Part shown: piece by piece, positions 1-64,000 of the stretch
How positions within the stretch are numbered: the stretch's first letter is position 1
Layout: every line of letters begins with the position of its first letter
From: Orbicella franksi
Lineage: Eukaryota
DNA length: 64,000 bases
Direction of reading: 5' to 3'
Assembly (NCBI GenBank): GCA_964199315.1
Contig: OZ116698.1
Coordinates: 23,994,001-24,058,000 of the forward strand
Translations under genes and position numbers: made by a program
The notes under the pieces: generated by a model
The model's database searches: none
What the model was told of the DNA's origin: nothing
Seen by the model: the letters and a program-made list of their open reading frames with translations, nothing else

Positions 1-383
1 GGAATTTTAGACCTGGTATCAGTTGTTTGGATGTGGTTTCTAACCAAAACAAAGCAACTGAAATTGAACCTCTCAGTATCATGTCAAATTAAAAGTCACC
101 CTTATTATTTTTATCTGTCATAGTAGAGTGCAAATAGAGATTGTTGAATTTGCAACAAAGAATCTGACATACTCTGAATTGAAATGAACTGTACATGTGT
201 GTCAATCTTTCTTCAATGAGATTGTCACCTCTTCATTGCTGCTCCTCTCTAGTATATGTTCTCTTTGAATAACCAGATAACTGCTTAAATTAATTTCTTC
301 AATCAAAAGCACAACTAAATAAAAATAGTTCACATGACTTATGCAATCCTCCTGAATGCTACATTGAAATACTTCATTATACC

Positions 384-581
384 AATAGGCTCTTTGCATG
401 ACCTGGTCACATGGTACAAAATCAGCCATGCTGGGATGCAGGTTAATCAATGGGATATTCAAAACAACAGAAAGTCAAGCTTTACTGGTGCAAATTGCTT
501 TGTTTTGGATGTCTGTCTGCGTAATAACATGTAGCTCAGCTTGGCTGATTTTGTACCACATGACCATGTACAGGGTCTATT
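384..581. mobile_element. MITE (non-autonomous DNA transposon, possibly PIF/Harbinger-like)
   Basis: Long imperfect terminal inverted repeats: aataggctctttgcatgacctggtcacatggtacaaaatcagcca (384-) versus tggctgattttgtaccacatgaccatgtacagggtctatt (-581). No credible coding capacity. Confidence 0.7.
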
Positions 582-3500
582 AGCAGCTGCAGTTTCCCAA
601 TCTAAATCTTTGGTCAAAATATCAAATAAATTAATTACCATTTCCATTTGTTGGAGCTGTGCATCATTGTGATGATGGGGAATGTGCTTAATTAGTGGAT
701 GAACCATCCAAACATTCAGTTCTGTACTTGGGATCAAAATGTCTGGATCATGCAAAAGATGGCATTAGCTAGCATTGCTTTTATTTTATTATCTTCTTCC
801 TCTTCCAGGTCACATCATGTGCCCCATCCTTTAATAATACTAATACTGTAACATCTTAGTTGTAATGTTTTACTTTACAATTTACCTAGTATTGAAAGCC
901 CTGTACATAAAATCGCTTGCATATTTATGCCATTGTGTCTTTGATATTCTTGAACTGCAGAGGCCCAGCATCTCACTGCTGCTGCTGTACTTATCTTTGT
1001 TACAGACTGTCTCTAACACCACATCTGCTAAATTATATGACACTATGGTGAGTTTGCTTTGTGTAGAGTATTGTGTAGATCATTTATTAGCCTGCCATAT
1101 CTTTATTTGAAACTATTATACTGAAGTATTATGCATGTAAGTGAGGGATGAACCATGATAAGGAGAGTATCTAAGATGTATTCTTTATGCCCTTACTGGA
1201 GGTGACAAACATGGTGTTCTTGTGTGCATGTACACATACACTGTAGTTATTGCGAACATTTCAAGGATGGTCAAAACTGGAATAGCTTAAGGTCATTCCA
1301 CTGTAATAGAACCTACGCTTAGATTTTTACCAAACTTCTCCCGCTTGTCTCTCAATATATGTAAAATACAACTAGTGAGACAATCTCAGATAGTGCAGAG
1401 CGCAATTGATAGCTCTGGTACAGTAGTCCCATAAGTACTCACCCCTACTCGGTTCACTTCCGGTTTGTGTCTATCTTGGTAGTCTGCTACGGCTTTTCCC
1501 CTTTGCAGTGTGTATGTTTCAAGGTTGTATTTTCATTCAAGGTCCAAACATTACGCACAAATTAATTACTACTGGTGCTTTAAGTTGATTTTCGTTCATT
1601 TTAAATTCAACAATACGCTGAAGCAGCAAACGTGACAATTTAGCTCTTCACGCCAACTTTGTAACTTGATACTTTTGTTTTCCTCGCAAAGCCATGTAAT
1701 ATGAAACCCCTGTTTTCTCCAAAACATACGGATGTCCTTGTTTTTTGGAGATAAATGAAAGAAAGTTAAATATCTGATGTAGTGATGAAGAAACGGAACA
1801 GAGACGATGTTTTACTAAAAATGCAAATTTTTACCGATGAACAAGAACTAATTTAATTATCAGATAGTCACGAAATACCACTTTCTTTTTCTGTTGCCAC
1901 CTTTGTTGTTAACAATAAAACAATTCAAAATTAACACACAACGATATTGATGGCTGAGAAGCTTTTCAACGAAAAGTATTGAAGATAAACAGCGCTACTT
2001 GGCCGATATGAATGAGTCTCCTCACAGACTGATTAAATTAATTTGCGCTTTCATTAGGTGCCACGGCGTCTGCAGCAATATTTGAGCATTTTTCTGGTTT
2101 CTTTTGTTACAAATTCACAATTTGCGGAGTATTAACGCCACTAACTTGAGAACTTTTTGGTCTCTCTTACAGACACAATTAAGGCAAGAAATAAACAAGT
2201 CGCTAAGGAGAAGCAATATATTTGAACTCTGACAAGCACACTATTGTAGATTGAAAACAGCAGATGATATCTGTTGAACCGACCTGTTTGTAATTCTAAA
2301 AGCTACGCAGCCACAGTAACGTTTCACTTTTGCAATAAAAAGGGACAACTGGCGCTACCTGAAAAATAACTGCCGTCCTTGGTCACATGACACGATATAT
2401 AAAATACTGCGTGTAAAGATAGTGTATAACACTAACAATGCTAGAACGCATGCGTCTTACATGTTGAGCTCTACCATAAGGAAAACCACTCAACATTTGT
2501 GCGTGATTCCGTATGCAATGTATCCTTCACCTAATATAGAAGCCACGAACCCTAACTAATCTACGCATGCGTTTAGGGCAAATTAGTTTTGTTCTAAGGA
2601 GAATGGTACCACAAGGAGAGCAAGGGGTTACCTGAAACAAATATATAGCTTTGCGATGTTCAAAGTTAAGCGACGGCGATGGAATGTGTTTTACGTAGAG
2701 TACACATGTACCTTTCCCACCCTACTCCCACTACTTCCCTGCCTCTAGACTAATTAATTAATTGAAATTAATTAATTAAACAAACATTAAAGTTTACACC
2801 TTAGCGCCATAGCGCCATAGCGCCTTAGTTCCTTAGCGGCAGGCAACCCCCATAACCATCCCAATAGTGCACTCTGCACTAAAAATGAGATAAAAAAGGG
2901 GGGTGCCCATGCTAACGTCTTAGATATTGTGGGTGTAAATACCCCTCTCTAGGGCTGGTTTGTGTCAATTTTACCTAATTATTAAAATTGTAACTTCCTC
3001 ATTTGCAAAGCCAAAATACACTTGAGGGATGCAAGGAAAAGTGAAAAAAGGCGTGAAGAGTTGTCTGTGATATTGAGAATATTTCCCTCTGTGTCTCACT
3101 GGCGTAAAAGTTTCTTAAGGTTGCCTTTTTGTGCATCAAAGTGGTTGCTATGGTTACCATATCACAAGAAACAATGCACTTTTTGTTACTTTCTGTATTA
3201 TTTTTTCATATTTGTAACACTGAGAATTTGTTCATTTTTTCTCTGCAAAGAGTTTAAAGGAAGTTTTATTAATTAACAACAAAGAATTGTGGGGTCCCCA
3301 TGCTCGTTTTTGAATTCAGCAAGAGATTAGATGATATTTTGGTACCCTTCAAAAATTGTATAATTTTTGATACTAGAAATGTTTTTACAACACTGGTCAT
3401 TACAGTGTATACCACACAAAAATATTTACGAACCATCTATTATAAACTATGCAAGGAATTGTGCATTCTTGTAGAAATAGAGGTGTTGGTTGCCATGGCA

Positions 3501-5305
3501 ACCAACACTGCTAAAACTTCAGACCCACGTCTGCCAAATATCTTGTGTATTAAATATATAAGACACGAACCAAATATATAAACATTATAAATCTATTGTG
3601 GCTTATTTACACTTAAGACTTGTATAATAAATGTATTCCTGAGGTCAACAATTGGCTTTGTTCAATCATTAAAGCAAATATATGGAGCAATTTCCTGATG
3701 CCCAGTCCACTGGTCAAAGACCTTAGTAAACAATATAATATTATATTCAAATATTAAGCCATTCCTTTGTATTAATGGATTTATAACTGTACACTTATTG
3801 CTAGGGGACCAAGAATACTGAAGGCTGCATGTACAATTAAACATGATCATTATTATTTCTTAGGCAAACACTCAAAAGACTTTGTCCAAATAATGATGAA
3901 TATACTTATAAGTATTCTGGGGCCAATTTAGTCACTATTTGCTAATTGTAGAATAAATAATTATGAATTTGCTGGGACCATTATAACCCCATGACCTCCT
4001 ACACTGATGCTCTTCATGCTTTTCACGCAATCTTCCTCCTTCATGAAGGAAGATTGTGTGACAAGCACAGTGTCTGCGTACTGAAGGGTATAATGCTGAA
4101 GGCTTAAACATTATGCAAATTAACTTATATTGTAAATCACCTGATCGTTGAGGCCTGAATACTTTCAAAGGCTTTGATTAATATATAATTAGGAATTCCC
4201 TCTCAGAGGCTCATATATAATTAAATGCTGTTCTGCTGCTAAGGTCAATTTACACTCATGACCAGCCAAGACTCTCAATGTTACAAGATGGTAGATGTCA
4301 GGGCTCTGAACAACAATAAAATTACTTAAGCACTTAGTGTAATTCTGACATCTGTAGCATATTTTAGTTACATACAATTTACCCCGTTAGGGGACATTTT
4401 CTTCACAAGCCTGAGTTTAACATTACTAAAATATAATTATTATTGTATTGGCCACTGTATGTAAAAATTAGTGCAACATGTCAGCTCGTGAAGCTCAGCC
4501 TAATTTTGAAAGAAGTTACAAATATTTGGTACAACACGTTTGTTCCTAGTGACTCTTGGCTTGCCCTGAAACCTCTCCATTAGCACGTTGGAGAGACCAT
4601 CAGCTGCACCTCTCTGAAAGGCAAGTTGCAAGTGTGTAATTGTGAGTCCTGGGGATGCCACTTTCTCAGCCATTCCTTTCATGATCACTTTGGCCTGAAT
4701 GAGAGGCTGCAGAGAACTAAGGTTTTCTCTCTTCTTGTCCAAGAAGTCATAATATTCTTCCAGCCACGAAAGGGTGAAACTTTGCTTCAGGATGCAATCT
4801 TCGCTGACAAGTTTGGAAGCCAGTCTTTGAAGAATGTGCACATCAGCCAGCACATTATGAGCAGTAGTGTCCAGAAGGTCAGAAGCAAGGGACCCCTGGC
4901 TGCATGACTGATGGTCAGGATACAGCTCTTTAAAAACATGGAGTGTATCACAAACCCCCATTACCACTTTGCGATACTCTTCAAGGTCACCACATGTTGT
5001 CCAGGCTTTCATTAGATGCATACCATCAAAACTTTTGCCATTGTGAGCAAGGAGTATACATGGCTTCCTTGGCTTCAACCAATCGAGAAGCTTTGATACA
5101 CCTTCTGCCAGACTTTCAGTTAAAACTGGTCACCCATTGTATACGAGGCCTTTGTTCCTGACAGAAAGTTTGTTTACTGTGGAAGCCCCTGAAGATATTC
5201 CATGTGTAGGCATGACATAGACATTGAAGTCCTCCCTACCATCTGTAGCTGCAATCTGGCATATCTCTGCATCATTTCTTGGAAACAACAACAAAAAGAG
5301 TTTTA

Positions 5306-5306
5306 A

Positions 5307-5351
<45 letters not shown>

Positions 5352-5370
5352 GATTATTATTATGATTATT
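5306..5370. repeat. (ATT)n microsatellite in an intron
   Basis: Direct reading; it produces the spurious poly-Ile ORFs in the ORF track. Confidence 0.95.
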
Positions 5371-6341
5371 GAAACTTTATTTGGTCTGTTTTTTAATAAA
5401 CAGACCAACTGCCTGTAATGATGAGATTTTTTATTAACTGATGAGCAGTTTGTGAAAAAAAATGCAAGTTGGTCTTTGGCCATGTACATAAATCCAGGAT
5501 CCTGGGAGGGCAAACAAGTTCCTAATTAATGGCTGAAGGTCAGTACGGTACAGTATGTGGGAACCCAGGACTTAGGGAAGTAAAAATACCACACTTGGGA
5601 TCCCAGACGATAATTATTTGTAAATCCTCAATTGTACATGATTGTACAGCAAACACATGAATTACATTAACAATGAAGTCACATGCACGTAATTATATTA
5701 TTTGACATACAGTATATAAACCAGCAGACCTGTATCTGATAGAACATTACTTACCTCTTGAGGAGGTCTCCAGGTCAATAACTACTCTGTTCAAATCGCT
5801 GCCTGAAGAAATTTTTCTTCTTTCTGTCAGTGTCATAGGAGGGGGATTTCACCCTGGACATGTGGGGATTCTTTCCTAAATCCCAAACCACTCTCATACT
5901 GTTTGCCCTCTCATTTGAGCTTCTCCGTTCCTGTCTCTTCTCTGCTTCTTAAACTCTCTGCTCTTTGATAGGCAGACTAAGTCTAGACATCTTCCTGTCT
6001 ACTCTATCTGCATAGGTTTTACTATTACTTCCTGGTGATAGCAGTATTTTCTGCAGTGCCTAATATGGCATTTGATGTTGAAAAGAAATCATAATCACTA
6101 GTGGTATCTGCATATCTATCTTGGCACAAAACAACCAAGGGATCAATTATCAGAAACAAGGGAAGGTAATCGTAGTTCTCAGATGTAAATTAAAACTTAG
6201 TAAAAAGTGCCTTTACTCCCATCCCCTCTCAGGTCCTAATGGCAATAATATTCACATACTTTTCAGGTAGATATATGGGAGAAGTCAAGGGAGATATGCT
6301 GCTTTTATCCCCTTTCTGACTTGAAATTCTTTTAGAACCTC

Positions 6342-6571
6342 TATTTAAGAAAAAGAGGACTTTTCCCATGTTTACATAGCCTCATCTAAACATCAGGGGA
6401 GTTGGAGGAATTGAAGACAGTTGTGCAAACCCTGGTTATACAAACTCGAGATGCAGTCAAGGGTTTGCATAATTTTTGAGAATTCTCCTAGCTCCAAGTA
6501 TCTACATGAGGCACAAGTGTTAGATCAGGCTATGTAAACATGAAAAAGTCCTCTTTTGTTTTTATAAAATA
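6342..6571. mobile_element. MITE in a transposase intron
   Basis: Inverted repeats aaaagaggacttttcccatgtttacatagcctcatctaaaca (6351-) and tgttagatcaggctatgtaaacatgaaaaagtcctctttt (-6557). Confidence 0.7.
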
Positions 6572-7639
6572 TTTCTCAATAATAGGTGCAAATCTAACGT
6601 ATCACTCATGTTTTCATACCCTTATCTAAATAAACCTATCACCCCATGAGAGCTGCATAGTATTTCAGTTATTTTTTAATGACACATATAAAATTTATTT
6701 AGCAAAATTATTTTAAATCAATTACTATCTATTGCCATCATCATAATTATCCTCAAAGGAAAATGTACAATGTATACATAAGCTCTTCCCTCTGCCACAT
6801 ATGGGTGACCAAGAATTTTTTGGGTCACAGCACAGGCTACTCTGTAGTCATTACTTTTGCTGGAACCATAGTGCCGGATCTTAGGAGCCTTACTGCCTAT
6901 TGTGTTGTTTAAAGCCTCATTTACCTGGCTGCTTCCCAGAGGGGCAAGCTTATCAGCACTCTGAACAAAAATGTCCACAACTTCTTTCAGATCACTTTCC
7001 AGCTCTTGCCCCTGAAGATCTTTCCCATGTGGAAGTGAGTTGTGGGTGTACATTGATGGATTGATTGGATAGCCACACCAAGAACTACTGCAGTTTTCAT
7101 GATGGCCAAAACATGTGGAACCATTGATTTCAGACTGGTTTTCAGCCCCTCAACATTGTCCTTGTTTAGCTTAAGTGCATAGCCAAAACACTTGAGCAGG
7201 TGTAATCAATTGCTTTGTTGCTCAGGACCCCTTTGTGTTTTGCCTGGAGTGAATAAAGGCTGGTTGCCATTGACCTCTTGGCATGGACAATATCCGACCA
7301 CTTGTCTACATCATGCTGAACACTCTCTCTGACTTTCTTTATGGTTGAAGAGTCATCATCCCCAACTAGAATAGATATCTGAGCCCCATGCTTTCCTGCA
7401 TTGTTGGCCAATTCTACAGCAACGTCTGGCTCCAGCGCTTTTGATGACCCAGACCAATTGCAGCAACAGTCATGTGCTCTTACTTCTTGCCCACTTCATT
7501 TAGCAGACTGACAAACAGCACAGCGCTTGTTTCTTGTACTGTATGCCAACACTTTTCCAGATTGAAGGCCAACCATGGACCCAACACCTGTAGAAAATTA
7601 ATAGTTATTTAAATGTTTATAGAAAATGCCACTATTTAA

Positions 7640-7823
7640 ACAATAGAGTGTTTCTGTCGGGGAACTATTGGCTGATAGTTGCTCCATGGAAATTTTATGT
7701 TCTTAAAACAAATATTTACAAAAGAAGTGAAGCTTTGAGGGCAAATATGCTAGTTTTAAGAACATCAAATTTCCAAGGGGCAACTATCAGACTGATACTT
7801 CCGAGACATAAACACTCTATTGT
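7640..7823. mobile_element. MITE
   Basis: About 55-bp imperfect TIRs: acaatagagtgtttctgtcggggaactattggctgatagttgctccatggaaattt versus aaatttccaaggggcaactatcagactgatacttccgagacataaacactctattgt. Confidence 0.7.
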
Positions 7824-7825
7824 CT

Positions 7826-8154
7826 TTATTGTTCACCACTAAATTTTCTTCCATGCGCCAGTTCAAAAATCATATTGAATTATTTTCAACTTTTTTAGAT
7901 GAAAGCTGTGAAAGCCAAATGTAAAATTTGAAAAAGAAAACAAACAAAAACCCTCTTAATACAAATTCAATTGTTTATTTTCTATAAGCCCGCTTGTTTA
8001 CAGAAACATTTTCACGGACAAGTACTATCCATCCAGGTACTTTCCTCGGACAGGCACTATGGGCTCATAGTGTCTCTCTGTGGATGAACACTATCATGTC
8101 ACGTGATTAATTTAAACCAATAAGAATTGGAGAAAATTTAGTGGTGAACTATAA
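7826..8154. mobile_element. MITE abutting the previous one
   Basis: TIRs ttattgttcaccactaaattttct and agaaaatttagtggtgaactataa. Confidence 0.7.
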
Positions 8155-10666
8155 TGTTACATAGTGCTGGGTACTGTATCTCCATTGAAAGATTACATAA
8201 ACACAATGTATGTTAGTTTTACAAATTCAACAATAATAATTATCAGATGAAATAACCAACTAAATAACTTAATGATAATAACTAACTAACTAAATAAATA
8301 ATTAGAAAGATAGATACATGAAGATACGTGTAGATAAATAAAAATAAATAAATAAAAATATACTGAATGTCTCTCTCTCTCCATATAATTTTAATTTTTA
8401 CTTTAATTTTTACAATTTATGGTGTACAAAAACAGAATTCAAAGGATGAAATGCAAAAGAGTCAAAGACCCCATATTAAAGCAGATCACCAACGGTACTA
8501 AAATGAAAATAATGATACAAATTAAATTATTGTAGTAATAAATATAACAAGAACAACATTCAAAGAATGCATTAATCCATAAAAAAACTTTTTGACTAAA
8601 GCTTTAAAAGAATATATATATAGTATATAGATCTGTCAAACAATTAAGTAGCCTATCGGATGGTTTACAACGGAAAATAAAATACGAATAAAAAAACAGC
8701 AATTTCTGGTTTGAGTAGTTTGATCAGACCTGTCAGACTATTATGTCCTTTGCCACGCTTCTGCCAACCCATATGGTACGAAGCGCCAATCGAAACTACT
8801 TCTTCTGTCTCCCTCCTCCAGCACTTCTTCTCCACCTCCATTGCCTCTTCACATGATGCTTTCGCTACTTCCTCGATGGCAGGACCAACTTCTTGTTCTC
8901 TGGCTTTGAAAGTACTTTGACTTACGGGAGGTATGTTCATTGAAGTCAACAACGCGTTTACGTGACTTGGCCCTATTCTGGCGTGTAACATACCTAAATT
9001 AACGAGGTTTTGATTGAAAATTAGAATTAGAATAACTTTTGGCCACAAACTTTTATTTCATCAAGAAATACTTCGAGTTGCAAGCCTAAAATTGAACCTA
9101 CCCGCTGCTAATTTCGTGTTTACGTCGAAAATCGGTCTTCCTCTTCGTTTGTCACTTGAACGATGGGCCTTGTTTGTGTGACAGACATTTATCTCTCCAC
9201 AGTCACTGCTGCTGCAGGTGATGTAAAGCAAACTCCCCAACCCCGATACCGTTTCACGAAAACAATTCAACAACTGGAGTGAAGCTCCACAACTCTTACA
9301 CTACAACTCTTTCGCTGACACATGAGTTCCACGATACGTCTCCCTCGTAACTCGAGGCAGCTTTGTGACAGTGAGCTTCAGCGCCCATTTCAACCTCCTC
9401 GACAACTATTCCGGGTCTTTTACAGTTAACCGCCGACATTTCTCTCCGTTTAGTCTCTTTCAGTCTTCGAAAACAACCTTTCTTGTCTCTAGTCCGCATA
9501 GCCGCCATCTTGAAAATGTTGCAAATTAAGAGCTGATGTTATGCGCATTAGAGATGCGCAGTGTAAAACTGGGGAATCACCTTAATTTCAGTCGTTGACT
9601 CAGACATCCGCTTATTCGTTGTTTCACTATAAAGTTTGATCTCCAGTCATAAATTCAGAGTTGAAATAAACTGCAGAACATACTGTACAGTAGTCAACAT
9701 TTCCCTTATAATTGACATTGTGGCTTTCGCAAAATGCAAGAGAAATGCAATTGTGTAACTTTATAAACAAAGCACGTGACACGTGCTTCACGTCACGTGC
9801 AAGTCTCATTTCCACACTCCCATCACTGTCCATTACGTGTGACTTGTTTTGGCCAGGACTTTCGCACGCTACATGCTGCCTATCCTTATTACTTAGTAGT
9901 AATAGTACTCAGGTAGTCACATACAATATCAGCTCGAAACAGCTGTCAGCGCAAATGAAAGAATAGACTGTTCCTAAGTAACCCTGCGCTTTTTTGATAA
10001 TATGAGACCTAGTACAAAACAATTTATTTCTCTGTTTTGACTCTCTGTATTTAACTTTGCCGGGGTAAAAATCAAGTTCCATTCAATGAGTCTGACAGTT
10101 CTTTGCTAAACCGTTCCAGTTTTATACTTAACGTGATTCTTGCCCGTCTCCATTTGTTGTTGGAGTCCTAGTCAACAAAATAAACCTCCAAGATACAAGA
10201 AAACTTCGGAAATAAACTGTTTAATACCAAATGTTCCCTTACGAGAATCTTGCAAACTAAGAGTTGTGCGTCGTTTCAGCGTAACACCAACTTCGGGGGT
10301 GGGGGTGGGAGCAACGAGTTGGGGGCCGGTACCATCTTTATGGGTCACCACGAAGCGTAACGAAGTTGCGTTTGGTTTGCAATAATTACAGCAAAGAATC
10401 CGGCAAGTTGGCTTATATGATTGATGACCACAATGAATAAACAAACATTTGCCATTTATTCCAACAATCTTATAAAAAGTTACACAAACATATGAAAAGA
10501 GTCGCTGTAATTAAATTGATGACATGCAATCGTGAACATAAATCTTGATATTAGACTATAGGTAGTGGCATAACCATAATAACTCTTGCTATATGACATT
10601 TTTACTTTAGAATTGAGCAAAAATCCCTTTATAGACGTCTTCTATTCCTTTTTTTTTTTCAAGTAC

Positions 10667-11121
10667 CCTAATGCCTTTAATTTCACAAATTTCGTGAGTT
10701 GTTATAAGATCGGAACAACAAAATCTCGTTAAAGTTTATGTTAAAAGAGATAAATTTTCCCCAAGCACAGATAAGAAATACTAGTTTTGACATTGTCAGT
10801 CAACCTAAGCCCACTTTTAAGGCAACAATACATAAAACAATTTTGCATAACGTTTTGTTCCTAACATGTCAGTAACCGGCGCGGATCAATGTTCAGAGCT
10901 ATTCAGTTTTGTCTGATGGTGACACCACGTTTGTGTTGTCATCATATGAAACAAAAGATACGCAAGACAATAATCAACAAACCACGTCGGGTCAGTATAC
11001 CCAACCAACAATAGTTTTTCAGTAAACCAAGTCAATTTCGCAAAGTATTTGTCTCTCCAACTTTTAACTCTTCTGCTTTCCTATTTTCTCGTGAAATTCA
11101 TGTAAATGAAAGGCATTAGAG
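10667..11121. mobile_element. Possible MITE
   Basis: Imperfect ~33-bp inverted repeat: ccctaatgcctttaatttcacaaatttcgtgag versus ctcgtgaaattcatgtaaatgaaaggcattagag. Confidence 0.4.
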
Positions 11122-11536
11122 TGATTACAGTTGGTCCTGTGAAATATAACGATTAAATGTGAATATAATTGTTCATTTTTATGCGGTCATCTCTGTGTTG
11201 TGCGTCTTTTGCTTGTCACTTAGGGCCTTGCTATAATAAAAGTTTGAAAGTTTGTTTCAAACTGCCCTAAATATGAAAAATCAGCAAATATATAATGTGC
11301 ACAACCTGTAGTCAGAGTCTTGGCATACGTCGTCTAATCTCAGTCTATAGTTTCGTACTTAACAGCCTACTTTTAAGAAAAAATTTAAACCTTTTCAACC
11401 AAACAAATTAGTCCACTTTAAGTAAAAGATAGCGGGTCTGGAATTGTAAACTAAAAACAGACAGAAGATTCAATTTGTAAAGGCAAAGAGCACCTTAACG
11501 CAAGCTCATTATCTACTAACGATACAAACAGCCCAG

Positions 11537-11650
11537 GGACCGGTTGTTAAATGAATGGATAGAGATATTCCCCAAACAAACCACGCTTTCCACTGGATAG
11601 TGATTTCTCCGGCAGATAGTGTTATCCATCTTTTCTTTAACAACCAGGGC
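11537..11650. mobile_element. Small degenerate MITE
   Basis: Ends ggaccggttgttaaa and tttaacaaccagggc, with internal ggatag/ctatcc-type motifs. Confidence 0.4.
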
Positions 11651-12357
11651 TAAATATTAATTGGCATTTAACGTCAAAAGAGAGTTCGCGCCAACTACGA
11701 TAGGGAAGGTATCGCCAACGATTCTGCGAGTTGCCTTATACGTCTTGGTACATTTCTTAGCCTTTCAAAAGATCAGCAATTTGGCAAAACCTGACATGAC
11801 CATGACATTTATGGAAGGTAAAAGGAAAGTAATGTTTACATGCTTTTACAATGTATTTGTATGAAGATTGTCTTTCATATTGTGCCAGTGGATAGATCCA
11901 TTATCGTTAGATAAGCTCAATATTTGATCAAGATAATGCCACTGATTACGCAAAAAAATAAAAAAATGAAGAACATACTTCATCTTCAGCCTTTCTGTCA
12001 TGCATTGTTATGTGCATTCCTCATTCTAGCTCTACCCATACAGACCCTCTAAAAGCTTAACTTCAAAACATGCAAAATAAGGCAAAATCTCAAATAAGCT
12101 ACCCTGAAATCTAGCTATTTCATCTTTGGTATATGTGATATTGTAACAGTCACCATGTAGTATATATTCGCCGCCTTCATTCAGTCTTGGTCGCCGTTCT
12201 CCTGGTGAATAACGAAGAGCAAGTATTATAATACGAAATGGGTTGCCAAATAAAAACAATAAAAACAGGTTACACAGTAGCTATATCTTATAATAAAAGC
12301 ACATCTCCCAAAAATCGCAAATTGCTGAAACTCCTCCTCCATCCCTTCTATAAAAAG

Positions 12358-12620
12358 ACAAGTCTGTATACGAGCCAAGAGGCCATCAGGCCGGCACGTA
12401 TCTCCGGTTTCTGTAGCATATAGCGACTAGGAGTGTTTTTTGTCCTCCCTGGATAGTGTGATATTTCATCGCAGGGCTACCCCCAGCATTGTATTCGCCG
12501 GTATGCATTTATACACTTGGGTGGAGAGAGGCACTGCGAAAGTAAAGTGAGAACCCAGGACTATGTTCCCGTTCGGGGTTCGAACCTGGACCGCTCGATC
12601 CGGAGTCGAGCGCACTAAAC
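12358..12620 (-). mobile_element. tRNA-derived SINE (diverged, slightly 5'-truncated copy)
   Basis: Reverse complement aligns end to end with the SINE at 59575-59868 (ggttcgaacc box B, cacccaagtgtataaatg core, gctacagaaac...ggcctgatggcc...ttggctcgtat tail). Confidence 0.85.
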
Positions 12621-12751
12621 TAAATGCCGTATATCTTGAAGCAAACACTACAAAGTGCTTGTTTTCATACAAATTTCCGAGTTGTCCCACACGTATTCTT
12701 GAGGTTGTATCTTGAGAGATTGAAAGCCGGAAAGTTACAATTCACTTACCT

Positions 12752-13128
12752 CTAAAACGTCGCTTCACCTCCATCTTCGTCGCCACTCGCACCGTAATTT
12801 TCTTTTCCTCTCTTTTCTTTTTCAGTCGGTGTGGGTTGAAACAGTGGATTTGTAGCCACTGGGGCACCACCATCTCCCGTAACACTGGCGGTTGATTCAT
12901 ACAGGTGGTTTACTACAGCACCAACACCGCCCATCTCTGAAGAACTACTTGATTCATACAAAGGATTTGAAGCTCCTATTGGACCAGGTCGCCCTGTAAG
13001 ACTTGCTGAGTCATACAGTGGATTTGCTGAAACCATTTTGGTCTCTGGTTTGAACGTCGTGAAAGTTGTCTCCATTTCATTGTCACTGCTCTCTGGTGAT
13101 GCTGGATGGTCATTCTCGGTGCTTTCCA
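12752..13128 (-). CDS. Last coding exon: cytoplasmic tail with NPLY/NPLY/NHLY/NPLF
   Basis: ttatccag|TG; ends GGEATF* (TAG at 12754-12752). Confidence 0.82.
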
Positions 13129-16100
13129 CTGGATAATAAACAAATAAATGTGTGAAATAGAACGTAAACAAGCAAACGGTTGATCGTGGATGGTACTACT
13201 TGAGGAGACAATCATGTATCGGCCAAAGATGATCGAATTATCAATTCTGAAGTGTATGTTTTGGAGGTGGTTTAAAAATCACCCAAGTATATTACAATCG
13301 AATTTTCGCTCGAAGGACAATTAAATGCGTATATTTAATCAATCCTTGTTATCTTCTTCCCTTTGCTATGTACGTTATTACTCGCTTTAAACTATGTCCC
13401 ACTGTTTTATCAACATTTAATGGTTCTTTTGTAATAAACGTTCAGATTTTTAGCTAACCTATCTTGAATTCAAGTTTATGTTGCTTGTTACATGTCCTTT
13501 CAAGTGTATGGGCTTATCACTTATCACGGGCTTTCAAAGCAAATTATGAATAAATAAGATAAAAGAAATAAATAAACAAGCAAACAAACAAATAAATAAA
13601 TATAAAGGATATTCCTTTAACGGGGGTCCGCTTAATAGAGGTTTCACTGTATACATTACTGCGTAACTGAAAATTCCTCAAATCACCGAGAGAAATTGTC
13701 TTCCTGAGTCGATGAAAACGGGCACTCGTGGAGTCATAGGACGAAAATGAAAATAATGAGTAAAAGGGGAAATCAAAGATCAAAGATCCTATCAGTCATG
13801 ACTCGAAGTGAATACCAGCAATTGAATAGCGTTAAAAAATAACAAAAAAAAGCCCGGAGAACTTATACTTACAGTGAGGTATCTCGGTTTCCTGACGTCG
13901 ACGCTTTGTGGCTGTTCTGAAAACAGTACAAGAGAGCGCTGTTTATCTAACTCATTTCAGTGACGTTAGTGCTATTTATGTCATGTTTTCTGTCACAAGA
14001 CCAATCATGTGCACTGCTATATTGGTCTTGATACTCAATTAAAGGTATTCAATCAATCTTTAATTCTTTCATTTATCATTTGAGGGTAATGAAACAAGAA
14101 GGTGTTAAAGTTGTACTCCATGTAGACCAAGTAAAAAATCCGTTTAATTTACTTAGAATTCGATAGTACTTATGTAGGACTGAACTATACTTGACTCAAA
14201 GTCTGTGCTACATTGGGAGGAATAAATGCACGAACGGCAACCCTAAGCATAACGTAAGACATGATGATCCCTATTCTGACTTTTTTTAATACCTTTTTGG
14301 TTTACCTATCCAACACAGTGACGATAGGCTTCAATAACAATCGGAAGTCTACCCCTCGAATTATGTGAAGGGTACAATTAGAACGCCACCGGAATTTTAG
14401 TCAATTATTGTGATATTGCCAGAAATAGTTGTATCAACCAATGCTTCGCCCAAGTTTTCTTTTTAGGTTGACGGTATCAGCCTACGTGTTTATGAACGTT
14501 TTTTTGCACCCGTCCTTAAATGTCAATAGCTGAATATAGCTTCAAAGATTTTTTTACTGAAACAAGAGAAAAAATCCTCAACAACGACCTATTTTTATCT
14601 ACCACCAGATTCTCGTAGGTAACATTAAACTATCTGTATGCAAGTATGCAGGAACAATACTCGACGTAGTGGTTAATATGGTTCACGACCCTAACACGAA
14701 AAACATAAAAACACATACTTTTTAGTTGACTTTTTATATCTGTTGATGCCACAGGAGGCTGCAAAAAGTACTATTACTGAAGCTGCGCACGCGCTAATTG
14801 TAGTTATAATCCACGTGCTTTGATCTGCTCTCAGATTGGACGCAATCAAGATCTTTGAGGTGGTTTTGTCATCAGACGCTAGTAAAGCCCCACCCGTGGG
14901 ATTTTCCAGTTGAATCCAGACCACACTTGCCGGCGCCTGTCTTCTGTCATTGCCCACATTCAAAATGAAAGAGCTATTCCACTGACCATCTGTCATGGAT
15001 ACGTTTCCAGATGCTGGCCATATAAATTCCAGGTTATCTGAGGAGTCATTTTGGTACAGGGACCATTCCACGGTGATATCACCTAGAGAACCTTTAGATC
15101 TCAGAACGGGGATCTCCAGTGTGGTAACTTGCATCCTGCGAAAGACCTCAATGTGTCCATTCGAACTGTAAACTACACAGAAACAGAATATAATGTTAAT
15201 GCTGTCAGAAAACATCATTATTGAATTTTTTTTCCAAGGAATGATTTTCTTCTCATAATTGTTCATGACTTCCTTATATTATAGTTTTGTATCTTAATTT
15301 GTTGTATTTCGTGGTGAAACAGTGTTAAAATTTAGATAGTAATGCAAGGAATTTGTTTCCAGGGAACAGGGGAACAAAGGGAGGCACTTTTAATAGAAGA
15401 TTAGGAAACGCAGAGATGCCCGATGACTTTCCAAGAAAAAATTAAAGTGGAAAAATTCAAAGTTATAGATGGAATTGACGCAATGCTTTGTATAGACTTT
15501 CTAAAAGTCCTTTCCAATAATTCTTCCCTGAGCTGTTGGTTTCGCCGTTGGAAAGGACTTTTCCCACTGGCAGCGCGCCAAATTTTACCGGTGGATTTTT
15601 CCACCGGTGACGTAAATACACATTAGCCAATGAACAAACAAGTACTAACTATACGTCATGACATCGCGCGCGATCAACGACACAACTCGCAGAGCAAAAT
15701 TAGTGTCTGCTGAGTTGAAGTACTATAAAAATCTTTTTCGTTTAGCTTTTGTTCTCGGATATACTTACTGATATGAATTTTATGGAAGCAATTGAATATG
15801 GGCTATCCAACTTATTTCGAGTCTTTGAAAGAAGGGCAGGGAAAAGCAGTGGAAGGCTATCTATCCGCCCAATACGTGTTTGTTTACTTACGGACGCGAT
15901 CTGAGCTCCTGCGCGATCCGATTAAGTTTGGACCTCTCCAAGAAGAACAGAGCCGTTCTTGCGGTTTGCGAATGACCAAGTTTCTTCTCTACAAAGCAAG
16001 GGCATCGCAGCAAATTTGCATCGGCCGTTTTAACGACTTTACCGTGTTGAAAGCACTCGTCGATCGATGAAGGACTTTTGGGAACAGCGCTTTTATTCTC

Positions 16101-19100
16101 TGCCGTTCGTTGCGACTTCGATTCTCAATGTTATTTAATTAAGAGAGCTTTACAGAATAAAAGTTCTCCCCGACTAATTCCGTCTTCTTTAGTTAATTCG
16201 GATTCTTGTCGGTACAAGCTAGATCTACATAAGTTCATAGCATTTGTCTGGCAGCTCTCTGATCGACTAAAATAATTCCAGATCGGTTTAAACACGGTTT
16301 TGTCTTTTCAGGAGGCGTTAATCAATGGAACAGCTTTTGCCGTTTGTCTGCTGGCTACATACTGCACTGTACACAAATAAATTCATTTGAGTCAGGGAAC
16401 AGTACTCGTAAACGTTTTGATGGAAATCATTTTCTGCTTTCGCGACGATCGCGCGCGGAGCACATGAAAAGTGAGAAATGTCAATCATGTTTTTCGCGCC
16501 AAAAATTTACGCTCTGATTCACATTCCTGCAAGTGAAACAAGTCGACCTCTCGCGACTTACGTGGCTCGCGCCCGCCCTCGCGACTTCGTCGCATTACCG
16601 CTTCACCCGAGGGAGATAAATAAGTCAAGGATTAAGAAAAGGTCGACTTGTGGCAAGTTTATGCTTTGTACACCTAATTATAAAAAATGCTAAAAGTTTT
16701 CGAATCCAGGTTGAGTCAACATATTTACACTACCAATAAATCTTTTTTTTTCAGTTAACAACGTAAATGATAGTCAAAATCTTTTATATTACTTAGAACC
16801 TACTCGAGTGACTCTTGTCAAACAGAATCAAGCCATTCTTTGCATAGAAGGAGAAGAAAAATGAAAATTGAGTCAGGTGACAAACATGCACTTCCAGAAG
16901 TTTCATCGAGCGGTTCACGTGACTCCAAGGCTCTGGACAAGTCAGGGCTGCGTCAAACCTAGAATGAAAGAAGAAACGATGAATCAACTTGTACTGAGCT
17001 TATATAACACTGAGCAAAATTTTTGCTGGTTTTTGGGTTGTATGGTTTTTGATGCCAATTTCTCCTTTTTCTTCTTCCTTGCAACGCGTCAAGCTCTAAA
17101 GTTCCGAAACCGATATGAGCAGGTCGCTTTGTCGTCCATACTTAGCTAACTTGGAGGTAAAAACCAGCAGCTTTCGCCCCTTAGTTCTCAATCGAATTCT
17201 GGATTACACCGAGTAGCATACACAGCAACGACAGCGCCTGAAAATTTTATAACGAATGGCGCGGTTTGTGTTAACGCAAAATTGTGTGAAATTTCAGCTT
17301 GTAAAGCTTCGATTATAGCGCTCAGTTCAAAGCAGCAGGAAAAAAAGATATTTACCAAGTCTCGTTATCCGGATCCCACAAATACAGCACAGGGTCTATG
17401 TCTTCCTTGGTAACTTCTTTACTGACGTGCTCTTTGTTCGCTTCAATCAAGTTATTGACGTCATAGAACATAGAGAGTTTGATTGGCTTAACAAACTTAA
17501 ATCCCTCTTGTACAGTGTTGGTCTGAGGATCCAAGGCCTTGATGACAAAACTGTAGTTACCAAGCATGAATTGCTGTTGGGTTGTAAAAGTAAAATACCT
17601 TCATTAAAGGTACAATTTACAGGTTGTATGGGGAAACAGTAACAATGAGCCTCTGAAGCCGAAAAAAGGTGCAATTTGCTGCCTTGTGATTGATAAAAAA
17701 GTAACAGAAAATTTAAAATTCCGTTTGTTTTTTCCCTGGGCAAGATCGCTTGCATTCGTTTTATTGGGTCGAGATTGGAAACCATGCCCACCGTTACGAA
17801 ATTCAATATGTGATGTTCTTGAATCTGCTTATAGGAGAACGATAAATTGGTGCGCAGATTGCGAATTATTATGCCTTCAAGTCAAAGGAAACCTCGATAT
17901 AACATCAAAACTTTAGGCTCGAGAACCAATGATGAATGAAGAGAAGTGAGACCGAGGGAAAACTGATTAATATCAATATACATATTCTTCCTACTGGTAC
18001 ATAATACGTTTGTCCAACTAATCGTTGGAACAATTGTTCTTTCTTAAGTGTTACTTTGTCTGATCAGTTGGTTTGTTCTCATAACCTGCAACTTGACTTT
18101 GTGTTGATATGGGAGAAGAAATTCCACGTGGATCATCGTAAACAATTCGTTTAAACGAAATAAAAAACAAGATCATCCTCACACGGGCAAAATGTACCAT
18201 TTTCGTTGCCCCTTAAACTCGGTTTGCCTTAATGTAAAATATAAACGTCCTAGTGAAAAAGGGTGTCAAACGAACCTTTGGTTTTGTCTTGGAAGGATTA
18301 CTGACAGGACCCTCCTCGGTTTTGTTTTCGTCTAACGCTTTTTCATCCAAGCTATAACATCGCAACTTCACTTCATCCTCAACAGCTCCTTTAGGGACAT
18401 CCAGTGTTCCGTACGTCTGCCCAACGCCTCCATCCTTGCGTGTTCCATTGTCGTTCACGTTAACAGTATCGAAGAAAAACGACGCTTTTGATGAATTGTC
18501 AAAGACATACTCGGACTTCCCGACAACAATTCCGTCGGAGGATAGCCAATCCGATAGTAAACCAGCCCCATTTATTGCTCGTACGGTTGCGAAGTATTTT
18601 TTTCCTTTTTCTAGTGTCCCTTCCTTTACCTTAGCACGCCATATAGTTGTATTGATAACCTCTTCAAAGTCTGATACGTCGACCAGACCAGGTCCACTTC
18701 CCCACGCCACCTCATATGACGTCACACCACTGTCTGGATCGCTCCCAGAAAAGTAGGCAAAAATAATGTCAACAAACACCTGTCAAAAACGAGAGATGAA
18801 TCTTTATGGTACGGCATGTAATTGAATTTATGATCAGGGTTGATCGTGCACGCGTCCGTAGAGATCTTGCGTAACTCGTAAAAGGGGAACTGAGTGGAAA
18901 AGTACAGTATTCATTTAGTCCGTCTTAACACTTAAGTTTCGAGGAACATGTTTCAACAACCTCCACTGGCTTCGGCAGTTAGGAGAAAAAGATACAACGT
19001 ACGATATGAATTATGACCTATGTAGACGGAGAGTAAACTTAGTAGAGGTTGTCGAAACATAACTTTCCTTGAAACTTAAAAGGTTTTTTTTTCTAAAAAT

Positions 19101-22100
19101 ATTTACGTGCAGAAGAAATTCCACATCTAAATGCTGCTTGAGGCACAGGACTACCCACGCTTTTATACCTGATAGTCCATGTCTGGTCCCATGACTCCAT
19201 CTCTCACATATGTCATGACAGGCGGTGTAGTATCTATGATAACACCATCACTGTGAGCAGCTGAACACATTCGGGCTCCATTGCAGGCAATAACTGTGAT
19301 GTAATAGGAATCTCCATGTTTCAAACTAAGTCCATAGTGACTTCCATTTGGCCTCATTCCTGTGCTCTCGCATACCCGAATGTCGTCTGTCATTGGCTTC
19401 CTGCCCACACACCAGAAATACTCCACAATGTCGCTCTCATTATCCAGAAAATCAATCCACCTGGCATGGACCTCTCGCGTGTTATTCGTAAACTTCACAT
19501 CCGTGGCCTCAAAATTACGAGTAGAACACTGGCTGTTTTCCCCAAATGTTGAGTTATCGGAGCAATTCACGTTTTGGTCACTGCCAAGTCCATCGTATAT
19601 CACTCCAGGCACGGGAGCTGTCGAGTCGATCACAAATGATCCTGATAACGAGCTCGTTGATTTACCAGCTCGGGTGGTTTCGAGTAGTTCGACAGTGTAG
19701 ACGTGCTCGGATCCAGCGACGAACAACGATCCATTTGATAACTGAACATTGATTCCATTTGTTGTGTTGCTTAAATGTAAGGTCGAAACACAAGATGTGT
19801 CATCGCAGATACCTGACTTGAAACTGGAGGACTCATTAATTTGAGGCGAGAAGCAAATCCTCCCGTCGCAAACTGAACAAGTTTCCGAAAAGCCTCCAAA
19901 TGATTTCCTTCCTTCCTCACAAGGTTGACAAGATATGGGACGTAAGCTTCGGACGTTATAAACTCTGGTACGGAAGTGGTTTGGCGGACAGTATGTTGCC
20001 ATAAAAACTCTTCCGGTGCTTGACCATTGATGAGTGTTAGGCCACGTAAGGACGTCAGGTATCCCGAATAAGATAGTGTTTCCTTTGAAGGACACAGATG
20101 TTCGAGTCTCCATGCCATCAACTCGTAACGCGCTTCCTCTGGCAAGTACTGATCCTAGATTGACACATTCAGTAATTCCTTTCCTCACGTCGGGATCTTT
20201 AGAGTAAATTCCTTGGAAGCCAAGCAGTTGGACTCCTTCACCACCATTTAATGCTTCAATTCCGAGGGCAACAATAAATCCTTCCCCTCGAGTGTTTACA
20301 TCAAGATTCCCACTCAGTTCATCAATATCTCTCCCAGCCTTGTACTCACACACATCATGATAAGAATTTGAAGAGATGTTAATCTGAAACACTTTTAGTA
20401 ATCGAGATGTCTCGGACAATACCACAAGAGCGTCCGTGTCAGTAAGGTGTAAAGACAGAGGTGCCATTTGGTTTACAGAGTCGGCTGGACATATTGTTTT
20501 ACGGACTACAAGGGCTGGTAGTGAGTATATAAACACGCAGCAGTTTTTCCCATGTCCAGCCGAAATCGCCAGAGTACGGTCGTTCAAAGATATTGAGTGT
20601 CCAAAGTTTGGATCGTTCAAATCCTCGCCAATTACCTGAGTAAACTTCCATTTTCCAGAATCCTCTCGAAAAACGGCAACAACGCTGTTGTTGGTGGTTA
20701 AATTCGTTCCAGTCACTGCAATTACGTTCTGATTGAGGGCAAATGCTTGTCCAAGGTTATCTGCCCATGCTTCATCATCAGAGCAGTCTGACGCTGAAAC
20801 GCTTTTACATTTTCCAACCACGATGGCCTCGCTTAATATGCTTTCACTAGGCTCACCAACAGTAAGGTTATAGAGATAGAGTTTACCATTCAATAGAAAG
20901 CCTGTTCTGTTTTCACTGGAAGATATCTTTACTCTTGCATTAGGATCAGAGTGGTCATCAAGCACAATAGAGTAACTTGCAGTTTGATTCTTCAGAGGCT
21001 GTAGAACCACTTTACCTTTACATCCAATAGCTACAACGTCATTTTGCAAAACCGCAACGGAAACTCCATAGTCTTCGACTGGTAAAGTCGACTTGAAGTG
21101 TGTGTCACTTAAGGCAGATAGTGCATTGTTAGGCGTTCTTGCACAGCACGCACCTTCCGCGTCCGCAAAACCAGGGATTGCCTTCATTGTTGTGGACTGG
21201 GATGTCATGTTTGTGTCATTATTTCCACTTGTCACTCTTTTAACGATTATTTTAAATTCGGCAGTTGGGCTAAACATATTGTGTTCGAGTAAAAACTTTG
21301 TTCTGTCAAATGTTTGGTTTGAGGCATCACTGTTAACGGTGAGTTCTAACTCCGCTGGAGAAGAGATGAAGGTCATATCGGTATCTACTGTACTCTCGCT
21401 GACTGGTGGAATCCTCAGGTTTGGTAACCAGCGTAAGTGTTCATTTTCAGCGGCTTTGTCGCGGATTGCAAGACCACGGGTTGGTGGAGGACTCGGTTCC
21501 ATTTTTAACCCATCGCTGCAGGCCTCGGAGTAGATTCCTCCCTTGTTCCACACCCTCACAATGCCACGGTAACGTTCCCACGGATGAAAGGTTCTTCTTA
21601 TTGTTACGTTGCGTTGCCACGGCAACACGTCCATGAAGGGTTGCTCAAGAGACTCTCCATTCCAAGACGTATCCTGAAGAATTCGTGGTACAGAAAGATT
21701 AGAGGAGAGTTTCGTGACTGCTACCTGAACACGCAGGCGTGAAACGTCGTCAAGATAACTGCCAATAACGTTCCACCTCAGTGTCAAACTTTGCAAATTC
21801 GCCTTCCAGTCGATATCTGTGAAATTGCTTGTATTAAAGCTTGAAATGTCAATCACTTCGGCCAGCTTCGGTGCTATAGTAATTATTGTGCATGGATCTG
21901 ATACTATTCGCCTTCTTAGTTTCGCTCCGTTCTCGGCATACACGGTGGAAAATAGTTTTGTTCCTAGGCGAAGTCTGTTGACGATAGCAGCGCCTCGCGT
22001 TCTCATTCCCACCGACCTCATAGACACCACGTCACATGAAGCCTTTGCTGTTCCAACACACCAGTCATACTTCACCATTCCACTCTCTTGGTCTTCATAT

Positions 22101-25100
22101 TCTTCCCAACGGGATGTTAAGTATTCTTCGGAGCAAATGAAAGTGATGGGAGAGCTAGTTTGATTCTCTTTTAATGATTTGAGATTTGAGATGGAAACAT
22201 TTACATTTGTTAGGGTTGAATTTGAACGTGTCAAAGAAGACAAATAGTCATCATTCTTTGGAGTCGGTAGGGTCAAATCGATCAATACTCCATCACTTGT
22301 CATCTCCGTTGACTGTCCAATTCTATTTGTACCACGAACGATAGCGTAGTAAGTTTTGTCATGCGTAAGGTTAAGGCCATCGATTGTGTAGCTTCTGTTC
22401 AATTGTACGTCAACGAAGGTGGTGACAGTACAGTTTTGGAGAGCAGAAGTCAGACAAATTTCATATTTAACGATGCCACTCTCGAAGTCCATGAAAGGAG
22501 TCCAACTGCAAGAATTAATGAGTAAATATAATTAAATATAATTGTTTTAACTAGTAGAAGCAACTTCTTTTAGATGATCACTTTATTGCTCTCCCAGGGT
22601 TGAAAAAATAACAAACAATTCAAGCTAATTTATAGACAAGTAGAACTGGAGCAGGAGTTATCATCAGAGTGAAGTGAAAAGTGCCCATCAGCCAAACGTT
22701 TTCTAAATCTGATCTCATGTTAGTGTAACCGTAATGTATTTGGCGGTAAGACTCGTGTAAAGTTTGTCCGCAGTGACTGTTCAGTTCTTGTAAATTTCGA
22801 TCTGCGTATTGATAGTCAGTTAAGTCATTCTATTTGAGGTCTGATCGTCCGTTTAGGTTGGGAATAAGTGGATAGTTGCTGACATCTAGTGGGAGGCGTT
22901 TATGCCAAGTTTGTGTACCCACTTCCTGGAGTCAGTCGTTGAACAAAGTTTTAAGTTTAGATTAATATTTGATCAGAGTCTGAGTCAATGCTGTGGTTTG
23001 TAGGTTGATAATGTTCTGTTATGTGATCATGAATTGACATTGCTATTTCCCTTCGCTCGTTTGTGTTCTCAGGTAGTCTCGTGTACTCCCTATCTGTTTT
23101 TATTGGTTAGTAAATTACGAAACGTGTCATGTGGGCTATAGGATCCGCGCGCTGGTCTAGAAAGTGTCATCTATTTTGACCTTTTCTAGATATCACAAAA
23201 CTTTGAAAATAGTATTCTGCCGGGGATTCTCCATACTTACACACGGACGCTATTAACTACACTCGCATTCATACGATTACTTATGCTAATTAGAGCAAAA
23301 TACAGCAGTTTATATGACAATTCCGTTCGAGGAAATTGCAATGGTTTTTGATTAAGGGACTAAACGTGCTGGTGATCGGTTTTGAAACTATTACCGATTA
23401 CTTGCTGAATTGTGCTCCATTCATTCAAATCACTATCACATATGCTATTATGTTACCTTACGACCACTTTGGCAGAATCTGACTGATAGCTGACGTGCAT
23501 GTTTCTAGCACCAATCCATACTTTGCCTTCCGTCGGAGGAGTAAAATCGACCGTGAATCCATCAGAGAATACTTCCAAAGTAATACCGGCGTAGTTTTTG
23601 GCCCTCACGATAAACCTGTATTGCTCGCCACTCTCAAGATCCAAACCTGCAGAAAACAAAGTCTTTTTTATTGGAAGTACGTTTAACTATGACTTGCATT
23701 TCAAACTTGAGCAGAAAAATGTGCACAATAACAATCACAAAGCTGAATAGAGGATGATGTGGCAATCACGCTGAAGGTTAAATCAAAGCCGGTTACTCGT
23801 CATCAGTTTAATCTCACCTGTTATTGTCACATTAGTGACTTGTCCCACTGCAGTGAAGGTTTGAGGACAGGAAGACAGGTTTCTAGCATCACATAAAGCG
23901 ACTTCGTAAGACTCGATACCAGATTCCAAGTCCAGAAAATCTAACCAACGTGCAGTGATATCATCTTCACTATTCACATAATCTACATCTGACACCATTC
24001 CATCTATCACACTACCGGAAATGGGAGGGCTTTCATCGACTATCACTCCATCTGACGTTAGTGATGTTGTTACACCTGCTCCGTTGGTTGCTTTGACCGT
24101 GACATAATGGCGCTGGCCATTTGCGATCGCCTTGTTAAGCACATAACGGACAAAGGTGCCATTATGATCAATTTGCGTTTCATTCACGAGATCACAAGTG
24201 CCTAAAGACAAACCCGCACACCAAGTGACTTTAATGACTCCACTTTCAAGGTCTTCAAAGGCACTCCAGTAAGCTGTAATGAGGGTTCTGCTCTGTTGAA
24301 CATCAATGTCCTCGCCTTCTTTATTTCCATCTATTATTGTACCATCATTGGTAGGTCCTAAAAATATGGAAAACAAACGTAATGTAAACGTAGTTCTAAG
24401 ACCTAAAAATCTCTTCACCGGAGGGCAAATAAAGTTCAATATTGACCAGGGACGACATCTTGGCCCTCAACGATCTTCGGCTAAGATGATCCGGTAATAT
24501 ACTCCACCGGAAGTTCACTTTAAACGGACTCTGTTTCTATTGTCTCAGTGTTTGTATGCATGATTGGTCAAATAAAGTCACCTTGATCTTAAATTATTTA
24601 ACTCAATGCCAGCAGTACATATCACAACCTAAAAAGGAAGCATCGTTAATTTACCCGTCCTCGGATCTCTTAATGAGGTAGTCCAAGCAAGAGTATATTT
24701 AACATGGTTACTTATTTTTTCCAAGCAGTAACAACACCTCGGGGCAGTGGAAATGGACTGGAATACATTTAGTAGCTGCCCAATAAAAAAAGAATCACGA
24801 ATATCGATTTGTACCTGTCTTGTCGACAACAATCCCGTCAGACGTTTTCACTTCACTTGCTAAGCCTGCTCCGTTTTCTGCCTTAACAGAAACAAAGTAC
24901 GTTTCTCCTTGAATGAGCGGTAAATCTTGGAAAGTGAAAGTAGTGGAGTTACTCATGTCAGTAAAGTTCTTGATGTTACAATCTCCTGGCTGTGTTCCAA
25001 CACAAACGTAGGAAGTACGAACACTGCTCTCTTTGTCCCAGAAGCCATTCCACTGAACTGCAATTTGGGACTGTGTGAAATGCTCTGCAGCCTCCTTCAT

Positions 25101-28100
25101 GATTGGGTTTGTGCTCTCAAGGAAATTTATCTCACCCAAAAAGGGAGGCGTTGAGTCAAGCACGAAGCCATCTGAATAGAGTTCTGCGAACAGGCCAACG
25201 TTGTTTTCCACCCGAATTTTCGTCACATACCTTAGTCCTTCTTTGAATTCCAGGTCAGCCAAACAGATAAATGTTTGGTTTCCTACGTCCAAATTATACA
25301 GTACACATTCACGAGTGTCCGTTTCAGAGCAGACGGAGACCTCGCTTTTGAGCACACCACTCTCAGAATCTATGCTATCCCAACTAACACAGTACCTGTC
25401 TTTAGCTGTGAGGTATTCAATCTTTTTATCACCTAGGCCAAGCTGCAAGTCCAGAACCTATCCGAATAAAGCGTATATATAATTTAATCAAATGAAAGAA
25501 ACGTTTCTATTTACACAACATTAGCGTATATTAAAGCAATTGTTGCAACTCCGAAACGTTTTGCTCGATTCTATATTTAATTTCTTATGCACCCCAAATC
25601 GTAGAAAACAAATTCAATATACATGTAATATTAAGTACATCATATTTTAGTAAAACTTGCAGTGCAAACCCAGGGTAGCGTGGTGATCTATTTCAAGAAA
25701 GTTTGAGCAAGTTGTCTAAAGGACGTTTGTCTACTACATCATTCATACGCAACTAAGCCGCTTTTTGTTTAAAAAGGGTAACAAAACTTTTTGAGTATCA
25801 AAGGGTTAAACTGGATCCTAAACGTGCCGAAAGAAATATAAAGATAGCGATGTGAAGAGGAAGTGGACTACAGTGGGCTCACCTTTGAGAGAATCGGTGG
25901 AGTGTCGTCAACTCTAAATCCGTCTGAGGATACTGTTGTATATTGGCCTGCGTTGTTCAAGGTGCTGACAGTAATAAATATTGATATTCCTCCAGGTAGT
26001 GGTGGCAGAATCTGTTGACTGGCACTGGTGCGATCGCCAACGCTGGTTTCGGATATGATATCGCAGATACCCTTTCCTGTGCCAGCACACCAAGTATAGC
26101 CTCTAACATCTGATTCTTCATCCTGGAACTCATCCCAGTTGGCAGAAATGACCGTGTCAGCTGCTTGGTAATCAATGTCCAGGAGTGTCTGACCATCTCT
26201 TACCTTTCCTCCTAAAGGTGACGTACTGTCAACTCTGACACCATTAGAGGTTGCCGTTGTGCTGTAACCGGACTCACTCGTTGCACGTACGGTAACAAAG
26301 TACCTTCCATTGTGCTTTAAGCTTAATCCTGTTATGGACCCTTTAAAGTCCATGCCAAGACTTACAAATCCACTCACATCACATGTCCCTGCTTCTGTTC
26401 CTGCACACATCTCGTAGTCAGCAATGCGGCTATTAGCACATTGGAACGGGGACCAGTTGGCTGAGAGTCGAGTAGTAAAGCTTTGAAATTCTCTATCTGT
26501 CTGTCGCTCCAATCCATCGTACACAGTCCCCGGAGATGGGTTAGCTCCATCCAGCATAAACTGGTTAGAAGTAGCTTCACTGAATAAGCCAACCTTATTA
26601 AACGCACGGACAATTATGACATACGATATGCCATACTTGATACCAAAAGCGTCAATATTTGTAGCAGTATTAAGGCCAACGTTCACATATTCATTAATAC
26701 ATTTGTCTGTTTCGCTCGTTTGACAAATGGCCCATTCAAAATGGCTTAAACGACTCTCGTTATCCACAAACCCACTCCATTTAGCTGTAATTGAATCTCT
26801 TTTTTTAAAATAGGTGGTTTCTGCAGTTTTTCTTAAGGTCACATTTCCAACTGACGGAGGGGTGGTATCAATTAAAAGCGGTCGGGCGACGACCGTGGAA
26901 GTAATTCCAGCACCATTTGTCACAACAAGCATCACATACACTACAGTACCAGAGGCTAGCGGTGGAGACATGTAATGCTTTACCGAAGTATCTCCCGGAT
27001 CAACTGAGGTCAGCGAGACGATATCACAGGAGTTGTTCTTTGTTCCCGCGCACCATTTAACAGACCAAATTCTGCTTTCCGTGTCATAGGGCTTATTCCA
27101 ATAGAATTCTAAATATCTACCATCATTTTGAATGATGAATTGGGGCACGCTATCTTCTTCATTTTCAACACTGTGGTAAACCCCTTCCATTGTAGGTGGC
27201 GAGTTGTCGACGGTTATACCATCAGAGTAGATTGCATCTTTAAGACCAGCACCATTGGTTGCCTCGACTGTAAAAAAATACTGTAAGCCTTCTTGAAGAT
27301 TAACCCAGTGATAAACGCTTGTTCGAAGGTCAACAGATGTCATGTTTTTTACTTCACAGGTTCCTGAAAAATAACACAAAACTTAAATATTCTATGTATA
27401 TACTCCAACTCCTAACAAAGAAGTCAAACATAAACAGCTGCATCGGTACGTTGTAAATGGAATGGCTCGTCCAAGCATAACTTTGGGATGACCAGGACTT
27501 AAAAAAAGAGGTGCACCAAAGAGAAGTCATGGTTACCTTGGGCTATTCCAACACACCACTGATATTCTATAACATCGCTTTCAGAATCTTCAAACCCACT
27601 CCAGTGCGCAAACAACATCCCGCTATCTTTTTGGTGATCACTGTCGATAAACACCCCCGTCATTGGCATTGTCCGATTACCATCCAAAATTTCCCCTGCT
27701 TCAGGGGGCGTCCAGTCCACTACTACTTGCTTTGATGTTAGAACGGTTTCCAGACCTACCATGTTGACGCCAGTAACGGTCACGTAGAAAATTAAGCCTT
27801 GATACAGCGTGAAATTTACTTGGCCTAAATCAAGGGAACGGCTTAGACTCTCGAGGCGTTGACTGGCTAACAGGTCACTTTTAAATGGAAAGCTGCCGAC
27901 GTGAACGATGAAGTGGCTTATTCCGCTTTCGGGATCATCAATTGACCAGGTAACTACAGGAGCAGACGGTGATGTTAAGAACAAAGTTTCTTCACCCGAT
28001 GATGGCGAGATCTGGATTGATTTTGCAACTGGAGGTGTTCGGTCTATAATTACACCATCCGAGGATGACATTACAGTATCACCCCTAACGTTTTCAGCCT

Positions 28101-31100
28101 TTACTGTCACGTAATATTTCTTTCCATGCAAAAGAGTCAGGTTATGAAGGCGACTAGCTTTGGTTTTTAAATGGTGCACTTCTATGAATGGCCATGCGCA
28201 CGCGTCTAATCCAGATGCATTGGGTGGCAGATCTCTAATGCACCAATCGTATCTTGAGATACTAAATGTAGGATCCTTAAAACCACGCCAGTGTGCCCAA
28301 ATAGCTCTATCATCGAGCTGGAAGTCAATGTCATTTTCTGACGAGAACGGTCCGTCGCTTACAACACCAGCAGATAGTTTTCCTAATATTACAAGCATTC
28401 CTGGCGAGCAATCTGTTCTGTGAAGCCCAGCACCATTCGTAACTCGGACAGAAACAAAATAAGTTTCGTTTTCCATAAGGGTTTGATTCTCGATGATAAC
28501 TCCGCCAACAGAGTCATCAGCTACTACTTCAGTGTATAAATTGTCGCCATCTTGTTTCAGTTTTTGGCAGTCTGTTCCAATTGCCCAGCTGGTCTTCTTG
28601 ATACCACTTTCAGGATCTGTAAATCCTGTCCAAGTGACAACAAAAGAGGAATTGGACAGCTTATTGCTGCTTTGATCATAACTGCGTGGGAATACATGAT
28701 GGGCAGCTACAATCCCAGGGCTTGGCGCTGAACGATCAATGATAATGGTATTTGAGGAGGATTTGCTAGACAGGCCACCTTTATTAACCGCAAAAATATT
28801 TAAAAAACACGTACTGCCCTGCTGGAACGAAACGCTTGATATTGATATGTTAGTTACTGATGGCGAAACGTCGGAAAAGTTCTTGATGTCATTCGTTCCT
28901 GGAGTTGTTCCAAGTCCCCAGGACACTGACTTCACGCCACTTTCTCTGTCGCTTACTGACCATTCAACTTTTAAGAGATCCCTCTCTGGATCAAATGCGA
29001 GCTTTAGATTACTCACTTCAGGAGGTGTATTATCAATTGTAACACCATCTGTCCATTTAATTGACTTCAAGCCAACAGCGTTCGCAACCTCAATTCCAGA
29101 TTGGTAAGTGTGTCCTTCAATAAAGCGTGCTGTCATTCGACCTCCGCCTGTAATTACTGCGGATCCAGTTAGGTTCACACGCGTCTTCAAAGTGTAAAAC
29201 GGAATGGCGGACTCCTTTGTTTGCATATCTCTGACCGAAAACTGATACCGAACTATTGGAGATTCGTTGTCATGGCAAACCCAAGAAATAATGAATCTGT
29301 TTGAGCTCGGAGCATATTCAATGTCATTTGGATAGTTACTTTTGCCATCCCAGACCTGGGAGCATATTGGAGGAGTAGTATCAACAGCAAATCCATCTGA
29401 TTGTATGGTAGCTTCTAGGCCGATGCTGTTCACTGCTGTTACGTTGACATAATAAGTTTTTCCGCTTGCAAGTTCTTTTGATAGCTCCAAAGTTAAACTA
29501 GTAACATTCCCACGAACCCTGAAGGAATCATGCATATCCAGCGAGGTGTTGCGGGAACTCCTTCCCCATACTTTAAGTCTGTATACCTGAATGCCACTTT
29601 CAGCATCAACAAACTTAAAAATAACAAACAAAGTCCTATTTGCAGTCTGATAGTCACCATCCCGAACATAAGTTGGATTAGGGGGCGTATCGTCGTATAC
29701 GATTCCATCGGAATAAGAGGCTGTTGTAAGGCCAGCTTTGTTAGTGCATCGAACAGTACTAAAGTAGCGAGCACCCAAACGAAGCTTTCGATTGGTTATA
29801 AAAGAGGTTTGGGACACTGGTAGGCTGGTGAAATTTACAATGTCTGCATCACCTGGCTGTAGACCAAAAGCGATAGCAATGGCGGAGAGGCCGCTCTCTG
29901 GATCCTCGCACTTCCATGTTGCTTTCAGGGAATTTTCCGATGTATAGCTTAACTCATTATCGGGATCATCACCATCACGACCTGGTTGTGAAAAAAACGG
30001 AGGACTGAAATCTACCAGTACGCCATTGGATGTAGCCATAAAGCTGGGCATCCCGAGTATGTTGTAGGCAATCACTGATGCATAGTAAACTTGACCAGAC
30101 TTCAGCTCCGAAACTTTCAGTCTAGAGCTTGTGGCGGTGTTTACCATCCCCACGTTTGTGAATCCTTGCACGTCTTGGCCACCTGGGAAAGAACCAAACG
30201 CCAGATGATATGACACGATGCTTGTTTCATGTTCTGTAAAGTTACCCCATGAAGCTGTAAGAACGGAGCTCTCCATTTGTGTGCCTATCTCCTGCCCTGG
30301 TCTTCCATTAGAAACATAACCTGGATGAGGAGGGGTTGTGTCTACCAGCACACCATTGGAATGAAAGAATTTGGAATTCCCAGCTCTATCCTCCAACTTA
30401 AGACATGCGTAGTACGTCTGTCCCGAGATTAACGCTAGTCCGGATAAAACATAGAAGTTTGTGTCACTTGAAACGATTACCTCTTTCCTCGCATCACAGA
30501 AAGTCGACCTCGATTTGCTAGACAACCCAAGGTACACTTTGTCGATTCCTGAGAAATCAGTAAAACCATACCAGTGCGCACGGTAGACGGAGGCAAAGCT
30601 CTGATACCTGGCATCCTGTAAGTCCCAGCCATCTAATACTATCCCATCTTGAGGTACGTCAAAATCAGAGACCAGAGCGGGGGAAGATTTAACAGTGGGG
30701 AGGCCAGCGCTGTTTAAAGCTAATACGGTGATGAAATAACGCCTGTTGTTTTCCAGAAATGTTGGTGTCAGCGATGTCCAGTTAGCTCGCAATGATGATG
30801 TCGGAAAACGTAAAGAGAAGGACTGGAATTTAATGATGTCATCACCGCCGGAATAACTTCCAACGCCAATTTTGTAAGCTTTCACCCGGGAAAGTTCGTC
30901 TTCAACCATAAAGTAAGATCGAAATGTTACGACAGAAGCGTTTACATATTCCAACGTTTCGCCAAAATGGCCATGCTGCACCAGAGTTATTAAAGGAGGA
31001 CTGCTATCAACAATAAACGTGTTTGACAGACCACGGGAAGCAACACCTGCTTTGTCGCTGGCTTCAATAGCAACCGAGTAGAGCCCATCTTTAAGATTAA

Positions 31101-34100
31101 TGTTACGGCCAGCGTATCTTTGGCGTCCAGCTAACTTGAATGGGGCGAGAAGCTGCTCAGTAGTTTGCGATACCACAGAAATACTAAACATACCAATTCC
31201 ACTGTGAACATCAAAAAAGCTGTCGTTGCCACACTGATTATTGTTCTTTAAAACTGCAGATGCTCTCTTCTCATCCGCCAAGCACCAATTCCATCTTGCC
31301 CATACTGACGTAGTTATCCACTGGTACAAGATTGGTGGACCTGCCAATCCGGTGAAAACTTTTCCAGAATGCGGAGGGACAAAGTCTACAATAGCACCAT
31401 CGCTGCTTGCGTTGATACACATACCCACTCTGTTACAACCAATCACAGTCACGAAGTAACGCCGACCACTTTCGAGGAGGATTCCTGTTATTGTCTCATT
31501 GGTCTCCGAGCCCACCGAACTGAAAGCTTTAATGTCAGCAAGTCCAGATTTAGTACCAAGCCCCACACGATATTCCACCAGCCCACTTTCTGCATCAGAA
31601 AAAGCTTGCTCCCAGTGCGCACTATAAGAAAAGCGGTCATTAGTATAGTTCTTGTCTATTTCTCCTTGTCCATCTTTGATGTATAGTGGTGCAACCGTTG
31701 GTGGTGTCATATCAATTAAAATGCCATCCGAGGAGATAGTTTTCTTCAGACCCGCTCCATTAATGATCTTTATGGTAACATGGTATCGAAACTTTACGAA
31801 AATGTTAATGTCAGGAAGTTGAACATAAAAAATACCATCCATTATGGTTTGTGGCAGAAGGTCGAGTTTTTCAAAGGCTCGAATGTCATCTCCACCAGGG
31901 TAAGTCCCGACACCTACAAGCTGTGAACGAATGGTACTTTCACGATCTGAACATTTCCATTTTGCTTGGATACTTTTTAATTCTCTCACGAAGTCTACGT
32001 CTGACGTGTCCTTTTCATCAGAGACGTCAATCACGCGTCCTTCACAATACGGTGGTGTATTATCAGGTATAAATCCATTTGTCTCGATGACCGCTTGAAG
32101 ACCGGCAGCGTTAGTTCCACGAAGGGTAATCCTATAAGGAGAGCCCGCCTCAAGAGAAAGGCCATCAATGAGGGGTGTCGTTTGGGTGACAGGTACATTG
32201 ACAAAAGCTGTGACTTCTTCACCAGACATATTTCTCACAATTTTCCATTCATACTTGGTAATCGGACTTTCACGATCAATAAAACGATCAAACTTTGCAC
32301 GGACACGTCGTATTGATGGAAGAAAGCTCGCGTCAACTTCACCAGCACCGTCTTGAACATATGTTGGTATGGGCTGAGTTATGTCAATTAAGATACCGTC
32401 GCTGCACATAACCGCTTTTAATCCAAACTTATTCATTGCATACAAGCGAGTGAAGTACGTTTTTCCGTGTTCAAGATTTAAACCACTAACTTGAATAGAG
32501 TTAGAATTTCCAAGAGATTTCAGAGGAACCACGTCTGCTTCTAACGCATCAAACGTACAAGCTGGGTTTGAAGAAACTCCCCATTTGATCTGGACAATTT
32601 CATTTGAATCACTTTTAAATGCGAAGTTCATTCCTAAAGTGTAATTATCGGACTGATAGTCAGCATCTTTTCCTTTTACTACGCCATCATAAACATAACG
32701 AATTTGTGGTCCTTTTCTCCTCGCGGGAAACGACGGACAATTTGCCAAGGAACTGTCGAGTCCTTCTTCGTTTGTCGCCATAACACTGACAAATACATCT
32801 CTACCGTCCATGACCGCGAGGTTTGTGACAACCTTGCTAAGCGATGTACCCACCCAAGAAGAGTAGTCATCACCTGAGCCTTCTATAGATCCTATCCTGA
32901 CTTGATAAGCACCAATTTTTGAGTCTTCCTTAAATCCATGCCACTCTACAAAGTATTTGGTGTCTGCCACCTGCCGAGCTACACACGTTCCCGCTTTCGG
33001 AGGCGTGCTGTCTTTTTCTTCCTTGCAACTCGTGAAAAGGACTTGGTTGATTTGTTTTGTTGTCCACGACCACTCCTTAAAAGTGTTCATTGAGCCCCAG
33101 TAGAATTCTATATCACACCCAATTAACCAACAATCAATGCTTATTTTCATAAACCTGTACCAAAGATAAACTCTGATGCTCAAAGGGGTCAAGCGAATTC
33201 TCAGTTCGATGCATGCTTTTAAAGGCCAGCTGCCAAACGATATACGCAACTCCGGAATAAGGTAAATTTCCAGCAGCCTGGCTTCAATTGTAACTCCAGC
33301 TTCAATAACATAAAGAGGAACGCTAGCACTAGCGTATACAGAGATCCACGCCCCGGGAATCAAACCTGAAGTAAAGAGATTCTTTTTTAAACAAAGTGTT
33401 GCCTGGTAACCTATACTATAATGACCAGCAGCACCTGCAACAAACACAACATATATTCCAAACACTGGAAAACCTGTTGTATATCGATAAAATTCACGGG
33501 AACCTCGCAATAACGTTCCTCTGTGAGAAAATTCACAGGAACCTAAACCTGTAGCACTTCTTTGCACTCTTTTTCGGTGAATCTTTTCAAGTTGCTCATG
33601 GTAGACATCTGTTTCCAGGAGCTCCTGAGAGATACTTCGTTTGCGTTTTGTTCCACACATGTGATCTCCGATTGGAAAGAGCGTCCGCGGTCTAACAACG
33701 TCGTAGTTCCTTACTTTAAAGTAAATACAGTTCTCTTTTATACCAAAGGTGGTATTGAGAATCGGCAGCCTTATTTTAAAGTATCTGTCTTCAAAGTCGC
33801 CACCAAGTAGTTCGAAATTTTCTTTTTCAGCAAACGTACCACTGGAGAATGCCAATAAAATAACTTCATTATCAACTCTGTTGACAGATTCTAATCCAGA
33901 GGGAGTTCGAACCACTCTTGCTAGGGTGTTTTCTCCCGTTTCGTCTCCATTATTCAAGTGATGAAATTCAAGCTTGCACTGAAACCCAGCAACCATTGCA
34001 CACCTTGAGATACACGCATAGTCGTTACCAAACTGCCTTATAATCGTCATCCCTTGAGCATTCTTTCCGATGTGAATTACTCTGTATGGGGCTAAACCAG

Positions 34101-37100
34101 CGATAGCGAGATCGCCATCCAGTGACAGCCTATAACCGTACGCCTTACCCACTTTGCCGTTTGTTATCCATAGGACATTGCGTTGTTCATCGTAAGACAC
34201 AGACCCAGCTGCTCCCTCTACAGTCACAGTCTTGAAGATATCAACTTGTGAAGGTTTAGGTGAAGAAAATGATGACGTTATGTCGACTTTTTTTACCGAA
34301 AGGATTTCATTTCCATCATTGTTGCTGATCCAGATGTAATTCCTAGCTATAGCAACACCACCAATTTTTACCGACAAAATAACACTGTGTTTCTTTAGCT
34401 GAACAATTTTCTTGACCCCCTTATCAACGTTTGTAACAACAAGGAGCGATGCTTTGTCTTCATTACTTGCTACGCCGTACATTCCCAGAATCATATCTTT
34501 CTCGGAGAGCTGAGCAATTCCCTCCACTTTATAGTCATCAAACAATCCCGGTGTAAGCCAACGTCCGCTCTTTTTCATTGAAGATAGATCATCAAGATGC
34601 GGAAATTTCCAAGTGAAAATATCTGATAAATACTGAGGTGATGATCTCCTTATAGATCTTAAGCAAACCTCCTTAGAGCAATACGGTAAATCTTGCCAAG
34701 GTTTGTAAGTGCTGGGGTCTAAGCCTCTTTGTCTCGTCTGAATCGTGTTCAACAAATTGGTGACTTTTTCTAAAAATCCATTGACTTTGTCAACCGCATC
34801 GGCCACTTCTGAGGTGTATTTGTCAAGATGAGGTTTCACCTTGTCGCTTATCTCTTCAATATCAGCAAGAAGGATGCTAGTTGGCTTCGAAAACAAAGCC
34901 GTCACCTCCTGTAGATTATCAGCAAATGCCAGCGCTCCTTTAGTACTGGTATCCAAAGCCTTCATAACACTATTAACATCTTTTGTCTTTTTCCAGAGCT
35001 GATACGATAATTCAAGCTTGGAACGTATGCTCTTCAGTGACTGTACGTGTTTATGTATAGCGTCTTCGTAAACACTACGGAATCCCAGAAAAGTATTTTC
35101 CTGAAAATTCTGAATTCGGTTGTCCAACTCCTTGGCTTTTTGTATATAATCAACAGCTCTTTCCGGACCATCGTTTGCATATTTTATGGCCCTTTTTCGA
35201 CTTCCAGTTCCCTTTTGTTGGTCTTCGTCAGCAGCAGTTTGTCCTGTGATCTTCTGCAAGATTGCTTTTACTCTTTGAGTATTATCTTGAAGAGAGAAAT
35301 TCCGTACTTGCTGCATAAGTAGCTTAATGCTATCCACCACTTCTGTTATGTTGCTGACACCCTCCTCGCACTTGCTGAGCAAGTCGGTGTACTCACTGGC
35401 TTTCTCAAGTTTGTCCTTAACGATATCTAGCTTCTTTTTAATAACTTTCCCTTGCTCAATGAACGCTTTGGAAATGCAGGTACCGCCTTTCACACATTTC
35501 TGTAACTTGAAGTTCTTCCACGTTTCCGGAACCAGTTCACTGAGGACAACTATTTCTTCCTTAACGTCTTCATACTGATGGATAACGAACCTACCAATCG
35601 AGAGTGCTTTTTGGACACAGGGTCTCGTGCTTTGGACAAATATTTGAGTCATCTGCTCGCAGTCAGGTAACTTTCTTGCTGTTTCAAGTATGGTCGAAAA
35701 CGAGCTCGTAACAGGCTTGAGATCGTGTAGAACTGCTATCACATCATCAACCATTGAACTAATTCCTTGCAGTTCTTCTTTTGTCTCGTCTACAGAATCC
35801 TTTATACTCCTAAATTTTGGCAACGCTTTTTCGACGAGCGTGTTGGCTTCTTGATTGAAAAATTCGTTGAGCTCTTGCACAACATCAGAAGGTCTGACAA
35901 GCACTGCAGCAGTGATGGCTTTGAACTTGTTACAAACATTTTGTAACCGTTGGTCAAAGTCATTTCCGAACTGTTTTCGGATATCAAGCTTTTGAATTTC
36001 GTCTTTATAATTCTGTGCTTCATTTGCAAAATCAATGATTTTGTCTGCAGTTTTCCTTGCCTTGATTGCATATTCTGGAAGGCTTTTTAGATGTTTAAGA
36101 ACTTCATATAAGCGAGAAGCTATATCTCGAAGGGCGTTAAGAAAGTCATTTTTCGTGTTTACAATTGATAGAAAATTCCCAATTATTTGGGAAACACGAG
36201 AAATCTTTCCCACACGAGCTGCCAGGTTTTCTTCGTACCACGTTTCGACGTTTGTGACTGCAGACTTCAAATCTGTCCCAAAAGTTTTGATTTTTGATGC
36301 CACAGGTCCAATCACAGATGCTAGGTCATTAACTGCCTGACGCGCGTTGTTTTGTACTTGATCGATGACATCAGCGGACAATGTTGATGCTTTGGTACAG
36401 GCCCCACTGAATTCCGTCGACGTTCCTCTCGTAAAGTTTACGGCACCATCTACTATATTCTCAATATTGCTTAGTTTGTCCGTAGTTTCTTTTAGAGAGT
36501 CAGAAATGAAGTGTTTCACAGAAGTGGTGAAATTCTGGTCAATCTCGTCTATTGAAGTATCTAAGACAATTGTAAGGTTAAGCAATTCTTTGAGAACGCT
36601 TTGTGTTGTATTTTGAATGTCCTTGAGAAGAAATATGCCTTCCTTTTCAATCTTATCTTTAAAGTCTTCGAAGCTCTGGGAAAAGTTTACTGCTGTTTCA
36701 TGGATTCGACAGGTTTTCTGGACACTCTGTTCTGCGAACTGCGTCATTGCTGGTCCAAGTTCTTGAAAAAAGTCCGTCATATGACTTATGGAAGAAACGT
36801 TTAGAACATGAAGGTCAAGTGTGTCAGTTACTTTCAAAAGAAACGCTTGCAACAAGTCGGAGGGGTCAGAGGAATTTCCATGGTCGTTCTTGTAAATCTC
36901 CGTGAAATGCGTTTGTAAGTCAGATGATCTACCGGGTAAGATATCTTGAAAGAACGTGTCGAGATCGAAATCGAGGAGTGTAAACTGCCGGAAAAATTCT
37001 CCAAATTTTCCAAGGAGAGCAACGACTGTCTGAAAATCCGTCGATTTCAAGTTGAGATCGAATCTGAGGTAAACCTTCCAGTCAAAATCAAGGCCAAAAT

Positions 37101-39581
37101 TAAACTTTCGGCTTTGAAACACTGGAGAATGTATTTTCAGAAACGGAAGGCTTAATGTGGGTAACTTTGTCCCATCCAACGAATCCAGCGAATTAGACAT
37201 TTCCAGATATTTGCTACTGAAACGCTGCAATCTTAACAAAACTTGCTGAAACCTGTTTAGTGAGAAGGAGAAATGGATCGAGAACTTGAATGGAAGGTGT
37301 AAGCGGAATCCATCAGGCACAGACGACCCTAGTGTCTTGAAATATTCCTTAATCTCGGCGTCCTGTTGACTGACAGGAACCTTTCTGAGATTGTGAAGAA
37401 GGTTCTTAATATTAAAGTCACCCGGGAGATTTTTTGGCAGCTGCTTACTTACGTCATCGATAATTCCAAGTATTGTGTCTAAAGAACGAAGAACTTTCTT
37501 GAACAGGGTCTCCAAACCACTAAGCTTTGTCAGACTGTGCTGTAATTTCTTGATTCTATCTATCAACGATGTCCAGTCGTTAGCACGAAAACTCAAATCT
37601 CTGGAGAAGCCGATTATCTTTCTGGTGGCCTTAATGGCTTGCAAAGGAAGAGTCAGTTCTTTCAAAAAACTGTTAATTTTTCTGGCAAAGTCTGTGAACT
37701 TATCAATGTTTAACGGAATATACCTGGCGAGCGTTGCTCGGAATTTCTCGATTTCCCTAGTAATTACACTTGCAATACTGTCGAAGGTTCTGAGAAGTTC
37801 ATCTCCAGCATCTGCAACAGTGTGAATAAGATCTTTTGGAATGTCGTTTTTAAAACTTGCTGAGACCTTGAACGCAGCTTTGCCCTTGGCTACATCAAAA
37901 GGAATCTTGAGAATGTGACCTCTAATCAACGCGTAATTATCAAGATTAATTTCAAATTTTCCACCGAAAAGTCCAACGCGTAACTCGAGTTTATTCAAGA
38001 ACTGAATGACAGTTTCAGCACCTAACCAGTCTCCCCCAACAACCTTATCCCAGCGCTTCACTCGGCCGATTTCGTAGCTGCGAGGGCGGAGCTCTGGTAT
38101 CAGGGCACGTTTGCGGCGATGAATTACTCTACGCTTGGTACGTAAATCTATTGCTCTGCTATGATTGCCATGGTTTTCAAGGAATTCTTGTATTGCCGAG
38201 TCCAAGGAGTCATCCTTGTCGGCGTGCCACATTGCTTGCTCCAATCCTAGAACTACTGATTCAGTCAAGTTTTGGTGGCGATCAATAAAAACATTGACTA
38301 CTGCCGTCTTGACTTCCTTGTGTTCATCTTGGTTCAAGGCTGTCATCAGATGTCGGTCTGTGTGCTTTGGAGACATTTTTCGCATAGCTGAAATCACCGC
38401 TGATCGAATATCAGAGTTATCGTGCTCAATGTGTTCGAGAATGACTGGAAGTCCGGAGTGATGACCAAGATTTCCAAATGCCCAAATGTGGTCTCTCAGG
38501 TGTGATTCATATTCCATACTTTCCGGATGATAAATGCTTGACTTGTTTCGGTACCTGTTGTGAATCATCTCAGCAACGCTATCGCTTAAGGTTTCATTGT
38601 ATCCTGCTCTTTTTGCTTTTTCTGTAAGTCCAGCCAAGACCAGCATTGCTGTAGCTGTAACAGCTTCTTCTTTGCCGTCTTCCATCGTCAGATCAAAAAG
38701 GGCGTTAAAGAGACTAGAGTGCAGTGGTCCGTCTGGTAGGTACAAAATTGATATCAGCAAAGTCTCGTATTCTTCGCTGCTGAGAAGCCTTGGATAATCT
38801 GTCTTTACGGCGTATGCTAGGGTACTTTGGGCTTCATATTTGCCGTGCGCAGCTAGAGCGGCTAAATAAACGGCCCATGAGGTTAGGTTTTGGTGATTTC
38901 GATTTTGGACCAACCTTTTGACTGCTCTGAATACATTTTTATCATTGCGAACCATGTGGTGCAGCTCATTCGTACAATAACCAACTTCCCGCTCTTCAAC
39001 GGTGTCGTCTACAAAACAGCGTAAGACCTCGTACAAAGGTCTTGTTTTCTTCTTTTCCTTGCTTATCTCTGACACTTTTATTTTGTCTGTGTCATCAAGC
39101 AGTAAGCTGTCTCTAGTAAGAGATTTTGTTGTCTTGAGATGTTCGTTCCAGGCAGTGGAGCGCTTGGAACGTTGATGTTCAGGACCAGAGCACGATATTA
39201 AGGTCAGTTTGCTGTATCCACTGGTTGACATCTCTATATCCTGTTTTGCGAAGGCTTTAAAATTCTCTGCCCTTGGGTGTCCTTTGGCTGGCCTGAAGAA
39301 TGCACTTGTGGTGCGGTGAACGTTATCTACTTTTCCATCTTTAAGATGCACATGAACGCTATGCTGAGACTGAACCTTGTGTTCTCCTTTCGGCGGAGCA
39401 CCATCTGCAAATTGCTGGTAGTCGAAGTTGGTCCAGGTTCGATGGAGATGAGCGTGTGTATCATTTAAGGATAGCACATTGTACTTGGTTCGGAAGATAC
39501 CAGAATCATCGTACTCTTCTACCTCGTAGGTGTTGGCTCTATGCGCGTCCCTCAGATTGACTTGAAAAGCACCAACGATGC
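12752..39581 (-). CDS. Giant single-pass membrane protein (>=6,660 aa): LLTP/vitellogenin-like N-domain, helical region, ~30 FN3-like repeats, FG-GAP-like propeller, ZU5/GPS-like module, Calx-beta, TM, NPxY tail; 5' exon(s) not found
   Basis: Twelve exons with GT-AG sites and consistent phases: 39581-27537, 27363-25883, 25457-24815, 24357-23818, 23646-23457, 22505-19169, 18779-18276, 17573-17356, 16958-16800, 15165-14719, 13916-13873 and 13128-12752 (TAG). They sum to 19,985 nt with no internal stop or frameshift. Confidence 0.9.
13873..13916 (-). CDS. 44-bp exon of the giant gene (juxtamembrane basic segment)
   Basis: gttttcag|A...T|gtaagt; phase 2 to 1, which bridges the neighbouring exons (TATKRRRQETEIPH). 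Confidence 0.75.
14719..15165 (-). CDS. Exon of the giant gene: Calx-beta domain plus transmembrane helix
   Basis: tttacag|T...AA|gtatgt; 447 bp, phase 2 to 2. Calx-beta pattern VLRSKGSLGDITVEW...SGNVSMTDGQ...QLENPTGGALL, then hydrophobic WIITTISACAASVIVLFAASCGI followed by RYKK. Confidence 0.85.
16800..16958 (-). CDS. Exon of the giant gene carrying the GPS-like CHLTQF motif
   Basis: cattctag|G...AG|gttcta; 159 bp, phase 2 to 2. Translates (W)FDAALTCPEPWSHVNRSMKLLEVHVCHLTQFSFFFSFY. Confidence 0.8.
17356..17573 (-). CDS. Exon of the giant gene: ZU5/GAIN-B-like region
   Basis: caacag|CAA...TG|gtaaat; 218 bp, phase 0 to 2. Motifs FKFVKPIKL and LYLWD..NETW. Confidence 0.85.
18276..18779 (-). 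CDS. Exon of the giant gene: last FN3-like repeat and start of the ZU5-like domain
   Basis: tttgacag|GTG...aag|gttcgt; 504 bp, phase 0 to 0. Motif GTLDVPKGAV. Confidence 0.85.
19169..22505 (-). CDS. Exon of the giant gene: FN3-like repeats, FG-GAP-like propeller, Cys-rich module
   Basis: cttgcag|TTGG...cag|gtataa; 3337 bp, phase 2 to 0. Motifs YGVSVAV, LGQAFAL, FGHSISL; CPPNHF...CQPCEEGRKS...CSVC. Confidence 0.9.
23457..23646 (-). CDS. Exon of the giant gene: FN3-like repeat
   Basis: ttctgcag|GT...aag|gtaaca; 190 bp, phase 1 to 2. Confidence 0.88.
23818..24357 (-). CDS. Exon of the giant gene: FN3-like repeats
   Basis: tttttag|GA...cag|gtgaga; 540 bp, phase 1 to 1. Confidence 0.88.
24815..25457 (-). 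CDS. Exon of the giant gene: FN3-like repeats
   Basis: ggatag|GTT...cag|gtacaa; 643 bp, phase 0 to 1. Confidence 0.88.
25883..27363 (-). CDS. Exon of the giant gene: FN3-like repeats
   Basis: ttttcag|GA...aag|gtgagc; 1481 bp, phase 1 to 0. Confidence 0.9.
27537..39581 (-). CDS. Giant exon (12,045 bp, phase 1-1): LLTP-like domain, amphipathic helical region, beta-rich domains, first ~17 FN3-like repeats
   Basis: Acceptor cttctcaacatcag|GC and donor caag|gtaacc, within the 4033-codon ORF. LLTP-like motifs: GIVGAFQ; EEYDDSGIFRTKY; AMLVLAGL; IWAFGNLGH..GLPVI; IRSAVISAMR. Repeats carry DxTPP..G.V.DG and F.D.ESG..Y motifs. Confidence 0.9.
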
Positions 39582-40349
39582 CTGATGTTGAGAAGTGCAT
39601 TACATGTATATGTTATTTTCTATTTCTCATACTGGAGTACCAGTTAGATGTGTTGAAAATACACACTTCAGAGAGTTAAGTGGAAATTTTAGTGGAAGTT
39701 TAACCCCCCGGAAATTACAAAACTGCCGATTTTCTTTCCGGCGATCGGTGTAAATCGTCTGAGACAAAAAGCTCTCCGAAATGAAAACTGGTAATTTGGA
39801 ACTGGACAAACGAGTTCAACAGTATAAGCCTCCAGACGTGCTCAAAGGAGGGGGGAGTAGGCGTTAGAGGGGAAGATGGGCCTTTTCTTATCAATTGCCT
39901 AAAATTTGGACAAATGTATGCCCAAATAACCATCATTCGTTGCCGTCACCTTACTGTCGAACCTTTTTACGCAAACCCTGGTAAAGGATATATTTTCTGA
40001 AAGCTCAAGGATTGTAGATTACGAAGGAATATTCGATAAAATCAAACATTTTAGTGTTTTCCGATTACAGCGCCCGATTTCGTAAAGTAAAGAGGTTCAC
40101 TAATCAAGTTCGTTTCCTTTCGGATTTGAGCGGGAGGAAGCGATCAACTTCGCTATGTCTTCTTGACACCTTTCTCTAAAAAACTGTCGCGAAATTGTGA
40201 TCACTTCTCTGGTTTGTTATTGACACGTTATTTGTTATCGACACGCAAATTCGAGAGTTGATAAACATGCATTCTGTTCACTATAATAGTTATAACTAAT
40301 GAAAGAATCGTCCGACAAGGATGTGTTATGTCAGCGTTACTGTACAACA

Positions 40350-41200
40350 CTGTCACCGAGCTACTGAAGACAGAAGGAGAGGAATGCACTGGACACTTTC
40401 AACCGTTCTGGAGGATCTAGATTATGCTGACGACATTGCTTTGCTATCTCATTCTATTAATGACAGGCGGGAAAAATCTGACAGGCTTAATAGATTCGCT
40501 TGGCAGGTGGGGCTTAAGATCCGCCCTAACAAGACAGAGGTCTTGCCTGTAAACTTCTCAGCACCATTGACCATTTATGACAGCTACACTTACAACTACC
40601 TATCAATTCACGTATTTGGGTAGCACAGTCTTCAGTGAAGGGGGAGCCGACCAGGACATTCGACAGAGGATTGGCAAAGCTAGAGGGGCCGTCAGAAAAT
40701 TGCGACCTGTGTGGAGGAGAAGAAAGTACAGCAGAGGCACAAACATTAAGCTTGTGTGCTGTCTGTACTACTTACTCTATGGATAGTAATGTTGGAGAAT
40801 GACTGTAAGTTATCTGCATAGGCTGCGACCCTCTCACTCTTCCGTTCTACGTTAAGTCTTGTATATCTTTTGGTCAAGAAAGATCTCCAACAGTGAGCTC
40901 TTCAAACTGTCAGAGCAGGGGGAGATGGGAATTGTTCTTATCAGGCGAAGATGGCGTTTGATCGGTCACGTGCTCCGTAGAAAAACTACTAACATCTCGA
41001 AAGTTGCTCTCAGATGGACACCATAGGGTGAAACGAAGAGACGCCGCTCAAAATCCACCCGGAGGAGGACTGCAGAAGCACAACTTTAGGCCCTAAACCT
41101 TAATTGGGAGCAGGCCGCACAGCGTGCCAAGGACCGACAGAAATGGAGGAGTCTTGCTGATACCCTATGCGCCAGGTGGCGTGTAAAGGATAAATGATGA
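40350..41200 (+). mobile_element. 5'-truncated, decayed RTE-clade LINE (C-terminal part of RT and 3' end)
   Basis: LEDLDYADDIALL; GLKI..KTEV; FTYLGS...GGADQDIRQRIGKAR. Broken by stops and frameshifts; ends in a tgatgaatga-type tail. Confidence 0.85.
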
Positions 41201-42789
41201 ATGAAGAGAGCAAAAAATAAGAATTTTCCTTTAAGGGTTTTTTGGCCTGACTATCGGGCTACATTCTCTCCAAATTTCCGTGACAAACGTTGAAAACTTG
41301 CTGAAAACGAACTCAAAATGTGCGCTTAACTCGCTGAAATTTTCGTTTCGAGATACGAGAGAAAATGTACTTTAAGGCGTTTTTCCTGTGTTATGAGATA
41401 AATACTCAGAAAGTGTGAAAGTGACGACTTGGTGGTCGATAAAGTGAACGCTCATTTACTTTAAGAATAGCGCTCGTATCATATTAGACTAGAGCTAGCT
41501 TGCAACTGAGGGGCTAATGCGGGGTCTTTTTAAATGCAAATAGCATTTATCCCTTTTTATTCCCTCGCATAAACCTCCGTTGCCAGCTAGTTTCAGTCCA
41601 ATACCGGGAATACGAATATTGTCTGTATTGAAGGAGTCTCAAATGTTGCTTCAGGAGGAAAATATCCTTTGCAAGATCTGAAATCCTCTGTTCAGGCACC
41701 CAAGTTAGTAAGGAAATAATTTTCGTCCCTGCTTATTCTTTTCGACTTTCTAAATGCCTTAGCTTAATACAATGTGAATGAAACCCACGACGTATTGATT
41801 GAGATGTTACTTCGAACGGCGAAAGCGCTAAGGAAGTGATGCTTAGCGAACGTCGAACGTCTTCCTCGTCCGATACAATCGAACGATTTTGAAACCTTCA
41901 ATCTTTTTCCGTAGAACTTTTAAAGAGTTCAATGTGATCAATCCGAAAAAGCCAAAAGCAATTTTTTTACTATAAAAAACCTTTGCTTGCCTGGGATCCG
42001 CCATTGGGCTTGACGCATCCCATCTCTCAGTTGTGCAGAATAATCGCAGTTGTGACAGCCTCGCCTGGCTGCCTAGTATGGTGCACTTTAATGCTGTATT
42101 TTGGATACTTGCTTAAAACAGGCTAAAACACAGTTAAAGGGGGGGTGGCATGCTACCTTGAAAATTTCACTTTTTCTCCCTTGTTCCCTTTAAATAAATT
42201 CCATGTTCTCTAAAATTTTTGGCAAAGTTCCCTTTAATAGTAAAGATATTCCTTATTCCTCAAATTGATCCCAAACTTTCCCATGTTCCTTTGAAATGAT
42301 CATGTTCCCTTGTTCCCCAAAGCCCCTGGGAGGCCTTCAAGATTGTACAGTTCATGTTGACATCAAAGCATCAAAAATGAGGGTTTTTTCTGTAAATTGC
42401 TGCGACCAGTCAGGTTTTGTATCCAAAATTCCGCTGGGTGACCGCTAGAATATGTAATTTGGGATATGGAACATTGACCATTTCCCTCTTTTTTCACTCA
42501 TGAATATGCATGGCCGATGAACAAGCCATAACAAGCACAATGTAAGCTGGCTGCTTGTCACGTTTGTGTTCCATTTTGTCTCTTGTTCTCGTCGTCTTGA
42601 CTTGTCAAATATGACTGTGACTAGAAAATGCTGAATGGGTCGTTAATGCAGCTAATATGGCCAAACAACTTATAGTTCTAATGTTTGGGGAGAAAAACAT
42701 TTCTCCTATTGATGGCATTCAAGATGTCTGTATTTATGGCAATATTAACAACCAAATAGCACAAGAGGAAAGATTTTTATCACTTCCAT

Positions 42790-44310
42790 AGCTATCAGAG
42801 CGCAAGATGCACCAAACATTTAGGGAACGAGACCGGATATGTCACAAAAGAAGAGATTAGAAAGGCCGTTGGAAACATGGAGAATGGAAAAGCAGCAGAT
42901 TAGATTCCATCACAGGTGAGATGTTGAAAGCAGATATAGTTGTGACCACCAATGCATTACATTAGTTATTCCAAAAAATCTGGGACCAGGAGGAGACACC
43001 AAATGACTGGAGTAGGAGTTTGATCGTCAGATTACCAAAGAAATGTGATTTGAAAGTTTTGAAAACTAGAAAGGAATAACGCTTATGTCGACAGTAGCAA
43101 AGGAATTAGGCAGAGTGTTCATTTCATACATACGAGGAGAAGTCAATCAGAATCTGAGAGCCGAGCAAGCCGGATATAGAAGTGGCAGAAGTACCACTGA
43201 ACAGATATTCGTGCTGCGCAATGTTGTCGAACGGTTCATTGAGTGGAATTCTTGCTTCTAACTATTTTTTGTAGACGTTGAGATGTCATTCAGTGATAGT
43301 GTTCATATAGAGACACTGGCGCTTGCTGAAGAGTTATGGAATCTCAATCAAGTTGGTCGACATGGTGAAAAGTATGTACAAGAATTGCAGATGTGCCTTT
43401 ATAGATAAGACCAGCCATCTCGATTGGTTGGAGGTGCTTTCAGGAGCAAAACAGGGTTGTGTTATGTCCGGTTTCATTTTTCTCATGATCATTGACTGGG
43501 TTATGAAGAGAACCGAGGAGAACAGCAAAAGTGGAATCTGATGCAAACTGACAACAACCCTTGACGATCTTGATTTTGCCGATGACTTGACACTTTTGTC
43601 TAGCAGATGGAGTCATGCACAGAAGAAACTGAACCGACTAGACCAGTTCGGGAGAAAGAAGGTCTAAAGACCAATGAAGAGAAGACCAAAGTTCTGAGGT
43701 ACAACCCTGGCAGACTGGATCCACTAACCAACCAGGAGAGAGAGAAGTGGATGATGTGGACAGTTTTGTATATTTTGGTTCCAAAGCAAGGAGGTACAGC
43801 TAGTGATATAAGAGCAGGCTATGGAAAGCAAGGGTGGGGTTTAACAAGCTTAACAAGGTATGGAAAAAGTAGCTTCCTCAGTCGAAAGACAAGGATCATG
43901 ATCAAAACGAATGTTGTTGCCGTTCTACTCCATGGTTGCGAGACATTGCGAATGACCAAAGAGGGCGATTCCAAGCTAGACGTTTCCCTGCACTAATGCA
44001 TGAGGAAAATCCTGATCGTTTACTGGTCGATGAAGGTTAGAGATCAAGATCAGGCGCAAGGACAATCAGCGAGTAAGTAAGAGCTAGGAGATGGAAATGG
44101 CTGGGCCATGTTTTGAGGATATCTTCAGACCAAAATTGCAAGATAGCACTAACATGGGCACCCTAAGGCAAACGCCGAAGAGGACGGCCAAGAGAGACGT
44201 TGCAGAGAACGATCAACAAGGAGAGAGAGGATCTCGGATTCAAGACATAAAGGGAGGTGGAGGTGGCCCCATTCTGCACTAGGAGAGAAGGAAAAGATGA
44301 TGATGATCCT
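42790..44310 (+). mobile_element. Second decayed RTE-clade LINE fragment (RT domain to 3' end)
   Basis: EIRKAV.NM.NGKAA; GYRSGRSTTEQIFVLRN; GAKQGCVMSGFIFLMIIDWVM; DLDFADD; RRWKWLGHVL. Many lesions; ends in a (gat)n tail. Confidence 0.85.
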
Positions 44311-44370
44311 TCCCATGCTCTGCTGGAAACGAACATTATAAGCACACGGGTTTTACCGATTTCATCCCCT

Positions 44371-44522
44371 TAGAGCGGTTTTCAATTGAGTCTCGAAAGT
44401 AATTAGACAATTACTTTGGTTTTGGTTTTGGTTTTACTTCGGTTTGAGATTGGCTGAGTAGTCTAATTGGTAAGTAATTGGTTTGATTTTGGTTTTACGA
44501 CACTCAATTGAAAACCGCTCTA
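44371..44522. mobile_element. MITE with perfect 21-bp inverted ends
   Basis: tagagcggttttcaattgagt ... actcaattgaaaaccgctcta. Confidence 0.85.
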
Positions 44523-44523
44523 T

Positions 44524-44554
<31 letters not shown>

Positions 44555-44557
44555 TTT
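44521..44557. repeat. (TTTA)n microsatellite
   Basis: Direct reading. Confidence 0.9.
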
Positions 44558-46509
44558 CCTGGGTACTATAGGCAGTACTTAAGAGTAGTATTGTACTTGG
44601 CGCAACGGAATCAGTTTTTGAAAAAACTGATTTCTTTGCGACAAGTTTTGTTTTAGTCACAAGTTGTGATTTAGTCATAAGATTTTTTTAGTCACTCGAT
44701 TTTGTTTCAGTCTTATGACAATAAATTTGAGAAAACTATGTTTTTATTTTTGAATCAAAATATGAGAAAATCGATTGAAAACTATGTTTTATTTGCTAGT
44801 CAAATCTATGAATAAATGCAACAATTTTGAAAAAGTCATGAACCAACTATTTTGTCTTTTCTCTGGATTATTTGGCATGCATACTTGCTGGAATGTCTTA
44901 TTGCGTGACATTTCTCAGAAAAACCAAGAAGTTGATGTGGAGCGGCACAGCTGTGCCGTGACGTCATACTTGAGGGACTTTCCCGCTGAAATGAGTCATC
45001 AAATCAGCAATTAGCAGACGCGTCTTGCATAAAATTATGGGGATTCAGCTATATTTATATTTGTATTTTCTTTCGAGTTGTGGGAGTAAGCTTTTTTAGT
45101 AAATTTTACTGCTAAAGTTTGGTTATGAAGTTTACTTCAAAATAAAAATCTGATTGTATAATATAAATGATTCAAATTTTTGATAGGATTATAAATAAAC
45201 TAGACGCTTGCCGCGTGTACCCATGCAGTCGTTATACTGAGAAGTACTAACTATATTGCAATTGAGCTAAATGTTCTGCAATTGAGGTCGTACGAAATTC
45301 AATGGAATCGATGTGCTCAAGCTATTCCGCCTTTGATTGCATTCCTTATACTAGTTCGCAGGTCTTTAGGGCGTGAAATGAGTCAAGGTCTTTATATCAA
45401 CCTATAAACGTTTCAGTCTATTTTCCTTAGTCTTTGTCGTCGTCGTCGTTGTTGTTGTTGTTTTTTTTGCGTTTCCCAAGCAAGCGGGACATTTTTGCAT
45501 GACATTGAGCTACGAACGCGTTTGTCGAAAAACATATAGTTATCTCGTGATTTTTAGCCCACGCAGAAGTTGAACTATTAGGAAAAGTGCTTATGTAAAT
45601 GCTTGTTTGCTCAATACAGATAATCAGTCGCCTAGATAGCCAAAGTAAGTTGCAGATGTTTACACTATTTTCCGGCCGCACTGTACGTGTACCGCGGAGG
45701 TGCAAAATATTTCGACGAGTATCTGAGCTTTGGGAAAACGCACAGACTTAAAAATTGGAGAAGTGTCATTTAATTAATCTCCTATAACATCACAATTGCT
45801 TGACTTTATCCACTAAATGGTTTTCGAATAATTTCCTTATTGCATCAGGATTACGTGACAGTGCAAGCCAAGAATTGTTTTGCTGGGGTAAAATGCCGAA
45901 TAGAGTACCATGCCGAGAAGAGTACGACGCATAAATTATGTCAAATTATGTAACAGCACGTGGCAGCAAGTGTCAGCAAGACATTCCAGAGTCAAACTGA
46001 CAGGGAGTAGGGTTTAATTATCTTTCATTCTTATATTAAGGAACGAAGACTTTACTGCTTCAACTGAACCCGTCATTTCATGAAACAAATAAAACTTTTC
46101 CCTAGATGATGTACCGAAGGTGTATTTGATCAGAATCGCTGGGAAACAACTTGTGAAAACATTTTCTAGTATCTTATAGATCGCATTTGTAATGATTCCA
46201 TTTCGCAATTTATCGGTATTGTAAAATGTGTTTACGAAATCCATGCGTAACTAGTTTCGAAAGAGGTCCCATTTACGTAGCCAAAAGTTGCAAAACACTC
46301 AAGCACATCTCTCTATAAAAATTCGACAACTTCCACTAAACCGCACAAAGCAAGCCTGACCTCCCTCCAACAAAGAGCAGCTGAAGACTACAACGACCGT
46401 GTTTGCCGTGACGTACCGTGGCCAAAATGAGTAACACGACGCCATCGACAACGGAAACAGCACCGCCAGGTGAGACTATCGAGTAATTAAATGAAAAAAT
46501 ATGTTTTAA

Positions 46510-47095
46510 GCGCCGAATGAAGTACGATACTAGTGCTTATATACAAGTGCAATTTCATTCCAAAAAAAAAAAATCATACGAGCCCGGTACTTATAACACA
46601 AGTCTGAGTTCAATGCAATTTCATTAAGAAAAATACATGTTTTAGTGCGTGCCGAATAGAGTACGAGACTAGTACTTATAAGACCAGGTTGAGTTCAGTG
46701 AAATTTCATTTTAAAAAAAATACATGTTTTAGTACGTGCCGAATAGAGTACGAGACTAGTACTGATGAGACAAGGCTGAGTTCAGTGCAGTTTCATTGAA
46801 AAAATACATGTTTTAGTGCGTGCCGAATAGAGTACAAGACTAGTACTTATGAGACAAGGCTGAATTCAGTGAAATTTCCTCGAAAAAGTACATTTTTAGG
46901 GCGTGCCGAATAGAGTACGAGACTAGTACTTATGAGACAAGGCTGAGTTCAGTGAAATTTCCTCGAAAAAATACGTTTTATTGCGTGCCGAATAGAGTAC
47001 GAGACTAGAACTTCTAAGACAAGGCTGAGTTCAGAGCAATTTTATTGAAAGAAAGACATGTTTTAGGGCGTGCCGAATAGAGTGCGAGACTACTA
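46510..47095 (+). repeat. Left tandem array, 82-87-bp unit (6 good copies plus 1 degenerate)
   Basis: GCCGAATAGAGT(A/G)C starts at 46651, 46738, 46822, 46905, 46987 and 47072, with a degenerate copy at ~46512. Confidence 0.9.
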
Positions 47096-47951
47096 CTTGC
47101 AAGAAGAAGCTGTGTTTAGTGCAATTTAAGTACAAGCTGATTATTCCAACAGTATTGAAAGGTCTTGAAATGCTTCGGAAGTCTGTAAGACTTACAAGAG
47201 ATTCGTTTCTCAAGGTTGTTGCAGGAACTGTGGCCCCTCTCTGTTTGTTGGACCAATGTGCTCTGAATGCTGGCATATTTTTTACAATGTCGTCAAATTT
47301 TTGCCCCTTTTACGTTAACGTAAAATTAAAAAACCCGACTCCGTTAATGACTCAATGTGGCAGGTAATTTGCGTGAATTTTCCTGCAGGCATCGTAACCG
47401 ACTTTTTTGGAAAGGCATAACAAGTAAACCTCGTTACAGGGTAGATGAAGAAGGTGAAGCGCCAACTATTTTTCATTTGGAATACACCAGTAACGGTGTT
47501 TCTATCCAAATCGATGTCTGGTGGTTGTTTCTAGGGGGAAAGCGCTGGATATTCTTCGTGACATTCATCGCAGGTCATCTGAAAGCGGTTGTCAAGTGGT
47601 TGGTGTGAATAGCCTCGTTAAGCAGTTTTCTCTTAAATTCTTTTGCAATGGTATAAAAGCACTGGCCAAAGAATTCTTGAAATCATGTCCTGACTGCCAA
47701 TTGCATAAGCCGTTTCCAACTGTTGCCCCTCCAGCTCGTCCAATTAGAACGTTTGGGCCTTTCGAGAGATTGCAAGCGGATATCATTGACATGGCTCCAG
47801 GCAAAAAGCGGTCGTTCATGACAAATAACAGGGACCAGTATCGCTATATCTCAGTCATCAAAGACTGCTTTTCTAAGTTTTGCTGGCTATTTCCAACTAA
47901 AACAAAATCCGCAAACGAAGTCCATTCCATTATGCACCATTTTTTCTACTA

Positions 47952-48152
47952 TGTCGGCGATGAAAGCGTTACATTGAAACACGAACTTTGCGTGACAATG
48001 AAATATGAACTACTTGAACATTGAACTATTATGTAATCCATTGTACATGTATTGTGATCGAGAGACGCGAAATAACCAGAGCGGATCAGAGAGAATAAAG
48101 GAGAATCAAAGTGAAACCAGAGTGATTGTTTGCCGTTAAACCATTTACGACA
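47952..48152 (+). repeat. 5' LTR
   Basis: tgtcggcg...tacgaca; 5 mismatches out of 201 versus the 3' LTR by manual comparison. Confidence 0.95.
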
Positions 48153-48156
48153 AAAG

Positions 48157-48173
48157 TGGCGAACCTGCCAGGA
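48157..48173 (+). promoter_or_regulatory. Primer-binding site (probably tRNA-Arg)
   Basis: tggcgaacctgccagga, 4 nt after the 5' LTR. Its complement resembles the 3' end of eukaryotic tRNA-Arg(ACG) as I recall it; unverified. Confidence 0.7.
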
Positions 48174-48196
48174 CCCTGTAACAGGAATCACCGAAT

Positions 48197-51100
48197 ATGG
48201 CGAAAACAGTTGAACAATTGACCAAAGCGATCGACGCGAAGCTTCAACTACTCAAGCTTACGCAAGACCAAACAACTAGCGCAATTGAGAAGGAAAACAT
48301 CACGAGCGTGGAGAGATTACGGAATACGTTGAAGAAGAAGGTGGAAGAGGTCCACGACTTTAAGACTACCGTACAAGAAATGATGTTTGAAGCAGGGAAC
48401 AAAGAAGAAGAAATCCTGGAATGGAGTGCGAATATTGAAGAAGGTGTGGGTGAATTTGAGAAAACAATCGATCACCTCAGCGCAGCGATTAAGGAATTTC
48501 AGAGCAGTGAAACGCAAGCCGCGAAAAAAGAAGAAGAGGAGCGTGCCGCACAGCTCAGGGAGAAAAAGTACGAAGAAGAAATGCGATTCGAAAAAGCCAA
48601 ATTGGAGCAAAAGCTCAAGTACGAGAAGAAGATCGACGAGAAAAAGGATCAAAACATCAACGCGAAACTGCCTAAACTTGTCATCACTCACTTCAAAGGC
48701 ACTCCCGCCGACTGGCTGCGATTTTGGGGTCAGTTTTCAGCGGAAATTGACGCAGCAGATATTTCGAAAATCACGAAGTTTACCTACCTGAAGGAACTCT
48801 TGGAGCCACATGTTCGATCCTCAATAGATGGCCTCCCGTTTACCACAGAAGGCTACGAACGAGCGAAGAATATACTAAAACAAAATATGGAAAAGAAAGC
48901 GAGATTGTCAACGCTTACGTAAGCGTCATTATGTCCCTGCCGACGATTCATGGAACAAACCCAAACAAGATCTTAGAGTTCTATGAAAAGCTGTGCTCAA
49001 ACGTACAGTCCCTGGAAACCATGGGCAAGTTAGGAGAGGTGAATGGGTACGTTCAAATGACTCTGAACAAGCTGGAAGGGATCAGAGGAGATTTAGTCCG
49101 TACCGATGATGATTGACAGGAATGGGAGTTCCTGCAGCTTCTCGAAGCGTTACGGAAGTGGACCGTGAGAAACCCGCCGAAACTCGAAGAAGGGGTTGAT
49201 CAAGAAAAGCTGCCACCATTCAAGCCACCATTCAAACCGCCTTTTAAACCACCAATCAGACCACCTTTCAAGCCACCATTCAAACCACCATTCAAGCCAC
49301 TCACGTCAAGAAGTTTTCAAGCCAACCAACGAGAGCCAAAGAGAAGGCCATGCGTTTACTGCGAAAGCCCAAGTCACCAATCCACTAATTGCAACAGAGT
49401 TACCACGGTCCCAGAGCGAAGAAAACAGCTGATCTTAAAACAACTATGTTTTAATTGTACCGGCGCCAATCACAGGGTCGAAGAGTGCCGCTGTGTTTCA
49501 AAATGCATGTTCTGCCGAAGGAGACACCTCTCGTCGATCTGCGAGAACACTTCCGGATCCCAGCAACCCGAGCATATGTTAGTTGCCACTGGAAGAAGCT
49601 CAGTAACCTACCCGATGGTCGTGGTAGACGTAGGTGGTATACGGTGCCGTGCGCTGTTGGACACCGGAGCCGGAAGTTCATACGCCTCTGCAGCGTTACT
49701 CGATCGACTAGGAAAGCGACCAGTGCGAAAGGAGTTCCGAAGGATCGAAATGATGATGCAAACTACAGATAAAGAAATCAAAGTCCATGACGTAGTGATC
49801 AAAAACCTATCTGGGGATTTTCATCTGCGAACAGAAGTAACCAAGGTGAACCGTGGTGTGCTGTTAAATTTAACAAATCCCAGGTACAAGGACATGGTGA
49901 CACGGTACGACCACTTGAAAGGGATAGTAATGGATGATGTTGACGCGAAAAGAGAGCTCCCTGTACATCTAATTCTCGGTACTAGCGAGTATGCAAGGAT
50001 CAAGACGGAGACCACACCCAAGATAGGACAACCTGGAGAACCGATTGCAGAACTGACACGCCTAGGATGGACCATCATGTCTCCTGGAAGTGAGCCCGAT
50101 CTTACTAACATGTTTCTAACCCAGACCTCCACGGTAGATTATGAGGCACTTTGCAGACTCGATGTACTTGGATTGGAGGACCGACCAGTTGGTGATCAGT
50201 GTCTCGTGTATGAAGAATTTAAGGAACAACTTGAGAGAAGTCCTGAAGGATGGTATGAAACAAGTCTTCTCTGGAAGGGTAATCATCCACCCTTACCCAA
50301 CAACAAGTACGAAAGTTTGAAGCGATTGGATAACCTAGTGAGAAAACTAGAAAAACAGCCAGGCATGTTGGAGAAGTATGACGACATCATCCAAGATCAG
50401 TTGGCACAAGGAATAGTCGAACGGGCGCTGAAGGAACCAGAAGGAAGAGAGTTCTACCTTCCACACAAAGCCGTGATACGAGAAACAGCAGAGAGTACGA
50501 AGATCCGTATCGTCTACGATGCATCTGCGCGAGCCAACAGAGAAGCACCTTCCCTTAATGAGTGTTTAGAGACGGGTCTACCCTTACAGAACAAACTTTG
50601 GAGTGTACTCATCAGGAATAGATTCCACCCCGTGGCCTTAGCAGGCGATCTAAAACAGGCTTTCTTGCAAGTAAGGATACGAGAGGAAGACCGAGACGTA
50701 ATGCGATTTCATTGGTTGAAAGACCTGGAAACAAAGCAAGTGGAAACTCTAAGATTCACGAGAGCACTTTTCGGGCTGTCCACATCACCATTTCTACTCG
50801 GAGGAGTCATTGACCAACACTTGCAAAATCTTCAGCACATTTTCCCAAACGAAGTGGAGGAGATCAGACGAAGCCTCTACGTAGATGACTTGATCAGCGG
50901 TGGTGAAACTGTCACCGACACACAACATTTGAAACAAACATCTCAGTCCATCTTCAGAGGAGGAAAATTCTAGCTGCACAAATGGCATTCAAATGTACCC
51001 TCCCTGGAAGGGCCAACACCTTTAGAAGAAACGAAAACGGAAGAGGAACAACCCACCACACCCTTAGATGCAAGCCAGAGTTATGCCAAGTGCCAGATGG

Positions 51101-52535
51101 GAGTTAAGACAGGAGAGACGAAACTGCTTGGTGTACCATGGAACAAAACCGAGGACACAATCGAAGTAAACTTTCTCGGTCCGATCATCAATGTAACGAA
51201 GAGGGAAGTCCTCGGGGAAATCGCCAAGATATACGACCCACTGGGATTAGCGTCACCCGTCACCCTGGTGGGAAAAATGCTGAATCGAGAAGCGTCAGTG
51301 ATGCCCGAACGCCATGGGACTATGAGCTACCCAAAGAACTAAAGAGCATGTGGGAGAGCTGAGAAGGAGCCCTGCCAGAAAAAGTAGTGGTGTCAAGAAG
51401 CCTTGCCAAACACCAAGAGAAAATCCAAAGCATCAACCTCCACGCTTTCGGAGATGGCAGCGGCAAGGGCGTATTAGCAGCAGTATACTCAGTCACACAT
51501 CAACCATCTAGCGTAACCCAAGGTCTGGTAGCTGCAAAGTCCAGGCTTGCGAAGAAAGGGTTGACAATACCAAGGCTCGAACTAGTGGCTGGACATATGG
51601 CAACCAATCTCGTGCACAACCTGAAAGATGCTCTACAAGGGTTCCCAATAACAAGTGTCCACTGTTGGCTTGACAGCAGCGTTGCTCTTCACTGGATCAG
51701 AGGGGGTGGAAACTACAGTTTGTCAGCAAACGGGTGCAGAAAATCCAGGAGAAGCATTACATCCAGTGGCGGCATGTTAGTTCAAAGGAAAACCCTGCTG
51801 ATCTCGGAAGCCGAGGTGGAGAAGTAAATGAAACCTCAGACCTGTGGTGGAATGGACCACCTTGGTTAGCACAGCCACAGAATTGGCCACCGGATATCGT
51901 CACCAGTCCAACCAAAGAAACGCAAGCTGAAAAAAAACTCATCAAAGAAGTCCTTGCACTCACCATTGAAACCAATGACGAACTAGATCAGTTGATGCAA
52001 AAGTGGGATCTATGAAAAACCATCCGAGTTGGTTCGTGGGTTTCTCGATTTATCCGAAACTGCAGAGCTTAACGTCAACAGAGTACCACCGGACCAATCA
52101 CCACTGAGGAGACCAACAGCCAGATCGAGTTCTGGGAACGACGAACACAGATCAGATGCCAAAGCACGACCAAGTTTCAAGAAGATCAGTTACGACTCAA
52201 TCTTCAGAAGAACAAAGACGGACTCTACGAGTGCAGAGGCCGTATCCAGGGAGACTATCCAATCTACCTGCCTGACGACGCGCTGTTCAGTGGGAAGCTG
52301 GTTATGTACGTTCACACACAAACTCTCCACGGGGGAGTTAGTTTGACGATGACAAAGATAAGAGAAAAGTATTGGATACCACGTCTCAGAAGACTACCAA
52401 AGCAAGTGATAAGAAAGTGTCATGGCTGCAAAAGATTTCAAGTCGCTGCACTAGCACTGTCGCTGCACTACCCTGTAAATTTAGTTAGCATCGGGCAGGC
52501 GAAGAGCCACCCTGTGGATATACTGCCCGAAATGC

Positions 52536-52595
<60 letters not shown>

Positions 52596-53668
52596 TAGCA
52601 AACCCGCCGACAGGAAACCTGCCTAAGGAGAGAACAGAAGGATCAATGCCCTTCAAGTTCATTGGGGTTGACTTCGCTGGTCCTGTCAAGTACTTTAGCA
52701 AGAACAGGAAAGAAATGAAAGCTTACATCGTTCTATATGCATGCAGCCTTACCCGAGCCGTGTACCTGGAGCTGTTACCAGATCAGACCACACAAGAGTT
52801 CCTACGCAGTTTAAAGCGTTTCATAGCAAGACGTGGACGGCCGGAAAAAATCTTCTCTGACTACGGGAAGACCTTCGTTGCAACGTCAAAATGGTTGGAG
52901 AAGATCCGACAAGATGAAAAGATAAACGACTGGCTAGCTAAACAAAGGATCACATGGCAATTTAACCTCAGCAGAGCCCCATGGTGGGGCGGCCAGTTCG
53001 AAAGGTTGATCGGGGTGATGAAGCAAAGCATGTACAAGGCTATTGGAAATGGAAACCTGCGCTGGCATGAGCCAGAGGAGGTGATCTTAGACGTGGAGAC
53101 AACCGTGAACAACAGACCTCTTGGATACGTAGAGGACGACGTTCAATTGCCAGTGCTGACCCCCAGCCTTATGCTGTATGGGCAACCCAACCAGATACCC
53201 GAAGAAGAACCAATGGGTATAGAAGATGTTAACCTCAGAAAACGAGCCAGGTACATCTGAAGATGCAAAGACGTCCTGTGGACAAGATGGGAAACAGAGT
53301 ACCTCAAGGCCCTCAGAGAGCGTCACAACCTCAACCATAAAACGAAGGAAACAACCTTGACACGTGGAGATGTAGTACTCATCAAGGGGGAGGAACGCAA
53401 CAGAGGGAAATGGAAGATTGGCATAGTGGAACAACTGATTCAAGGACGAGATGGAGTAGTCAGAGGGGCGCGGCTTAGAGCTGGGAAGTCATACTTAGAG
53501 AGACCGCTGCAGCTGTTATATCCACTCGAATTGACCTGTGACAGACCTGTAGAAGGGAGAGGTGAAATACTTAACTCGAACGCCAGAGAATTCCAACCAA
53601 GAAGAGCCGCAACTGATGCACGCCAGCGAATATGTGCCATAGCGCAACATGAACTGGATGGAAATTAG
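48197..53668 (+). pseudogene. BEL/Pao gag-pol polyprotein, disrupted
   Basis: Gag LPKL...FKG...DW..FW (DUF1759-like); three Cys/His knuckles; protease LLDTGAGSSY; RT LYVDDLI; RNase H LHAFGD; integrase H...GGV...C..C and GVDFAG..SD.G..FERL; C-terminal GDVVLIK..RGKWK. Stops at ~49114, 50971 and 52013 plus several frameshifts. Confidence 0.92.
52457..52593 (+). mobile_element. Short 3' tail of a non-LTR retroelement ending in (TTA)n, inserted in the BEL integrase
   Basis: Flanked by 7-bp direct repeats ACTAGCA (52450-52456 and 52594-52600). Removing it restores FQVAALA-NPPTGNLP. Confidence 0.8.
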
Positions 53669-53773
53669 ACTTGAACTGCATGCTATCATTTTTAGTTTCA
53701 AATTAGTTACAGTTGTACTTTCAAATAGTAGATTTATCACATTCTATATTTGCCTCAAATATGTGAGTCAAAT

Positions 53774-53783
53774 AGGGGGAGCA
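53774..53783 (+). promoter_or_regulatory. Polypurine tract
   Basis: agggggagca immediately before the 3' LTR. Confidence 0.8.
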
Positions 53784-53984
53784 TGTCGGCGATGAAAGCG
53801 TTACATTGAAACATGAACTTTGCGTGACAATGAAATATGAACTACTGGAACATTGAACTATTATGTAATCCATTGTACATGTATTGTGATCGAGAGACGC
53901 GAAATAACCAGAGCGGATAAAAGAGAATAAAGGAGAATCAAAGTGAAACCAGAGTGATTGTTTGCCGTTAAACCATTTACTACA
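53784..53984 (+). repeat. 3' LTR
   Basis: tgtcggcg...tactaca; 201 bp. Confidence 0.95.
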
Positions 53985-54074
53985 TACTATGACGAAGGTA
54001 CTCCAAAATACTTACAGACGGACAATGGGAAGGAATTTATAGCTGAAGTCATCCCACATCGTTGGGGGTGCAAT

Positions 54075-54420
54075 AAAATAGCACTGAACTCAGCCGTGTC
54101 TTATCAGTACTAGGCTCGTACTCTATTCCACACGCACTAAAACATGTATTTTTTCAATAAAATTGCACTGAACTCAGCCTTGTCTTATCAGTGCTAGGCT
54201 CGTACTCTATTCGGCACACACTAAAACAAGTATTTTTTCAATGAAATTGCACTGAACTCAGTCTTGTCTTATAAGCATTAGTCTCGTACTCTATTCGACA
54301 CGCACCACTAATCTCGTACTAGAGGACCACCCTAATTAACTTAGTGCTAGCTTGGTAATATCCTCTGTAAATATTGTTTTATTACTATTATTATTACTCT
54401 ATTTGGCACGCACCAAAGCA
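54075..54420 (-). repeat. Right tandem array (inverse of the left array), 84-bp period, 3 good copies plus 1 degenerate
   Basis: GTACTCTATTC starts at 54118, 54202 and 54286, with a degenerate copy at ~54397. Confidence 0.9.
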
Positions 54421-55822
54421 TGTATTTCCTCTGGTTTTTCTCATATTACGTGACAATAGCAATGACCTTGTCACGCGCTCTGTTCACCAAGGTATTTCAC
54501 TTCAGTACATTTTACAAAAAAAACATTGTTTAAGTTTTCGTTAATTACTGCACATGGTTGATCTTTTTTCTAATATTTACTACTACTCACATCTCCGCAT
54601 GAGGACTTATTCTGATAATCGGCACACAACTTCGCTTCTCACTCATAGCTACTTATATTTTGGGAAGCAATGCAGTGTTGCGAGCGGTTGTTTTATACCT
54701 GTGTTTTAATTTTGTCTTTGGAATTTACAGTTTCCCACCATCAGAGAAGTTTCTCAGTTTAACATGCTAGTGATCTCCTGAAAGATTACTAAGTAACATT
54801 ACATCACAGATTATTTAACAGCGAATGAAGCACGCAAAACGCAAAGGTCACGACTATTACGTGCCAGGCGGCTTGGGGTCTGCCATGTGCTCTTGCATAA
54901 CTACATAATTTGACATAATTTATGCGTCGTACTCTTCTCGGAATGGTACTCTATTCGGCATTTTACGAGGCCCCCCATATCAGACTCCAACATGCAATAC
55001 GAGACCCCAACCTAGCATATCGGACCTCAACCTGCCATATCAGACCCCGATCATATCAGTCGGGTTTGACTGTTTTATGTGTCGGGTTTAACTTCATGTT
55101 AACTGTTGTGCCAAGTAATAGAGTAATTCTTCAGTAGTGTATTGAAATTATTATAAAATATGGCTATTACGAATAACGAACTGCAAGTTCACGGGAAGAG
55201 AAAGTCGCCATTGTTGCTACTTCCTTCCTAGCCTATAGACTTTACAGCATCGCGTTTCTTATTACCGTATTCTGGCACTATTTTTTAGCAAATATATAAA
55301 TTATAAATACTTTTAAAATATATTTTTGTAGCAAGCATCGGTCCCAAAACGTTCTAAGATAATTATATGTATCACTTTGATTCAAGTCACGCAACCAGCG
55401 TCTTGAAATTTTTGTTGACCTCAAAATTCCTTTGGTTATTAGCAGACTTCGCTGACAGATTGGTATAATGTCCGTCTCAGAAGTTATTATCCAATTGCTT
55501 CATGTAGTCACGCAATTCTCACACTCGCATATTACTCGTTTAATGTACCGAAGCTTTTCTATGCAATAAGGTAGACCGACGAGAAGTGTATAACACGTTT
55601 ATAAAGATCAAGCGTAAAGTGATTTTGTAGCATTTCTTTATTGGGATATTTGTATAATTTCACGCCCGAAATTTTTTATATAGTTATATTCATCGACAGC
55701 ACTGGAAGGCATCTTTCGCTATTTTCAAACACCGGTATATGTCGTATAGGTGAAAATAAGTCGTCTACTTGCAAACAGAGGGTATGAACCCCATTAAATG
55801 ACCAATTTATTCCACATAAATA

Positions 55823-56340
55823 CCTGATATTGTAGTCTCGCGCGAAAAGCGTGGGATGTGACATTTTCGGGGCCTGATATTGTAGTCTCACACGAAAAAC
55901 GTGGGGTCTGAGATTGTAGGTGTCATGTTAGGGGCCTGATATTGTAGTCTCGCGCGAAAAACGAGGGGTATGACATTGTCGGGGCTTGATATTGTAAGCT
56001 CGCACCAAAAGCGTGGGGTCTGAGATTGTAGGTGTCATGTTCGGGGCCTGATATTGTAGTCGCGCGCGAAAAACGTGATTGTCGGGGCCTGATATTGTAG
56101 TCTCGCACGAAAAGCGTGGGGTCTGAGATTGTAGGTGTCATGTTCGGGGCCTGATATTGTAGTCTCGCGCGAAAAACGTGGGATCTGGTATTGTCGGGGC
56201 CTGATGTTGTAATCTCGCACGAAAAGCGTGGGGTCTGACATTGTAATCTCGCACGAAAAGCGTGGGGTCTGATATTGTACTATCTTATTAAAGTGCGGTA
56301 TCGGATGTGGATGTTCAAGGCCTGATATTGTAGTTTCGCG
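55823..56340. repeat. Tandem repeat with alternating ~50-bp and 62-bp units (~112-bp higher-order repeat)
   Basis: C(C/T)TGATATTGTA starts at 55823, 55873, 55935, 55985, 56047, 56088, 56150 and 56200. Confidence 0.9.
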
Positions 56341-56510
56341 GGGAGGCTTGCCACCCAAGTAGTGTTGCTGGTGTTTGGGGCCTCTGATGTTTGAAATTTC
56401 TCGCTGAAGCCTGAGTCCTGCCAATGTGCGTTGTATTAAAAACACCCTGAACATGATTAGCGTGAGGAGGCTGAGGAGGGGGTTAAACGTCACGCATAGG
56501 GGGCTGAGCT

Positions 56511-56760
56511 GGAGGGTCTGAGGTGGAGGGTCTGAGGTGGAGGGTCTGAGGTGGAGGGTCTGAGGTGGAGGGTCTGAGGTGGAGGGTCTGAGGTGGAGGG
56601 TCTGAGGTGGAGGGTCTGAGGTGTGGGGTCTGAGGTGGGGGGCCTGGGGCCTGAGATGGGGGTCTGAGGTGGAGGGTCTGAGATGGGGGGGGGGCTGAGA
56701 TGGTGCCTTGAGATGGGGGCCTGAGATGGGGGGTCTGAGATGGGGGGCCTGAGATGGGGA
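56511..56760. repeat. G-rich 14-bp minisatellite (GGAGGGTCTGAGGT)8 decaying into GGGGGCCTGAGAT variants
   Basis: Eight perfect copies at 56511-56622, then degenerate units. Confidence 0.95.
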
Positions 56761-56971
56761 GAACGTTCCAAACCCTGATCGATTTGTGACTGAACGAGGA
56801 AAAGAAAAAGAAAAAAAGAGCCGAAATTTAAACCCAGGCCTCACTAGCTGGGTAAAAAGATAAGAAAAAAGAAGAGAATGAAACAGTCCTTTCAGATGAT
56901 ATGACTAAAGAGAAAATAATAGATTTGTAAAACTAGCTATTAAACCATATGAATAAATAAATATATTGAAT

Positions 56972-57527
56972 ATGTGTGATAAAGGGATTCACAATGAATT
57001 AGCTAAAACAGAAGTAATATGTGTATTTTGCAATAAACAAATTAATCAAAATAATGCTAAAAGAGATGATGCTTGCTGTGAAAATCAAAAGATTGAAAAT
57101 CTAAGTCATCAATATACTTGCATTAGTTGTGGTCGAGTTAATGGGTTTGAAATTGCTGAAGAGTACATTGATTTTCATGAAAACAGATATAGAATAATTA
57201 AAAAATCAATCTGTAATAGGAAATATCATCTGGATAATATCATTAATAATATTTATGAGAAAAATGGTTTGAGTACATCACAAGATAATCGATTTCGGAT
57301 ACATAAGATTTTTACAGAGATCGATAAAATACTACCTCGGATTAATGGAGCTAGAAAAAGAATGATTTCTATCTCGTCTTTTGAAAAAGATCTTAAAGTT
57401 GATGAAGTTGGATTCGAAAAAGATATAAATCAGTCAATCAAATAGGACTTTAGCCTTTTATGATCAGTATTTTAGAAAAATAGTGGAATTAATACGTGAT
57501 AAAATCAAATCTATCATTCGGAAGTAA
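56972..57527 (+). pseudogene. VLTF3 (poxvirus/NCLDV late transcription factor 3)-like protein
   Basis: N-terminal Cys pairs (CVFC, CC, CISCG), then RKYHLDNII and RKRMISIS. A frameshift near 57375 continues into LKKILKLMKLD...*..S.RTLAFYDQYFRKI. This parallels the VLTF3 pattern YKR..HF...RKNFLSYSYVL.K..ELL...LKS..KL..QD..W.KI as I recall it. Confidence 0.6.
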
Positions 57528-57882
57528 ATGTTTTATCATATGTTTTCTCATGATGATCAGTATTAATTAAGATGGAGATAAATCAACTATTATTTCACCT
57601 AAAACAAGTAGACCAAATCCCAAAATAGATCCAAAAACTATTGGGTTTAATGTTAAAGAGCCGGCTAAACTACCAATCGCTGTCAGAGTGACCCCGCCTA
57701 AATGACAAAATAGATGCATCCTTTTATATTATTTGTAAGCTTTCTCAAACAAAGTGTCTTTTATGATAGAATTTATACAAAGCTTTAAGCTCTGCAATCT
57801 CAGTATCTGATAAGGTTGGACTTACATGATTGAAATAAAATATTTTTCTTTTATCTTTCATATATATTATTATTATATTATA

Positions 57883-58707
57883 TCACTCAAAATATGTGCC
57901 TTTTGATTTTTCCGAAAATAAAATCTTATGAAATTCTTTACTGTTTAAATCACAAAGATTTTTAGTGACGCAAATTCTTTGCATTTTATAATGTACATCT
58001 ATTGAAAACATTTTTGTTGAATAACGATTTTGACTAAAATTATCAGTTGTTAGGATATCTGATATACCATCACAAAGACCTACTTTGATTAGATTAATTA
58101 ATTTACAGAACCAAATCATTTTATGTTCATCTCTGTACGCCGATAGTATGGTTTCAGGAATTTTGGTAGAATCTGTTTTTTCAATAGAAAATTTATTTTT
58201 GTAAATCCTAAGAGTAGGTTTGATATATGTGTCATCCAGTAAACCAATTTCATACCCTGTCGAATTAGTGAATTTACTGTCGTGCTTGAATGAAACAAAA
58301 AATGTATAATCTGTATTTTCAGTGAAGTTATCTAAATTTAAGTGACCTCCTTATATTTCAAAACCTTCTTTAGGGTCATAATCTTCTAATAATTTTTGGT
58401 TGTTTAATATCAATTTCCTATTAATTGTTTCAACAGCCGAACCTTGAGAATTACTCATTTGAAAACCGTCAGCATTCAAAATATCAAAATAATATTCAAA
58501 TATTTCCTCATAATAGCTTTGATTTTGTTTTTTGCCAATTACCTTGTAACAATATCTTTGCGGCTTTTACATGACTATAAAGCTGCTTGAAGTTAACTAG
58601 ACTACTATCATCAGACCCTTCTAAAACATTAACAATCTCCAGACCTTCCATATCAAGACCTTTCCTGAAGTGAATTTTATCATCTTGGCTCTCAAAGTAA
58701 TACAGTG
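57883..58707 (-). pseudogene. Remnant of a possible fibre/tail-like viral protein
   Basis: Frameshifted reading includes GLDMEGLEIVNVLEGSDDSSLVNFKQL, resembling the 'L.M....I.NL..P....DA.NK.Y' repeats of viral fibre-like proteins. Confidence 0.3.
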
Positions 58708-58797
58708 CATCATAAAGCTTCTATTGGGCATAAAATCATATAGTTGTTTAAAATTTTTTTTTTTTTCATCTTCTACATCATAATTGGGTATTTTCAT
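58708..58797 (-). pseudogene. 5' stub of the Polinton packaging ATPase (Walker A lost)
   Basis: MKIPNYDV...NFKQLYDFMPNRSFMM matches the leader that precedes the Walker A (F.ML..G.SGSGKT) of Polinton A32/FtsK-like ATPases as I recall them; the homology stops abruptly. Confidence 0.45.
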
Positions 58798-58899
58798 ATA
58801 TACAATTACGTTAGATAAATAAAGATAAGTGTTTTTTGGACACATATTTATAAAGATAAATGCTGTTTTAACAGATAAATAATTTAACATCTGGTTATA

Positions 58900-60389
58900 A
58901 TGGATACTGATAAAATTAGAAAATATGCAGATTCTGAATATGATAGCTATAAAATTGCCAAAGCTATGACTGAAGTGAAAAATGAAATCAAAGATAACGA
59001 ATCAGGGCGGGAAATTGTAATGAGTGATTACTTCAAGACATTACAAGAGCCATTGCTTGACCAACAAGGAAAAAATGATAAACAACAGGATCAACTAATT
59101 GAGCAATTGAAAGAAAACCAGAATACAATTGTTCAGGCCATATCATATAATCCTAAACAAGCAATCTCTCATGATGATAAAACATTACGAGATTAAGAAA
59201 ACATATATGAAGATGATGAAAAAGCTAAAGATGGAGATGAAGGTAAAAATGTAGATGAAGAAGAGGAAGAAAAACCAAGTACAAGTAAAACAAAAATGAC
59301 AGAAGTGAATTTAGATAAAGGTATTAATGAAGAATACAGAAATCTGATGAAAGAAAAAGGTTATGATTTGCCTTCAAAATTACTACAATCTCAGGCTGAT
59401 ATTTCTGAAATAATCAAAAGAGTTGAAAATAAAATAAATCGTGCGGGGAGATATATTAAAGATATTTCAACCCAAAAAGGCCTTCCATTAAAAAAACTGT
59501 CAAAAGTACAACAAACCACTTCTTTGTGTAATAAAACTGAACTACCATATTTCAAAGACTATTTATCAAGATTAGGGAGGCACGGTGTTCTCATGGTTAG
59601 TGCGTTCATCTCCGGATCGAGCGGTCCGGGTTCGAGCCCTGGCCGGGGACATTGTGTTGTGTTCTTGGGCAAGACACTTTACTCTCACAGTGCCTCTCTC
59701 CACCCAGGTGTATAAATGGGTACCGGCGAACTTAATGCTGGGGGTAACCCTGCGATGGACTAGCATCCCATCCAGGGGGGAGTAGAAATACTCCTAGTCG
59801 CTTCATGCTACAGAAACGGGGATAAGCTCCGGCCTGATGGGCCACTTGGCTCGTATGCAGACTTTACCATTTATCAAGATTAGAACATATCAAAGCAGCT
59901 TCTAAATATATGGGAGCTGAGGAGGTATTAGAAAATACAAACAAGCAAAGCGCAATGCTTACAAAATAAACAATAATCAATATGGAGGTTTATTAATTGA
60001 TATGAATGAATTAATGAATAGAATGAAACTTAACGCTTATCGAGGTGGTAAATTAGTTTATCAAGCTGATGCAAACAAATCACTAATTAATTTACTTAGT
60101 TACTAAAAGGTGCAACCCTAAAACAAAATACAGTATGAATGCTGTGAAGAACATGCCATCTCATAAATCATCAGGCAAAACATGAATGATTGGGTTGAGT
60201 GTGATGTATCATCAGGATCCCAAACAACTAACTGATCGTATGAAAATTATAATTGGTTCAATGATTGCTGGTAATAATTCGCCAGTCTTGAAAAATGATT
60301 TGTCTCAAATTAATGATGAATTATTAAAAATAGGAGCAATTGATAAATCACTGCATGAAAAATTGTATAATAAATATCTAACTAATTAA
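58900..60389 (+). pseudogene. Conserved Polinton ORF (PZ-like, C-terminal 'L.DR...I.GS..AGN..NDL..I.DEL' motif), interrupted by a SINE
   Basis: Broken reading across 58900-59196, 59296-59574 and 59884-60389, ending DPKQLTDRMKIIIGSMIAGNNSPVLKNDLSQINDELLKIG. The 'PZ' name is my inference. Confidence 0.6.
59575..59868 (+). mobile_element. Full-length tRNA-derived SINE with a 15-bp TSD
   Basis: Head with box A (tggttagtgcg) and box B (ggttcgagccc); TSD ATTTATCAAGATTAG at 59561-59575 and 59869-59883. Confidence 0.92.
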
Positions 60390-60764
60390 AATGCCTATGA
60401 AGTAAAAAATAATTGCTGCTTAGTTGAAAGGCTTTTCAAAGTAAAGAAGAATGGTGTTTTCCTTTTTGGAATATCTTTTTTCGTTTTAGAGATATTTAAT
60501 CTATGTAAAAGTCGTTTATAATAATTTAAAAGAAAAGGGATCAGAATAGGTAGGATGACAAACAGGACCATTAATTGGCAATAAGATTTACGACAAATTT
60601 AACAAACCCTCAAAAATAACTAATGAAACCAAAGGAGATAAGATTGTAAAACTTCTTCAAAAAGAAAATGCAAAACAGCATACTCAAAATACTGATAAAT
60701 ATCAGTATGTAAAAGTCGTTTATAATAATTTCCTTTTGTGATCATTTTTGTATAATCATATAAT

Positions 60765-62077
60765 ATGATGAACCGAAATTTTAGAAGTCCACAAATTGTT
60801 AAAAGATATGAATATTCATATTACGATCTTCAGACACCACTTAACAGTAACATTGGTGCCAATAATCGGCAAACTAAAGACAATTATTTATTTGTAGTTG
60901 ACAACGCTTCAGAAGCTAACCCTATTGATTGGTATAATAGTTATATCGAGGTCAATTTTAAAGTTCTTCAATTAGATTAAGCTCAGAATGCAGCTAGTAT
61001 TACTGCTGGAACAGGAAATGTTAATACTTTTTTAACATCAATGAATGGTCACACTTTTATCAGAGAAATGCAAGTTGAATGTAATGGTATTACTGTTTAT
61101 AATAATACAAGAGCTAGTACGTGAAAGTTCAAATGTTTTGTCACTTTTAAAGATGACTGAAGAATATCCGACTACCGTTGCCAAAGACAATTTATTTTAT
61201 TTAGATACGAACACAGGAATAGCAGAAGCTCAAACTGATCAAGCATCATGAAATAAAGGTTTTGCCACTCGCAAAATGCTGACTGACGCTGCTAATGAAA
61301 ATAAAATAAGTATTCCATTAAATATATATAGTTACTTTGCTGCTTTCAAAAATAATATACATCCAAATTTAAAAATGAGCATTTTTATTCGTTTACAAAA
61401 TGATAACAATATTATATTGAGATCAAATGCTGCCCCAGATTCAAAAGTGTTGATAACAAAGTTTCAAATATGGTGTCCTAAAATCATTTTTAATGGAGCT
61501 GGAATGAAAACATACAATGAATACTATATAAAACCTAAAGCTTGGAAGTATCTTAAAGAAGACCATGAAATATATTAAACTGCAGCTGTGAGTTCATTTT
61601 TCAGAGTCAGTACTAGTATTTGAAGGCCCAGGCATGTCTTTCTATGGGTCGTTCCAACAGCTTAATATAGTACAGTAATTAAGAACAGAACATTTTTACA
61701 TTTAAAACATTCTCCATTGGAGCAAACAGTAGGCATTTCAGCAAAGCCCAAATAGAAGTCAATAATTCAATATATACCCTCAACCAGAAATGACTTCAGA
61801 AGAAGAAAGTAGGTTATATAGAGCACTTATGAGCTATAATTCAGCTTACAATGACTTTCTTAGCAGAACACTTATCGACCATAGTAACTTCAGAAACCTA
61901 TTTGGAATAATACATTTTGATTTAAGGAATCAACAATCAGACATCAAGGATTCTGTTGCATCATTAACTTTTTGGCATGAGTTGAATGGAGCTAACATTA
62001 CGAATTACACACTCTTGTTCTCCATGAAAGATATTGAACTATACACAAGCAGCGGTTCACTACTTATCAAAGCATAA
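60765..62077 (+). pseudogene. Double-jelly-roll major capsid protein (hexon-like) of the Polinton
   Basis: About 430 codons of beta-rich sequence across stops and frameshifts: IDWYNSYIEVNFKV; FIREMQVECNG; ISIPLN.YSYF; RPRHVFLW; LFGIIHFDLRNQ. Size and position match a Polinton capsid gene. Confidence 0.65.
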
Positions 62078-62159
62078 ATTTGCCAATTATTGTATACATT
62101 CTTTAATTGAATATATTTTGCAATTACAAAAATAATATAATATTTATTATATACAAGAA

Positions 62160-62990
62160 ATAACACCTTATTATCCTCATAAAGTAAAATTAAGTAAAGG
62201 ACAATTAGAAAAGTTTTAAAAAGCTTAAAAAAACAATATCCCAATAAGTGTTCGACTTTATAACAATGAGTTGACTGGACCCAATCAACTAATGCTCACA
62301 AACACTCAAATAAATAAATAAAAAAAATCAATGGCAAATGGAACAGGCTAAGACATTAAAATAAGTAAAAGTCAGATTAGAAAAGCAGTGAAACAGGGCG
62401 GATATCTATGGTCTAATTTAATTTCGCTTGGAACAAAAATGCTTCCAATGGCAACGAATTTAGCTTCTAAAGTGCTTCCAGGTCTTGCTACTGGAGCTCT
62501 TGGATCAATTGGTAATTTCACAATGGATAAAATACTTGGCCAAGGTATTTCTCAAACAGGTGGTCTCCTTATATCTGATTCCAAAATACAGCAGTTAATT
62601 TAATATAAACATCTACTAACACAAGAACAAAAAAGGACATTTTAAATGCTCTTTAAACTGGAGGCACTCTTTATATCAAACCAACTCAAAAACAGATAAA
62701 TGGTGGCTTTCTCGTAGTTTTGAGTTCGGTTGGTATCCCCATTACCATCGATTTCCTTTAAAAAATGTTTGGAAAAGGCTTGAGTGTTCCTAACAGATCT
62801 TTTAGCAGTGGCAAAAATTCAGGTCAGGGTCTATCTGTTTCCCCAAGACCTAATATGCTACCATTTCAAAGTCCATCTGTATGTGGTGGATGGCAAAACA
62901 CAGTTGGATATGGTGTTGAAACCAAAAAAAAACCTCAGAAAGCTTCAGAATTGATTTTAGGCCCCAATTTCACCTCTAAAAGGAATACTG
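62160..62990 (+). pseudogene. Basic core / pX-pVI-like protein with GG(Y/F)L amphipathic segments
   Basis: VKLSKGQLEK; LMLTNTQINK; DIKISKSQIRKAVKQGGYLWSNLISLG..LP.A..LASKVLPGLATGALG; later GGFL. The start codon appears mutated to ATA. Confidence 0.6.
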
Positions 62991-63112
62991 CTTTATTGTA
63001 TTTCGATAGTTTTGGTATGCATTATAGTAACGAATTTCAAAACAGGGCTAAAAGAGATGGTATGAAGGTTATTTACAATAACAATCCTTACCAAAATATT
63101 AAAGCAGTCAGT
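62991..63112 (+). pseudogene. Internal fragment of an adenain-like cysteine protease
   Basis: LYFDSFG and YNNNPYQ motifs; the catalytic His and Cys segments are absent. Confidence 0.7.
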
Positions 63113-63468
63113 CATATTCAATCAAAACTAGGAGAACTGCATACGCGTACACTAGAAGGCAAAAAATACAATTATTGTGGCCCTGGAACTAAATTAGAAG
63201 AGAGATTGGCTTCCGACGATCCTAAATATAGAGATCCAATTAATAATCTTGATAGCATGTGCAAACAACCTGATAGTGATTATAGAATGCAACATCACTT
63301 GCCGACAAACACAAAGCAGATGATCTTATGCTTAAGAGAATATCAGAAATACCATATATGCAACGACCTTGGGGAACTACAGCTGTTCAAGCTATGATCG
63401 CCGGTAAAAGAAAGCTTGGAATTGGTGTTAAACAGAGCAAAAAGAAGCCAAAAAAAAAAAGGTAAAAA
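63113..63468 (+). pseudogene. Parvovirus VP1u-type phospholipase A2 domain protein
   Basis: YNYCGPGTKL...PINNLDSMCKQPDSDY matches the YxGPG and DxxAxxHDxxY motifs with His>Pro; frameshifted C-terminus ADKHKADDLMLKRI. Confidence 0.8.
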
Positions 63469-63469
63469 G

Positions 63470-64000
63470 CTGTCGAGTAAAGAAATAAGTTGGCAACGAC
63501 CATTAGCAGATGAATTATATAAACCCATAAAGCGTAACTTTACTCCACAGCATGTTATTGCAAATCATATTCATTTTGATGAAATATGGCGTTCTGACCT
63601 TACTGAAATGCAACAATTCAGTAAATGGAATAAGGGCTACAGATATCTTCTTATGGTCTTAGATGTGTTTAGTAGATATGCTTGGATTGTACCATTGAAA
63701 GATAAAAAAGGTGAATCTGTTGCTGAAGCATTTAAAACATCTCTAAGGGAGGTGGAAAACCACAATATTTATGGACAGACAAAGGTAAAGAATATTATAA
63801 CAAACACTTGAAAGACTTCTTAGACAAAAATAAAATAGCATTGTACTCAACAGAAAATGAGGAAAAGTCATCTGTTTGTGAAAGATGGAATGAAACCATT
63901 AAGACTAAAATGTGGAAGCAGTTTACTGTTCAAGGTAATACACAGTATTTAGACATCCTACCCAAAATATTGAAACAGTATAATAACACTAAACACAGTT
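63470..64000 (+). pseudogene. Polinton retroviral-like (rve) integrase, partial
   Basis: LADELYKP..RNF; WRSDLTEM; YLLMVLDVFSRYAWIVPLKDK. After a frameshift at ~63745: PQYLWTDKGKEYYN and SSVCERWN.TIK. D-D-E residues are present. Confidence 0.9.

Follow-up and report, generated by a model that had tools for sequence, protein, structure and literature searches.

One question raised by this coral locus is whether a module of the large lipid transfer proteins (LLTPs) can form part of a membrane-anchored chain. Lipid transport, yolk formation and some innate immunity depend on LLTPs, and to our knowledge all characterised members (MTP, apoB/apolipophorin, vitellogenin, and clotting or immune derivatives) are soluble proteins, either secreted or ER-lumenal. 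The window analysed, a 64,000-nucleotide stretch of the Orbicella franksi genome, holds a nearly whole, intact gene for a cell-surface protein of ~6,700 residues. Apart from one or two exons at its 5' end, the locus encodes an anthozoan representative of a family of giant type I membrane glycoproteins that is old among animals and uncharacterised; its gene structure, architecture and family assignment can be given with high confidence.

Structure of the gene

The gene was modelled by homology-guided splicing against the Oculina ortholog. On the minus strand, as are all features described below, 11 canonical GT-AG exons were found from position 39581 to 12755, all in phase and giving 6,655 codons with no stops, followed by the stop codon at 12752-12754. 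An earlier note on this DNA had described one intact, phase-consistent frame of 12 exons and at least 6,660 residues; the intact frame was confirmed, the exon number was corrected to 11, and the difference from the 6,655 residues of the spliced model is trivial. The end coordinate given there, 39581, is indeed the first exon base, in phase 1, as set by the acceptor AG at 39583-39582. The model carries 90 N-glycosylation sequons, which fits an ectodomain.

Exon A (27537-39581), delimited by the ORF, the acceptor and the junctions, is a giant exon of 12,045 nt (model residues 1-4015) within a stop-to-stop frame of 4,037 codons (27502-39612). Encoded within it are the second half of the barrel and the helical domain of the LLTP module, an amphipathic region, two middle segments (mid1 and mid2) and FN3-like repeats 1-17. 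The exon is 93% identical to the relative P0001 and 72% to the Oculina ortholog. The splice model continues with exons B (25883-27363, 1,481 nt), C (24815-25457, 643 nt), D (23818-24357, 540 nt) and E (23457-23646, 190 nt), followed by exon F (19169-22505, 3,337 nt) with the end of the FN3 array, a ~650-residue region, FN3-like repeat 29 and the start of repeat 30. The remainder of repeat 30 and the initial strands of a ZU5/GAIN-like domain are encoded by exon G (18276-18779), the middle part of this domain by exon H (17356-17573) and its end, with a C-H-L-T motif, by exon I (16804-16958). Exon J (14696-15172) contributes a Calx-beta-like domain, the transmembrane (TM) helix and a basic stop-transfer stretch, and exon K (12755-13128) the cytoplasmic tail.

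It is conceivable that the giant exon comes from one gene and the exons for the TM helix and tail from another. The Desmophyllum annotation divides the locus into two models, and the window itself supplies no transcript evidence. However, the proposed junctions cut FN3-like repeats 17, 22, 24, 25, 26 and 30 and the ZU5-like domain, each in phase, and the two parts are joined in the Oculina, Montipora, Nematostella and Dendronephthya models. In P0072, which is colinear with the window model across residues 1-6558, the whole architecture is one uninterrupted 6,694-codon ORF on a 20.6-kb contig. The junction-spanning repeats, the ZU5-like domain and the P0072 ORF indicate a single chain, as had been proposed, and make a chimera extremely improbable.

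The LLTP module

The first 190 residues of the model (39013-39581) correspond to the C-terminal half of the LLTP N-sheet, a beta-barrel, as assigned from Pfam on orthologs, AF2 and Foldseek. This half carries GIVGAFQ and EEYDDSG together with a conserved RSKRS site (39157-39171); sequence encoding the first half of the barrel is not part of the window. The alpha-helical (HEAT-like) domain follows (residues 191-495, 38098-39012), recognised by AF2 and by a HEAT_2 match of 27.3 bits and containing FGNLGH. It terminates at a conserved dibasic site, RRKR|A (38104-38118), with R640, K642, R643 and A644 near-invariant across 42 sequences. The motifs on which the earlier note had based an LLTP-like N-terminal domain (GIVGAFQ, EVEEYDDSG...TKY and FGNLGH) were all found in the translation, and the domain itself was supported by Pfam on the orthologs and by Foldseek of an AF2 ortholog model. 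Vitellogenin_N was matched in orthologs with 64.3, 44.6, 40.7 and 28.8 bits (cutoff 24), and also in sea-star and sponge relatives (63 and 40 bits). The window copy alone falls below this threshold because the exons for its first ~150 residues lie outside the window.

The AF2 model was made with residues 1-900 of P0066, the closest full-length ortholog, and showed the barrel at residues 40-283 (pLDDT 70-86) and the helical domain at residues 334-644 (pLDDT 85-94). When this model was searched with Foldseek, ranks 1-9 were MTP, lipovitellin, bee vitellogenin and apoB100 (E 8e-20 to 6e-7), the best structures for the head being 6i7s, 1lsh, 9ens, 9bd1 and 9e9r, with global TM-scores against LLTPs of only ~0.3. 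In a search of 1.84 billion proteins the family profile reached other Vitellogenin_N proteins; it gave just 31 matches at E < 1e-3 among the 1.84 billion representatives, which indicates that the family sequence is very divergent. The distal end of the protein is an LLTP (Vitellogenin_N) beta-barrel plus helical module, the same N-terminal module as in MTP, vitellogenin/lipovitellin and apoB/apolipophorin II/I.

The likeness to LLTPs extends to the signal peptide, which orthologs of the window protein carry, and to a dibasic cleavage site after the LLTP module, found in apoLp-II/I and insect vitellogenin and predicted in the coral family. In contrast to LLTPs, the coral protein has a single-pass anchor and a cytoplasmic tail, its family adds >4,000 residues of FN3-like and other adhesion-type modules, and no C-/A-sheet cavity domains, vWD domain or DUF1081 are detectable. 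Neither the window nor the orthologs gave a Pfam open-beta-sheet or DUF1943 match for the lipid-cavity sheets, and lipid loading may therefore differ from that of Vtg, apoB or MTP. Past the helical domain, AF2 and the hydrophobic moment define a short beta-meander (residues 500-590, 37813-38085), with strands at 652-729 of P0066 (pLDDT below 50) and a hydrophobic-moment peak at 170 degrees. In the model, these ~80 residues are the only candidate for a remnant of the cavity sheets.

Amphipathic and middle regions

The ~1,000-residue amphipathic helix that had been proposed downstream of the head was confirmed as an amphipathic alpha-helical region of ~1,040 residues (591-1630, 34693-37812), with a hydrophobic-moment peak at 100 degrees (z = 17.2 against shuffles). 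It gave weak Apolipoprotein A1/A4/E and Baculo_PEP_C matches, and AF2 placed helices at 733-899 of P0066 with low confidence. A long amphipathic region of the lipid-associating type is likewise found downstream of the module in apoB, where it forms beta-belts, whereas the region of the coral protein is all-helical.

The following middle region (mid1 and mid2, 33013-34665) is family-specific and has 30 invariant columns in an alignment of 18 sequences. Mid1 (residues 1640-1985) is beta-rich and mid2 (residues 2020-2190) hydrophobic and beta-rich, with a conserved KRKRS dibasic site between them (33634-33648). No Pfam or PDB sequence match was obtained for this region, and homology search yielded only fragments from the same family.

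The FN3-like stalk

A repeat HMM counted 30 FN3-like units of ~108 residues in the whole chain, in line with the ~30 first noticed; repeats 1-28 occupy residues 2191-5300 (21506-33012, exons A to F). Pfam fn3 scored 43.2 bits in the giant exon, 29.9 bits in exon B (cutoff 25) and 88.9 bits in the sponge relative, and the name FN3-like is used because individual repeats score weakly. The ~650-residue region inside exon F (residues 5301-5951, 19553-21505) includes a Cys-rich module; its FG-GAP_2 match (E = 0.02-0.04) was below threshold, and no PDB sequence match was found for it. Thirty FN3-like domains and two regions without an assigned fold connect the head to the juxtamembrane ZU5/GAIN-like domain.

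Juxtamembrane domains, TM helix and tail

The C-H-L-T motif (16871-16882) at the end of the ZU5/GAIN-like domain is a putative autoproteolytic site, HL|T, identified by alignment and AF2. CHLTxF does not vary among 14 sequences with identities of 23-91% (VCHLTQF in the window), and AF2 placed the motif residues 178-181 in the turn between the last two strands (172-179 and 182-189). Foldseek matched this domain to ZU5 structures (3ud1, E = 2.4e-4; 3f59 and 3g5b, E = 2.5e-3; TM-scores 0.35-0.54) and to the BAI3 GAIN domain (4dlo, E = 4e-3); the E-values are modest and the TM-scores ~0.4. These results support the ZU5/GPS-like module of the earlier note. With the GAIN/GPS domains of adhesion GPCRs and polycystin-1 the coral domain shares H-L-T with a Cys before and x-F after, the placement of the motif close outside the membrane, in a turn that links the final two beta-strands, the location at the base of a giant ectodomain, and a fold match to BAI3 GAIN subdomain B. 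It differs from them in that the four-Cys/two-Trp pattern is only partial (two invariant Cys and one invariant Trp) and the helical subdomain A is absent from the AF2 domain, which has ~200 residues and is mostly beta. Furthermore, a Calx-beta-like domain and a single TM helix follow instead of a 7TM or 11TM bundle, and the Pfam GPS (E < 1), ZU5 and Calx-beta models had no match to the window exons. The best structural match is to ZU5 (ankyrin, UNC5, PIDD, NLRP1 FIIND), and some ZU5 domains self-cleave at HFS or SFS in the equivalent position; known ZU5 domains, however, are cytoplasmic, whereas that of the coral family is extracellular and has HLT instead of HFS.

The Calx-beta domain claimed previously was recovered by BLASTP as a Calx-beta-like domain at 14832-15134: residues 6150-6794 of P0066 matched more than 10 ADGRV1 Calx-beta repeats (best E = 9e-9), and ADGRV1 proteins matched the C-terminal part at E 1e-22 to 1e-9. 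Hydropathy placed the TM helix at 14748-14816, and a single C-terminal TM helix with a cytoplasmic tail is found in the window model and its relatives alike. The tail, which had been described as NPxY-rich, carries four NPxY-type motifs in exon K: NPLY (13013-13024 and 12956-12967), NHLY (12899-12910) and NPLF (12839-12850). Most relatives likewise have NPx[YF] in their tails, across a range that takes in cnidarians, amphioxus, sea stars and a bivalve; the motifs differ in number, and the tail of the Montipora model has none.

Giant size (>5,000 residues) and membrane anchoring are shared with ADGRV1 (VLGR1) and usherin, as are the significant Calx-beta similarity with ADGRV1 and the long FN3 array with usherin, but the coral protein has one Calx-beta-like domain, no 7TM and no laminin or pentraxin modules, and the LLTP head is unique to its family in this comparison. 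The protein might be a structural or adhesive surface protein that links cells to the apical matrix, to each other or to the substrate, like transmembrane mucins, the usherin/ADGRV1 ankle links or FAT cadherins. Its LLTP head would then be a protein- or matrix-binding knob and not a lipid carrier, NPxY would anchor the tail to the cytoskeleton (cf. integrin beta tails), and the autoproteolytic junction would act as a mechanical fuse. Thirty FN3-like domains with Calx-beta-like and ZU5/GAIN-like domains are the toolkit from which giant adhesion proteins are built, no named family other than ADGRV1 was matched by the C-terminal part, relatives add cadherin, PAN and EGF modules, and the lipid-cavity sheets were not detected. 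Nevertheless, the LLTP module and the 1,040-residue amphipathic region are conserved (dN/dS 0.21-0.29) and colinear between sponge and coral, a pattern that a mere spacer would not readily explain, and such long amphipathic helices typify lipid-associating apolipoproteins; a structural or adhesive role is rather unlikely.

Relatives of the protein

Relatives were found in a sponge, corals, sea anemones, echinoderms, amphioxus and molluscs. The same architecture is present in Anthozoa, a sea star, amphioxus and a gastropod, and a brittle star and the sponge model have parts of it in common. The architecture is not unique to this locus but belongs to a conserved metazoan family whose members are entered in RefSeq under the label 'uncharacterized protein'. 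The vertebrate, insect and nematode proteins returned by the searches all fell outside the family, and a literature search found no paper on any member. The family could represent a separate, very old LLTP branch, a surface-tethered 'lipoprotein plus receptor' that arose before or parallel to secreted apoB/vitellogenin and is ancestral to sponges, cnidarians and bilaterians; it would have been overlooked because it was lost from the standard model animals. We regard this as improbable.

Proposed maturation and function

In the reading proposed here, the protein would enter the secretory pathway through a signal peptide, as seen in the orthologs. Furin-type convertases would cut at conserved dibasic sites, one behind the helical domain of the LLTP module and another separating mid1 from mid2, and GAIN-style self-cleavage would occur at the invariant HL|T turn, the fragments remaining non-covalently joined. 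Proteolytic maturation at these predicted sites is fairly probable. It could also serve a secreted-lipoprotein precursor whose TM anchor is used only for biosynthesis and sorting. Furin cleavage and autoproteolysis would then free a soluble carrier of lipid, perhaps destined for yolk, mucus or skeletal matrix and consisting of the LLTP/helical part or of the entire ectodomain, much as apolipophorin II/I derive from one precursor. Insect apoLp-II/I and vitellogenins are known to be processed by furin, and in the coral family the conserved dibasic sites lie exactly at domain borders and the CHLT site is invariant. However, a stalk of >4,000 residues, a TM helix and a conserved NPx[YF] tail would be a costly pro-region, yet they are retained across phyla, and GAIN-type cleavage normally leaves the fragments associated; we consider such a precursor unlikely.

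In the membrane-fixed reading, the LLTP head and amphipathic helices would be held ~100 nm off the membrane and would bind lipid or lipid-bearing ligands (lipoprotein-like particles, microbial surfaces). The NPxY motifs of the membrane stub would engage PTB-type adaptors for internalisation, and the non-covalent junction would permit shedding of the ectodomain. The earlier note had likewise read the chain as a possible ligand and receptor in one, perhaps for lipid capture, microbe recognition or adhesion, with a sheddable ectodomain; these functions are inferred from sequence. A function in lipid capture and endocytosis is possible but doubtful, and the whole explanation, mechanism included, falls slightly short of an even chance. 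Type I topology and a short tail with NPxY-type motifs are shared with the LDLR family (LDLR, LRP1, megalin, vitellogenin receptor), and a functional association with lipoproteins is plausible. The coral protein differs from that family in holding the lipoprotein-like module inside the receptor chain itself and in its tail motifs (NPLY, NHLY, NPLF), which have no Phe at position -2; no Pfam match to LDL-A, EGF or YWTD was found in the window protein. The absence of the FxNPxY context of LDLR speaks against the endocytic reading. If true, an LLTP module fixed to the plasma membrane on a ~100 nm stalk would be a new mode of action for the superfamily, one that is consistently suggested by the conserved convertase sites, by the GAIN-like motif for self-cleavage and by the adaptor motifs. 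It would also bear on the origin of lipoprotein systems in early animals. For corals, the protein would be a candidate for a cell-surface role in the uptake of lipid or particles and in contact with microbes or symbionts, and Nematostella LOC5514171 is a family gene that allows a direct test.

The 5' end of the gene

Orthologs carry ~115-150 additional N-terminal residues, comprising the signal peptide and the first barrel strands, and the upstream distance of the 5' exons is 7.9 kb in Desmophyllum and 10.2 and 16.5 kb in the sister locus L003. No trace of these two exons (signal peptide and half of the LLTP barrel) was detected in the 24.4 kb upstream in the window (39613-64000), and the full gene is therefore not inside it. 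The proximal part of the intron 5' of the giant exon (39613-44372) is colinear with L003. Colinearity ends abruptly at 44372, in transposon-rich DNA, and beyond this point there is no match to L003 or to its two 5' exons. Past the break, nested transposon DNA includes an LTR element whose LTRs are 98% identical.

The window copy might thus be a 5'-truncated, non-functional paralog whose promoter, signal-peptide exon and first barrel exon were removed beyond 44372 by rearrangement or transposon activity, and whose open frame has simply not decayed yet. The missing 5' exons and the abrupt break in colinearity agree with this, as do the tandem paralogs known in the family, three of them on one Oculina contig. 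However, 6,655 codons without stop or frameshift and a dN/dS of 0.28 (at dS 0.155, against the 93%-identical relative) indicate constraint, the nested transposons with 98%-identical LTRs fit a recent insertion that merely lengthened the intron, and the window stops at 64000. Truncation appears improbable, and the dN/dS value indicates purifying selection on the gene, as the earlier note had suggested. The transposon surroundings described there were also observed, with remains on both sides of the gene (a BEL/Pao element, a Mutator-like fragment and an integrase fragment).

Gene structure and selection

A stop-free frame of 4,037 codons (27502-39612, minus strand) harbours the giant exon, which begins at 39581 in phase 1, preceded by an acceptor with a pyrimidine-rich tract and AG at 39583-39582. 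Homology to the relatives starts exactly at 39581, with G|IVGAFQ. Ten more blocks of the window were colinear with the full-length Oculina and Montipora proteins, and the exon junctions were set by a fixed-anchor junction search. Eleven minus-strand exons were obtained, every one GT-AG and in phase: exon 1, the giant exon (39581-27537), followed by exons 2 (27363-25883), 3 (25457-24815), 4 (24357-23818), 5 (23646-23457), 6 (22505-19169), 7 (18779-18276), 8 (17573-17356), 9 (16958-16804), 10 (15172-14696) and 11 (13128-12755). Once spliced, they provide 6,655 codons with zero stops (the window model, to which the aa numbers below refer), the stop codon occupying 12752-12754. Two near-equal solutions were found for the last junction, the frame of the tail being the same in both. 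No N bases are present in the window. An earlier note on this DNA had described one intact frame of 12 exons encoding 6,660 aa or more; the frame and the architecture were confirmed with trivial differences, but the gene is not complete within the window, where its 5' exons are absent.

The giant exon was compared with that of the closest relative (P0001, 93% identity), giving dS 0.155, dN 0.043 and dN/dS 0.28 (0.21-0.31 across regions of the exon), with non-coding flanks 75-93% identical between the two. This indicates that the frame was kept by purifying selection, as the earlier note had suggested, at least until the two copies diverged.

One important question is whether the giant exon and the exons encoding the transmembrane (TM) helix belong to separate genes. 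The proposed junctions split FN3-like repeats 17, 22, 24, 25, 26 and 30, the juxtamembrane domain is spread across three exons, and the Oculina, Montipora, Nematostella and Dendronephthya gene models unite the same parts. In addition, the relative P0072 is encoded by one uninterrupted ORF of 6,694 codons on a 20.6-kb contig, which looks like a spliced mRNA, and aligns colinearly with aa 1-6558 of the window model (36% identity). These observations rule out separate genes; the giant exon and the TM and tail exons are one gene.

The large lipid transfer protein head

When the window copy was analysed by itself, Pfam returned HEAT_2 only (27.3 bits). Vitellogenin_N, the module of the large lipid transfer proteins (LLTPs), was found by Pfam in the full-length orthologs of Dendronephthya (64.3 bits, profile positions 3-527 of 590), Nematostella (44.6 bits) and Montipora (40.7 bits). 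When the N-terminal region was compared with PDB sequences, either as a single sequence or as a profile, HEAT/alphaRep proteins alone were retrieved and no LLTPs, so both a Pfam analysis of the full-length orthologs and a comparison of folds were needed to make the link to the LLTPs. An AlphaFold model of residues 1-900 of the full-length Oculina ortholog P0066 was built from a 42-sequence alignment, and both its barrel (residues 40-283) and its helical domain (334-644) were confident. The nine best Foldseek matches of this model in the PDB were all LLTPs, led by MTP (6i7s, 8e-20) and lipovitellin (1lsh, 2e-17) and including honey-bee vitellogenin (9ens) and apoB100 (9bd1, 9e9r, 9ea7 and 9bd8). 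Global TM-scores were low (~0.3), as expected from the floppy, low-confidence stretches of the model.

Among 1.84 billion representatives, a profile of the giant-exon LLTP part, without the first ~150 columns, which few sequences have, matched only 31 proteins at E < 1e-3. The most remote of these were Vitellogenin_N proteins of 830-1,060 aa, which, together with the small number of matches, indicates that the family is a genuine branch of the LLTPs, though a highly divergent one. By predicted fold and profile, the window protein is a real member of the LLTP superfamily. A nearly invariant R-x-K-R|A site follows the helical domain. Past this site the model shows only ~80 aa of low-confidence strands, and no lipid-cavity sheets of the usual kind were detected.

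Four proteins of 830-1,060 aa, P0153 to P0156, carry Vitellogenin_N (77-102 bits, Pfam) and HEAT_2 and look like LLTP-like N-modules outside animals. P0154 (WP_329729805.1, 828 aa) belongs to the myxobacterium Archangium sp.; the other three come from metagenome collections.

Amphipathic helices, middle region and stalk

The head is followed by an amphipathic helix region (aa 591-1630) with a hydrophobic-moment peak at 100 degrees (z = 17 versus shuffles), scarce Pro and Gly, and weak similarity to apolipoproteins A1/A4/E. Two middle-region domains come next, mid1 (aa 1640-1985) and mid2 (aa 2020-2190), with a conserved KRKRS-type site between them and 30 invariant columns among 18 sequences. 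No relatives of either domain were found in Pfam, or by profile search in PDB sequences, and elsewhere they were seen solely within the family. Used alone as the query, the middle region retrieved ~45 proteins 480-625 aa long, which were rejected as a new domain context: they are exon-sized pieces of the family, stemming from genomes in which the giant exon is interrupted.

The stalk comprises 30 FN3-like repeats of ~108 aa each, 28 of them consecutive and two more located after a stretch of ~650 aa; Pfam fn3 scored above threshold on the whole giant exon. The ~650-aa stretch had no match in PDB sequences by profile search. A propeller was not called in this region, the FG-GAP_2 matches being sub-threshold.

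Juxtamembrane domain, TM helix and tail

The motif C-H-L-T-x-F was invariant in 14 sequences of 23-91% identity, together with a second Cys and a Trp. The AlphaFold model of the juxtamembrane domain (pLDDT 72, pTM 0.71) places the CHLT motif in the turn between the final two strands, and its best structural matches were ZU5 domains (ankyrin 3ud1 at 2e-4, UNC5b) and the GAIN domain of BAI3 (4e-3). A profile of this domain had no match in PDB sequences, and neither the C-terminal exons nor the orthologs gave a Pfam match to GPS, ZU5 or Calx-beta. A Calx-beta-like domain directly precedes the membrane and matched more than 10 ADGRV1 Calx-beta repeats (best E = 9e-9). Next come one TM helix, a basic stretch and a tail of 142 aa that contains NPLY, NPLY, NHLY and NPLF. 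Most relatives, amphioxus, sea stars and a bivalve among them, also carry NPx[YF] motifs in the tail, and by our estimate from residue frequencies roughly 0.03 per tail would arise by chance. The C-terminal EATF was dropped as a PDZ ligand, since it is not conserved in orthologs.

The CHLT domain was also observed in other giant proteins (P0077-P0083 and P0101), several of which bear PKD/REJ-type Pfam domains in place of the LLTP head, so the domain is itself a mobile juxtamembrane module.

The domain calls of the earlier note were accurate on Pfam, AlphaFold/Foldseek, repeat, motif and TM evidence. Its LLTP-like N-domain agrees with Vitellogenin_N in orthologs and the nine Foldseek matches, its ZU5/GPS-like module with the invariant CHLT and the ZU5/GAIN folds, its Calx-beta with the ADGRV1 repeats, and its TM helix and NPxY-rich tail with the recurrence of these motifs in relatives; the ~1,000 aa of amphipathic helix and ~30 FN3-like repeats that it proposed were likewise recovered.

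Distribution of the family

Among the 62 closest proteins, all named ones were anthozoan; the Nematostella member is LOC5514171. Local duplication was observed in Oculina, with three paralogs on one contig (G001763, G001773 and G001781), and in Desmophyllum, where the ortholog has a second giant FN3-like gene as its head-to-head neighbour (L001 1-1565, minus strand).

Wider relatives were sought with the C-terminal 1,345 aa, and giants were picked by precomputed Vitellogenin_N matches. This module was confirmed by a Pfam run in proteins of Branchiostoma (amphioxus; P0085, 5,221 aa), Acanthaster (sea star; P0088, 7,569 aa) and Babylonia (gastropod; P0095, 5,145 aa), and was taken from the precomputed matches for Asterias (sea star; P0087, 7,606 aa) and Amphiura (brittle star; P0093, 7,338 aa). 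Each of the five ends in a TM helix and a tail. The only named vertebrate proteins returned by this search were ADGRV1. The N-terminal profile extends to sponges; its matches also include a transcript from Sycon and a protein from a crinoid. XP_065846792.1 of Oscarella lobularis (7,772 aa), with Vitellogenin_N and a strong FN3 array, is colinear with aa 1-597 and 943-5186 of the window model; its predicted C-terminus has cadherin domains and no TM helix. Hence, the architecture is not peculiar to this gene but belongs to a family spanning anthozoans, a sea star, amphioxus, a gastropod and, partly, a brittle star and a sponge. Every named member is labelled 'uncharacterized', 'hypothetical' or 'predicted' in the databases, and searches of the literature, some of them by accession or LOC number, retrieved nothing on the family, which was found to be widespread, annotated and unstudied.

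The missing 5' end

Orthologs carry 115-150 extra N-terminal residues, comprising the signal peptide and the first barrel strands, which were not found anywhere in 39613-64000 by tblastn and profile searches. In Desmophyllum, 7.9 kb separate the giant exon from the exon before it, and at the P0001 locus (L003) the two 5' exons, at 11593-11883 and 17908-18168 on the minus strand, lie ~10.2 and ~16.5 kb upstream. Colinearity with this sister locus ends sharply at window position 44372 (L003 10111), beyond which no window match to it was found. The DNA past this break is rich in transposons, including a fragmented BEL/Pao LTR retrotransposon (47951-53984, plus strand) with ORFs for gag (DUF1759), aspartyl protease, RT, Peptidase_A17 and integrase. 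Its 202-nt LTRs (47951-48152 and 53783-53984) are 98% identical, and the element is, judging by them, young, yet already broken. On either side of it lie arrays of an ~84-nt tandem repeat, the second (54071-54322) being the reverse complement of the first (46577-47143), so the element may have inserted within a palindromic satellite or another inverted-end element. Either insertions displaced the 5' exons past 64000 or the window copy lost them. In the AlphaFold model of the ortholog, the two 5' exons supply about half of the barrel strands; since the signal peptide also lies there, the window protein would neither fold its head nor be secreted without them.

Within the same intron the sister locus is ~3.2 kb longer than the window, with L003 2943-7694 (4.7 kb, including a Pao-peptidase ORF) corresponding to window 40436-41979 (1.5 kb).

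Proposed function

The orthologs have a type I topology, with signal peptide, LLTP head, amphipathic helices, stalk, ZU5/GAIN-like module, Calx-beta, TM helix and tail in that order. Conservation and the established behaviour of related modules suggest that, like apolipophorin II/I and insect vitellogenins, the protein would be cut at its dibasic sites by a convertase, and that self-cleavage would occur at HL|T with the fragments staying associated, as in GAIN domains. On the same grounds, the NPxY motifs would bind PTB-domain adaptors, as do the tails of the LDLR family and integrin beta. Thirty FN3-like domains of ~3.5 nm would hold the head ~100 nm from the membrane. A surface-tethered device capturing lipid or lipid-bearing ligands, to be internalised or shed, is a plausible reading and the one we prefer. 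Its main weakness is that the lipid-cavity sheets were not detected, and an adhesion or matrix protein in place of lipid capture is conceivable, although rather unlikely; that the chain is the precursor of a secreted product seems more improbable still. The membrane anchor sets the protein apart: to our knowledge, solubility is the one property common to all characterised LLTPs, and the family adds a membrane-anchored kind to this superfamily.

Other features in the window

An ORF at 62765-63808 (plus strand) encodes a parvovirus-type phospholipase A2-like domain (PF08398, 27 bits) and is directly followed, towards the window end, by an ORF with an integrase-core fragment; the pair may belong to a further element, either mobile or derived from a virus. 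Downstream of the gene, on the minus strand, an ORF with a PML C-terminal domain (4503-5078, 82.6 bits) and a Mutator-like transposase fragment (8668-9048, 87.2 bits) were identified.

What the first reader, a model, noticed from the sequence alone, without database searches (positions are those of the whole stretch)
16800..18500. ZU5/GAIN-like autoproteolysis site (VCHL|TQFSFFF) in a single-pass, non-GPCR protein
Three exons encode GTLDVPKGAV...FKFVKPIKL...LYLWD..NETW-FDAALTC...VCHLTQFSFFF. The W..C...C-H-L-T-x-F pattern matches the GPS motif of adhesion GPCRs and polycystins, which cleaves at HL|T, and the upstream part resembles ZU5. Here it is followed by a Calx-beta domain (as in ADGRV1) and one TM helix instead of a 7TM bundle. 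Inference: a self-cleaving, possibly force-sensitive shedding point, leaving a stub that starts with a Stachel-like hydrophobic strand.
Basis: partly seen in the sequence, partly recalled or inferred. Interest (0 to 1): 0.75.

Follow-up and report, generated by a model that had tools for sequence, protein, structure and literature searches.

The report
ZU5-like self-cleavage module, coral giant protein
A giant coral cell-surface protein carries, just outside the membrane, a ZU5/GAIN-type beta-sandwich with a near-invariant Cys-His-Leu-Thr site placed where adhesion GPCRs and ZU5 proteins cut themselves, so it probably splits into two fragments that stay attached, though cleavage is untested.

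Summary
Three minus-strand exons (18782-18276, 17573-17356, 16958-16804), confirmed by RNA splice joints, encode a ~190-residue domain ending in VCHLTQFSFFF.

The domain belongs to a large family that Pfam and NCBIfam do not annotate. The family occurs in bacteria, other eukaryote-type proteins and anthozoans. The Cys and His are invariant in a 40-sequence alignment, and 114 of 120 copies read CHL[T/S].

Best reading, at about 0.6: cis-autoproteolysis at Leu|Thr gives a ~6,300-residue ectodomain held non-covalently on a ~300-residue stub. Cleavage, force sensitivity and any signalling by the stub are inferred, not shown.

I rate it a new variant within the known GAIN/ZU5/Nup98 autoproteolytic superfamily.

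The parts
18276..18782 (-). Exon holding the end of the last FN3-like repeat and the N-terminal third of the ZU5-like domain. The domain starts at about 18518 (KSEYVF); GTLDVPKGAV starts at 18410.
   Evidence: ORF and translation. RNA joint 18276|17573 and acceptor end at 18782. Weak Pfam fn3 hit on the upstream part.
17356..17573 (-). Exon holding the core of the ZU5-like sandwich, from QFMLGNYSF through FKFVKPIKL to LYLWDPDNETW (the last codon is split by the intron).
   Evidence: RNA joints on both sides. Holds family-invariant F90 and F108 and near-invariant G86, Y88, P111, P142, L144 and W154.
16804..16958 (-). Exon holding the C-terminal strands of the ZU5-like domain, the CHLT site, the last strand (TQFSFFFSF, domain end at about 16844) and the first strand of the Calx-beta-like domain (from about 16837).
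   Evidence: RNA joints 17356|16958 and 16804|15172.
16871..16882 (-). Codons of Cys-His-Leu-Thr. The predicted scissile bond lies between Leu (16876-16874) and Thr (16873-16871).
   Evidence: C and H are invariant and L and T are at least 90% conserved in the 40-sequence alignment A2. The motif lies in the turn between strands 174-181 and 184-191 of the model.
16937..16939 (-). Codon of the second invariant Cys (LTCPEP), the inferred disulfide partner of the Cys before His.
   Evidence: C161 and C180 are both invariant in A2. The domain is extracellular: orthologues have a signal peptide and the TM lies downstream. The disulfide itself is inferred.
14719..15172 (-). Exon holding the Calx-beta-fold domain (to about 14835) and the single TM helix (about 14819-14745).
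19163..39600 (-). Upstream exons of the same giant gene: a 4033-aa exon, then 503, 217, 218 and 1109-aa open frames. They encode a helical N-terminal region and dozens of divergent FN3-like repeats that would make up the shed fragment.
   Evidence: ORF list and Pfam. Full-length orthologues of 6,600-6,900 aa.

Best explanation
The three exons encode an extracellular, membrane-proximal member of the GAIN-B/ZU5/Nup98 superfamily of autoproteolytic beta-sandwiches.

Proposed mechanism:
1. While the protein folds in the secretory pathway, the invariant His takes the proton from the Thr hydroxyl.
2. The Thr attacks the Leu carbonyl in a strained turn. An invariant Cys pair (C161-C180 in domain numbering, inferred to be a disulfide) would hold that turn.
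3. An N-to-O acyl shift followed by hydrolysis cuts the chain between Leu and Thr.
4. The new N-terminal strand (TQFSFFFSF) stays inserted in the sandwich.

The mature protein would then be a non-covalent pair. One part is a ~6,300-residue ectodomain of FN3-like repeats. The other is a ~300-residue stub made of that strand, a Calx-beta fold, one TM helix and an NPxY-bearing tail. The ectodomain could later be released by pulling the strand out.

Shown here: the exons and their expression, the fold, the position of the site, its conservation, and the domain order. Inferred: the cleavage itself, the disulfide, the persistence of the two-fragment complex, and any shedding or signalling.
For: Gene model: RNA joints and an open spliced frame.

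Fold: the AF2 model has pLDDT 83 and pTM 0.79, with HLT between the last two strands.
- Foldseek: ZU5 E 2.5e-5, GAIN E 4e-3.
- AFDB Swiss-Prot: GPR56, Cirl, UNC5 and PIDD1.
- AFDB clusters: the top hit is a bacterial solute-binding-like protein (E 4.7e-12, 22% identity), followed by prokaryotic 'ZU5 domain-containing' entries.

Register:
- Alignment end-points put model L182 on BAI3 L856, the cleavage-site Leu named in PMC3321182.
- From cleavage-site numbers I recall, T183 also falls on CD97 S531, GPR56 T383 and Nup98 S864.
- hhalign of the family profile against this coral's own GPS exons lays HLT on HLT (Prob 53.6, P 1.3e-4). Against its own ZU5 genes it lays HLT on HFS (Prob 56.6, P 1.1e-4). 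Twenty column shuffles reach at most 7.2 and 0.2.

Conservation: 148 representatives at E<=1e-3. Only F90, F108, C161, C180 and H181 are invariant across 40 sequences that are 22-35% identical outside the anthozoans; L182, T183 and F185 are at least 90% conserved. Tally: CHLT 103, CHLS 11, CHFT 2, CHFS 1. Of the three other copies, CRLS and CQFS lack the His and are internal duplicate copies; the third reads CNLC. The +1 residue is therefore always a nucleophile (Thr, Ser or Cys).

Split-chain test: with residues up to Leu as one chain and from Thr on as the other, the score is 0.79 and the best of 3 controls is 0.00. That mark was reached by 51 of 78 solved complexes and 2 of 108 mismatched pairs. 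The runs agree in at least 94% of contacts and the partner's pLDDT is at least 84. The strand 6340-6351 docks between strands 6239-6250 and 6296-6304.

Against: - No experiment or proteomic peptide shows cleavage.
- Many ZU5 domains do not cleave, and some GAIN domains fail to cleave in some cells: BAI3, whose GPS triad is otherwise conserved but has Arg in place of His, stayed uncleaved in insect and HEK293 cells (PMC3321182).
- Only one conserved Cys pair is present, against two disulfides in GAIN.
- Sequence similarity to GPS and ZU5 is weak (HHalign probability about 55%). Pfam GPS and ZU5 models miss the domain while finding at least 71 and at least 31 exon matches elsewhere in the same genome.
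- The models and the split-chain test used the Oculina orthologue, which is 78% identical over these four exons, not the window's own protein.
- The split-chain pass is expected for any two pieces of one fold and says nothing about cleavage.
- I had no model coordinates, so the residue-level register and the Cys-Cys distance were not measured.
Confidence: 0.6

Rival explanations
1. An uncleaved ZU5-like module. The domain is a structural or ligand-binding beta-sandwich, as in ankyrin, ZO-1 and most UNC5 ZU5 domains. CHLT is kept because it closes the last hairpin (Cys in a disulfide, Leu in the core), not because it is catalytic.
Against: Non-cleaving ZU5 domains have lost the triad, whereas here His and a Thr, Ser or Cys at +1 are the most conserved non-core positions from bacteria to corals. 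The only copies without His are internal duplicates. In a crinoid homologue the triad is replaced by an insert with an RRRR furin-type site at the same loop, which suggests that cutting at this place is what is kept.
Confidence: 0.3
2. A true GAIN domain with a tethered-agonist (Stachel) function as in adhesion GPCRs or polycystin-1, here acting on a partner receptor.
Against: No helical subdomain A: the model is all-beta from residue 1 and an FN3-like repeat lies upstream. No Pfam GPS match. No 7TM or 11TM: a Calx-beta fold and one TM follow. Structural matches to ZU5 are stronger than to GAIN.
Confidence: 0.04
3. Chance motif or mis-joined exons, so no real domain.
For: None beyond the shortness of the motif.
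Against: RNA joints, orthologue protein models, 148 homologues and a confident fold.
Confidence: 0.01

Closest known systems
ZU5 domains (ankyrin, UNC5, and the self-cleaving PIDD1 and NLRP1/CARD8 FIIND), including the prokaryotic and extracellular ZU5-like families of Liao, Pei, Cheng and Grishin 2014 (J Mol Biol 426:3935, cited in PMC11697300; I could not read it, so its content is from memory)
   Different: The triad is HL[T/S] preceded by Cys, not HFS. The domain is extracellular with a conserved Cys pair. No UPA or death domain follows. The Pfam ZU5 HMM does not match. Whether Liao et al. already listed this particular family could not be checked.
GAIN domain / GPS site of adhesion GPCRs and PKD1-like proteins (Arac et al. 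2012, PMC3321182; GAIN-GRN, PMC11697300)
   Different: No subdomain A. One Cys pair (C-H-L-T) instead of two (C-x-C-x-H-L-T). A Calx-beta fold and a single TM follow instead of 7TM or 11TM. No Pfam GPS match. PMC11697300 states that PKD1-like proteins are the only other family known to hold GAIN domains.
Other self-cleaving juxtamembrane modules of single-pass surface proteins, such as the SEA domains of mucins (from my own knowledge)
   Same: The proposed outcome is the same: a huge ectodomain held non-covalently on a short membrane stub that can come apart under force.
   Different: Unrelated fold and motif (SEA cleaves at G|SVVV). The likeness is functional only.
FRAS1/FREM and ADGRV1, which are extracellular Calx-beta proteins
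   Same: A Calx-beta fold next to the membrane in a giant adhesion-type protein. From memory of the abstract of Liao et al. 2014, FREM proteins hold a divergent extracellular ZU5-like domain.
   Different: Here there is a single Calx-beta copy that Pfam does not detect, there are no CSPG repeats, and the ectodomain is made of FN3-like repeats. No homology beyond the domain folds was shown.

Membership tests
GAIN domain (adhesion GPCR / PKD1 type) | Beta-sandwich subdomain B with the cleavage site in the turn between the last two strands | tested here: met
GAIN domain (adhesion GPCR / PKD1 type) | H-L-T/S/C triad | tested here: met
   CHLT in the window. CHL[T/S] in 114 of 120 family copies.
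GAIN domain (adhesion GPCR / PKD1 type) | Helical subdomain A (2-6 helices) packed on subdomain B | tested here: not met
   The model begins with beta strands and has only three short helices inside the sandwich. The upstream sequence is an FN3-like repeat.
GAIN domain (adhesion GPCR / PKD1 type) | GPS motif as defined by Pfam PF01825, with two disulfides (C-x-C-x-HLT) | tested here: not met
   No GPS hit at E<=10 in 40 members or at this locus, while at least 71 GPS exon matches are found elsewhere in the genome. Only one conserved Cys pair. Local HHalign match of 18 columns, Prob 53.6.
GAIN domain (adhesion GPCR / PKD1 type) | Lies directly before a 7TM or 11TM bundle | tested here: not met
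   A Calx-beta fold and then a single helix follow.
ZU5 / ZU5-like superfamily | ZU5 beta-sandwich fold | tested here: met
ZU5 / ZU5-like superfamily | Sequence match to Pfam PF00791 | tested here: not met
   No hit in 40 members at E<=10. At least 31 ZU5 exon matches elsewhere in the genome, none at this locus.
ZU5 / ZU5-like superfamily | Profile-profile homology to bona fide ZU5 domains | tested here: inconclusive
   hhalign of A2 against 15 ZU5 open frames of this genome: Prob 56.6, P 1.1e-4, 121 columns, HLT on HFS. Shuffled controls reach at most 0.2. Above the controls but below the usual 90% confidence.
Self-cleaving domain (cis-autoproteolysis) | The chain is actually cut at the triad | not testable with these tools
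   Needs expression or proteomics. Only the fold, the position and the conservation were tested.
Calx-beta domain | Calx-beta fold | tested here: met
Calx-beta domain | Sequence match to Pfam PF03160 | tested here: not met
   No hit at E<=1 to 5 on the window ORF or the orthologues.

The most novel reading that the evidence does not exclude
This is an ancient, unannotated family that joins a stand-alone ZU5 scaffold to a GPS-type Cys-His-Leu-Thr/Ser site. It is spread from Chloroflexota-type bacterial surface proteins to other eukaryote-type proteins and cnidarians, and may be close to the ancestor of GAIN subdomain B. In anthozoans it would make a third class of membrane protein, after adhesion GPCRs and polycystins, that is built as a self-cleaved two-part receptor. 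A ~6,300-residue FN3 ectodomain would be released by mechanical load, and the exposed stub (hydrophobic strand, Calx-beta, NPxY tail) would then be endocytosed or would signal.
Probability: 0.25. Interest if true: 0.75.

Novelty: new variant of a known kind. Interest (0 to 1): 0.55.

Why it matters
The current GAIN literature says GPS-type HL|T self-cleavage next to the membrane is confined to adhesion GPCRs and PKD1-like proteins (PMC11697300).

This is a simpler, stand-alone ZU5-type domain with the same triad in a single-pass protein. It belongs to a family of well over a hundred sequence clusters that no Pfam or NCBIfam model covers. That has three uses:
- It gives a natural minimal system for asking what the sandwich alone needs to cut itself.
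- It offers a candidate link between ZU5 and GAIN-B.
- It gives a testable idea of how cnidarians could shed or mechanically gate one of their largest surface proteins.

The family also deserves a profile of its own, so that it stops being annotated as 'hypothetical'.

Tried and rejected
- Pfam on the three exon ORFs, the orthologue domain, 40 family members and 10 whole homologues found no family covering the domain.
- NCBIfam found none.
- PDB sequence and profile searches gave only chance-level hits.
- The search for homologous proteins with a mid-length homologue restricted to the domain gave only 2 hits, so it yielded no taxon names.
- The listing of cluster members gave no organism names for the distant members.
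- The search for related loci failed. The bacterial alignment was too diverse, and a single bacterial domain gave 61 pattern matches with none confirmed. Bacterial taxonomy therefore rests only on the ESM Atlas labels: Chloroflexota for the closest shape cluster.
- Liao et al. 2014 is not held. Whether this exact family was already listed there is unknown.
- A literature search for the orthologues' accession numbers found nothing. A search for ZU5-like plus Calx-beta found nothing relevant.
- The search of earlier findings held no note with ZU5 or HLT.
- Model coordinates are not exposed, so His-Thr and Cys-Cys distances and residue-level superpositions could not be computed. The register was inferred from alignment end-points and HHalign.
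- A repeat search in the 1.6-kb intron did not explain the RNA-covered stretches there.
- A chance motif and a true GAIN domain were both considered and rejected (see the rival explanations).

Full report
**What is in the sequence**

The window is from a scleractinian coral; the nearest annotated relatives are in Desmophyllum and Oculina. On the minus strand lies one giant gene. A 4033-aa open exon (39600-27499) is followed by exons of 503, 217, 218 and 1109 aa, and then by the exons of this finding.

The exons are 18782-18276, 17573-17356, 16958-16804 and 15172-14719. The introns are GT..AG and the spliced frame is open for 444 aa.

RNA contigs from two runs show all three joints, and raw polyA reads from a third run show the first joint. 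Depth is concentrated on these exons and is low or absent across the two introns inside the domain. Annotated orthologues of 6,300-6,900 aa in Oculina, Montipora, Acropora and Nematostella read through the same junctions. RefSeq versions of these orthologues start with a signal peptide. The protein is therefore a type I membrane protein and the module is extracellular.

**Conservation**

CHLTQF is identical in seven anthozoan orthologues, which fall to 51% identity over the domain. It is also identical in the two tandem paralogues in this genome, at about 70 kb and 205 kb.

A library-wide phmmer search with the orthologue domain alone (P0003:6158-6362) found 148 cluster representatives at E<=1e-3. 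These include:
- very long eukaryote-type proteins with FN3, PKD, TSP1 and EGF modules;
- bacterial proteins fused to solute-binding, propeller, LRR-PKD or subtilase modules.

Matches end at query residue about 190, right after the strand that follows HLT.

In a 40-sequence alignment (A2, 22-35% identity outside anthozoans) only F90, F108, C161, C180 and H181 are invariant. L182, T183 and F185 are at least 90% conserved. The tally over all copies that reach the motif is:

| Motif | Copies |
|---|---|
| CHLT | 103 |
| CHLS | 11 |
| CHFT | 2 |
| CHFS | 1 |
| CRLS | 1 |
| CQFS | 1 |
| CNLC | 1 |

. The two copies without His (CRLS, CQFS) are internal second copies in proteins whose C-terminal copy is intact.

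**Fold**

AlphaFold2 on A2 gave a confident model (pLDDT 83, pTM 0.79). It is an 11-strand sandwich with HLT (181-183) in the tight turn between the last two strands.

An exhaustive structural comparison gave these matches:

|---|---|
| Ankyrin ZU5 | 11.7, 11.1, 11.1 |
| CD97 GAIN | 9.1 |
| BAI3 GAIN | 8.9 |
| GPR126 GAIN | 8.2 |
| CELSR1 GAIN | 8.1 |
| UNC5b ZU5 | 6.8 |
| CARD8 / NLRP1 FIIND | 6.6 / 5.9 |
| Nup98 | 4.0 |

Foldseek agrees. The nearest AlphaFold DB clusters are a bacterial solute-binding-like protein (E 4.7e-12, 22% identity) and prokaryotic 'ZU5 domain-containing' proteins. The nearest ESM Atlas shape cluster is a Chloroflexota SBP_bac_5 family. By language-model features, 87 of the 100 nearest Atlas clusters have no Pfam family, and the first named one is ZU5.

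**Register of the site**

I could not obtain coordinates, so I used three indirect checks.

1. *Alignment end-points.* For BAI3, model 1..190 maps on 704..864. This puts model L182 on L856, the residue that Arac et al. name at the BAI3 cleavage site (PMC3321182). The same arithmetic puts T183 on CD97 S531, GPR56 T383 and Nup98 S864, and within one residue of PIDD1 S588. Those site numbers are from my own knowledge.

2. *HHalign.* I aligned the family profile against GPS exons and ZU5 open frames taken from this same genome. HLT falls on the GPS HLT (Prob 53.6, P 1.3e-4) and on the ZU5 HFS (Prob 56.6, P 1.1e-4, 121 columns). Twenty column shuffles and reversed templates reach at most 7.2 and 0.2.

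3. *Split-chain prediction.* One chain ended at Leu and the other began at Thr. The strand 6340-6351 returned between strands 6239-6250 and 6296-6304. The score was 0.79 and the best of 3 controls was 0.00. That mark was reached by 51 of 78 solved complexes and 2 of 108 mismatched pairs. The runs agree in at least 94% of contacts and the partner's pLDDT is at least 84. This pass is expected for two halves of one fold. It shows only that strand complementation is plausible.

**What it is not**

- Pfam GPS, ZU5 and Calx-beta models do not match the window ORFs, the orthologues or any of 40 family members.
- The same GPS and ZU5 models find at least 71 and at least 31 exon matches elsewhere in this genome, and none at this locus or its paralogues.
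- NCBIfam and PDB sequence searches are blank.
- There is no helical subdomain A, only one conserved Cys pair, and no multi-pass bundle.

It is therefore not a GAIN domain. It is best filed as a separate, unannotated family of the GAIN-B/ZU5/Nup98 superfamily. The homology between those three was proposed by Liao et al. 2014 (cited in PMC11697300; the paper itself is not held).

**Downstream**

**Mechanism and odds**

I put about 0.6 on cis-autoproteolysis at Leu|Thr producing a non-covalent two-fragment protein. This rests on:
- the GAIN mechanism (His as base, Thr as nucleophile, a strained turn fixed by disulfides, Leu in a pocket; PMC3321182);
- the position of the triad;
- its extreme conservation, with a nucleophile always at +1.

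The main rival, at about 0.3, is an uncleaved ZU5-like module. Force-dependent shedding and any signalling by the stub are analogies only.

One observation favours 'cutting here matters'. A crinoid homologue keeps the domain up to the conserved Cys, but replaces HLT by an insert with an RRRR furin-type site before the last hydrophobic strand. This is one predicted protein and is unverified.

**Novelty**

The superfamily and its chemistry are known. Liao et al. are said to have extended ZU5-like domains to prokaryotes and to some extracellular proteins. What I could not find described is this family: a stand-alone ZU5 scaffold with a GPS-type C-H-L-T/S site, or its use next to the membrane of a giant single-pass cnidarian protein. 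I rate it a new variant of a known kind, of moderate interest, with cleavage still to be shown.

Noticed in passing
window 27499-39600 (-), and orthologues P0003, P0053, P0227-P0229: The gene encodes a ~6,700-6,900-aa type I membrane protein. Its N-terminal ~2,000 residues give weak hits to Vitellogenin_N (in several orthologues), HEAT_2 and apolipoprotein-like helical families. Dozens of divergent FN3-like repeats with a recurring D-x-E-S-G-I/V-x-x-Y motif follow. The window ORF starts at about residue 152 of the RefSeq orthologue, so the 5' exons and the signal peptide lie beyond 39600.
   Followed up: partly
G000:C1:23806324-23807653 and 23941122-23942553 (loci L001, L003, L005, L006, L008, L009): There are two more copies of the same three-exon module, both with CHLTQF, on the opposite strand about 70 kb and 205 kb from the window copy. 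This is a cluster of three paralogous giant genes, as in Oculina patagonica (three annotated proteins on one contig).
   Followed up: partly
P0071 (XP_033121447.1, Anneissia japonica), residues ~2890-2990: A crinoid homologue keeps the domain up to the conserved Cys but has STH plus a ~25-residue insert with RRRR (a furin-type site) in place of HLT, before the last hydrophobic strand. This may be a switch from self-cleavage to convertase cleavage at the same loop.
   Followed up: no
P0192, P0194, P0201, P0203, P0207, P0212, P0217, P0199 (alignment A5): In bacterial members the domain is the very C-terminus. About 10 residues after CHL[T/S]xFA the protein ends in a conserved [Y/F]-L-P-x-x-x-[R/K] tail. 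If the domain cleaves, a ~25-residue peptide would be produced. The N-terminal partners are solute-binding, propeller, LRR-PKD and subtilase modules.
   Followed up: partly
window 15493-15530 and 16608-16662 (inside the 1631-nt intron): These short stretches have RNA depth well above their surroundings. Many reads run off into unrelated sequence, and there are joints of ~1086 nt with foreign letters between. This looks like the ends of a dispersed repeat that is transcribed elsewhere. No clear inverted or direct repeat was found locally.
   Followed up: partly
G000 contigs C8 (6.3-6.7 Mb, 19.6-20.0 Mb, 26.9 Mb) and C11 (7.8-8.3 Mb): There are large tandem clusters of canonical GPS-motif exons (at least 71 matches genome-wide) and ZU5 exons (at least 31). 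This points to expanded adhesion-GPCR/PKD-like and ZU5 gene families in this coral.
   Followed up: no
window 19163-22492 (-): The 1109-aa exon between FN3-like repeats has a weak FG-GAP_2 hit and a Cys-rich stretch. It is possibly a beta-propeller or integrin-alpha-like insert in the ectodomain.
   Followed up: no

Follow-up and report, generated by a model that had tools for sequence, protein, structure and literature searches.

A VLTF3-like gene in three pieces within a decayed Polinton

The window analysed here, a 64,000 nt stretch of Orbicella franksi DNA, harbours at 56,972–57,527 (forward strand) a single VLTF3-like gene that is now in three pieces. The first is a 157-aa frame (56,972–57,445) that opens with the ATG at 56,972 and carries a Cys/His cluster together with the motifs RKYHL and RKRMISIS. 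The second, containing LKKIL, occupies another frame (57,366–57,425) that is cut by a stop at 57,426–57,428, and the third (57,429–57,527) encodes the last helix and the terminal stop at 57,525–57,527. The Cys-rich region and the motifs on which the original prediction was built are thus all located, LKKIL in a frame separate from the others. When the natural pieces were scored one by one against a 186-position profile of 92 database relatives (alignment A3), they matched it in order, at positions 1–136 (E 3e-51), 138–153 (E 0.02) and 155–186 (E 1e-8), with the remaining 67 of the 70 stop-free segments of 56,700–57,900 giving E 0.2 or worse. About 136 N-terminal codons of the first piece are family-like, covering both zinc sites and the opening helices of the predicted cyclin box, and its remainder is out of frame. 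Because the three pieces match successive stretches of the profile separately, the gene carries two lesions rather than one, namely a frame change at ~57,375–57,385 and the in-frame stop at 57,426–57,428. The single frameshift originally placed near 57,375 therefore stands, but the second lesion had been missed.

A tail out of frame and identical in kind is present in a database protein of 96 % identity, the match of three metagenome contigs of 97 % identity also ends at profile position 136, and gap-free contigs over 56,974–57,410 are available from three other runs, two of which are labelled as other organisms. The runs in which this DNA occurs carry the label coral metagenome or coded organism names. 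As the frame change is common to all of these it is real and old, and an assembly error, considered as its cause, is ruled out by the same protein and contigs. The window copy is almost certainly a dead pseudogene. That its 157-aa product still functions, or has been domesticated by the coral, is extremely improbable. Both the window and the 96 %-identical allele keep 157 codons of the first frame open, and metatranscriptome contigs lie over the gene; against this, the two final helices predicted for the cyclin box are missing from the product, all neighbouring element genes are fragmented, and three polyA runs from a related organism, of which 12–25 % each was read, give a mean depth between 0 and 0.9 over 57,006–57,673. 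Depth in these runs is 0 over the capsid, phospholipase A2 and integrase remnants. Six metatranscriptome runs contain 43–52 % of the sequence words, and in one such run contigs at a depth of ~7, which may be DNA and are no proof of transcription, cover the VLTF3-like gene and its antisense neighbour. The window copy is thus nearly unread in polyA RNA, although its silence is not absolute.

The pseudogene lies at the left end of a decayed Polinton, with integrase, ATPase, capsid-like and putative polymerase remnants beside it; a Polinton context had been proposed from the sequence. Convergent to it on the reverse strand is the remnant of a SLATT-like gene with two transmembrane segments (57,600–57,870; Pfam SLATT_1 E 0.02–0.07 in relatives, below the cut-off). 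This is followed, as in relatives, by the remnant of a long gene on the same strand (57,883–58,657), for which 58,547–58,657 matches at E 6e-4 and 57,883–58,350 was placed by eye from the C-terminus; fibre-like is our own label, the YadA-stalk matches in relatives being weak. Also on the reverse strand are 32 codons of the 5′ end of an A32-type packaging ATPase (58,705–58,800; E 9e-4), which in a relative matches Pox_A32 at E 2e-15. On the forward strand are a fragmented putative major capsid protein gene (60,867–61,987), assigned by matches to relatives, remnants of conserved small basic ORFs belonging to the element (62,160–62,636), an ORF with a phospholipase A2-like domain (62,762–63,397; PF08398 E 6e-6, over cut-off) and a fragmented retroviral-type integrase (63,398–64,000) that runs past the window end. 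The integrase matches rve at E 5e-6 in the window, a fragment below cut-off, and at E 1e-12, over cut-off, in relatives. Within the capsid gene, 61,252–61,575 gives a weak DJR-like Pfam match (E 0.011), and a single-sequence model of the capsid has a pLDDT of 31. Fragments of a putative family-B polymerase gene ~8–10 kb beyond the window end were labelled by eye from TDTDS and NNSVFGKT, motifs of such polymerases; these fragments have no Pfam, PHROG, NCBIfam or PDB match. For the polymerase and capsid assignments the basis is motifs, position and a single weak Pfam match. Among the 21 ORFs of two bounded elements, no Pfam match to an adenovirus-like cysteine protease was obtained, and the fragments may be too short for one.

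Ends can no longer be recognised for the window copy. A search of ~30 kb beyond the window gave no terminal inverted repeat, and within the window a terminus-like pattern is about as frequent as expected by chance (21 matches versus 20.7 expected). The AT-rich element begins on its left with tandem-repeat arrays (55,823–56,757), which show no match to the terminal repeats of relatives and may be what erosion has left of its terminus. Inserted immediately upstream of the VLTF3-like gene, at 56,780–56,860, is a short, very high-copy host repeat with a contig depth of up to 29,000, compared with 64 for the gene. Two repeat insertions within the element, at 59,580–59,870 and 60,385–60,470, are SINE-like by appearance and draw polyA reads that originate elsewhere in the genome, hundreds at the first and tens at the second. 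A fragmented LTR retrotransposon, presumably BEL/Pao-like, was recognised by eye at 48,182–53,668 from gag-like, reverse transcriptase, RNase H and integrase-like frames, the last of which contains a CTG/TTG microsatellite; an 84-bp stretch at 47,949–48,251 and again at 53,721–54,011 may represent its LTRs.

Family membership and predicted fold

The window ORF alone gives no match to Pox_VLTF3 (PF04947) in a Pfam scan, even at E 1, because the end of the matching region is missing from it. Intact members of the family (~185–195 aa) behave differently, with 18 of 20 rescanned database relatives exceeding the gathering cut-off of 25 bits (26–39 bits, E down to 7e-10) and Pox_VLTF3 ranking as the top Pfam family in 17 of the 20 relatives shown. 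Overall, rescanned relatives score 25–39 bits, mostly over positions ~57–165 of the 168 in the Pfam profile; positions 1–56 are mostly unmatched, but one place in the coral's own genome covers 6–162. Segments of other copies in this genome exceed the cut-off in four of five cases, and a direct search with PF04947 identifies eight places over cut-off here and none in 14 control genomes. The Pfam check proposed for the locus thus succeeds for the relatives and fails for the window ORF itself. By hand count, precomputed PF04947 annotations are present on 77 of the 120 homologues listed. The family is large: 1,918 candidates searched with a profile of 16 natural pieces yielded 369 proteins, and 515 clusters (50 % identity) pass E 0.001, equating to hundreds of relatives.

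Eight Cys/His positions, C3-H8-C19-C22 and C43-C44-C58-C61, are conserved in 91–99 % of 82–92 rows, and TFIIB zinc-ribbon matches in relatives are weak (best E 6e-5). A divergent short homologue encoded beside pPolB bridges the VLTF3-like family in a profile comparison (probability 94.9, E 5e-8). The family profile, run against the sequences of solved structures, returned nothing real (best E 0.013), and PHROG and NCBIfam scans added no annotation. A pattern search of IMG/VR, with patterns from alignment A2, gave 41 candidates and no confirmed relatives; 7,996 longer candidate proteins contained none at E 0.01, which is weak evidence, and a phage collection yielded none (best E 0.3). A quick tree of this family plus one PLV-like row (44 rows) had 5 of 41 branches starred and separated the window copy from eight further copies of its genome, with no strong support for the split. 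For 13 natural segments, dS was measurable in 68 of 72 pairs, and dN/dS was below 1 in all 68 (median 0.245), although the pairs are not independent. The copies have diverged under purifying selection, and hence the gene was maintained while its lineages were active.

Modelled with AlphaFold2 from 92 alignment rows, the intact relative P0020 (pLDDT 81, pTM 0.53) consists of a three-stranded ribbon (residues 49–67) and four long helices (91–191). The family is predicted to possess two zinc sites followed by one cyclin-box domain. In a BFVD search with this model only one match passes E 0.001, a 203-aa protein of Tetraselmis viridis virus S1 (TVS1; E 2e-4), and rank 2 is a mimivirus exonuclease. 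The top 50 rows include 16 named VLTF3 or late transcription factor and seven named TFIIB (E 0.006–0.7); the named VLTF3 models are individually weak (E 0.006–0.7, identity 10–27 %). VLTF3 models of cowpox virus, an entomopoxvirus, mimivirus, pandoravirus, marseillevirus and pithovirus are all among the Foldseek matches, such that the structural comparison that had been suggested comes out in favour of viral VLTF3 and TFIIB models, weakly. Foldseek against the PDB gave nothing at E 0.001, its first rows including chains that we take, in part, to be Rap94, Brf and TFIIB. With VIA-align, 30 of the top 31 PDB rows are cyclin-box proteins, some chain identities being presumed, and align with residues 88–192 of the model. 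The best Z is 7.5 (rmsd 2.8, 86 aligned), below 8, and VIA-align itself cautions that helical domains may often reach this level. TFIIB ranks below cyclins, Rb and an ORC-complex chain in this comparison. The cyclin-box fold is therefore moderately supported, with TFIIB and cyclins not separated by VIA-align. TFIIB has two cyclin boxes, whereas the present family carries one predicted box; it is possible that a homodimer of the VLTF3-like factor would restore two.

Taken together, it is very probable that the family of the window gene is homologous to VLTF3. The identity originally proposed is upheld by PF04947 scores over cut-off in intact relatives and by structural matches to VLTF3, TFIIB and cyclin-box proteins. 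That a zinc ribbon and a helical domain merely resemble VLTF3 by chance is highly improbable and already largely refuted: the window ORF alone misses PF04947 and the structural E-values are weak, but Pox_VLTF3 leads in most of the relatives, an independent structure search is enriched for VLTF3, and the short homologue beside pPolB provides a bridge.

Copies in the genome and in metagenomes

A search of the genome produced 47 matches, merged to 39 loci, which is a lower bound. A convergent SLATT-like or fibre-like gene is present within ~10 kb on each side of 36 of these loci and a Polinton core gene of 32, compared with no marker of any kind in 20 control stretches, although the latter (10 kb each) are half as long as the locus regions and the markers derive from the same loci. 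Within this one genome, a survey for the same gene at the same position, as originally suggested for cnidarian Polintons, finds the convergent partner almost throughout. Approximately seven of the 39 loci are likely duplicates, leaving ~32 independent ones. Viewed from the ATPase, whose 49 matches were merged by hand into 33 loci, a VLTF3 match lies no more than 16 kb away in 20 of 33, or in 20 of 29 when four distant ATPases (29–34 % identity) are dropped. The order of genes around the VLTF3-like gene, convergent to the SLATT-like gene, is fixed, and the VLTF3-like gene is tightly linked to Polinton copies.

Polintons characteristically have terminal inverted repeats that begin with AGTAGT, together with a 6-bp target duplication. 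Of 21 sites examined for termini, eight have candidate flanking inverted repeats; six of the eight pairs have AGTAG-type ends and three a perfect 6-bp target duplication, with 14–17 kb enclosed. In metagenomes, a further element marker accompanies 58 of 65 loci, and a core gene is present in 18 of the 26 that are at least 5 kb long. A nearly full single VLTF3-like frame occurs in five of the 65 metagenome loci versus none of 38 other own-genome sites, and no intact copy was found among the own-genome sites.

Some element copies are near-identical and lie 41–120 kb apart (C13 at 23.30/23.42/23.53 Mb and C5 at 15.71/15.83/15.92 Mb), as do further near-identical copies on C15 (12.52/12.56/12.60 Mb) and C4 (16.12/16.18 Mb); such closely spaced copies are likely segmental duplications. 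The polymerase gene occurs in three placements around a VLTF3-to-integrase block of constant order (sites S00, S08, S11, S19, S21 and S30; L021–L022, L039, L045, L107, L108 and L111). It is upstream of VLTF3 on the same strand in 11 of 39 sites, or beyond the integrase, on the same strand in the window and S21 and inverted in S19 and S30; the replication module apparently relocates as a whole. In a rearranged copy on metagenome contigs (L147:2307–11086, L148 and L149) the integrase-to-ATPase block is inverted and lies upstream of a short polymerase remnant and VLTF3. A reverse-transcriptase-like insertion, Penelope-like by eye (GC 48 %), separates the integrase and polymerase remnants of one element (L021:3700–5140). 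HNH endonuclease genes (PF13392) adjoin the integrase in several copies (L025:8031–8612, L107:9699–9998, L111:2027–2563), and in some copies (L006:1169–1441, L010:1615–2256) a Ser/Gln-rich low-complexity stretch precedes the VLTF3-like gene or shares its frame; the database protein P0055 has such a stretch as well.

Two related small viruses on metagenome and IMG/VR contigs (L204:1399–11457 and L205:3084–16672, one contig being 29 kb) encode a 1,500-aa pPolB (PF03175, E 1e-42) and a short VLTF3-like protein of ~150–170 aa with one zinc ribbon and a 94.9 % profile match to A3. They also have up to four tandem, similar-starting ORFs of 410–630 aa with no Pfam match, possibly a multi-capsid module, and may bridge the animal VLTF3-like family to PLVs.

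Function and relation to known systems

The locus is probably best read as the VLTF3-like pseudogene of a decayed Polinton whose intact factor would have been a TFIIB-like late-gene adaptor on the host RNA polymerase; that the intact factor activated transcription using host machinery is, by homology, somewhat favoured on balance. Such a protein would be a small adaptor which, as in TFIIB, would contact the polymerase with its zinc ribbon and either TBP or promoter DNA with its cyclin box. Judging by its homology, the factor probably switched on the late capsid-module genes, late in the replication cycle; the virus-encoded control of late transcription first suggested for it is likewise an inference. 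The scanned ORFs of these elements (14–25 kb) include no recognisable RNA polymerase gene, which makes the host nuclear polymerase the simplest partner, and neither VLTF2 nor other late partner factors were recognised in the elements. Poxvirus A2L has been modelled as a TFIIB derivative (10.1101/2022.11.22.517515). According to PMC8400408, A2L is an essential late factor in whose action TBP is implicated, medusavirus keeps VLTF3 without an RNA polymerase of its own, and the vaccinia factor works with the viral polymerase and three partner factors.

That the same gene instead serves a helper giant virus, the Polinton being virophage-like and its factor steering the helper's RNA polymerase to Polinton late promoters, is possible but unlikely. 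VLTF3 is listed for algal PLVs, some of them reactivated by giant viruses (10.1101/2025.10.09.676808, 10.1101/2022.07.28.501842, PMC9356565), the top structural match is a PLV protein and poxvirus A2L partners a viral polymerase; against this, the literature examined names no helper virus for these elements, core genes of coral polintoviruses are expressed in ordinary coral transcriptomes (PMC11131425), and the elements have an integrase and persist in the nucleus. A broader proposal, that the gene is a fixed core gene of a whole Polinton lineage, a minimal one-cyclin-box TFIIB mimic retargeting host RNA polymerase II and derived from small pPolB viruses, is decidedly speculative and rather unlikely; if true, a hallmark of Nucleocytoviricota would have been inherited from Polinton-like ancestors and not from giant viruses. 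It is improbable, too, that the factor was repurposed, with its cyclin box a decoy or repressor (by competition with TFIIB, or by binding cell-cycle or replication proteins) and not a late-gene activator. The ranking of cyclins, Rb and an ORC-complex chain above TFIIB in the fold search would suit this, as would the second, N-terminal zinc site, a size about half that of many NCLDV VLTF3 models and a conserved basic RKR patch that could bind DNA or be a nuclear signal. However, Z differences of ~1–2 among cyclin-box rows are near ties, the sequence similarity is to VLTF3 and not to cyclins, and a zinc ribbon before a cyclin box is the arrangement of TFIIB. Should the intact factor work with the host polymerase, as in the adaptor reading preferred here, these elements would offer a simple system for the role of VLTF3, which is poorly understood outside poxviruses.

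VLTF3 in a polintovirus subgroup was reportedly described by Krupovic and Koonin in 2016. Such an earlier report is cited by PMC11131425, which itself records a VLTF3 homologue in stony-coral polintoviruses. VLTF3 in coral Polintons is therefore already published, and whilst the original identification is right, the phenomenon is known and the locus itself ordinary; the novelty implied by setting the gene outside the canonical animal Maverick core genes is not supported. The elements of that study are like the present ones in host group, element type and annotation, with a DUF5679 gene, also listed there, seen weakly here; the window copy differs in being a pseudogene. Sections 8 and 9 of that study contain no motif, architecture, synteny or selection analysis, and its cluster and the present family are matched by annotation. 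What is added here is the anatomy of a compact 185–195-aa family with two zinc sites and one predicted cyclin box, together with its hundreds of relatives, its fixed convergent position relative to the SLATT-like gene and its past purifying selection. Elsewhere, VLTF3 copies in the genome of the sea anemone E. pallida, a cnidarian, were read as isolated among animal genes (PMC5294986), PMC11253617 and PMC3493329 call VLTF3 confined to Nucleocytoviricota, and 'VLTF' is absent from the main text of PMC4642659. A literature search, with most subscription papers outside it, found no functional test or phylogeny of animal-Polinton VLTF3. Finding VLTF3 on its own in coral metagenomes or in the genome of an animal is not enough to diagnose a giant virus.

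With regard to the better known systems, the family resembles poxvirus A2L and NCLDV VLTF3 (PF04947, NCVOG0262) in the PF04947 match of intact relatives and in the zinc ribbon and predicted cyclin box. It differs in length, at ~185–195 aa versus 213–524 aa for the named full-length models (identity 10–27 %), and in belonging to an element without a recognised viral RNA polymerase, VLTF2 or other late factors. The arrangement of a zinc ribbon and then a cyclin box is shared with TFIIB, Brf and Rap94; compared with TFIIB, the family has no significant sequence match to the TFIIB core and possesses an extra N-terminal C-H-C-C site. VLTF3 is listed for PLVs and other small viruses in several reports (PMC9356565, PMC8502044, 10.64898/2026.06.19.733378, 10.1101/2022.07.28.501842, 10.1101/2025.10.09.676808). 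As in PLVs and mriyaviruses (the first three of these, and PMC11253617), a short VLTF3 here accompanies a small virus, and the figure keys of two papers list both VLTF3 and SLATT among PLV genes. Mriyaviruses also have VLTF2, and whereas the hosts of PLVs and mriyaviruses are algae or protists, the present gene belongs to an integrase-bearing animal Polinton with AGTAGT termini.
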